This document shows, piece after piece, positions 1-24,000 of a DNA stretch of 24,000 nucleotides. The translations under genes were made by a program, and so were the position numbers. Numbering within the stretch: position 1 is the stretch's first letter; each line of letters starts with the position of its first letter. Source of the stretch: Candidatus Saccharimonadales bacterium (GTDB taxonomy: Bacteria; Patescibacteriota; Saccharimonadia; Saccharimonadales; JBBSJF01); contig JBBSJF010000002.1 of assembly GCA_038257495.1 (NCBI GenBank), positions 159-24,158 on the forward strand, read 5' to 3'. The notes under the pieces were generated by a model, which saw only the letters and a program-made list of their open reading frames with translations, had not been told where the DNA came from and did not search any database.

Positions 1-453
1 TTTTGCTGGTTTTAAAACGATGTGGCGCTCTTGCCCCTCGCCTACCGACTCTGTTGCCAAGCCCTCATCCGCTGCCAGCTTGTGGATCGTACGGCGGTCT
101 GCCGCATTCATAGGCTCTAGGGGTAGAGATTCGCTCGTAGCTTTAACCTTGTTTACCCATTCCATAGCTTTTTCGGCTAAGCGATCGGCACGTTGCTTTT
201 TATACTCTGCGATATCCAGATTGACCCTAAAATATTCGTAACCTTGGTTTTTGAGCGCACTACCTACGACGTATTGGAGCGAACGCATAGTGTCGCCGTT
301 TTGCCCGATTAAAAATCCGTTTAGCGCGCTAGTTGGTACCCGTAGTTCTATTACCTCGCCATCGTCCGCAGAGGCGTCTACCGAGGTGTTAAGACCAAAG
401 AACGACAAGATATCCTCTAGATACTTCTTGGCAAACTGAATAGAATCTTCCAC
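1..453 (-). CDS. khpB: Jag/KhpB-like RNA-binding protein (KH + R3H domains); 3' end cut by window edge
   Basis: Absent from the supplied ORF track because it runs off the left edge. Reverse-strand translation from GTG at 453 reads VEDSIQFAKKYLEDILSFFGLNTSVDASADDGEVIELRVPTSALNGFLIGQNGDTMRSLQYVV...MNAADRRTIHKLAADEGLATESVGEGQERHIVLKPAK with no stop down to position 1. 'LIGQNGDT' fits a KH GXXG loop and 'DRRTIH...GEG..RHIVL' fits an R3H motif. Its position after yidC matches the conserved rpmH-rnpA-yidC-jag order. GTG is the only start available after the upstream in-frame TAG, so the start is uncertain. Confidence 0.8.
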   Translation of the reverse strand, partial: MEDSIQFAKKYLEDILSFFGLNTSVDASADDGEVIELRVPTSALNGFLIGQNGDTMRSLQYVVGSALKNQGYEYFRVNLDIAEYKKQRADRLAEKAMEWVNKVKATSESLPLEPMNAADRRTIHKLAADEGLATESVGEGQERHIVLKPAK

Positions 454-473
454 TTTAGGACATCCTAGTTTCT

Positions 474-605
474 AAACTTACAACGAAATCACCATACTCT
501 CGCTCCGAAACGATTTTATCTCGTCGATGCATCGCAGGGGATGCACCTCCTCGCCAGAAATCGCTTCTCGCTAGCGAGTATAGCAATTTCGTTACTGTAA
601 CTTTA
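474..605 (-). other. Long nested imperfect hairpin in the yidC-khpB intergenic gap (structured RNA element or processing/stability signal)
   Basis: Read by eye as four nested pairings. 476-489 'acttacaacgaaat' pairs with 586-603 'atttcgttactgtaactt'. 493-504 'catactctcgct' pairs with 573-583 'agcgagtatag'. 505-517 'ccgaaacgatttt' pairs with 557-567 'gaaatcgcttc'. The apical hairpin is 528-533 'tgcatc' with 539-544 'gatgca'. The element fills nearly the whole 167-nt gap between two co-transcribed genes. Confidence 0.4.
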
Positions 606-620
606 GAAAAAAGCATGCCC

Positions 621-1538
621 TTACCTCCGTTTTTTACGTTTGCTGGATGTAGCCTTTTTCTTGTCTTTCGTTTTTGGTTTATCTGGTAGCTCTACTACCG
701 CTTCTACCGGTTCGCCGTCTGCTATTGCCTCGAGCTCTACTTCGTCTTTACTAAGAATGTAACGCTGCTGGAAATATGCCACAACACTGCTCGTAAGCAA
801 ATAAAGTGCAAGAGCAGCTGGTATACCCAAGGTTACAAAAGCGATAATAAATGGGGTTAGTAGTAGCATGTTACGGTTTACGGCCGCGCTTACGTCGGAT
901 TGATCGGCCTTTTTACCCTCTTTTGCGTCACCCAATATACTCTTGAGCCCCCGCGCATCTTTAGCTGATGGAGACAACTGTTTGCTCACAAAATATTGCA
1001 AAACGGCGCTGAGCAAGACAATGATAATTGCCGGTATATAGGTGGCACCCTTGCTGTAAGCGGCTCGGTTGAGATCTATGATGCCAAAGAGCGTGGCGTC
1101 GAATCTGCTAATATCGCGAACAAGTTCTTGCATCCAGGACAAGTCTCTAACAAATGGGTAAGAAAAAGTCAGGATCTCTTCTGGGTGTTTTACTATCTTG
1201 TTGATACCACTATAAAGAGCGATAAACAATGGAATCTGGACAACCAATAAGCCAATCTGGCTAAAAGGATTAACGCCACGCTCTTTGTAAAGCTCCATCA
1301 TTAAGGCAGATTCTTTTTGTTTGTCTCCTGCTGCCTTGGCCTTAAGCTTCTTTAGCTCTGGTTGCAGCCTTTTCATAGCAGTTGCCTGGTGTAGCTGCTT
1401 TTTAACCAGCGGCCACATCGCTAAGCGAATTAAAGCAGTAAAGATAATAAGCGCGAACCCAAAATCGTGCCCTGGTATAAGCGCGTATATCGCTACAAGG
1501 ACATTGAAAACCGGCTGTACAAAAAACGTATCAAACAT
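621..1538 (-). CDS. yidC: Membrane protein insertase YidC (short, Oxa1-type)
   Basis: 305-aa ORF with multiple hydrophobic helices. It carries the typical YidC segment 'MKRLQPELKKLKAKAAGDKQKESALMMELYKERGVNPF' and a basic C-terminal tail (KKKATSSKRKKRR). It sits directly downstream of rnpA. Confidence 0.95.
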   Translation of the reverse strand: MFDTFFVQPVFNVLVAIYALIPGHDFGFALIIFTALIRLAMWPLVKKQLHQATAMKRLQPELKKLKAKAAGDKQKESALMMELYKERGVNPFSQIGLLVVQIPLFIALYSGINKIVKHPEEILTFSYPFVRDLSWMQELVRDISRFDATLFGIIDLNRAAYSKGATYIPAIIIVLLSAVLQYFVSKQLSPSAKDARGLKSILGDAKEGKKADQSDVSAAVNRNMLLLTPFIIAFVTLGIPAALALYLLTSSVVAYFQQRYILSKDEVELEAIADGEPVEAVVELPDKPKTKDKKKATSSKRKKRR

Positions 1539-1566
1539 ATCTGGGGTTAGTATAGAGCAAAACTGA

Positions 1567-1914
1567 TTATTTATCGAGAAGTCGGGCTTGGTATAGTTGT
1601 TTATCCAACTGGTTGGCTATATCTTCTACGGGCATACCTTTTAAAGTATCGTGAAAAGCCGTAATCACCATATCGAAAGGCTGGTTAAAGCGAGTTTGCC
1701 GCAGACGGACAAGCTCGTATATCCGGCGTCTAATACGGTTACGAACTACTGCCGATTTGTTCACTTTTTTGCTAACCACTACGCTAACGCGGTACTCTGG
1801 GCGCCTGGATGGCGTAAACTTTAGGGCAAACATCGGACCACGGACAATAGCGCCGTTTTTATAAACACGCCGCACACTATTGTTGCCATGAAACCGATAT
1901 ATGCTTGCAATCAT
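1567..1914 (-). CDS. rnpA: Ribonuclease P protein component
   Basis: 115-aa basic ORF carrying the RNase P protein RNR motif 'KSAVVRNRIRRRIYE'. Located between rpmH and yidC. Confidence 0.95.
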   Translation of the reverse strand: MIASIYRFHGNNSVRRVYKNGAIVRGPMFALKFTPSRRPEYRVSVVVSKKVNKSAVVRNRIRRRIYELVRLRQTRFNQPFDMVITAFHDTLKGMPVEDIANQLDKQLYQARLLDK

Positions 1915-1930
1915 CTACAGCTATTCTAGC

Positions 1931-1957
1931 AATAAAAAACGACCAAAGTCGTTTTTA
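1931..1957 (-). terminator. Terminator/attenuator-like hairpin between rpmH and rnpA
   Basis: Stem 1935-1943 'aaaaacgac' pairs with 1948-1956 'gtcgttttt', loop 'caaa'. On the transcribed minus strand it is followed by a T-run (ttttttatt). The stem overlaps the rpmH stop codon. It is A/U-rich, so probably only a partial terminator. Confidence 0.45.
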
Positions 1958-2092
1958 GTGAGTAAGGCGGGATCGACCCTTAAGCTTGCGACGAGCCATA
2001 ACTGCCTTGCCGGCTTTAGTTGCCATGCGCTTTAAAAAGCCGTGTTGCTTGGACTTGTGACGCACTTTGGGTTGGAATGTTCTTTTCGGCAT
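1955..2092 (-). CDS. rpmH: 50S ribosomal protein L34
   Basis: Too short for the ORF track. The reverse-strand translation is [45 protein letters not shown] (45 aa), which matches the L34 pattern M.KRT.QP......K.HGF..RM.T..G..V...RR.KGR..L. Canonical position divergent from dnaA. Confidence 0.95.
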
Positions 2093-2373
2093 AGTTCGCT
2101 CGATAGTACGCTATAAACTACATATATACAAGCGGTTGTAGTAAATACCTCGTGAGTTTGACAACAAAAAACCACAGATTACAATAGTTTATCCCCATAT
2201 TTCGGAGTACTTTCCACAGTTCCTAAGGTGTTGGGTGTGTGTGTGGATAAGTTTTAATCTGTTCGACCGTTTTTGCCTAGAATAAAGAAATTATGTATCC
2301 TATGGTTGTGGAAAAGTAGAGTAATTCTGTATAGTATAGCTATATAAATGCACAGATAAACCGAGGGGTACAC
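2093..2373. promoter_or_regulatory. rpmH-dnaA intergenic region with a DnaA-box cluster, divergent promoters and candidate oriC part
   Basis: One perfect DnaA box at 2242-2250 (tgtggataa = TTATCCACA on the minus strand). One-mismatch boxes at 2189-2197 (ttatcccca) and 2307-2315 (tgtggaaaa = TTTTCCACA). AT-rich stretches at 2281-2300 and 2320-2350. A plausible dnaA promoter is TTGTGG (2306-2311)-N18-TATAGT (2330-2335), whose -35 overlaps a DnaA box, consistent with autoregulation. Confidence 0.6.
2242..2250 (-). promoter_or_regulatory. Perfect consensus DnaA box (TTATCCACA)
   Basis: Plus strand reads tgtggataa, whose reverse complement is the 9-mer consensus. It is preceded by an 11-nt (gt)n run at 2235-2245. 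Confidence 0.6.
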
Positions 2374-3765
2374 ATGCAGGAGGCGGCGTTATGGCAGGTT
2401 GTTTTAGGAGAAATAGAGCTCTCTATTTCCCGGGGCAGCTACGTGACGTGGTTTCAAAATACCAGACTGCTCAAGAAAGACCAGGCGCGTTATGTTATTG
2501 GCGTACCTAATGTATTTATTAAAAACCAGATGGAGAAGCGATTTAACCAACTCGTAGTTGAGTCAATTAGAAATCACGCCGAAGCGCCAGAACATGTCGA
2601 ATATAAGATTCATTCTGTGCCTTCCTTGCACCGAAAGGTAGTGGACGAGCAGCCGATGATTATCTCTCGTGGCAGCACCGAAGGCAGAACCACGCAAGCA
2701 ACCCAAGAAACCTCCCAAAAACCAGTATCCAGTTTGTCGCACTCCTACAGGCAAGGGTTAAACGAAAGATACACCTTCGACAATTTTATCGTTGGCTCAG
2801 CAAACGACCTTGCGTACGCCGCCTGCCAAGGCATAGCCAGCCAACTTGGTACCAAATATAATCCATTGTTTATATACGGTGGTGTCGGGATCGGTAAAAC
2901 GCACCTCATACAAGCTGTTGGCAACGCCGTGCTCGCCGAGAACCCCCGGGCGCATGTGGTATACATTTCTACAGAGCAGTTCGTACAAGAATTTTTGGAC
3001 GCTATCCGTTTTAAGAAAAATACTGACTTTGCCAGTTACTACCGTAGCGCCGACCTACTCATCGTGGACGATATGCAGTTTATTGCCGGTAAAGAAAAAA
3101 CACAGGAAGAGTTCTTTCATACCTTTAATGCCCTACACCAAGCAAATAAACAGATTATTATCGGTAGCGACAAGCCCCCTCGCGACATTCCAACCCTTAC
3201 CGACCGCTTGCGAAGCCGCTTTGAATGGGGCATGAGTATTGATATGCAGATCCCCGACTTCGAAACGCGCTGCGCGATTATCCAAACTAAAGCCGAGACC
3301 CATAATATAGAGCTGGTAGCCGATGTGGTTGCATACCTCGCTAACAACGTCCAGACCAATATAAGAGAGTTGGAGGGCGTACTAAACCAATTACTCGCCT
3401 TCTGTGAAATGCGTGGTATAGCACCCGACATGAATGTTGCGACCAGTTTACTAGGTTCGACTAAATCCCGACCAAAGCACATAAGTTCTAAGCATATTAT
3501 AGAAAAGACCGCCAAGTACTTTCAGATATCTATAGAAGAAATTGTAGGACCTAAACGAGACAAAGAAATAGTAGTGCCCCGACAGGTTGCTATGTACTTA
3601 CTGCGTAGCGAATTACACTTAAGCTTTCCAAAGATTGCCCGAGAGCTTGGACGCAAAGACCATACAACCGCCATACACTCCGTAGATAAAATAGAAAAAG
3701 AGCTGGTGTTCGACATGGATCTTAAGGCGACTTTGGGCGAAATAAAGGAGCGGATTAATGCGTAA
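2374..3765 (+). CDS. dnaA: Chromosomal replication initiator protein DnaA
   Basis: 463 aa. Walker A 'GGVGIGKTHL', Walker B 'LLIVDDMQF', sensor/box VII region 'SDKPP...L..RL.SRF.WG', and C-terminal DNA-binding signature 'VPRQVAMYLLR...S.P.IA...GRKDHTTAIHS'. RBS gagggg lies upstream of the ATG. Confidence 0.98.
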   Translation: MQEAALWQVVLGEIELSISRGSYVTWFQNTRLLKKDQARYVIGVPNVFIKNQMEKRFNQLVVESIRNHAEAPEHVEYKIHSVPSLHRKVVDEQPMIISRGSTEGRTTQATQETSQKPVSSLSHSYRQGLNERYTFDNFIVGSANDLAYAACQGIASQLGTKYNPLFIYGGVGIGKTHLIQAVGNAVLAENPRAHVVYISTEQFVQEFLDAIRFKKNTDFASYYRSADLLIVDDMQFIAGKEKTQEEFFHTFNALHQANKQIIIGSDKPPRDIPTLTDRLRSRFEWGMSIDMQIPDFETRCAIIQTKAETHNIELVADVVAYLANNVQTNIRELEGVLNQLLAFCEMRGIAPDMNVATSLLGSTKSRPKHISSKHIIEKTAKYFQISIEEIVGPKRDKEIVVPRQVAMYLLRSELHLSFPKIARELGRKDHTTAIHSVDKIEKELVFDMDLKATLGEIKERINA

Positions 3766-4027
3766 GTTTATGCGCACAACCTGTGGATACATTGTTCAAA
3801 GCCCGTGTGTCTATTTTGGAAAAGTCTTATATATATCCCCAAGTCGGCGCAACGTATGCTTGAGTGTGTCCATAAAACCCACAATTGTACTCAAGTTGTA
3901 CAATGTTTTACGTACCGAATACACAGTCTTTCTTACCTCAATTCAATCCGTTATTTTCGAGTTTTACACAATGTCCACAGTGCCTATTACTAAAACTACT
4001 ACTTATATATCTAATTAAGGAGAATAT
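3766..4027. promoter_or_regulatory. dnaA-dnaN intergenic region; second candidate oriC part (degenerate DnaA boxes + AT-rich unwinding candidate)
   Basis: 262-nt gap, unusually long for this compact window. One-mismatch box at 3782-3790 (tgtggatac). Weaker boxes at 3962-3970 (ttttacaca) and 3971-3979 (atgtccaca). AT-rich tract 3985-4017 (ctattactaaaactactacttatatatctaatt). Inverted repeat attgtac-N7-gtacaat near 3883-3903. The ORFs predicted here have no recognisable features. Confidence 0.4.
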
Positions 4028-5119
4028 ATGAAACTACAGGTAACTCAAGAAAATCTAGCCAAAGCACTCGGAAGCGTAGCACGTGTAGCTAATACAAGAG
4101 GAACATTACCTGTACTAGCAAACGTACTTATATCCACCAAAGACAATCGACTGAGTATCGCCGCAACTAACCTCGATATTGCCATTACACATTATATTGG
4201 CTCTAAGGTTGCAACTCCGGGAGCAATAACGGTGCCTGCCCGGCTTACGCAAGATTATATTAATAGCCTTCCAAGCGGCGTTGTTAACCTAGACCTAGAA
4301 GACCATAAACTACACATACAAAGTGCTGATTATAAATCTACTATAAACGGTATTATGGCCGATGAATTCCCTGTTATGCCTGGTATTACCAAAGGCTCTT
4401 CTTGGCGGATACCAGCAAAAGACTTTAAGCGTGCATTGCAACAAGTAGTTTTTGCAGCTTCAAGTGACGAGACTCGACCGGTTTTAACCGCAGTATACTT
4501 ACACACAAGCGAGGGTAAACTCTATATTGCTTCTACCGACAGTTACCGGCTGGCTGAGAAACAAATTTCTGGTATAAGAGAAGAGATAAGCCTACTCGTA
4601 CCTGCCTCTGCGATGCAGGATGTACTTCGTATTATTGGCGACTTTGACGGCGAAATAGAGATTACTCATGACGAACAACAGGTTTTGTTCTCTATTGGAG
4701 ACATCGAACTAGTTACTAGGCTTATAGATGGTAATTATCCGGATTACCGTAAGCTTATACCGCAAAAATTCTCTACTATAGCAAAAATATCTAAAGAAGA
4801 GTTTACGTCTATTACTAAGATATCTAGTCTTTTTGCCCGCGAAAGCGCCGGTAGTATTACGATTAAAATCGACGAAGATGACCAAACGATCAGCATAAAA
4901 TCCGTAGCCTCCCAACTAGGAGAAAACACTTCTACTGCCAAGGCAGATATCAAGGGATCGGGCGAAGTAACCTTAAATTCTCGCTTTTTACTCGACGGAC
5001 TCGCGGCATTCTCTGGTGGAGAAGTAGCTTTTAGTTTTAATGGCAAACTCGAGCCCTGTGTACTAAGCGACACATCAGATGCGAGCTATACGCACGTAGT
5101 AATGCCCTTAAAAAGCTAA
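4028..5119 (+). CDS. dnaN: DNA polymerase III beta sliding clamp
   Basis: 363 aa, with RBS aaggag 7 nt upstream. N-terminus 'MKLQVTQENLAKAL...V..VA..R.TLPVL.NVLI' and 'TDSYRLA' are typical beta-clamp patterns. Follows dnaA. Confidence 0.97.
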   Translation: MKLQVTQENLAKALGSVARVANTRGTLPVLANVLISTKDNRLSIAATNLDIAITHYIGSKVATPGAITVPARLTQDYINSLPSGVVNLDLEDHKLHIQSADYKSTINGIMADEFPVMPGITKGSSWRIPAKDFKRALQQVVFAASSDETRPVLTAVYLHTSEGKLYIASTDSYRLAEKQISGIREEISLLVPASAMQDVLRIIGDFDGEIEITHDEQQVLFSIGDIELVTRLIDGNYPDYRKLIPQKFSTIAKISKEEFTSITKISSLFARESAGSITIKIDEDDQTISIKSVASQLGENTSTAKADIKGSGEVTLNSRFLLDGLAAFSGGEVAFSFNGKLEPCVLSDTSDASYTHVVMPLKS

Positions 5120-5140
5120 ACAAGGTAGAATAGGTGTCTA

Positions 5141-6175
5141 GTGATATCTTCTATCCGCCTGCAAAATTTTAGGTCATATACCGACCAAACCTTCCAGTTT
5201 AAAAACGGTGTAAATCTAATTATTGGGCCCAACGCTTCTGGCAAGACCAATCTTTTAGAGGCAATACTTGTACTAGCTAAGGGTAAGTCTTATAGGGGAG
5301 GAGACAATGAGCTCATTCGTCATGATAGTGAATGGGCGAGGGTAGACGGAGTACTCGGCGGTCAAAAAAGGATATATAAACTGCAAGGACAAGACGGTGT
5401 GTACATAAAATCCTACGATATCGACGGAAACTCTCTGTCTCGTCTTACGTTAACTCGCAAATTTCCAGTAGTGCTCTTTGAACCATCACACATGAACCTA
5501 CTACATGGTAGCCCTGAGCTTCGTAGGGCCTTCTTGGACGATATATTAGTACAAACCGTGCCAGGTTACGAGTCGTTATTAAAACAGTACAGAAGGTCTC
5601 TATTGCAGCGAAGCGCACTGCTTAAAAAGAACCCAAGTGCTATTGAAGAACAGATATTCAGCTGGAACGTATCCTTGAGTGATTTAGGAGCAAGGATAGT
5701 TAACCTTAGGTACGATATAACCCGTAAGCTTGCCAAGTTACAGCCAGATATATATCGCAGTATTAGTGGAGGTTCCGAAGAAATAGAAATAAGTTATAAA
5801 CTGACCTTTAATCTTGGTTCGTACAGCTCTTTAATGTTAAAAAAGCTTCAAGAATCAACCCAGAAAGATCTTATCCGAGGTTTTACGAGCGTCGGACCCC
5901 ACCGTGAAGACCTTAACATAGAAATACATGGCAAACCTGCCAGCACAGTAGCTTCAAGAGGAGAAACACGAACCATTATTGTATCGTGCAAAATAGCCAG
6001 CCTCTACACCCTAGAAGAAGCTCTGGGGGTTCAGCCCATTCTCTTGCTCGATGACGTATTTGGAGAATTAGACGTTAACCGTCAAGAAAACATTAAAAAG
6101 CTTATTTCTGGTTTTCAAACATTTGTCACTTCGGCAACCAACGAAGAAAATGGCGAAACAATAAAAGTTTTATAG
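5141..6175 (+). CDS. recF: DNA replication and repair protein RecF
   Basis: 344 aa with GTG start and aggtg RBS. 'I..IRLQNFRSY' N-terminus, Walker A 'GPNASGKTNLLEAI', ABC-signature-like region 'SRGETRT', and Walker B 'ILLLDDVFGELD'. Confidence 0.95.
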   Translation: MISSIRLQNFRSYTDQTFQFKNGVNLIIGPNASGKTNLLEAILVLAKGKSYRGGDNELIRHDSEWARVDGVLGGQKRIYKLQGQDGVYIKSYDIDGNSLSRLTLTRKFPVVLFEPSHMNLLHGSPELRRAFLDDILVQTVPGYESLLKQYRRSLLQRSALLKKNPSAIEEQIFSWNVSLSDLGARIVNLRYDITRKLAKLQPDIYRSISGGSEEIEISYKLTFNLGSYSSLMLKKLQESTQKDLIRGFTSVGPHREDLNIEIHGKPASTVASRGETRTIIVSCKIASLYTLEEALGVQPILLLDDVFGELDVNRQENIKKLISGFQTFVTSATNEENGETIKVL

Positions 6176-6184
6176 GTTGACTGC

Positions 6185-7798
6185 CTAGTCGGCTGGTTCT
6201 AAATCGACAGATGCTTTAGGCTCAATCTTATCATAAGGGTTATATATCTTAAATCGACTCTGATCTATACCCTGCTCTAATATCGCTTCTCGAACTTTTG
6301 TACTATTCTTTTTTAAAATTGTTATATCTGGGGAGCTTAGGTCGGTAGCAATATTATGCACAGGAGCTCCTACGACTGGTAATATGAATATATATTCGCC
6401 ATATATCGAAACCTCATCTATCTCCGGGTATTTTAGTAGGTTGGATATTCTTTTATCAACTGGATCACTTAGGTTGGTCTTTTGGTCGATATAGAGCGCT
6501 ACTTTTTTGTCTCTACCGTTAGTAAGACACAAGGTGTACCCCTCGGAGTTATTTGTTTGTATGCCACAGTAGCTGTAGTCGCCCAATGTATAGCTTGCAA
6601 AACCTTCGCCCTTATCTATATCCAGCTCAAGTATTTCGTTTTCTCTAGAAACAAGAGCGGTTTTATTATAGTTTTGAATCGACTCCACGTTACTTACGCT
6701 GTATAAAAGTTTTTGTTTTTTACCGCTAATGTCGTAAACATCAAGTTGTTTTCCTGCAAGCGTACATAGTTTATTACTACCGCAAGGTGTAACGAAGCTG
6801 AATAAAGTCTTGAAAGTGAAATGGTTAAGTACGCCGTTATTGCTTACAATAACTTCGGTCTGAGCACCCTTAAATGTTTTAGGGTTCTCTATCTCTGTAT
6901 CTTCTTTTAGGCCTTTTGTGTAAACCGCGGCAATTACTTCGCCATTAATGTTAAGTGAATTCGGAACAAACTCACTATCTTTCGGACGTTCTAAAGTTAT
7001 ACTCAAGGGTCTTGCACTAGCCGAAGGGTAATACAAAAGTTTTTCCAAAGAGCTATTATAGTAGTTTTCGTATACTAAAAACCCTTCCCTGTAAGGAAGC
7101 ATAGAATATGTCTTTTCTAAACCAAGGTCAGCTAAGCCTATCTCGCCGCCCAAAGACAGGTCTTCGTTTAGTGTATACAGGGTATGTAGGGTGTCCTCTG
7201 CTTGGACTGGCTGCAGTAAAATTAATGATCCCTCGGGTTTTTTTATGACTCCTTCAATAAGACGGTTTAGTGGAAAAGGATTCTTCTCGACATAGGTTGG
7301 TGTATCCGCTGTTGCTGGTTTATGTATCTGCAGTTCGCTATAAAAACCACCGCAATTATATGAAATGAACGTTTTAGCAGCAAGGTGCATGCATGAAGCA
7401 GGATTATTGCCCGTAAATGTTCGTTGTTTTTCGGATAGTACAGTAGCTTCTATCTTTTTGGTTCTTAAAAATCCACTAGACTTTGCCACTGCAAAAAAGC
7501 TTAATCCGTTTTGGTCTACGAAAACTTCGGAGGTTCCTCTGGACACAAGACGTTTTACTTTTATGGGTGCGTCATTTAATTCGACTATTTTCTTAGATTT
7601 TTGATCTGTAATTTTATACGTTACTTTATCTTTTCCTGGATTGGCTATCGTTACCTCGATAAAAGAATGGTTATATATCCAATAGCCGGCGATTATCAAA
7701 ATAATAATAAAAATTATTTGAATAAGCCTTTTTTTGTCGATAGAAGACACTACTGATCCAATTTTTGGCAATAACTCACTTGTTTGCAATGTAGCCAT
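6185..7798 (-). CDS. Hypothetical N-terminally membrane-anchored protein of unknown function, last gene of the T4SS-like operon
   Basis: 537-aa uninterrupted ORF. It has a single N-terminal TM 'LIQIIFIIILIIAGYWIY', then a long Y/N/K/T/S-rich sequence with alternating hydrophobic pattern (looks beta-rich). RBS-like 'ggggg' lies upstream of the ATG at 7798, only 36 nt downstream of the hydrolase gene. I recognise no family motif. Confidence 0.75.
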   Translation of the reverse strand: MATLQTSELLPKIGSVVSSIDKKRLIQIIFIIILIIAGYWIYNHSFIEVTIANPGKDKVTYKITDQKSKKIVELNDAPIKVKRLVSRGTSEVFVDQNGLSFFAVAKSSGFLRTKKIEATVLSEKQRTFTGNNPASCMHLAAKTFISYNCGGFYSELQIHKPATADTPTYVEKNPFPLNRLIEGVIKKPEGSLILLQPVQAEDTLHTLYTLNEDLSLGGEIGLADLGLEKTYSMLPYREGFLVYENYYNSSLEKLLYYPSASARPLSITLERPKDSEFVPNSLNINGEVIAAVYTKGLKEDTEIENPKTFKGAQTEVIVSNNGVLNHFTFKTLFSFVTPCGSNKLCTLAGKQLDVYDISGKKQKLLYSVSNVESIQNYNKTALVSRENEILELDIDKGEGFASYTLGDYSYCGIQTNNSEGYTLCLTNGRDKKVALYIDQKTNLSDPVDKRISNLLKYPEIDEVSIYGEYIFILPVVGAPVHNIATDLSSPDITILKKNSTKVREAILEQGIDQSRFKIYNPYDKIEPKASVDLEPAD

Positions 7799-7834
7799 AC
7801 TAAACCCCCATTCTCTTTAGTTGTATAGTTAGAT

Positions 7835-9793
7835 TCATGCTGGCAATCCGTTAAAGAGAGCGTTTATTAATGGAATAATACCAGGGTCACGACAATCCGT
7901 GCCTCCCCCTCTTTGAGGGACCCCTCCTTGTATACACCCGCGATCTAGATGAAGGTGAGGGTAGGTATTTCGTGCACACTGTGTCCTCCCGATCTGAGCG
8001 ATCTGTTGACCGCTCTTTACCTGGTCGCCAGTCTTGACCGTTAACTGACTGACATGAAGAAAAGCATAAATGAAGTTATCTTTACTAGATTTTAATTGAA
8101 TCGTAAAACAACCAGCATTACCGTCGTAGTTGTCGTTTGCGGAAACTATTTGACCATCAGAAATTGCAAATATTGGTGTTCCTACTGGGTTGGTGTGCAC
8201 AGAAATATCAAAAGCAGGTGAACAGCATCCTGCCGGACCTTTGTGGTGGCACCCACCCGTGTTGCCACAGGGTAAGCTCGACATAGCAGTTACCCTCTTA
8301 TGGGCAGCCTGGCTAGCTGGTGAAACCGGGAAGCTATAGCCTTCGGCGTTTACCACCCCACTACTTCCGGAATTATCGCAACCAGCTCCGCCGGTAGAGC
8401 CTGTCGTATCAGCTACGGGACCCGTGGTCGGAGGAGTACCTGTTCCAGAACCAAGTTTTGCCAGCCATGCCTCGGCAAATGCCATTCGCGGAGCAAAATC
8501 TTGACCAACTTCATATTTATCCTGCCATATTGAAACGGCCGATGCGAGGGTGGTCGCGCTTTTAAGAGGATCAAGTGCGCGTGATTTATAGTATGGGCTT
8601 TCTAGCTCGGTCCACATCCAATCAAGCTGAAGACCCAGGTCATAAACAGGCAAGTTCTTTGCTGCAGCTAGATCTATAAGTCCCTGTTTTCTGCCTGGGC
8701 TGGTCCACTGCACGATGCCGTATCCTGGTTGACCATCTTTTCCTACGGGAGGTGGGACGGTGTCGGACTCCCCACCCCAAGATCTACCCCCCCAGTTACC
8801 CTTTTCTACTATTTTTGGATTAAAATTACCTTCAGTTTGTAGATTTCCCATAGCCCCTGCCGCTTGGATTGCGGTAAGACCCTTGCCCGTTAAGTAATTC
8901 CATACTTTAGACGGGTTATCAGAGCCATTTAAGCCAACACCTGTCGTGCATTTACAGCCGTTACTTCCCGCTCCCGATTGTGTTTCTGTATCTGCTGGCT
9001 GCTGATCTATATTTGGCGGAGGGGCGTTGGGGTCTTGGCTAAGTTCGGCGCGTAACTTTTCCATATATTTTTTTCCTGGATCAAGATTTGTTGTAGTTGT
9101 TTCATAATGACCAAATACCCCTTTCCTGGCGCCTATATCTGACGCCGCTGGTATACTGTATTTTGCCATAAGCTCTCTAATCGTTCCTAAAACAGCTTGG
9201 TATTGAACGGCATTACTAAGCAGGTCTTGCTCGGCTGCCGCTACACTGTCGGTAGTTATGCTTTGTATCTCAATTCCGATAGACGCGTTGTTCCAACTTG
9301 GGTCGACAAAGGTCTGTATGGGCTTGGTCTCAAGCGATTCAGAGAGTTGGTGGACCTTCCCTTGCTTGTCTATGGTGAGCTGTACGGCTCTCCCATTGGG
9401 AAAGCCAGTCGCGACTCGACCTCTCAGTATATTTACCAAATCCTGAGGATTCTTATACTCGTAGGCTGTCCAATGCAGAATTACGCCAGTAGGAGTAATC
9501 TTGGGACCCTTAAAGGGATCTTTTACTCCCGGGTCAGGACCTGTTGGTAATAAAGGTCCGGTAGTTGCTGGCGTGGACTCAGGATTTGGCTTGGGTGGCG
9601 TTTCGTCTAGCGATCCACATCCCGAATCAGGATCATAATAAGGAAATTTTTTTATAATAGCCTCGCGCGTATTCTTCGCTGTAACTCCCATAGGGTACAT
9701 GCCCTGTAAGTACATAGAGACGACCAATATGGGCAGCTGAAAAATTAGTAGAATACGGCGTAGCCGCACTGGGTTTAATCGTTTGTACCGCAT
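7835..9793 (-). CDS. Secreted/anchored three-domain peptidoglycan hydrolase (Amidase_2-like + phage-tail-lysozyme-like + M23 peptidase)
   Basis: The track ORF is 7835-9826. I prefer ATG at 9793 (MRYKRLNPVRL...), which has 'gggag' upstream, whereas 9826 has no RBS. A hydrophobic signal/anchor 'ILLIFQLPILVVSMYL' follows. The amidase_2 pattern is 'GVILHWTA...ASIGIEIQS...GHYE...DPG'. The lysozyme-like pattern is 'AAGAMGNLQTEGNFNP...GYGIVQWTSPGRKQGL...LQLDWMWTEL'. The M23 pattern is 'AFDISV...GTPIFAISDGQIV...YAFLHVS...VKTGDQVKSGQQIAQIGRT...PHLHLD'. Confidence 0.9.
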   Translation of the reverse strand: MRYKRLNPVRLRRILLIFQLPILVVSMYLQGMYPMGVTAKNTREAIIKKFPYYDPDSGCGSLDETPPKPNPESTPATTGPLLPTGPDPGVKDPFKGPKITPTGVILHWTAYEYKNPQDLVNILRGRVATGFPNGRAVQLTIDKQGKVHQLSESLETKPIQTFVDPSWNNASIGIEIQSITTDSVAAAEQDLLSNAVQYQAVLGTIRELMAKYSIPAASDIGARKGVFGHYETTTTNLDPGKKYMEKLRAELSQDPNAPPPNIDQQPADTETQSGAGSNGCKCTTGVGLNGSDNPSKVWNYLTGKGLTAIQAAGAMGNLQTEGNFNPKIVEKGNWGGRSWGGESDTVPPPVGKDGQPGYGIVQWTSPGRKQGLIDLAAAKNLPVYDLGLQLDWMWTELESPYYKSRALDPLKSATTLASAVSIWQDKYEVGQDFAPRMAFAEAWLAKLGSGTGTPPTTGPVADTTGSTGGAGCDNSGSSGVVNAEGYSFPVSPASQAAHKRVTAMSSLPCGNTGGCHHKGPAGCCSPAFDISVHTNPVGTPIFAISDGQIVSANDNYDGNAGCFTIQLKSSKDNFIYAFLHVSQLTVKTGDQVKSGQQIAQIGRTQCARNTYPHLHLDRGCIQGGVPQRGGGTDCRDPGIIPLINALFNGLPA

Positions 9794-12700
9794 CGGTTTG
9801 CTCCCGGCAGCGGATCCCAGTGCCATGCTTCATAACTATATTGTTTGATCCCGTACTGCTCTGCATTCTTTAAAAGCCATTCCCATCGTGGGTTACCGGG
9901 GGCACGCATGCGACCTGGCCCACAACTCGTAGTTGAGTTACCCTTGCCTCCGGCATTTGCAAAATCTATAGCAGCCCCAAGCTGGTGGATAGACTGTCCG
10001 GGTCTAGCACAGGAGCTTCCATCTCCGTTACCTCCACAAGAATCGGCTAGTCTAAAGGAGCTAACCGAGGATAGACCAATCCCGTCTTTTTTAGCCTGTG
10101 CGGCAAGTGCCTGCCATGCACCCGATACATTAGAGCTAACGACTGCCCCGCCGGCTTTTTCGACACCGGCAGTATCATTACCTTCACCAGGAATATCCGT
10201 AACTCGACAAAGTTTTAAGACTATAGGTCCAGGCTGTTTTTTATAAGCCCCGGTGTACTTACTAGTAACCTCACCTATGTCAACCGTACCGGCGGCACAA
10301 GGCACGTTAGTGCTACTTTTACCCAGAGTGCTAGGATCGACTTTAGTGCCCACGCTTGGTGTCGTCCCAGCTCCCGAAGTATCACTACTGGCTTGTTCTA
10401 TGGCGGTAAAGTCTTTCTCTAGATCTTTTACTATGTATTCGTCTGGACCAGTATATATTCGATAGCGAAGCGCCGGCTCGGTACTTAGACCCGGACCAGA
10501 ACAATCAGGGTTTTCTCTTGCGATCTTGTCTGTATCGTTTACTTTCTCGCCCGCAAAACATTTTCCATATTTTTCTTCTAGTGGCGCCAGCCCTCCATGA
10601 CTCTCGATCCATAACTCGTTATTCTCTAGTGTGTAAGACTCATCGGTACGCATTTTCTCGATTTCATCAGGCGAATACCCTCGCTGAACCACATCGTAGT
10701 GGTTGATGGGCGAGGTGTTACCAGCTGCGTATACGGCGCCTGAAGTCATGCCTAGCGAAGCAACATTAGAGGCTAGACCTTGAGGGCTAAAGACATTAAC
10801 AGACTTGAATAAGGAATTCTTGAACACACTTCCTATTCCCGTAGAAGTCACTGGTATAGAAGCCGCGACTTGGCTAACGATAGAGTACGGATTACTAGTT
10901 GCGAAGTACCTTTCTTGGAACGGTAGAGCGTCTACTTGGCTCTTGAGATAACCCTTCTCGTATTTATAGACAGCTGCCGATTCCTGGGGAGTGAGCGGCT
11001 TGCCCTTTACGCCTTTTGTAAGATTTTCGGACTGTAATAGTTCTAGCCCAACATGGTTCTTGCCATATTTTTCTGGTCCAGACTCAGGACCCGCATAGTT
11101 AAGGCTACCGAATAAAGCTACGGAGAGCTGTAGGCCAACATCGATTAGTAGAAACCCCCCAAGTGTCGCAAGTCCTGCTTTTGAGAATATTCCTGTTGCG
11201 GCTCCCTGGAGTGTTTTGCCGAGTCCAGTAACGATGGCTCTACCCAAGGCCTGTTCCGCTGCATTACCCGTACCTCCCGATACGACTGCTATTGCAACCT
11301 GAAGTGCCACATCTACGGCGAGTAAGGTTACCTGTCCAGCGGGGCTTAAAATCCCTTCACAAACTTTAGCGTTCGTAGCATCCACCACAGGACCAACGCC
11401 GGGTATTTCGGTGGCTCCCGGTAGCACGAAATTAGTGGGACTGGTTAGTGCCTGGACTATACTAATAAGTGTAGGGTCTAATTTTGGCTTAGTAGCAGGA
11501 ATGTTGTACTCGGCTGGCATAACAATGTTTTCTTTGCCCACTGCACGCTGATAGTCAGGAGACCTGTCTGCCTGGTCCCACAGCCTTCCGTCGGCAATAG
11601 GAGCTGCACCTTTTACCTCTCCAGATCTAATCTGGTCGGCACCAGAAAGGGCGTCGTGTCCCATGCGTTTAGCAGCATCTTGGTTCTTTTCTTCCGATTC
11701 TTCTATTTTGCTCGCGGCATCATTGATCATGCACGCAAGGGTTACGATCTGGGAGCCAATAGAGACTGTATTAGCGGCTGCTTCAAGACCGCCTACTTTA
11801 TTGTTCTTTAACGCATTACGCACAGCTTTCTGTGGATCGTACTTGCCGCCATCTTCTGCGATCGCTTTCTTGGCTTCTTCGGGGATATCATCAAGGGTAT
11901 CATTAAGTCTGGGAGAGGAAGCATCTACGTGCTCCCTGCTCACATTATCTATGAGATCTTGCTTATTTTTAATATCCGCCTCTACTGGTGTTTTGCCTAC
12001 ATAATCCCTACCCTTTTGCCGCCACTTAGACATCTTAATGCCACTTTTTAGCCGGATATTATCAAAGACGGCGTTACGTGCTGCTTTGCCTTCTATTTGT
12101 AAGTTTTTTCCTACTCCTGTCTGCACTTTGTCTGTAAAGATTTTGCGGGCTGTCATCTTTTCCCTTAGCGTTAGGTCCTTAAAAGATTTTCCCTTAAACG
12201 TTTCTTTAGATACATCGTCTATGGCTATCAGTTCTCCGTCTATGCGTAGCCCCTTAAAGTCACCTCCTTTGCGGTTTAGGAAGCCACTTTTTTCCTCGAA
12301 TTCAAACCGTAGTTGGTCGTTGGCACCAAAGTCCCGTAGTTGTTTTTCAATATCTATGCCTCGAAGTCTGTCTCTTAATTTAGTCTTGGGTCTAGGAACG
12401 GTGCCTGGTCCATCTACCAGTGCTGCGTCAAAAAGGTTTTGAGCGGTTCGTTCCCGCAGAATAAAGTGGAACCTGGCAAAGCCAGATCGGAGTAATATCT
12501 CTCCAAAATGTACGGACTTAAAACCGCTCAAGAAAAACAGAAGGAACAGTCCGATAGCCAAGATAGATAATATGCCACCCGCTCCTCCACCGGCTAAAAG
12601 GAGTTTTTTTCTCTTGCTTCTTCCGGACGATGTGCCACTCGCTTTAGAGCGCTTGGGCAAGAAGCCACGAATCTTGGACTGTTCATTTGAGTCATCGGAT

Positions 12701-12930
12701 TCGTCAGGATTATATAGTGATTCGCCTTCCTCTGGGCTTTCGTCTTCGCCACTCTCGGCGTTGTTTAACTGGTCTGCACCTAGCCCATCTTTTTTTAGGG
12801 TTGCGCTTTTCTGGTCATCAATAGCCGAAAACTTATCGCCATACTTGGTATCTAGCTGGCGTTCCAAATCCCCCAGGTGCTGTAGCCGGTCTGTGTCTTT
12901 ATCTGGTTCAATCCCGTTATTTGTGGGCAC
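9775..12930 (-). CDS. Large bitopic/polytopic membrane protein with C-terminal VanY/peptidase M15 (D-Ala-D-Ala carboxypeptidase-like) domain
   Basis: 1051 aa, GTG start with aggag RBS inside the end of virB4. The first ~105 aa are acidic and low-complexity, followed by basic 'KRSKASGTSSGRSKRKK' and TM 'LLLAGGGAGGILSILAIGLFLLFFL' (aa ~109-137). There is a central Gly/Ala-rich hydrophobic block 'VTLLAVDVALQVAIAVVSGG...LATLGGFLLIDVGLQLSVALFG'. The C-terminus 'SSFR...ARPGQSIHQLGAAIDF...WEWLLKNAEQYGIKQYSYEAWHWD' matches the VanY/M15 metal-binding motifs (S.H..G.A.D ... E.WH). Confidence 0.85.
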   Translation of the reverse strand: MPTNNGIEPDKDTDRLQHLGDLERQLDTKYGDKFSAIDDQKSATLKKDGLGADQLNNAESGEDESPEEGESLYNPDESDDSNEQSKIRGFLPKRSKASGTSSGRSKRKKLLLAGGGAGGILSILAIGLFLLFFLSGFKSVHFGEILLRSGFARFHFILRERTAQNLFDAALVDGPGTVPRPKTKLRDRLRGIDIEKQLRDFGANDQLRFEFEEKSGFLNRKGGDFKGLRIDGELIAIDDVSKETFKGKSFKDLTLREKMTARKIFTDKVQTGVGKNLQIEGKAARNAVFDNIRLKSGIKMSKWRQKGRDYVGKTPVEADIKNKQDLIDNVSREHVDASSPRLNDTLDDIPEEAKKAIAEDGGKYDPQKAVRNALKNNKVGGLEAAANTVSIGSQIVTLACMINDAASKIEESEEKNQDAAKRMGHDALSGADQIRSGEVKGAAPIADGRLWDQADRSPDYQRAVGKENIVMPAEYNIPATKPKLDPTLISIVQALTSPTNFVLPGATEIPGVGPVVDATNAKVCEGILSPAGQVTLLAVDVALQVAIAVVSGGTGNAAEQALGRAIVTGLGKTLQGAATGIFSKAGLATLGGFLLIDVGLQLSVALFGSLNYAGPESGPEKYGKNHVGLELLQSENLTKGVKGKPLTPQESAAVYKYEKGYLKSQVDALPFQERYFATSNPYSIVSQVAASIPVTSTGIGSVFKNSLFKSVNVFSPQGLASNVASLGMTSGAVYAAGNTSPINHYDVVQRGYSPDEIEKMRTDESYTLENNELWIESHGGLAPLEEKYGKCFAGEKVNDTDKIARENPDCSGPGLSTEPALRYRIYTGPDEYIVKDLEKDFTAIEQASSDTSGAGTTPSVGTKVDPSTLGKSSTNVPCAAGTVDIGEVTSKYTGAYKKQPGPIVLKLCRVTDIPGEGNDTAGVEKAGGAVVSSNVSGAWQALAAQAKKDGIGLSSVSSFRLADSCGGNGDGSSCARPGQSIHQLGAAIDFANAGGKGNSTTSCGPGRMRAPGNPRWEWLLKNAEQYGIKQYSYEAWHWDPLPGANRCGTND

Positions 12931-12933
12931 CTA

Positions 12934-14829
12934 CTATACTCCTGGAGTTAGTCTATTATTTAGGTCTATTGTACCTTGTCCGGAGTCAATCCTGCCAGTT
13001 TGCTCGAGTTGTTTTATTTGCTCGGGATTGGTGGTGATGAGGCTGGTTTCGGTGGCGCTAGCCGCAATCTGTATGTGCACATGGTTCTGACCAGCAAAGA
13101 ACAAACCTTGTCCTACCGGGAACTGGCTAAGGCGCTTCTTCTCTTCACTGGTAAGTTTAAACACATCTGCCAGTACATCTACGGCACTTGTAGATTGTTT
13201 TAACAATAGTTGCATGGAAGCGTTCGCTACGATTGCCCGCCCCATGCGTGAACCCATAAAGTCTTCCACATCCTGGGTAATAGTGGTTATACCAAGGTTA
13301 TATTTACGGGCACGCTTCGCCAAGCTAAACATAAATTGGGCGGAGTCTTCATATTTCATAAGCTGCCAGGCTTCATCAATAATCAGCAATCGCTTTTTCT
13401 GCTCTGCTTTGGTTTTATTCCATATGTAGTTAAGAACGATATACATAGCCACGGGTCGTAGTTCGTCCTCTAGGTCGCGGATATTAAACACCACCAGTGG
13501 ATTATCAATATTGATATTACTAGGCTGTGAAAAAATGCCCGCGAACGTCCCAGACGTATATTTACGAAGTCTTTGGGCGAGTTGTGGACCTGTGCCCCCC
13601 ATGTGTAGGAGCGAATCATAAAGGTCACTAATGGTTGGTGGCGGCGAAGTATGCGTAAGTGGGTCGTTGGTTATACCCGCTTTCGCGTAGGTTTCGATTA
13701 GTGCAGCGTCTAAGTCGGCTTCTTCTACGGGGCTCAGAACCTGAACCATACCCGCACCGGCTGCCTGTGCGCTCGCGCCTCCCATCATAAGCCTGAGCAG
13801 ACCATGTAAGGTTATAAGATTACTCCGAAGCGCATTGTCTGCTTCGTCCGAATCTACAACACGTGGTATGTCGAATGGATTAATACGGGTGGAGCTGTTT
13901 AGGCTGAGTCGGACATAGGCGCCACCAGCCGCGTCACACATTCGTTGATATTCATTTTCGGGGTCAATAATAAACACTTCTATGCCAAACATCATGCTGC
14001 GCAGGGCTTCTAGCTTCACAGCAAAACTTTTACCGGCACCCGATTTGGCAAAAACTAATGCATTGGCATTCTCTAGGCTAAAACGGTCGAAGATTACCAA
14101 ACCCGAGTTATGCATATTAATACCGTATAGTACGCCGTGATCGTCGCTTAGATCTGCGCTAGTAAATGGAAAACTAGTGCTAAGAGCCCCGGTATTAAAG
14201 TTGCGTCTAATCTGAAGCTGGTCTGTAAACTGAGGCAGTGTGCTATTAAATGCTTGCTCCTGTTGGCTGGTTGCCGGTTTGGAGTAAACTAGTTGCTGTC
14301 CAAGTATTGACTCTACTTTGTGTGATACAAATTCGAGTTCGTCCATGCTAGATCCGTAGAGGGTAAAATATATTCCAAAGCGGAAAAATCGCTCCTCTCC
14401 AACCTGTAGCTTGTCTCGCATTTCTTCCGCGTCCATTATGGCAGCCTGTTTGCCGGGGTCTCGAATCTTGCCTTTTTCGGCGTCAATCTGCAGCCCCGCT
14501 TCTAGCTGCGTAACTTTTTTGCGTAGGTTTTCTAGCACCACCTGGCTTTCTACGGGATAAATAAACATCGACATGTCCATGACCTCGTCGATATTTACCA
14601 TGGGGCTTAGCCAGCCTGTATAAATTTGGCGAGGATATCCATAAATATAATATGTACGCCCGAATCGCGTGCCAAGCTGAAAATGCGTGCTTGATAGTTC
14701 GAGCGAGCTGGGTGCGATAAAGTCTCGCAGTGCAGTAATACCTTTTTGAAAAGCCGCATTAACATCTTGCTGCTCGCGCTCGCGTTGTAACTGCGCTAAT
14801 GCTACTGGGTCTAGCTGTTGCTTAGCCAT
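12934..14829 (-). CDS. virB4: VirB4/TrbE/CagE-family T4SS ATPase (Gram-positive PrgJ/TraE type)
   Basis: Walker A 'FAKSGAGKSF', 'FIIDPENEY', Walker B 'RLLIIDEAWQL', 'ITQDVEDF', and N-domain pattern 'FIAPSSLE....FQLG..FGRTYYIYGYP..IYTGWLSPM'. I place the start at ATG 14829 (MAKQQLDP...), which has a strong aaggagg RBS 5 nt upstream. The track's longer ORF (to 14925) adds 32 unlikely residues that cover a hairpin. Confidence 0.93.
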   Translation of the reverse strand: MAKQQLDPVALAQLQREREQQDVNAAFQKGITALRDFIAPSSLELSSTHFQLGTRFGRTYYIYGYPRQIYTGWLSPMVNIDEVMDMSMFIYPVESQVVLENLRKKVTQLEAGLQIDAEKGKIRDPGKQAAIMDAEEMRDKLQVGEERFFRFGIYFTLYGSSMDELEFVSHKVESILGQQLVYSKPATSQQEQAFNSTLPQFTDQLQIRRNFNTGALSTSFPFTSADLSDDHGVLYGINMHNSGLVIFDRFSLENANALVFAKSGAGKSFAVKLEALRSMMFGIEVFIIDPENEYQRMCDAAGGAYVRLSLNSSTRINPFDIPRVVDSDEADNALRSNLITLHGLLRLMMGGASAQAAGAGMVQVLSPVEEADLDAALIETYAKAGITNDPLTHTSPPPTISDLYDSLLHMGGTGPQLAQRLRKYTSGTFAGIFSQPSNINIDNPLVVFNIRDLEDELRPVAMYIVLNYIWNKTKAEQKKRLLIIDEAWQLMKYEDSAQFMFSLAKRARKYNLGITTITQDVEDFMGSRMGRAIVANASMQLLLKQSTSAVDVLADVFKLTSEEKKRLSQFPVGQGLFFAGQNHVHIQIAASATETSLITTNPEQIKQLEQTGRIDSGQGTIDLNNRLTPGV

Positions 14830-14852
14830 GCGCGCCTCCTTTTGGAGACACA

Positions 14853-14936
14853 GTAGATAGTAGATGGTAGCTGGCATATGGGTCGAAAGGGATCGAAACC
14901 AGGTGCTCCACTCGCCACCTTCCATCTACCATCTGC
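14853..14936 (-). other. Long imperfect inverted repeat (about 22-bp stem) in the 123-nt gap upstream of virB4
   Basis: 14853-14874 'gtagatagtagatggtagctgg' against the reverse complement of 14915-14936 'ccaccttccatctaccatctgc' gives 18/22 matches by hand alignment. The ~40-nt loop contains a direct repeat 'tcgaaa'. On the mRNA the 3' arm ends about 10 nt before the virB4 RBS. Confidence 0.45.
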
Positions 14937-14952
14937 TTTTGTCTTAATGTGC

Positions 14953-15885
14953 TCATAGCAGCTCCCTGTCTAGGTGTGGGGTTGGGGCTTCGCCCTCACC
15001 CTTGGTAACAATCGGTACCGTTAAATCACTAAAGTTCCTAAGTTGTTGGCGCGTAGCAGTATCGGGGTTATAGGCATCGTAGTATAACTCGATAAGCTCT
15101 TGAGTATCTAGGGGCAAGCCCTGCACGCCGCACTGCATAAGACCGCTTAGGACAGACTGTATCCTGTTGCGTAGTTCGTCCTTTGCCTTAAGTAGGTCTC
15201 TCTCGTTGATGGTAACGTGCTGTTCTTTCTGGTTAAAAAGCGCCGTAAAGTTGCCAAAAAAGTTTTTACTAGCTTCTACTGCCGCTCCTGCCGAAACGGA
15301 CTCAGAATAATAAGGAATGATTAGATAGAACCGTTTATCCATAATATTAGTTTGGACCGCTAAGTCACTCACGAACGCTATATAGTCTTCCATTAACAGC
15401 GCCAAAAGCATGTTCTCGTGTTCGCCACGTATTTTATCTAGCTTCTCTATATAAGGGCCGAGGTCTACTTTTTGGGATCTTACCTGAATTTGTATAGGAA
15501 AATAGAGTGAGTTTAAGAAGCCTTGGTACCCACCTTCTACGGCCTCCCGCTCACCAGGGCTCATGAGGTCAAAGTTGATGCTTTTTGCCATTACGACTGC
15601 TCGGAATGAGCCGTCATTCATAATGACGATACCATCACGTACTTCGGCTATCTGTAACGTATTTTGTGTACTGTTTGGGTTAGATTTCGACTTAAGTGCC
15701 GGGTTGGGTGCCGGCGCGGTGCCGGGTTGTTGACCATATACTATCGGAGGAACGCTCTGCGGGTATTGCGGCGGCGGGGCTTGTTGCTGTGGTAGGGTCT
15801 GAGGATAAGCAGGCATAGACCCTTGTTGTTCTGGAGCCGCTTGGTATGGATTAGTTTGGTATGGCTGTTGTGTATTTGGTTCCAT
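14953..15885 (-). CDS. P/Q-rich protein with VirB4-N-terminal-domain-like core (no P-loop); T4SS-like accessory subunit
   Basis: 310 aa. The first ~75 aa are P/Q/Y-rich and low-complexity (PYQTNPYQAAPEQQ...QQQAPPPQYPQ). The core 'IAEVRDGIVIMNDGSFRAVVMAKSINFDLMSPGEREAVEGGYQGFLNSLYFPIQIQVRSQKVDLGPY' and later 'LSGLMQCGVQGLPLDTQELIELYYDAYNP' resemble my recollection of the N-terminal region of Gram-positive VirB4/Orf16-type ATPases. There is no Walker motif. The functional call is inference. Confidence 0.7.
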   Translation of the reverse strand: MEPNTQQPYQTNPYQAAPEQQGSMPAYPQTLPQQQAPPPQYPQSVPPIVYGQQPGTAPAPNPALKSKSNPNSTQNTLQIAEVRDGIVIMNDGSFRAVVMAKSINFDLMSPGEREAVEGGYQGFLNSLYFPIQIQVRSQKVDLGPYIEKLDKIRGEHENMLLALLMEDYIAFVSDLAVQTNIMDKRFYLIIPYYSESVSAGAAVEASKNFFGNFTALFNQKEQHVTINERDLLKAKDELRNRIQSVLSGLMQCGVQGLPLDTQELIELYYDAYNPDTATRQQLRNFSDLTVPIVTKGEGEAPTPHLDRELL

Positions 15886-15918
15886 CTATATAATTACTGT
15901 CCCACCTATGTTCTCTAA

Positions 15919-17025
15919 CTAGCGCAACGATATGATAACTTCACCGTCATCAGGTTTCTGACGATTGGCAAGTTTTGCTATCGTTTCCACCTTCAAATCA
16001 TTACTTTTGGCAAGTTCCAGTGTAGCAGGACTGGGGGGTTTTGTCATGGAAGCATTAGCGGTAACCTTGGCTCTTTCTGCGGCAGCGCGGCGTTCATCTT
16101 CTGCAAGCTCACTGGGTGTTTTAAGTCGCTTCATATGGCTATGGTAGGCGACGTCGTCATTCTTGCGCTGGTCGGTGTGTATTTGTTGCAAAAGCGCCTC
16201 CTCTTCTGCCGTAGGGGTGGTGGGCGCTACGGGAGCGCTAGAAGACTGGGGTGCAACTGAAACGCTTTGGAATGTTACCGCCCCATCAGAACCGTTGGCG
16301 GTCGCTGTATTCCTAGATGTAGGCAGTATGGTGCTTCCTACTCCTATGTTTGAGCTTTCGGGTGAGGAATTTTGGATCTGGTTAACGATGCGTTGCCGGT
16401 TTTCCTGAGTTTGCTGCCGAATCATCTGATCCATCTGCTTGGCTAGGGGGTTATTGTCGGCGTCCATTATGTCGTCCTCCGGAGCCACTAAAATAGTAGG
16501 CACGGTTTGCGGCAACGTACTTGCCTCTACCAACCTATCTGATTCTTGGGCGTTACTCCCCATGGCATAACCCGATTGGTGGGAGTACATATTGACGCTA
16601 ATATTCTTTACGGCCCACCCTCTGCTATCTAGAGTACTAGAAAGGGCATTAAGACGGCTGCGCACCTGCTGTTGGTCTAGACCGTCGGTATATATGCGCT
16701 CGATCTTTTTGGGCGCGGTTATGTGTACAAAGTCTATTACGCCGCTCTGGTTCCAGAGTCTTTTTCGGGGCTTTATAGCAAACCGTATCTTAGCCTGCAA
16801 CCATATTTCTGTGGGCTGATCTCGACCAAGCGGGGCGGCTAATATGCCGAGAACTAAAATAGGAGGAATTATAGGTATGACCAGAATTGGGCTAACCAAG
16901 AATAAGCGAAAAGCAAAAAAGATAAGAATAACGTCGATAATAACAAATATAAACTGCTTGAGCGTCAAGGGTCCAAGTATTTTGTCCTCTGCCTCGATAT
17001 CTTGAATTACTTTATATGTCGCCAT
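15919..17025 (-). CDS. PrgI-family (VirB3-like) membrane protein with long C-terminal extension
   Basis: The N-terminus 'YKVIQDIEAEDKILGPLTLKQFIFVIIDVILIFFAF' followed by a second TM 'ILVIPIIPPILVLGILAAPLG' matches the PrgI/VirB3-like pattern (...DI..EDKI.G.LT.RQ + two TMs). It lies immediately upstream of the VirB4-region genes. The residues after about aa 110 form an S/A/P/Q-rich, probably disordered extension. Confidence 0.7.
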   Translation of the reverse strand: MATYKVIQDIEAEDKILGPLTLKQFIFVIIDVILIFFAFRLFLVSPILVIPIIPPILVLGILAAPLGRDQPTEIWLQAKIRFAIKPRKRLWNQSGVIDFVHITAPKKIERIYTDGLDQQQVRSRLNALSSTLDSRGWAVKNISVNMYSHQSGYAMGSNAQESDRLVEASTLPQTVPTILVAPEDDIMDADNNPLAKQMDQMIRQQTQENRQRIVNQIQNSSPESSNIGVGSTILPTSRNTATANGSDGAVTFQSVSVAPQSSSAPVAPTTPTAEEEALLQQIHTDQRKNDDVAYHSHMKRLKTPSELAEDERRAAAERAKVTANASMTKPPSPATLELAKSNDLKVETIAKLANRQKPDDGEVIISLR

Positions 17026-17027
17026 AT

Positions 17028-19847
17028 TTATAGTCCGTCATATGTTGATTTATGTGCTGGGTCTGCGAACCTGTCTTTTTCTGTCTTGCCGCTAGGATCT
17101 ATGTATGCGTTACCGGATAATATCGCCAAGTTCTCGGCACCCATAGAGGCTTTTATCTTTTCACTGTCCTTAATGCCCTTCATCTGTGCCTCCATGCGGC
17201 TTACGGTTGCAACCGCAACTGGATCCGCTGGTTTTGCTTTCGCATCCGCAAATTGCTCACGCCACATAGAAAATGTTGAAGTATCCCAAGACGCCATTGA
17301 TTCGGAGCTTGCGGTTGTAAGCGATCCCGCCCCTTTTACCATATCGGGGGCCTTCTCGTTAAATGACCCAAAATTGGACTGTTTTGCACCTTGCCATAAA
17401 GTTTGACCGGCTTTATCGGCTTTACCCTCAGTACTATTCTCAAAGTATTCTTGAACTGCCCTAGCTTCGGGTATAAGACCTTTTTTACCTATCTGATCCA
17501 TCGCCCATTGCTTAGATGCCCTGTCGCCTCCCAGGGTTTTTCCATTGAACTCGACTTTCTTTCCTGTTGCAAGTGCCTGTAGGTGCTTACTAAGATCGGC
17601 ACTTCCCTCTAACTGGCTGGCGATTAATTCTTGCTGGAACGCGTCTTGCTGTACTTTCTCGCCTTGTGCTGCCTGTGCAGCTTGCCCACGACTCCATCCA
17701 GCCCGTGTTCCCTTGAGGCCTACGGGACTTTGACCAGAACCGAGCGCATTTGCGTTAAGACTTCTTCTTGCCATAAAGCCTCGGATGTTCTTCTTATCAC
17801 GATTCAGATAATTTCCATATGCGGCATTTTCCTTTCGTGCCTTGCGGGTATTGGTACGGAAGTTTTTGGTGCGGTCGAACATGCCCTTGCTACGGTTGTT
17901 TGCCATGCCGGTGAGCGTCCCTACTAGGCCACCCGCTAAGGTAAGGGCTTTTGGAAGGGCAAAATAGGGTCCAAAGTAAGCTATAAACATTACAATCTGC
18001 TGGAACGCGTCTATCTGTCCGTCTGGCGCCGAATTTTTTATGATTGTTGCTATGACCCGCCCAGACATAATAAACGCCATCATAATCGGGAACATCAGGA
18101 GTGCTTTGCTAAATGTTTCCCACCAAAACTTCCATATTTTTTGAGTATTTGGCAACGCGTTCGAGGCAAAAGCGAGTGGAGCAAACACTACCAGCACAAT
18201 CAGGGCCATTTCACGAAAAACTAGAATAGCCAGAGCAGTACCAACGGCAAGAAGCGCCGTAACGCCAAAGCTGAGTAGCCCAATGATTCCAAATGCAGCC
18301 GCAAACCCTACCACGCCGATCGTGATTATGCCATTTACTACACTATTCCCTCCTGAATCCAGAGGAGGTAAATCTCGGATCGGTATATACATTAGCGCGC
18401 GCACACCGAGCCCGATGTCGTTAGAAATATTAATGGCCAACTTACATAGGTCCCACGATATAGTCATAAGCAAAGCCGCTACTAACAGCTTGGGCAGCAC
18501 TTTCTTAATAGTATAAGCCTCGAAGATACCAATATTAAGAGCCTGGGAGATAACCATGGCGAGTATGCCTATAATAATAAATGCCAGAGACATTTTGCGC
18601 ACCACGTCCCATGCTTGATAGAGTCCCGCGCCCGTTGGGCTATTTTCGTTAAATGGGCTGTTGTTGCCATCTGTATCTATGTGTAGCTTTTGGGTAATAG
18701 CATTGTCTAAAAGCCGGACCGCAGCGTTGGCGGCGTCAATAATAGGGCAAGCTATCCAAGTGAGCGGGTTCTTTAGGCTAAAGTCACAGCCAATCTCGGG
18801 TTCTCTGCTTCCTCCTTCCCCGATAGGGGTTCCGTCTGGGTTTACGGGGTTTCCAGCAGGATTATCAGATCCGGCAATACGAACCTTAACCCGGCTATTA
18901 CCGCCCTTTTTATGTATAAAAACATCTTTTGTCCCCGCCCCTACGCCCTCAAAGTCTTTTTCGCCCACCTTTGAGTTATCCTCATTCAGTAGCTCAAGGT
19001 TACCAGAGCAGTTCGCTCCATTATCCCAGTTGCTACCGCACCACGTAAAACTGCGGGTGTTCTGCTCGTCTCTAGATACGTGCTGTATCTTACCGTTTTT
19101 AAAACCGTATGTAACATTAAAGTTCTCCAAATCTGCGTCCGAGAAAAGCTTAGCTATCAATAAGCCCGTTTCCAGTGAAACGTCTGCCCGAGTACCTGAT
19201 CCAATACAGTTCCATTCGTATGAATTACCTTTTAGGGTATAAACAAAATTACCGTTTTGGACTCCAGTACAGTCGAACCCACCGACTACGTCTTCCTCTA
19301 CGGAAATAACATATTCTGCACCATTATCTGCTCCAGCTTCAAGGCATTGTCTAATACTTGGTATATCAAGTATCTGGTCTCTTCCTCCGGTGGCATCGTC
19401 TTTATTGACTCCACATCCACCGTCTTTTGTATCAAAATTATCAATCCTGCTGTCGTCTAATGCCCTTTTGCCCTTCTCATTCCTATAGTCAAAGTCTCCG
19501 TCTGAAGTATTGATGTCGGTCATTGTAAGTGTAATGAGCGGCGCAATATCGACAGTTCCGATAAGCTTGTCTCCTGGGCATCCGCCGGGTTTGTATGTTA
19601 CTTCTATAGATGCCCTATTCTTGAAACGAATAGACATCCAGCCACCGGGGGCTCGCTTTTTGTTTCTTGGACTGTATTCTGATGTAGGAAGATCACAGAA
19701 CTCGGGAATCGTCACCCCTGTGGCGTATTCTTTACTTGCCGCCTTTGCCTGACCAGAAAATAGTACGGGTACTACAATAACAGCAACAAGAAAAGCTGCT
19801 CCAAATAATGCCCCGCCCCGCTTAAGTTTATCGATCATTGTAACCAT
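17028..19847 (-). CDS. VirB6/TrbL-like polytopic channel protein with large Cys-rich N-terminal ectodomain and long C-terminal tail
   Basis: 939 aa with RBS aggtga. Signal peptide 'GALFGAAFLVAVIVVPVLFSGQAKAAS', then a ~370-aa Cys-containing domain. About 7-8 TM helices follow (aa ~415-640, e.g. 'LAFIIIGILAMVI', 'IITIGVVGFAAAFGIIGLLSFGVTALLAVGTALAILVF', 'LIVLVVFAPLAFAS', 'LLMFPIMMAFIMSG'), then a ~300-aa hydrophilic tail. It is the first gene of the operon, 2 nt from the next gene. The family call rests on topology and context, not on a diagnostic motif. Confidence 0.65.
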   Translation of the reverse strand: MVTMIDKLKRGGALFGAAFLVAVIVVPVLFSGQAKAASKEYATGVTIPEFCDLPTSEYSPRNKKRAPGGWMSIRFKNRASIEVTYKPGGCPGDKLIGTVDIAPLITLTMTDINTSDGDFDYRNEKGKRALDDSRIDNFDTKDGGCGVNKDDATGGRDQILDIPSIRQCLEAGADNGAEYVISVEEDVVGGFDCTGVQNGNFVYTLKGNSYEWNCIGSGTRADVSLETGLLIAKLFSDADLENFNVTYGFKNGKIQHVSRDEQNTRSFTWCGSNWDNGANCSGNLELLNEDNSKVGEKDFEGVGAGTKDVFIHKKGGNSRVKVRIAGSDNPAGNPVNPDGTPIGEGGSREPEIGCDFSLKNPLTWIACPIIDAANAAVRLLDNAITQKLHIDTDGNNSPFNENSPTGAGLYQAWDVVRKMSLAFIIIGILAMVISQALNIGIFEAYTIKKVLPKLLVAALLMTISWDLCKLAINISNDIGLGVRALMYIPIRDLPPLDSGGNSVVNGIITIGVVGFAAAFGIIGLLSFGVTALLAVGTALAILVFREMALIVLVVFAPLAFASNALPNTQKIWKFWWETFSKALLMFPIMMAFIMSGRVIATIIKNSAPDGQIDAFQQIVMFIAYFGPYFALPKALTLAGGLVGTLTGMANNRSKGMFDRTKNFRTNTRKARKENAAYGNYLNRDKKNIRGFMARRSLNANALGSGQSPVGLKGTRAGWSRGQAAQAAQGEKVQQDAFQQELIASQLEGSADLSKHLQALATGKKVEFNGKTLGGDRASKQWAMDQIGKKGLIPEARAVQEYFENSTEGKADKAGQTLWQGAKQSNFGSFNEKAPDMVKGAGSLTTASSESMASWDTSTFSMWREQFADAKAKPADPVAVATVSRMEAQMKGIKDSEKIKASMGAENLAILSGNAYIDPSGKTEKDRFADPAHKSTYDGL

Positions 19848-19935
19848 AATATCACCTAATGCACTATCTTATGAATACCAAAAAAGACAAATCAGGCTCA
19901 TTGTGGTACAGTTATTTTAAAGAGAGTACAAATAA
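19848..19935. promoter_or_regulatory. Divergent control region shared by the two arms of the T4SS-like locus
   Basis: This 88-nt AT-rich gap lies between the first minus-strand gene (start 19847) and the first pilin-like gene (start 19936). A weak minus-strand candidate promoter is TTGTCT-N16-GATAGT. I cannot see a convincing plus-strand -35/-10 pair. Confidence 0.4.
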
Positions 19936-20667
19936 ATGCTTAAAATTAATAGTTTAAAAAACATTTTCACCTTAGTCCTTCTCGGCTCTATCTTCATGAT
20001 TATGGGCAGCGTGTCTGTCGTTCGGGCCGAACAAAAAGAGGTGGGATTCTCGTGTCCTACCGGCAGGGCTACATTAGAAAAGACAGACATCGTCCGCTAT
20101 AGATGTCCCCCAAGTAATCCTCCCCCAGGGTTCCTAGTAGGTACGCCACGAGCCATTAGGGGCAGCGAGGTTCTTGTAATAAAAGTCGACTGTGGTCCAC
20201 TAAATGTGAGTGTTGGTGTCGGTGATGTCTTTTGCGATAACGACAATGACCTTTCCAATGGATCCAGTAAGCCCGATCCGAATAAGGTAACCGAGGTTCG
20301 ACGGATCCCGGCAGATGCTAACGCTGCTCCTATTTCCCCCACAGCCACACCAGACGTAGGTGGAGGAGGTGGCGATATTAACCGAGCTGTAGACCCAGCC
20401 ATTACTTGCGAGGTAGAGAAGCAAGGGAGCGACTGTGATCTTATTAAGAAGTACCTAAACCCTATTATTAAATTTCTCTCATTTGCAGTTGGTATCGTGG
20501 TTACTGGTGTAATTATTTTAGGAGGTATTCAATACTCGGCATCGGGCGGTGATCCTGGGGGCGTGGCTGCGGCAAAAAAACGAATTATAAACGCTTTTCT
20601 AGCACTCGCCTTTTATATGTTCTCGCTGGCTATACTTAATTGGTTAATACCAGGAGGCCTTGTGTAA
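19936..20667 (+). CDS. T4SS pilin-like (VirB2/TrbC-type) protein with extended Cys-rich N-terminal ectodomain
   Basis: 243 aa. Signal peptide 'IFTLVLLGSIFMIMGSVSVVRAEQ'. A ~140-aa domain with 6 Cys and a P/G-rich linker follows. The C-terminal two-helix pilin hairpin is 'FLSFAVGIVVTGVIILGGIQYSASGGDPGGVAAAKKRIINAFLALAFYMFSLAIL'. Confidence 0.75.
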   Translation: MLKINSLKNIFTLVLLGSIFMIMGSVSVVRAEQKEVGFSCPTGRATLEKTDIVRYRCPPSNPPPGFLVGTPRAIRGSEVLVIKVDCGPLNVSVGVGDVFCDNDNDLSNGSSKPDPNKVTEVRRIPADANAAPISPTATPDVGGGGGDINRAVDPAITCEVEKQGSDCDLIKKYLNPIIKFLSFAVGIVVTGVIILGGIQYSASGGDPGGVAAAKKRIINAFLALAFYMFSLAILNWLIPGGLV

Positions 20668-21041
20668 TGGGGATTTTTAAACTTATTGCCGGAGCATCTT
20701 GCCAGTTATCAGGTGGGAGTTTCTTTGGATTGCCTACATGGTACAAATATCTGGCGGATAAAGGAGAGGTAGACCCCTTGGGACGTTGTCGTTATGTACC
20801 TAAAGTCGAGAATATGGGTGATGGTTTATTAGTTCTACTGGGGTTAGTAGATATTTTACTCCGGGTCGGTGGTATGGTGGCGTTTGGTTTTATAGTTTGG
20901 GGCGGTTTACAGATGGTGCTTAGCCAGGGCGAACCCGATAAGCGAGCTAAGGCTGTAACTACGCTTATTAACGCCGCTATAGGACTGGTTATAACCCTTT
21001 CTGCGGCAGGTATATTGTCTTTTGTGGCAGGTAAGTTTTAA
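20667..21041 (+). CDS. T4SS pilin-like (VirB2/TrbC-type) protein, paralogue 2
   Basis: I place the start at ATG 20667, which overlaps the upstream TAA (taATG) and has aggagg 10 nt upstream. The track's 20640 start lies inside the previous gene. The hairpin is 'GLLVLLGLVDILLRVGGMVAFGFIVWGGLQMVLSQGEPDKRAKAVTTLINAAIGLVITLSAAGIL'. No classical signal peptide. Confidence 0.75.
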   Translation: MGIFKLIAGASCQLSGGSFFGLPTWYKYLADKGEVDPLGRCRYVPKVENMGDGLLVLLGLVDILLRVGGMVAFGFIVWGGLQMVLSQGEPDKRAKAVTTLINAAIGLVITLSAAGILSFVAGKF

Positions 21042-21044
21042 AAT

Positions 21045-21320
21045 ATGAATATGTACCTAGCCCAATTAGACATATCCCCCTTGCCCAACATACAGCCCAA
21101 TGAAGCTACGGCACTTATCATTACTAATACTGTTTTCGGTATTATTGGGGCAATCTGTATGATCGTCATCCTTTTACTCGCTTTTAAGTTCATCACCTCC
21201 AGGGGCAATCCAGAGGCTACCGGTAATCTAAGAAATGGCATTATTTTTGCTGGTATAGGTCTTGCTATATGCATAGCTGCTAGCTCAATTGTTTCTTTCA
21301 TTATAGGTCGTGCCAGATGA
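21045..21320 (+). CDS. T4SS pilin-like (VirB2/TrbC-type) protein, paralogue 3 (shortest, Cys-less N-terminus)
   Basis: 91 aa. The hairpin is 'ALIITNTVFGIIGAICMIVILLLAFKFITSRGNPEATGNLRNGIIFAGIGLAICIAASSIV'. It starts 3 nt after the previous stop. Confidence 0.7.
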   Translation: MNMYLAQLDISPLPNIQPNEATALIITNTVFGIIGAICMIVILLLAFKFITSRGNPEATGNLRNGIIFAGIGLAICIAASSIVSFIIGRAR

Positions 21321-21700
21321 AGTATTTCGCAGTTTTTCTTTTCACTCTCTTTACCTTTCTGTTTGTGTCTAGCGGAACCGGACATGCCGTGAACCTATTT
21401 CTCGCATGCGATGACCCGGCAGTCTCTGATTCCTCCGTTTGTAAGGATCAAAGTCGTCCGATCGCCATTAGCGGAAACGACAGTCTACTTTCAAGGGTGG
21501 TTGGTGTTTTAGCGTTGATTATTGGATTTAGTGGGGTTTTGCTCATGATTTGGGGCGGTATGAACTATATTATGGCGAATGGTGATTCACAAAGAGTAGC
21601 AAAAGCAAAAGATACTATATTGTTTGCTTCCATTGGTCTGATTATTGCGATTTTTGCACGGGTTATCATCGGGTTTGCTTTAGCGAGGATCGGAACATGA
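21317..21700 (+). CDS. T4SS pilin-like (VirB2/TrbC-type) protein, paralogue 4
   Basis: 127 aa. ATGA start/stop overlap with paralogue 3. Signal peptide 'MKYFAVFLFTLFTFLFVSSGTGHA', Cys loop 'CDDPAVSDSSVC', and hairpin 'VVGVLALIIGFSGVLLMIWGGMNYIMANGDSQRVAKAKDTILFASIGLIIAIFARVII'. Confidence 0.8.
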   Translation: MKYFAVFLFTLFTFLFVSSGTGHAVNLFLACDDPAVSDSSVCKDQSRPIAISGNDSLLSRVVGVLALIIGFSGVLLMIWGGMNYIMANGDSQRVAKAKDTILFASIGLIIAIFARVIIGFALARIGT

Positions 21701-22071
21701 AATACCTATTCATCTCATTATTAGCTGTAGCCTGCTTTTTAGGAATAAGTAGTCCTGTAGTCTCTTATGCTCAAGCAGAGCAAGAAGTTTGCGGCGGTGT
21801 CCAAATAGTCTCAGGAGAACCATGTGATGCGCCAGGAGGCGAAAGCAGAGTAAAATCTATAATGCAGCTTGGCTTAGATATATTTGCGATTGTTATGGGG
21901 ATTATCGCTGTTTTTATGATTATTATTGCCGGGCTAACAATAGCAACCTCTGCAGGAGACTCCTCGAAAATCAGTAAAGCACGCGACTCCATCATATATG
22001 CTTCGATAGGTTTGGCAGTAATAGTTTTCGCCAGGATATTAGTACAGTTCGTAATCAGTAGATCGGCTTAA
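21697..22071 (+). CDS. T4SS pilin-like (VirB2/TrbC-type) protein, paralogue 5
   Basis: 124 aa. ATGA overlap with paralogue 4. Signal peptide 'MKYLFISLLAVACFLGISSPVVSYAQA', Cys loop 'CGGVQIVSGEPC', and hairpin 'LDIFAIVMGIIAVFMIIIAGLTIATSAGDSSKISKARDSIIYASIGLAVIVFARILV'. Confidence 0.8.
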   Translation: MKYLFISLLAVACFLGISSPVVSYAQAEQEVCGGVQIVSGEPCDAPGGESRVKSIMQLGLDIFAIVMGIIAVFMIIIAGLTIATSAGDSSKISKARDSIIYASIGLAVIVFARILVQFVISRSA

Positions 22072-22135
22072 TCTATGCTTTTTATTAAGTCTCTCTGTGT
22101 ACCGTCATTTTGGCTCCAAGAAGCGGTCTAAAGTG

Positions 22136-22164
22136 TTGATTTTGTACCTAGGTTACTATATGAT
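22136..22164 (+). promoter_or_regulatory. Candidate sigma70-type promoter for the sixth pilin-like gene
   Basis: TTGATT (22136-22141)-N17-TATGAT (22159-22164), located in the 120-nt gap before the gene at 22192. RBS aaagga lies before the ATG. Confidence 0.35.
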
Positions 22165-22191
22165 CAGAGTATATTATACGAAAGGAAAACA

Positions 22192-22590
22192 ATGTTAAAA
22201 AGAATGTTAATAAGTATAGCTGCTAGCGTGAGTCTCTTGGTGCCTATGGCCATGCCCGTGGCAGTACATGCTCAACTTGGAGAAGAAATTAAAAAAGGTG
22301 CTTGTCTAAACACTACCGATGCCAACTGTGCAGGTACAGAAGATCCAGAAGGAAAAGTTAATGACTTACTCAAACAAGCGATCACTCTTTTCTCTATAGT
22401 GGTCGGGGTAATTTCTGTCGTCATGATCATCGTGGGTGGTCTTAAGTACATCACTTCCGGTGGAGAATCTGGCAATGTTACGGGTGCTAAAAATACCATT
22501 CTGTATGCGGTGATAGGTCTGATCATTGTGGCTATGGCACAATTTATTGTACAATTTGTTCTAAAGAAGGCTACCGATATTTCTACATAA
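22192..22590 (+). CDS. T4SS pilin-like (VirB2/TrbC-type) protein, paralogue 6
   Basis: 132 aa. Signal peptide 'MLISIAASVSLLVPMAMPVAVHAQ', Cys loop 'CLNTTDANC', and hairpin 'ITLFSIVVGVISVVMIIVGGLKYITSGGESGNVTGAKNTILYAVIGLIIVAMAQFIV'. Confidence 0.8.
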   Translation: MLKRMLISIAASVSLLVPMAMPVAVHAQLGEEIKKGACLNTTDANCAGTEDPEGKVNDLLKQAITLFSIVVGVISVVMIIVGGLKYITSGGESGNVTGAKNTILYAVIGLIIVAMAQFIVQFVLKKATDIST

Positions 22591-22607
22591 AGTGTCGTGA
22601 AAGATTC

Positions 22608-22641
22608 AAAAATACCGCTCAAGAGCTGAGCGGTATTTTTT
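22608..22641. terminator. Bidirectional rho-independent terminator between the pilin array and hsp20
   Basis: Perfect 13-bp stem: 22608-22620 'aaaaataccgctc' pairs with 22628-22640 'gagcggtattttt', 7-nt loop 'aagagct'. The A-run on one side and T-run on the other give a U-tract in both transcription directions. It sits between convergent genes. Confidence 0.75.
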
Positions 22642-22659
22642 ATGTTAACCGTAGACTTA

Positions 22660-23151
22660 CTATAAAATCTGGATCTTCTTAACAGTATCTTGCTTCAGCT
22701 TTGTAAAGCTAATTGTGAGCACCCCGTCTTTGAGTACGGCTTCGATCTCGTCTTCTTTAACGGATACCGGTAGTACAATGCTACGGCTAAATTCGCCCCA
22801 ATAACATTCCTGCACAAAGTAGTTCTCTACTCCATCTTCATTGCCAGCAGAAAGCGTGCCGCGAATACTAAGCGTATTGTCGGCGATACTTACGTCTAAC
22901 TCACTCTTATTTACCCCCGCGGTACGAGCCTTAACGACTAGCCGTTCTTTCGTTTCGTAAACATCTACGGCTAATTGACCGGTCACTGCTTCTTCTTCGT
23001 CCCAATCGTCACCTGTGTTGCTTGTTGATGAGCCATCGTCGGTTGCCACGGTGGTGTCGTCGTCCATTGATCCCATCCCATCATCGCCTAAAAAAGCCGC
23101 AGTTAGTTCATCCTCCATCAATAAGTCTTCGTCTCGGTTTCGTCGTGCCAT
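22660..23151 (-). CDS. Hsp20/alpha-crystallin family small heat-shock protein
   Basis: 163 aa with RBS ggaggga. An acidic N-terminal region is followed by the alpha-crystallin domain 'QLAVDVYETKERLVVKARTAGVNKSELDVSIADNTLSIRG.........GEFSRSIVLPVSVKEDEIEAVLKDGVLTISFTK'. Confidence 0.93.
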   Translation of the reverse strand: MARRNRDEDLLMEDELTAAFLGDDGMGSMDDDTTVATDDGSSTSNTGDDWDEEEAVTGQLAVDVYETKERLVVKARTAGVNKSELDVSIADNTLSIRGTLSAGNEDGVENYFVQECYWGEFSRSIVLPVSVKEDEIEAVLKDGVLTISFTKLKQDTVKKIQIL

Positions 23152-23187
23152 TATGTGTTACTCCCTCCAGAGCTTATCGGTTTTTTT

Positions 23188-23209
23188 GTAGCAGAGTATT
23201 ACTCGCTAC
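23188..23209. promoter_or_regulatory. Operator-like palindrome in the hsp20 leader
   Basis: The 22-bp imperfect palindrome 'gtagcaGAGTAtTACTCgctac' lies about 37 nt upstream of the hsp20 ATG. Its GAGT/ACTC core recalls the half-sites of the CIRCE and HAIR heat-shock operators, but the spacing is different. Confidence 0.3.
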
Positions 23210-23328
23210 TTATGTATAATTAAGAGAACTGAAGTTTTTATGTTCCTTATAGTATAACGAGCAATGCGATAGATAAGCAATGATTGACATAAGCTATTTA
23301 CAACATAACTATTACAACAGGCAGTTTT

Positions 23329-24000
23329 ATGAATATATTCGAGCGAGTCATTTGTGTTATAGCACCCCATAGCTGCCTAGGCTGCGAGCGCGAGGGGATG
23401 GCGGTCTGCAATGGGTGTCTCTACAGTCTGCTCTCCTCTCCACCGTCTAGATGTGCCTTTTGCAAGAAACTCACCGACTATAGCTCTACATGCCCAACAT
23501 GCAGACGAAATACACCACTTAGACATGTATGGGTGGTAAACGAATACGAAGATTTAGCTAAAAAAATCGTGCGTGCTTATAAATTCGACAAGAAAAGAGA
23601 ATTAGCTAGCCCGATGGCGCGTAGTTTATGCGATGCGATGCCTATATCTAGTGAGCAATACCTAGTTGTGTCCATCCCTACGGTCACATCTCATATCCGT
23701 GAAAGAGGTTTTGACCACGCTGCCCTGCTTGCCAAGGAATTTGCAGACCGAGCCAAACTGCCTTACCGTAATGTGCTACAGAGGCTAGATCAGTCCAAGC
23801 AAGTAGGCAAAACGCGCGAACTTAGGTTAAAGAGCATGTATAGCACAATGCGCGTTACGGGTGCCCGATCGGTTAAAAACGAGAGAATACTGCTAGTGGA
23901 TGACGTCATCACAACTGGGGCTACCCTTACCGAAGCCGCGAAACTCCTCAAAGCCGCTGGCGCACGCTCCGTAGACGCCCTGATATTTGCCCAAGCATAA
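23329..24000 (+). CDS. comFC: ComF family protein (ComFC, phosphoribosyltransferase-like competence protein)
   Basis: 223 aa, complete (TAA at 23998-24000). N-terminal 4-Cys zinc-finger pairs 'CLGCER...CNGC' and 'CAFC...CPTC', and the PRTase motif 'ILLVDDVITTGATLTEAAKLLKAAGA'. Confidence 0.9.
   Translation: MNIFERVICVIAPHSCLGCEREGMAVCNGCLYSLLSSPPSRCAFCKKLTDYSSTCPTCRRNTPLRHVWVVNEYEDLAKKIVRAYKFDKKRELASPMARSLCDAMPISSEQYLVVSIPTVTSHIRERGFDHAALLAKEFADRAKLPYRNVLQRLDQSKQVGKTRELRLKSMYSTMRVTGARSVKNERILLVDDVITTGATLTEAAKLLKAAGARSVDALIFAQA

Follow-up and report, generated by a model that had tools for sequence, protein, structure and literature searches.

An orthologous system, the SEML1_0006-0019 cluster of Southlakia epibionticum, was reported by Wang et al. 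2023 (Cell; PMC10633639), who remarked on its six pilins and on the absence of coupling and relaxase proteins. By Tn-seq, all of these genes were essential or growth-defective except SEML1_0012, which was non-essential. A survey of 3,035 Patescibacteria genomes (Quinonero-Coronel et al. 2025; PMC12102498) found systems of MPF-FATA ancestry near dnaA, without a relaxase, with 2-11 pilins to an array, and with TrsD and hydrolases other than VirB1.

The locus analyzed here is an orthologue of the S. epibionticum cluster, with the same gene order, gene sizes, and annotations. Such a chromosomal secretion and pilus cluster, beside the origin of replication, is common to all Saccharibacteria, very small bacteria that grow on other bacteria. 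The essentiality data belong to that cultured relative, not to our source organism. An earlier note on this DNA had called the architecture and function of such loci unsettled; of these, the architecture is now published in the two studies above. Because the locus was already described in 2023-2025, the earlier observation was correct yet not new. What we add is a TrsD-like 310-aa protein, a beta-propeller 537-aa protein, the positional orthology of the pilins, the promoter and ribosome-binding site of pilin 6, and the domain swaps of the hydrolase.

Layout and inheritance of the locus

We analyzed a window of 24,000 nt from a 24,334-bp contig of a Saccharimonadales bacterium; the window ends 334 bp short of the contig end. 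The locus lies at positions 6185-22590 and comprises 13 genes, seven on the minus strand and six on the plus strand, diverging from an 88-nt spacer (19848-19935). ORF coordinates bore out this two-armed layout and its control region, both proposed in the earlier note. The spacer is AT-rich (GC 0.295, or 29.5%) and carries promoters for both arms. For the minus arm, the promoter at 19875-19846 reads TTCATA-18-TATTAT with an upstream TG, and an extended -10 (TGnTAnnnT) directed toward the VirB6 arm recurred in 31 of 44 related divergent spacers. The flanks are core genes, as previously described: yidC, rnpA, dnaA, dnaN, and recF on one side, with three DnaA-box matches clustered upstream of dnaA (2189-2315), and, on the opposite side, hsp20 together with a comFC-like PRTase.

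Relatives numbered more than 586, and nearly all of the 80 listed were named Saccharibacteria or Saccharimonadales, in line with the suggestion of a CPR epibiont. The order comFC-hsp20-pilins-VirB6-PrgI-g310-VirB4-[hydrolase module]-recF-dnaN-dnaA, where g310 encodes the 310-aa protein, was identical in all 25 Saccharimonadales loci compared (from 45 full-length), so synteny next to recF, a check proposed earlier, is conserved. VirB4 was 80-86% identical among the 80 species representatives listed. The locus is a vertically inherited, chromosomal T4SS of Saccharimonadia (Patescibacteria), which agrees with the earlier claim that it is chromosomally fixed. Median identities were 83% for VirB4, 65% for the 310-aa protein (second in conservation within the locus), 34% for the hydrolase, 31% for the VirB6-like protein, and 28% for the 1051-aa protein. 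This combination of a conserved motor, fast-diverging exposed parts, and a domain-shuffling hydrolase slot fits a host-facing interface.

The same comparisons bear on whether the locus could be a standard conjugative element (an ICE or what remains of one), with relaxase, coupling protein, and integrase outside the 24-kb window. VirB4 does fall in the CD1110 family of conjugation ATPases, the neighborhood beyond the contig end is out of view, and most Patescibacteria genomes carry VirD4-like (T4CP) homologues elsewhere, the S. epibionticum copy being non-essential (PMC12102498). Still, we consider such an element very improbable. The position between recF and hsp20/comFC was constant in every related locus mapped, conservation within the same genomes was higher for VirB4 (83%) than for DnaA (69%), and relaxases are rare in Patescibacteria, with 109 in the 3,035 genomes and just 15 near virB4 (PMC12102498). 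A profile scan of the 22 principal ORFs (leaving out short ORFs nested inside them) gave no match to relaxase, T4CP, VirB11, or integrase families, and a search for direct or att repeats bracketing the locus found none, so the earlier statements about these absences, and that the locus is not an ICE, stand. The earlier label “coupling-protein-less” is valid for the locus but not for the genome, as the window covers 24,000 nt of one contig. The system is most probably non-conjugative.

Motor, channel, and pilins

Domain calls were Pfam matches above gathering scores and NCBIfam profiles with their own cut-offs. The VirB4 ATPase is encoded by the minus-strand ORF 12934-14925, with translation from Met33 giving 631 aa (12934-14829), the form in which homologues align from residues 1-8. 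It scored 351 bits against NF045971, the NCBIfam profile of the CD1110 conjugal-ATPase family (cut-off 325; profile positions 174-733 of 752), as well as 93 bits for P-loop_TraG and 48 bits for AAA_10, both above gathering scores. The three motifs on which it had first been recognized (AKSGAGKSF, IIDPENEY, and LLIIDEAW) were all present in the translation. The protein is of the CD1110 / MPF-FATA type.

The 310-aa protein (14953-15885, minus strand), previously listed as an unknown, proved to have VirB4-related matches. Below threshold, NCBIfam aligned it with positions 2-119 of the CD1110 VirB4 profile (E 1.6e-4) and with TrsD (E 3e-4). Its AF2 model has a core at residues 78-272 with pLDDT around 80, and the top 10 Foldseek hits in the PDB were all R388 TrwK/VirB4, nine with probabilities of 0.90-1.00 and one with 0.85. 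As modeled, a disordered, Pro/Gln-rich N-terminus precedes a TrsD-like core that corresponds to a free-standing N-terminal domain of VirB4. Motor and channel are of the Gram-positive conjugation (MPF-FATA) type, with VirB4 divided between this TrsD-like protein and the 631-aa ATPase.

The single 123-nt gap noted earlier is real and separates these two genes (14830-14952) when virB4 starts at Met33. Its transcript has a predicted fold of -52.5 kcal/mol (z = -4.65), equaled by none of 200 shuffles, with a long hairpin and a small hairpin over the virB4 GGAGG ribosome-binding site. The corresponding gap was ≤34 nt in 63 of 77 related loci, and a search for a further copy of the spacer sequence found none.

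Two membrane proteins complete this part of the minus-strand arm. The PrgI/VirB3-like protein (15919-17025; 368 aa) matched Pfam PrgI at 42.8 bits (cut-off 27, residues 5-90), confirming its initial reading, and has a hydrophobic stretch at residues 16-68 followed by a long hydrophilic C-terminal extension. The next gene (17028-19847; probable start codon Met4, 19838) encodes an extended VirB6-like protein. By hydropathy, a signal/TM segment and a Cys-rich extracellular domain of ~370 aa are followed by ~5 TM segments (414-603) and a C-terminal domain of ~330 aa that is hydrophilic. The protein itself had no Pfam match; 3 of 40 orthologues gave weak TrbL matches (E 0.0025 at best), as did homologue P0131 (E 0.0086). 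Of the earlier VirB6/TrbL assignment, the polytopic topology therefore holds, while family matches are sub-threshold only; together, these suggest a VirB6. In the S. epibionticum table, its orthologues SEML1_0011 and SEML1_0013 have a structural match to VirB6/TrbL. Within the window, neither a VirB5-like tip protein nor a VirB8-like protein was recognized. VirB8 is a normal part of the Gram-positive channel.

The plus-strand arm encodes six VirB2/TrbC-type pilins, as originally counted, with PF18895 found in all six (33.8-48.6 bits; cut-off 26.6). Pilin 1 (19936-20667; 243 aa, 34.9 bits) has a signal peptide, an extra Cys-rich domain of ~140 aa, and a VirB2-like hairpin. For pilin 2 (20640-21041; 48.6 bits), the probable start is the ATG at 20667, which overlaps the pilin 1 stop codon, and pilin 3 (21045-21320; 39.6 bits) is the shortest, with 91 aa and the hairpin only. 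Pilins 4 (21317-21700; 33.8 bits) and 5 (21697-22071; 38.2 bits) belong to a p4-p6 subfamily. Pilin 6 (22192-22590; 132 aa) matched PF18895 at 47.4 bits and TrbC at 27.5 bits and is the best conserved pilin (median identity 48%). Positional orthology was 98%, 100%, 75%, 51%, 48%, and 92% for pilins 1 to 6, respectively, and the array held exactly six pilins in 40 of 56 loci. Judged from these sequences, the six are for the most part ancient positional orthologues.

Pilin 6 is preceded by a 120-nt spacer (22072-22191) with its own promoter (TTGATT-17-TATGAT at 22136-22164) and a strong ribosome-binding site, GAAAGGA, ahead of the ATG. This spacer was at least 40 nt long in 37 of 40 loci, with the remaining pilin junctions being tight, and these 37 spacers frequently contained TATAA (36/37), TGnTATAA (28/37), and GAAAGG (34/37). 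Because this promoter and ribosome-binding site are conserved, pilin 6 is a candidate major pilin.

With VirB2, VirB3, VirB4, VirB6, and wall hydrolases present and T4CP and relaxase absent, the system most probably assembles a pilus; we infer that the gene set fits this task and not the recruitment of cytoplasmic DNA or protein substrates. T-pilus biogenesis proceeds without a T4CP, and in R388, VirB6 is the platform for pilus assembly. Here, VirB4 would most probably pull pilins out of the membrane so that they polymerize on VirB6 and form a pilus or tube toward the host, with pilin 6 as the likely major subunit and pilins 1-5 as minor or tip subunits. The hydrolases would clear a passage through the wall of the epibiont itself and, probably, that of the host. 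In Saccharibacteria, such a pilus is predicted from the genes. We judge the identification and the non-conjugative, pilus-assembly reading, taken jointly, to be quite likely; this judgment does not extend to the substrate.

Wall hydrolases, surface protein, and possible roles of the proposed tube

Four tube roles were weighed (uptake, effector delivery, adhesion or signaling, and any other); their likelihoods together account for all outcomes and presuppose that the core identification and the pilus-assembly reading are right. A role other than the three named is somewhat improbable.

The two large wall hydrolases reported earlier were both recovered. The first (7835-9826, minus strand) is anchored by a hydrophobic segment at residues 22-44 and carries three domains above cut-off (Amidase_2, 39 bits; Phage_lysozyme2, 105 bits; Peptidase_M23, 56 bits). 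From this domain content, it would occupy a VirB1-like role. In the orthologous slot of 57 species, catalytic domains are swapped between species. The second, a 1051-aa membrane protein (9775-12930, minus strand), has a TM segment (near 109-142) after a disordered N-terminus, further hydrophobic segments in its central part, and, at the C-terminal end, a D-Ala-D-Ala carboxypeptidase domain of the VanY type (34 bits, cut-off 25). Of the 45 loci listed, 43 had a protein of 808-1,710 aa after virB4, and the S. epibionticum orthologue, SEML1_0007, is annotated as Hedgehog/DD-peptidase.

These enzymes could themselves be cargo, with the T4SS translocating them, or effectors encoded elsewhere, onto the host cell or into it with no need for a dedicated coupling protein, much as Bordetella Ptl and Brucella VirB export. 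Protein-secreting T4SSs without a T4CP exist (reviewed in PMC12857230 and PMC12102498), and Wang et al. preferred protein export or “an alternative capacity” (PMC10633639). Moreover, the two hydrolases hold four catalytic domains, and their slot is shuffled across species like endolysin modules. However, both have N-terminal TM or signal segments by hydropathy, so Sec exit is possible, and since a Sec-exported protein is already outside in a monoderm, the two-step logic of Ptl is not directly transferable. Our analysis identified neither effector candidates nor secretion signals, and we regard effector delivery as doubtful.

The last minus-strand gene (6185-7798; GC 0.379) encodes a lineage-specific 537-aa surface protein with no match in Pfam or NCBIfam; a set of 5.8 billion proteins yielded only 10 homologues. 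Its AF2 model (pLDDT 83.9, pTM 0.81) is that of a membrane-anchored beta-propeller, with a TM helix (17-42) at the N-terminus ahead of an Ig-like beta-sandwich, the propeller, and a small C-terminal domain. Structure prediction of the unknowns, suggested earlier, thus gave a VirB4-like fold for the 310-aa protein but only generic WD40/propeller matches (Foldseek, PDB and BFVD) for this one. The equivalent S. epibionticum slot holds PEGA/Ig-like exported proteins.

The propeller and the large VirB6 ectodomain resemble binding modules, which could indicate an organelle for adhesion or sensing only, with a pilus that tethers or probes the host and passes no cargo. Attachment is the main job of conjugative pili in the literature, pilin 1 has its extra Cys-rich domain, and 3 of 40 VirB6-like orthologues contain a tail-fibre-type Peptidase_S74 domain. 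Yet type IV pili and several adhesins already serve attachment in Saccharibacteria, according to the literature, and four wall-degrading activities exceed an adhesin's needs. This role is unlikely.

Returning to the pilus or tube as a conduit, uptake of host DNA, RNA, nucleotides, or other building blocks through pilus and channel is the leading one of the four roles, though less likely than not, and is argued by analogy. In S. epibionticum, ComEC is dispensable, the T4SS is essential, and nucleotide synthesis is lacking, which has led to the proposal that the T4SS may serve for uptake. A 2026 preprint on a related lineage reports feeding on host RNA, and microscopy at the Minisyncoccota-host interface showed tubular structures that are possible T4SS pili. 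The gene comFC is a conserved neighbor of the locus, although it is non-essential in S. epibionticum. Against uptake, import through a T4SS pilus is not directly known in a monoderm, CedA and ComB7-10 equivalents are absent, and the match to the NCBIfam CedB family profile reached 52 bits, far under the cut-off of 700. The likeness is instead one of composition: H. pylori ComB and archaeal Ced import DNA without a relaxase or T4CP, and the set of VirB2, VirB3, VirB4, and VirB6 found here without either protein parallels ComB.

Gene layout and secretion components

The ORF map bore out the arrangement claimed in the earlier note, in which seven minus-strand genes diverge from six on the plus strand. 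The minus-strand ORFs lie at 6185-7798, 7835-9826, 9775-12930, 12934-14925, 14953-15885, 15919-17025, and 17028-19847, and the plus-strand genes span 19936-22590, leaving an 88-nt divergent spacer with a GC content of 29.5% (19848-19935). On one flank are yidC, rnpA, dnaA, dnaN, and recF, and on the other hsp20 and a comFC-like PRTase gene. DnaA-box matches occur upstream of dnaA (three, clustered at 2189-2315) and in the dnaA-dnaN spacer (a fourth, at 3782-3790), so it was reasonable to call the locus origin-proximal. This 262-nt spacer (3766-4027) is AT-rich (GC 0.366); oriC may be bipartite, with this region as its second half. An 86-aa ORF at 3758-4018 is probably not a gene, because it had neither a family match nor a tblastn match in 80 related loci. 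An Rfam search of the window matched nothing, and PADLOC returned no matches there and hence no hint of a defence system.

The proposed VirB4 ATPase was recognized by NF045971, the CD1110 conjugal VirB4 family, at 351 bits (curated cut-off of 325), as well as by the Pfam models P-loop_TraG (93 bits) and AAA_10 (48 bits), both above gathering thresholds. The Walker A and Walker B motifs previously quoted for it were confirmed in the translation. Alignments with homologues begin within the first residues of the Met33 form, and the earlier reading of a 631-aa protein (12934-14829, minus strand) with a 123-nt gap upstream was right. As RNA, this gap (14830-14952, minus strand) is predicted to form a long hairpin of ~25 bp and a small hairpin that pairs the GGAGG ribosome-binding site of virB4, with a folding energy of -52.5 kcal/mol (z = -4.65). 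The equivalent gap is at most 34 nt in most related loci, and a search for a second copy of the spacer sequence found none. One possibility is an inserted palindromic element; another is control of virB4 translation or stability.

The 310-aa protein (14953-15885, minus strand) gave only sub-threshold matches, to NF041427 TrsD (20.7 bits against a cut-off of 200, E = 3e-4) and to positions 2-119 of the CD1110 VirB4 profile (E = 1.6e-4), and a PDB sequence search with its profile gave no match. The match of the 631-aa VirB4 begins at position 174 of the same CD1110 profile and is thus complementary. The earlier note had suggested structure prediction for this protein, and an AF2 model built from 60 homologues (core residues 78-272, pLDDT ~80) has the fold of a VirB4 N-terminal domain. 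All of its top 10 PDB fold matches were to TrwK/VirB4 of plasmid R388, nine with probabilities of 0.90-1.00 and one with 0.85 (for 7o42_A, E = 4.4e-3 and probability 1.00). Because the two proteins cover complementary parts of the profile and the smaller one is modelled with a TrwK/VirB4 fold, VirB4 appears to be split as in pGO1-type systems, with the 310-aa protein as its detached N-terminal domain. A separate, putative TrsD-like protein is thus present, as in the TrsD/TrsE-type split VirB4 of the pGO1-type subclass of MPF-FATA. The TrsD assignment made for Patescibacteria agrees with this reading (PMC12102498).

The PrgI/VirB3-like assignment of the next gene (15919-17025, minus strand) was upheld by PF12666 PrgI, which matched residues 5-90 at 42.8 bits (cut-off of 27). 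For the 939-aa VirB6/TrbL-like protein (17028-19847, minus strand), the polytopic part of the claim stood: hydropathy indicates ~5 transmembrane segments and the topology of an extended VirB6. The protein itself had no Pfam or NCBIfam match, and TrbL was reached only below threshold in relatives, namely in three of 40 orthologues (best E = 0.0025) and in one homologue, P0131 (E = 0.0086). Published structure matches to VirB6 exist for the VirB6-like orthologues of Southlakia epibionticum (PMC10633639). A PDB sequence search with the 939-aa protein returned only chance-level matches to sugar-binding proteins, and a search for a third large protein using the VirB6 transmembrane core found two proteins only. 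The profile of the VirB6-like orthologue alignment (A3) matched ~160 chains of influenza HA2 in PDB (22 bits at best, E = 4.7e-4) over profile positions 524-691, roughly the transmembrane core, from the fusion peptide on. We set this resemblance aside as probably compositional, the product of a Gly-rich hydrophobic segment with a helical region after it.

Three of the 40 orthologues in A3 carry Peptidase_S74 (best E = 3.4e-8), the domain that serves phage tail fibres and endosialidases as an intramolecular chaperone. Its presence hints at fibre-like ectodomains. Single orthologues carry SdrD_B, fn3_3, or CarboxypepD_reg domains.

At the head of this arm, a promoter-like site at 19846-19875 (TTCATA-18-TATTAT, with TG upstream) points toward the VirB6-like gene and overlaps the first annotated ATG of its ORF. 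Because of this overlap, the true start is probably Met4 (19838), which would leave a very short leader or none. An extended -10 element toward the VirB6 arm is present in 31 of 44 related divergent spacers. A leaderless start as a general rule for this arm was considered and dropped, as the spacing between -10 element and start codon varies widely.

No VirB8-like protein was matched by Pfam or NCBIfam among the window proteins. The fold check covered two proteins, those of 310 and 537 aa, whose AF2 models are a VirB4 N-terminal-domain fold and a beta-propeller and not NTF2 folds. The NTF2-like SEML1_0012 of S. epibionticum has no counterpart gene in the window. Many relatives have an additional ORF or two (200-470 aa) between the pilins, the VirB6-like gene, and PrgI (for example, 7132-7950 in related locus L015 and 6957-7829 in L036), and some have a second VirB6-like gene; the window has none of these. 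Pfam found no convincing domain in 29 such extra ORFs, with one weak match to CCB1 (E = 0.007).

Conservation and vertical inheritance

A VirB4 scan of species-representative genomes found more than 586 relatives. Among the best 80 of these, VirB4 is 80%-86% identical, and nearly all of the genomes are named Saccharibacteria or Saccharimonadales. The earlier note had proposed a check of synteny beside recF, which we carried out by tblastn of every window protein against the related loci. In all 25 loci listed, out of 45 with full flanks, position and order are kept: comFC, hsp20, pilins, VirB6-like protein, PrgI, the 310-aa protein, VirB4, a group comprising a ~1,000-aa protein, a hydrolase, and a small surface protein, and then recF, dnaN, and dnaA.

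Median identity across the related loci was 83% for VirB4, a value somewhat inflated relative to the others because the loci were picked by VirB4 similarity. It was 77% for Hsp20, 69% for DnaA (2374-3765), 65% for the 310-aa protein, 64% for DnaN, and 46% for RecF. Values were lower for the pilins (35%-48%), the hydrolase (34%), the VirB6-like protein (31%), the 537-aa protein (31%, detected in nine loci only), and the 1051-aa protein (28%). Set against DnaA, DnaN, and RecF, VirB4 appears to be under constraint unusually strong for a secretion ATPase. Judged by these identities, the cytoplasmic motor seems strongly constrained and the exposed parts fast-evolving. Strong purifying selection on VirB4 and the 310-aa protein is consistent with essentiality for epibiotic growth, which Tn-seq has demonstrated in S. 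epibionticum only.

The reported lack of mobility functions also held for the window, which takes in 24,000 nt of a 24,334-bp contig. Among the 22 principal ORFs of the window, neither Pfam nor NCBIfam matched relaxase, coupling protein, VirB11, or integrase families. As for att-like repeats, a direct-repeat search found short scattered matches only, none bracketing the locus. An ordinary ICE, with its relaxase and type IV coupling protein (T4CP) beyond the window, would replace the pilus-assembly reading set out below. We rejected it on the evidence of synteny and conservation and regard it as extremely improbable. The locus is instead a vertically inherited chromosomal system.

Pilins, hydrolases, and the proposed function

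All six genes claimed as VirB2/TrbC-type pilins matched PF18895, at 33.8-48.6 bits against a cut-off of 26.6, and pilin 6 also reached 27.5 bits against TrbC, just below its cut-off of 27.9. Arrays with exactly six PF18895-type genes were found in 40 of 56 cases. We scored positional orthology as the array position of each pilin's best match in every other genome. For pilins 1-6, the best match lay at the same position in 98%, 100%, 75%, 51%, 48%, and 92% of cases, and cross-matches of positions 4-6 were mostly among one another. The array is therefore an ancient, stable set in which no fewer than four classes can be told apart, and not a rapidly reshuffled cassette. Such a set, together with the essentiality of all six pilins in S. 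epibionticum, speaks for a heteromeric structure and against variation of antigens or host range.

The genes for pilins 1-5 follow one another closely or overlap, with median gaps between -4 and 8.5 nt. By comparison, the spacer before pilin 6 is at least 40 nt in 37 of 40 loci (median of 71 nt), and these 37 spacers contain TATAA in 36, TGnTATAA in 28, and a GAAAGG ribosome-binding site in 34. In the window, the spacer at 22072-22191 holds a candidate plus-strand promoter at 22136-22164 (TTGATT-17-TATGAT, then GAAAGGA). From this conserved promoter (TTGA ... TGnTATAA) and ribosome-binding site of its own, we infer that pilin 6 is strongly expressed apart from the other five and serves as the major subunit.

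The two large proteins proposed to fill the VirB1 role also carry the expected domains. The first (7835-9826, minus strand) combines Amidase_2, Phage_lysozyme2, and Peptidase_M23, all above Pfam gathering thresholds, and the 1051-aa protein (9775-12930, minus strand) has a C-terminal VanY domain above the Pfam threshold; a PDB sequence search with the latter gave no match. No SLT or CHAP domain was found in the window, although orthologous slots elsewhere carry them (9 and 6, respectively). Across 57 orthologous hydrolase positions, a Phage_lysozyme2 core is present in 37 and the partner catalytic domains vary: M23 in 13 species, GDSL esterase in 8 and 3 (two Pfam models), Amidase_3 in 7, SLT in 6 and 3 (two Pfam models), C39-like in 6, CHAP in 6, Amidase_2 in 3, Glucosaminidase in 2, and GH3 and NlpC/P60 in 1 each. 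This swapping resembles the modular shuffling of phage endolysins. The VirB6 ectodomain also evolves fast, and taken jointly the two suggest parts matched to a variable target, which we suspect is the host wall.

Structure prediction had also been suggested for the 537-aa protein (6185-7798, minus strand). Its AF2 model is confident (pLDDT 83.9, pTM 0.81) and consists of a transmembrane anchor, an Ig-like sandwich, and a beta-propeller, with fold matches to generic propellers only. A collection of 5.8 billion proteins contains just 10 homologues of it, and its gene has a GC content of 0.379 vs. 0.47-0.49 in its T4SS neighbours. The low GC and few homologues suggest that the recF-proximal end of the locus holds a lineage-specific cassette that was replaced recently.

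Pilus assembly requires VirB2, VirB3, VirB4, VirB6, and wall hydrolases, and recruitment of DNA or effectors requires a T4CP and a relaxase. Given that the window has the former parts, VirB6 among them as a candidate, and neither a T4CP nor a relaxase, the locus would most likely build a pilus or tube toward the host and would be non-conjugative. We hold this identification and the pilus-assembly reading, taken jointly, to be very probable.

What such a tube would do is less certain. Two discussions of this system, a PNAS perspective from 2024 (PMC11665869) and a FEMS review from 2025 (PMC12857230), speculate about effector delivery or uptake. A 2026 preprint on a related lineage described tubular structures, perhaps T4SS pili, at the parasite-host interface, along with feeding on host RNA. 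If the pilus-assembly reading is right, uptake from the host is a tentative first choice, short of an even chance. Effector delivery is rather unlikely, as is, to the same degree, some other function, and a role in adhesion or signalling only is more doubtful again.

One specific form of the uptake reading is that the fixed heteromeric pilin kit and species-specific hydrolases produce a hollow tube into the host envelope, importing host nucleic acids or building blocks; we consider this detailed version improbable but worth stating. Pilin 6, with its own strong promoter, would be the major subunit, pilins 1-5 minor or tip subunits, and pilin 1 would contribute a Cys-rich head. If true, this would be a T4CP-independent, inward-working, pilus-bearing T4SS essential for life in a monoderm. 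For experiments, our analysis adds a pilin to tag as the major subunit, a set of host-facing parts, and a hydrolase module that tracks species and possibly host wall chemistry.

Comparison with known systems

Wang et al. (2023, Cell; PMC10633639) described "an apparent T4SS (SEML1_0006-0019)" in S. epibionticum, most like Gram-positive conjugative T4SSs, with a series of essential pilins and no recognizable coupling or relaxase proteins. In their Tn-seq data, all of these genes save SEML1_0012 were essential or growth-defective, most scoring as growth-defective early on (first time point) and as essential at the later ones (PMC10633639). As in the window, this cluster follows dnaA-dnaN-recF (dnaN and recF being SEML1_0002-0003) and precedes genes for Hsp20 (SEML1_0020) and ComFC (SEML1_0021). 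It likewise comprises a lysozyme-type hydrolase (SEML1_0006), a ~1,100-aa protein with a DD-peptidase domain (SEML1_0007, 1,114 aa), VirB4 (SEML1_0008), a ~300-aa protein (SEML1_0009, a 294-aa unknown), PrgI (SEML1_0010), VirB6-like proteins (SEML1_0011 and SEML1_0013), and six pilins on the opposite strand (SEML1_0014-0019), and it has no relaxase or coupling protein within it. By position, order, and divergent six-pilin array, the window locus is a Saccharimonadia chromosomal T4SS of this type.

The two clusters differ in several parts. The window has one VirB6-like gene (939 aa) vs. two in S. epibionticum (999 and 1,089 aa) and is without the TAT/NTF2-like SEML1_0012, which is non-essential there. 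Its hydrolase carries Amidase_2, lysozyme, and M23 domains, whereas that of S. epibionticum has two lysozyme domains and a cysteine protease. The recF-proximal slot holds a single 537-aa beta-propeller protein in place of two small exported beta-rich PEGA/Ig-like proteins, and the hairpin-forming 123-nt spacer before virB4 stands where S. epibionticum has overlapping genes.

According to Quinonero-Coronel et al. (2025; PMC12102498), 3,035 Patescibacteria genomes yield a monophyletic VirB4 clade nested in MPF-FATA. TrsD, PrgI, VirB6, and VirB2-like pilins lie near virB4, and arrays of 2-11 pilins occur, notably in Saccharimonadia. The same paper reports hydrolases other than VirB1, only 109 relaxases, T4CP (VirD4-like) homologues mostly far from virB4 (that of S. 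epibionticum being non-essential), and a location near dnaA, dnaN, and rnpA, for which a gene-dosage hypothesis is offered. The window locus is alike in all essentials and is one more member. Both the observation, which we confirm, and its interpretation, which we support, are thus published (PMC10633639 and PMC12102498): the lack of relaxase and T4CP, the near-origin position, the array of pilins, the wall hydrolases, and the hypothesis of a role at the host interface are already in print. The locus is another member of a known system and no discovery. Pilin positional orthology, a separate promoter for pilin 6, and the exchange of domains in the hydrolase slot do not appear in the available text of PMC12102498. 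The system is conserved throughout Saccharibacteria, and no T4SS before it had been shown to be essential to the growth of the cell that carries it. It may be the route by which metabolically dependent epibionts exploit hosts.

Gram-positive conjugative T4SSs (pGO1/pSK41 Trs, pCF10 Prg, and the C. difficile CTn2 CD1110 type) share with the window locus a CD1110-type VirB4 above cut-off, PrgI/VirB3, a candidate polytopic VirB6/PrgH-like protein, large transmembrane-anchored wall hydrolases (theirs being PrgK and TrsG), and, in pGO1, a separate TrsD-like protein. Unlike them, the locus has no relaxase, T4CP, oriT, recognized VirB8-like protein (PrgL/TcpC), or PrgB-type adhesin. It does have six VirB2-type pilins, which Gram-positive conjugative systems are said to lack, and, in contrast to those mobile systems, it is chromosomal, vertically inherited, and essential by Tn-seq in S. 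epibionticum.

H. pylori ComB and archaeal Ced are likewise VirB4-centred and lack a relaxase and T4CP, and ComB also has VirB2-like and VirB3-like subunits. Their import of DNA is a precedent for inward transport. Each has parts of its own, the diderm core ComB7-10 in the one and CedA/CedA1/CedA2 in the other. In the window, the scores for CedB and CedD were 52 and 25 bits (cut-offs of 700 and 600, respectively), and no other Ced- or ComB-specific parts were found.

Mycoplasma systems, unlike the window locus, are mobile ICEs with a single pilin-like gene. Pilins 1 and 6 scored 21 and 28 bits against NF045849, the pilin-like Mbov_0395 of mycoplasma ICEs (cut-off of 40), and VirB4 scored 258 bits against NF045975 (Mbov_0397; cut-off of 590). 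Hairpin pilins may thus be native to some MPF-FATA systems rather than borrowed from diderms.

Follow-up and report, generated by a model that had tools for sequence, protein, structure and literature searches.

Six small genes of pilin-like build lie in tandem beside a secretion operon in this locus, and the question they raise is whether they encode specialised parts of one machine or variants of a single subunit that could replace each other. The window, i.e., the whole 24,000-nt stretch of DNA analysed here, comes from a Saccharimonadales bacterium. The source organism is uncultured, and Saccharibacteria are ultrasmall bacteria living on other bacteria. The six genes (plus strand, 19936-22590) are an ordered, six-member set of VirB2-like (PF18895) pilins belonging to a chromosomal, origin-proximal type IV secretion system (T4SS). 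Since such an array was published in 2020, 2023 and 2025 and is essential in one cultivated species, the feature is already known, and its recognition here is a correct rediscovery rather than a new finding.

Membership in the pilin family is carried by profile searches. The sequence-only reading had called the genes six tandem VirB2/TrbC-type pilin paralogues and proposed a search with the T4SS_pilin and TrbC/VirB2 profiles, and the search bears out the call. All six ORFs exceed the gathering cut-off of PF18895 T4SS_pilin (33.8-49.4 bits vs 26.6; E 4e-8 to 5e-13), with 34.9, 49.4, 39.6, 33.8, 38.2 and 47.4 bits for pilins 1 to 6. None of the six reaches the TrbC/VirB2 (PF04956) cut-off of 27.9 bits; gene 6 stays 0.4 bits below it at 27.5, and genes 1-5 fall far below, with gene 3 at 17.1 bits, gene 2 at 11.5 bits and genes 1, 4 and 5 without a match. 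Position 6 is likely homologous to TrbC/VirB2, because 39 of its 44 orthologues match that family at E<1e-3. All six also match NF045849, the Mycoplasma ICE pilin-like profile (E 4e-9 to 1.5e-4), at 21-36 bits, below the 40-bit cut-off; pilin 3 scores highest among them at 36.1 bits. The C-terminal hairpin, in which a short charged turn with the common motif G-[DEN]-[PS] joins two hydrophobic helices, was recovered in all six by hydropathy and, for pilins 1 and 6, by AF2 modelling (pilin 1, helices 167-202 and 207-237 at pLDDT ~81; pilin 6, helices 52-88 and 96-131 at pLDDT 73). The copies are indeed divergent, as pairwise measurement gave a hairpin identity of 23-41% among the window paralogues. 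Searches further afield returned little: pilin 6 had no tblastn match among 72,556 plasmids and no exact copy in a look-up of public contigs, the solved-structure profile search yielded only chance-level matches to membrane proteins, and the pilin 6 model, compared with PDB structures, gave nothing significant, a bare helical hairpin carrying little information.

Each pilin adds its own features to this common hairpin. Pilin 1 (19936-20667, 243 aa) combines a predicted signal peptide with an outer domain of ~125 aa containing six cysteines, and carries the C-terminal motif WLIPGG. Pilin 2 (20667-21041, 124 aa) has a short N-terminus, variable in the alignment of orthologues, and a 28-residue Cys...Cys loop with the conserved motif FxGLPxWYxYL. 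Pilin 3 (21045-21320, 91 aa) is the smallest member, without a signal peptide or a Cys pair, and its two cysteines sit within the helices. Pilins 4 (21317-21700, 127 aa) and 5 (21697-22071, 124 aa) each have a predicted signal peptide, a Cys pair 10 residues apart and an ATGA overlap with the preceding gene. Pilin 6 (22192-22590, 132 aa), the candidate major subunit, has a predicted signal peptide ending in VHA and a Cys pair 7 residues apart. The six consecutive ORFs, their lengths and their Cys-pair spacings (8, 28, 10, 10 and 7 residues in paralogues 1, 2, 4, 5 and 6, and no Cys before helix 1 in paralogue 3) agree with those first read from the letters, as do the TAATG junction at 20665-20669, the ATGA junctions at 21317-21320 and 21697-21700, and the 120-nt gap before gene 6 (22072-22191). 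Genes 2 and 3 are separated by a 3-nt spacer. For gene 2, a mechanical ORF list gives a TTG start at 20640. This was rejected in favour of the ATG at 20667, because the apparent conservation of the upstream peptide mirrors the conserved pilin 1 C-terminus and the ribosome-binding site, and because an AGGAGG box precedes the ATG by 9 nt. Signal peptides, assigned from hydropathy and A-x-A sites alone, are predicted in pilins 1, 4, 5 and 6 by a hydrophobic N-terminus followed by an A-x-A-type site; pilin 3 has none, and pilin 2 is ambiguous.

The order of the six positions is a constant of the locus. The array recurs in 53 related loci, and where it has other than six genes, the order 1 to 6 is always kept. 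We built per-position profiles from 30 other genomes and scored the window proteins against each. For every window pilin, the own-position profile gave the top score (136, 128, 82.5, 106, 104 and 163 bits for pilins 1 to 6, vs 47, 56, 50, 75, 89 and 137 bits on the best other-position profile), giving a clean diagonal. These profiles also resolved positions 3-5, at which an assignment of related proteins to single window paralogues by phmmer was ambiguous. Same-position identity across genomes is 41-70%, and between-position identity within a genome is 25-47%, except for positions 5 and 6 at 65%. Leader, Cys pattern and length are conserved position by position. Judged by these comparisons, the window array is orthologous, position by position, to the arrays of related genomes, and the six positions are strict orthologues in fixed order. 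In three genomes (L008, L013 and L024), gene 2 is fused to gene 3, which places the leaderless pilin 3 N-terminus and the pilin 2 C-terminus on one and the same side. Position 6 is the most conserved (median 70% identity) and the only one that changes in copy number; it is duplicated in L033, L046, L051, L057 and L060, and the extra gene of seven-gene arrays is always of the position-6 type.

Gene 6 also stands apart in its predicted expression. In related arrays, the median spacings at the four junctions of genes 1-5 are -4, -1, -4 and +8 nt, and the gap before gene 6 is 44-122 nt throughout. A consensus scan of the window had located a promoter-like site in this gap (22136-22164, plus strand), TTGATT-17 nt-TATGAT, with 27 nt between the end of the -10 element and the ATG. 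Comparison upheld the candidate, with the motif at the same distance from the ATG in 30/31 related arrays as TTGAnn-17/18-(TGn)TATAAg, ending 26-36 nt before gene 6. The TTGA element appears upstream of none of genes 1-5, which served as controls. Gene 6 is the only gene within the array with a predicted conserved promoter. The gap folds no better than shuffled sequence (z = 0.64), the interval between genes 5 and 6 has no convincing terminator, and the window has no Rfam family or tRNA.

The neighbourhood identifies the system that the pilins serve. The array starts ~17.6 kb from the replication origin, near dnaA, and adjoins and points away from a Gram-positive-type T4SS operon on the minus strand. 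Nearest to it lies a candidate VirB6-like assembly platform (17028-19847), a multi-pass membrane protein of 939 aa transcribed away from the array. This protein has no Pfam match in our scans; its homologues resemble it only in the central ~36% and have a precomputed match to PF19590, and one of them shows a faint TrbL match (E 0.13). We infer that it is VirB6-like. It is followed by a PrgI family protein (VirB3-like; 15919-17025, PF12666 at 42.8 bits), a 310-aa TrsD-like protein (14953-15885) with weak matches to NCBIfam TrsD and the CD1110 VirB4 N-terminus (E ~2e-4), and a VirB4-type ATPase (12934-14925; TraG P-loop 93.4 bits, AAA_10 48.1 bits), which is 81-86% identical to the VirB4 of 80 Saccharimonadales genomes. 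Two large cell-wall hydrolases (7835-12930) were recognised by Pfam matches, one of 1051 aa with a VanY/M15 C-terminus and one of 663 aa with amidase, phage-tail lysozyme and M23 domains; these would fill the VirB1 role. Pfam scans of the window found no coupling protein and no relaxase.

We consider it probable, as the best explanation overall, that the six-member VirB2-like set builds a multi-subunit pilus or conduit, with pilin 6 as the major subunit and pilins 1-5 specialised. Initially, each pilin would be embedded in the cell membrane as a hairpin of helices whose two ends face outwards and whose short basic turn lies on the cytoplasmic side. For pilins 1, 4, 5 and 6, insertion would use a cleaved Sec signal peptide; pilin 3 would be inserted without one, and pilin 2 appears to have a leader in some species only. 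The opposite strand encodes the VirB4 ATPase and the VirB6-like platform, and these may then draw the hairpins out of the membrane and assemble them as a short pilus or conduit that would span the cell wall, opened by the adjacent hydrolases, towards the host bacterium. Pilin 6 is the putative major building block because a conserved promoter of its own precedes the gene, no other position is as conserved or as close to TrbC/VirB2, and its position is the sole duplicated one; it is these patterns of conservation, promoter and duplication that favour the division into major and minor roles. Pilins 1-5 would be specialised, non-redundant subunits with initiation, adaptor or tip roles; the close packing or overlap of their genes makes it probable that the cell produces them in small, fixed quantities. 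The paired cysteines may close a disulfide loop on the outer surface. No filament built of these pilins has been published for Saccharibacteria, and tubular structures in another patescibacterium (preprint) only hint at one.

Pilin 1 is the best candidate for the part touching the host, because of its hypervariable, cysteine-rich outer domain. Database matches to pilin 1 covered only the C-terminal 18-58% of the protein, the predicted outer domain of the window protein could be aligned to 0/30 orthologues, and a search against 1.84 billion representatives found no prokaryotic match for it. AF2 gave this domain no usable fold (pLDDT <50). The same search of 1.84 billion representatives, an exhaustive one, matched it to two eukaryotic Ig-repeat proteins at E 7e-24 and 7.5e-11, values that arise because 9 and 5 weak matches to near-identical repeats are summed; a single Ig repeat scores 30 bits, and no Pfam Ig family matches the domain. 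The putative Ig-like relationship is a lead only. A more detailed model, which we put forward tentatively and think rather less likely to hold, is one fixed hetero-oligomeric pilus, in which pilin 6, expressed from its own promoter, would polymerise as the shaft. Pilins 1-5 would make up a single initiation or tip complex in which pilins 2 and 3 directly adjoin each other, and the hypervariable, possibly Ig-like, disulfide-bonded outer domain of pilin 1 would decide which host bacterium can be parasitised. If true, this would make it the first fibre of the VirB2 type to have its own set of minor pilins.

The rival that survives best keeps the six hairpins as fixed T4SS parts in or just above the membrane, e.g., as rings of a stalk or channel, which never form an extracellular pilus. 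An ordered set of six different subunits, each of them essential, would fit a static structure built in layers, a cell with a single membrane leaves a short distance to cover, and a pilus has yet to be visualised in either Saccharibacteria or Gram-positive T4SSs. However, position 6 lies near the pilus-forming TrbC/VirB2 family, the separate promoter and the duplications of pilin 6 suggest a high-copy polymer, and, in a related system with one membrane, PEG-labelling argues for extrusion of PrgF from the membrane (bioRxiv 10.64898/2025.12.18.695078). We regard this arrangement as unlikely, yet the most serious competitor.

Much less probable, and largely refuted, is the proposal that the six are interchangeable major pilins serving antigenic or host-range variation, as proposed for the multi-copy virB2 genes of Bartonella and Anaplasma. 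Antigenic or host variation is the reading offered for Patescibacteria by Quiñonero-Coronel 2025 (PMC12102498), and the low paralogue identity (23-41%) and the hypervariable outer domain of pilin 1 speak for it. Against it stand the strict position orthology with unchanged order in 53 loci, the conserved leader, Cys pattern and length proper to each position, and the restriction of copy-number change to position 6. In Ca. Southlakia epibionticum, moreover, each of six pilins is essential by Tn-seq (Wang 2023, Cell; PMC10633639; supplement, T1 and T2), and the pilins therefore do not substitute for one another. The sequence-only reading had left the choice between a heteromeric or staged filament and variation of a surface structure. 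Its first option is favoured by the own-position profiles, the unchanged order, the promoter at gene 6 only and the Southlakia essentiality; its second finds no support for the whole set but fits the pilin 1 outer domain. We thus favour a fixed multi-subunit pilus or conduit over interchangeable variants.

In the 2020 reading, the T4SS would export the gene products as secreted effectors or toxin subunits, much as for the pertussis toxin subunits encoded beside the ptl genes. This draws on the predicted N-terminal signal peptides of four to five members and their place beside T4SS genes, but is refuted for practical purposes, as all six match the pilin family and have two membrane-spanning helices at the C-terminal end, a Pfam search finds no enzymatic domain among them, and the similarity to S1 reported in the 2020 paper (McLean 2020; PMC7427843) is 11%.

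Known systems share different parts of this design. Type IV pili and type II secretion pseudopili offer an analogy in logic only, in that one abundant and several low-copy, non-redundant subunits are encoded together and the minor ones prime or cap the fibre, whereas fold and assembly machinery are unrelated to those of the window. The VirB2/TrbC pilins (PF04956) of double-membrane T4SSs are also small pre-proteins of T4SS loci in which a short charged turn links a pair of hydrophobic helices, and their leader has a predicted counterpart in pilins 1, 4, 5 and 6. They are normally single-gene, in contrast to the six fixed paralogues of the window, whose mature N-termini are longer and, except in pilin 3, bear a Cys pair, in a cell without an outer membrane. 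PrgF of pCF10 is VirB2-like and essential for conjugation, and a model places its pilus on a pentamer of VirB6 (bioRxiv 10.64898/2025.12.18.695078). Together with the NF045849 proteins, it represents leaderless two-helix hairpins encoded beside VirB6, PrgI and VirB4, and pilin 3 has the same minimal build, although each of those systems has one gene and hhalign gave the position-3 profile a probability of only 8.9% against PrgF.

Closest are the arrays of other Patescibacteria. McLean 2020 describes a 'Sec-secreted array' in TM7x, an array of small proteins with Sec signals for which toxin-like export was proposed, and Quiñonero-Coronel 2025 reports 441 arrays in Patescibacteria with 2-11 pilin genes each. 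Like the window array, these consist of divergent pilin genes (~25% mean identity) near virB4, often near dnaA and with no relaxase nearby; position orthology, a last-gene promoter and a hypervariable first-gene outer domain are not reported in the sections consulted. In Ca. Southlakia ML1, the array (SEML1_0014-0019) likewise comprises six PF18895 genes in tandem, with a VirB6-like gene on the other strand, the third gene shortest and the last set apart, an Hsp20 and a ComF-type gene downstream and dnaA-dnaN-recF upstream. The window neighbourhood matches SEML1_0013-0021 by gene order. SEML1_0013, which adjoins the pilins, is a large membrane protein called TrbL/VirB6 by structure, and the 939-aa window protein resembles it in occupying the same position next to the pilins; the TrsD-like protein has the position of SEML1_0009, and the hydrolase counterparts SEML1_0006 and SEML1_0007 are essential. 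The two loci differ in gene 1 (243 aa in the window vs 132 aa in ML1), in gene 2 (124 vs 185 aa) and in the interval between PrgI and the pilins, which holds one large membrane protein in the window and two plus a small non-essential gene in ML1. The function of the Saccharibacteria T4SS has been described as completely unknown (PMC11665869). The fixed order, the separate last-gene promoter, the hypervariable first subunit and the natural fusions narrow the options towards a multi-subunit machine and against a variation system. The Saccharibacteria T4SS is essential for life on the host bacterium, and its pilin array is the main distinction from the Gram-positive conjugation systems.

The six tandem plus-strand ORFs at 19936-22590 form the array described in the sequence-only reading, with products of 243, 124, 91, 127, 124 and 132 aa. 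The junctions are as tight as proposed, with a TAATG at 20665-20669, ATGA overlaps at 21317 and 21697, and a 3-nt spacer between genes 2 and 3, while gene 6 is set apart from gene 5 by a 120-nt gap. A mechanical ORF list begins gene 2 at a TTG (20640); the ATG at 20667 is favored, as in the earlier reading, because an AGGAGG box lies 9 nt before it. Cysteine pairs spaced by 8, 28, 10, 10 and 7 residues are present in pilins 1, 2, 4, 5 and 6, respectively, and gene 3 encodes no such pair ahead of helix 1.

The assignment of the six products to a pilin-type family is well supported. All exceed the curated cut-off of Pfam PF18895 (T4SS_pilin; 33.8–49.4 vs 26.6 bits). The classical TrbC/VirB2 family (PF04956) is matched only below its cut-off, with gene 6 coming closest (27.5 vs 27.9 bits), and 39 of 44 gene 6 orthologues match this family at E<1e-3. 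The NCBIfam pilin-like conjugal transfer family of Mycoplasma ICEs gives significant yet sub-threshold matches to the whole set. Hydropathy profiles show two C-terminal hydrophobic stretches in every pilin and an N-terminal hydrophobic leader in pilins 1, 4, 5 and 6. A G-[DEN]-[PS] turn with basic residues after it is common to all six. For pilins 6 and 1, AlphaFold2 predicts a leader helix and a long two-helix hairpin (pLDDT about 80).

The array adjoins a T4SS gene cluster on the opposite strand. Nearest is a VirB6-like candidate, a 939-aa multi-pass membrane protein (17028-19847, minus strand), followed by a PrgI (VirB3-like) protein, a weakly TrsD-like protein, the VirB4 ATPase, a 1051-aa protein with a VanY/M15 peptidase end, and a 663-aa protein with amidase, phage-tail lysozyme and M23 domains. 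The two hydrolase ORFs, as called, overlap by 52 nt (9775-9826), and the true start of the downstream 663-aa gene may be later than the listed codon. Beyond them lie recF, dnaN, dnaA, three DnaA boxes (2189-2315), rpmH, rnpA and yidC; this region is the chromosomal origin. The DnaA-box-like sites are just upstream of dnaA, rpmH (1955-2092, minus strand) falls within the origin region at 1955-2373, and the distances from that region are about 3.8 kb to the start of the T4SS operon and about 17.6 kb to the pilin array. Between recF and the hydrolase genes, a 537-aa ORF (6185-7798, minus strand) has no match among Pfam or NCBIfam families and may be an uncharacterized part of the T4SS operon; the corresponding place in Ca. 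Southlakia is taken by two small exported proteins that are essential, one of them carrying a PEGA domain. Neither a relaxase nor a coupling protein is present within the window. Downstream of the array (22660-24000) are an Hsp20 gene on the minus strand, whose linkage to the pilins is conserved, and a ComF-type phosphoribosyltransferase gene on the plus strand. VirB4 is 81–86% identical to VirB4 of 80 species-level Saccharimonadales genomes, which places the uncultured source organism in this order. Pilin 6 is represented in public data by a single NCBI entry. By analogy with classical systems and the PrgF model, the pilins would be assembled on the VirB6-like platform and driven by VirB4. 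A membrane-proximal stalk instead of an extracellular tube is a serious alternative for the assembled structure.

Orthology between arrays follows gene position. A profile built from the six hairpins of the window was searched against all ORFs of 80 related loci, giving 291 pilin ORFs in 53 sources (52 related loci and the window); in the related loci, every pilin ORF is on the strand opposite virB4. Thirty-one arrays, the window counted, have exactly six genes and five have seven; the shorter ones are cut by the end of the retrieved locus or carry fused genes. One profile was made for each position from the 30 six-gene arrays that remain when the window is excluded, and every window pilin had its highest score against its own position: 136 bits vs 47 for the best other position for pilin 1, 128 vs 56 for pilin 2, 82 vs 50 for pilin 3, 106 vs 75 for pilin 4, 104 vs 89 for pilin 5, and 163 vs 137 for pilin 6. 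The order from 1 to 6 is kept in every array with another gene number. Median hairpin identities at the same position across genomes are 43, 50, 45, 41, 55 and 70% (positions 1–6), and identities between positions within one genome are 25–47%, except for positions 5 and 6 (65%; 41% in the window).

Each position also has its own features. Position 1 products (131–297 aa) have a putative leader and about six cysteines ahead of the hairpin. Those at position 2 (118–211 aa) have a putative leader in about a third of species and a cysteine pair, mostly 20–30 residues apart, surrounding a conserved FxGLPxWYxYL motif. Position 3 products (90–119 aa) lack a leader and usually a cysteine pair, and positions 4–6 (about 125–150 aa) have a putative leader and a pair commonly 7–14 residues apart. 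The median spacings between successive genes from 1 to 5 are -4, -1, -4 and +8 nt, so that these genes overlap or lie almost end to end. Gene order never changes, orthologues and features are specific to their position, genes 1–5 are tightly packed, and essentiality has been published for each member; all of this favors six non-redundant subunits in a fixed set over a pool of interchangeable variants. Of the two explanations offered by the sequence-only reading, the heteromeric one is favored, and surface variation of the set as a whole is not supported.

Within such a fixed set, the likeliest source of the major subunit is gene 6: no other position is as conserved or as close to TrbC/VirB2, has a conserved promoter of its own, or is duplicated. 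Genes 1–5 would then encode low-copy specialized subunits. The gap before gene 6 is always 44–122 nt long and holds the motif TTGAnn-17/18-(TGn)TATAAg. In 30 of 31 arrays, its -10 element ends 26–36 nt ahead of the ATG, and the controls, taken from upstream of genes 1–5, all lack the -35 element. The proposed gene 6 promoter of the window (TTGATT-17-TATGAT, 22136-22164) fits this motif exactly. A weak candidate for gene 1 (AAGACA-17 nt-TACAGT, 19884-19912, plus strand) carries a TG two bases ahead of its -10 element, stops 23 nt short of the ATG and matches 8 of 12 positions (scan threshold 9); no conserved counterpart was found in the relatives. Copy-number change is confined to the last position. 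The extra genes of seven-gene arrays are always of the position-6 type, with two such genes each in the related loci L033, L051, L057 and L060, and L046 has three position-6-like genes and no position 5. Given also the 65% identity of positions 5 and 6 in most relatives, this end of the array may have undergone repeated duplication or gene conversion.

Gene fusions and sequence variation bear on the other subunits. Apparent natural fusions join pilins 2 and 3 in a single ORF of about 218 aa in three genomes (L008:1849-2502, L013:750-1412 and L024:3678-4334, all minus strand), and pilins 1 and 2 in one genome (L078:1545-2387, minus strand). The 2-3 fusions suggest a neighboring placement of pilins 2 and 3, with the N-terminus of pilin 3, which lacks a leader, directed outward. 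For host contact, the best candidate is the outer domain of pilin 1, which is hypervariable and rich in cysteines. Relatives of pilin 1 in databases align over its C-terminal 18–58% only, and its N-terminal parts gave BLASTP alignments in only 12% of orthologue pairs, none involving the window. Searched exhaustively with HMMER against 1.84 billion representatives, the outer domain matched only pilin 1 itself and two eukaryotic Ig-repeat proteins, the latter two matches being sums of weak repeat hits that are singly not significant. Residues 47–113 (20074-20274) align with the eukaryotic Ig-domain repeats at 27% identity over 63 residues (30 bits per repeat), Cys57 and Cys100 coinciding with the canonical Ig cysteine pair in this weak alignment. 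Since no Pfam Ig family matched the domain and AlphaFold2 gave no fold for it, this likeness is only a lead. The large N-terminal outer domain and C-terminal domain of the VirB6-like candidate appear to be fast-changing, like the outer domain of pilin 1; only its central third or so, the multi-pass part, is common to database homologues (30–44% of the query covered). Pilin 1 orthologues end in a WLIPGG motif, in which P, G and G are invariant in 33 diverse sequences, and which could be a processing signal. In the window, AGGAGG, the ribosome-binding site for gene 2, falls inside the P-G-G codons (CCAGGAGGC, within 20647-20667), so the motif may be constrained at both the protein and mRNA level.

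The window array is a correct rediscovery of what was already described in 2020, 2023 and 2025. A T4SS region with four to six small signal-peptide proteins was reported in TM7x and other Saccharibacteria, and the array was likened to the pertussis toxin locus (McLean et al. 2020, PMC7427843). A survey of 441 arrays from 383 assemblies, with 2–11 pilin genes each and a mean identity of 25%, reported that they lie close to dnaA and lack relaxases, and proposed that they serve antigenic or host variation (Quiñonero-Coronel et al. 2025, PMC12102498). The VirB2-like PrgF of pCF10 is essential for conjugation, and most Gram-positive conjugative plasmids encode a VirB2-like protein (2025 preprint, bioRxiv 10.64898/2025.12.18.695078), which makes it less likely that a double-membrane donor is needed to explain the patescibacterial pilins. 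The positional analysis, the conserved gene 6 promoter and the hypervariable outer domain of pilin 1 are incremental additions, and they render the question of major versus minor subunits testable. A matching layout is found in Ca. Southlakia epibionticum ML1, in which six PF18895 genes (SEML1_0014-0019; 399, 558, 312, 381, 384 and 417 bp), all scored essential at both outgrowth time points, are flanked by an opposite-strand VirB6-like gene and by Hsp20 and ComFC (Wang et al. 2023, PMC10633639, supplement). Hsp20 and the ComF-type gene follow the pilins there exactly as in the window, and of the two only Hsp20 was scored essential (Wang et al. 2023, PMC10633639).
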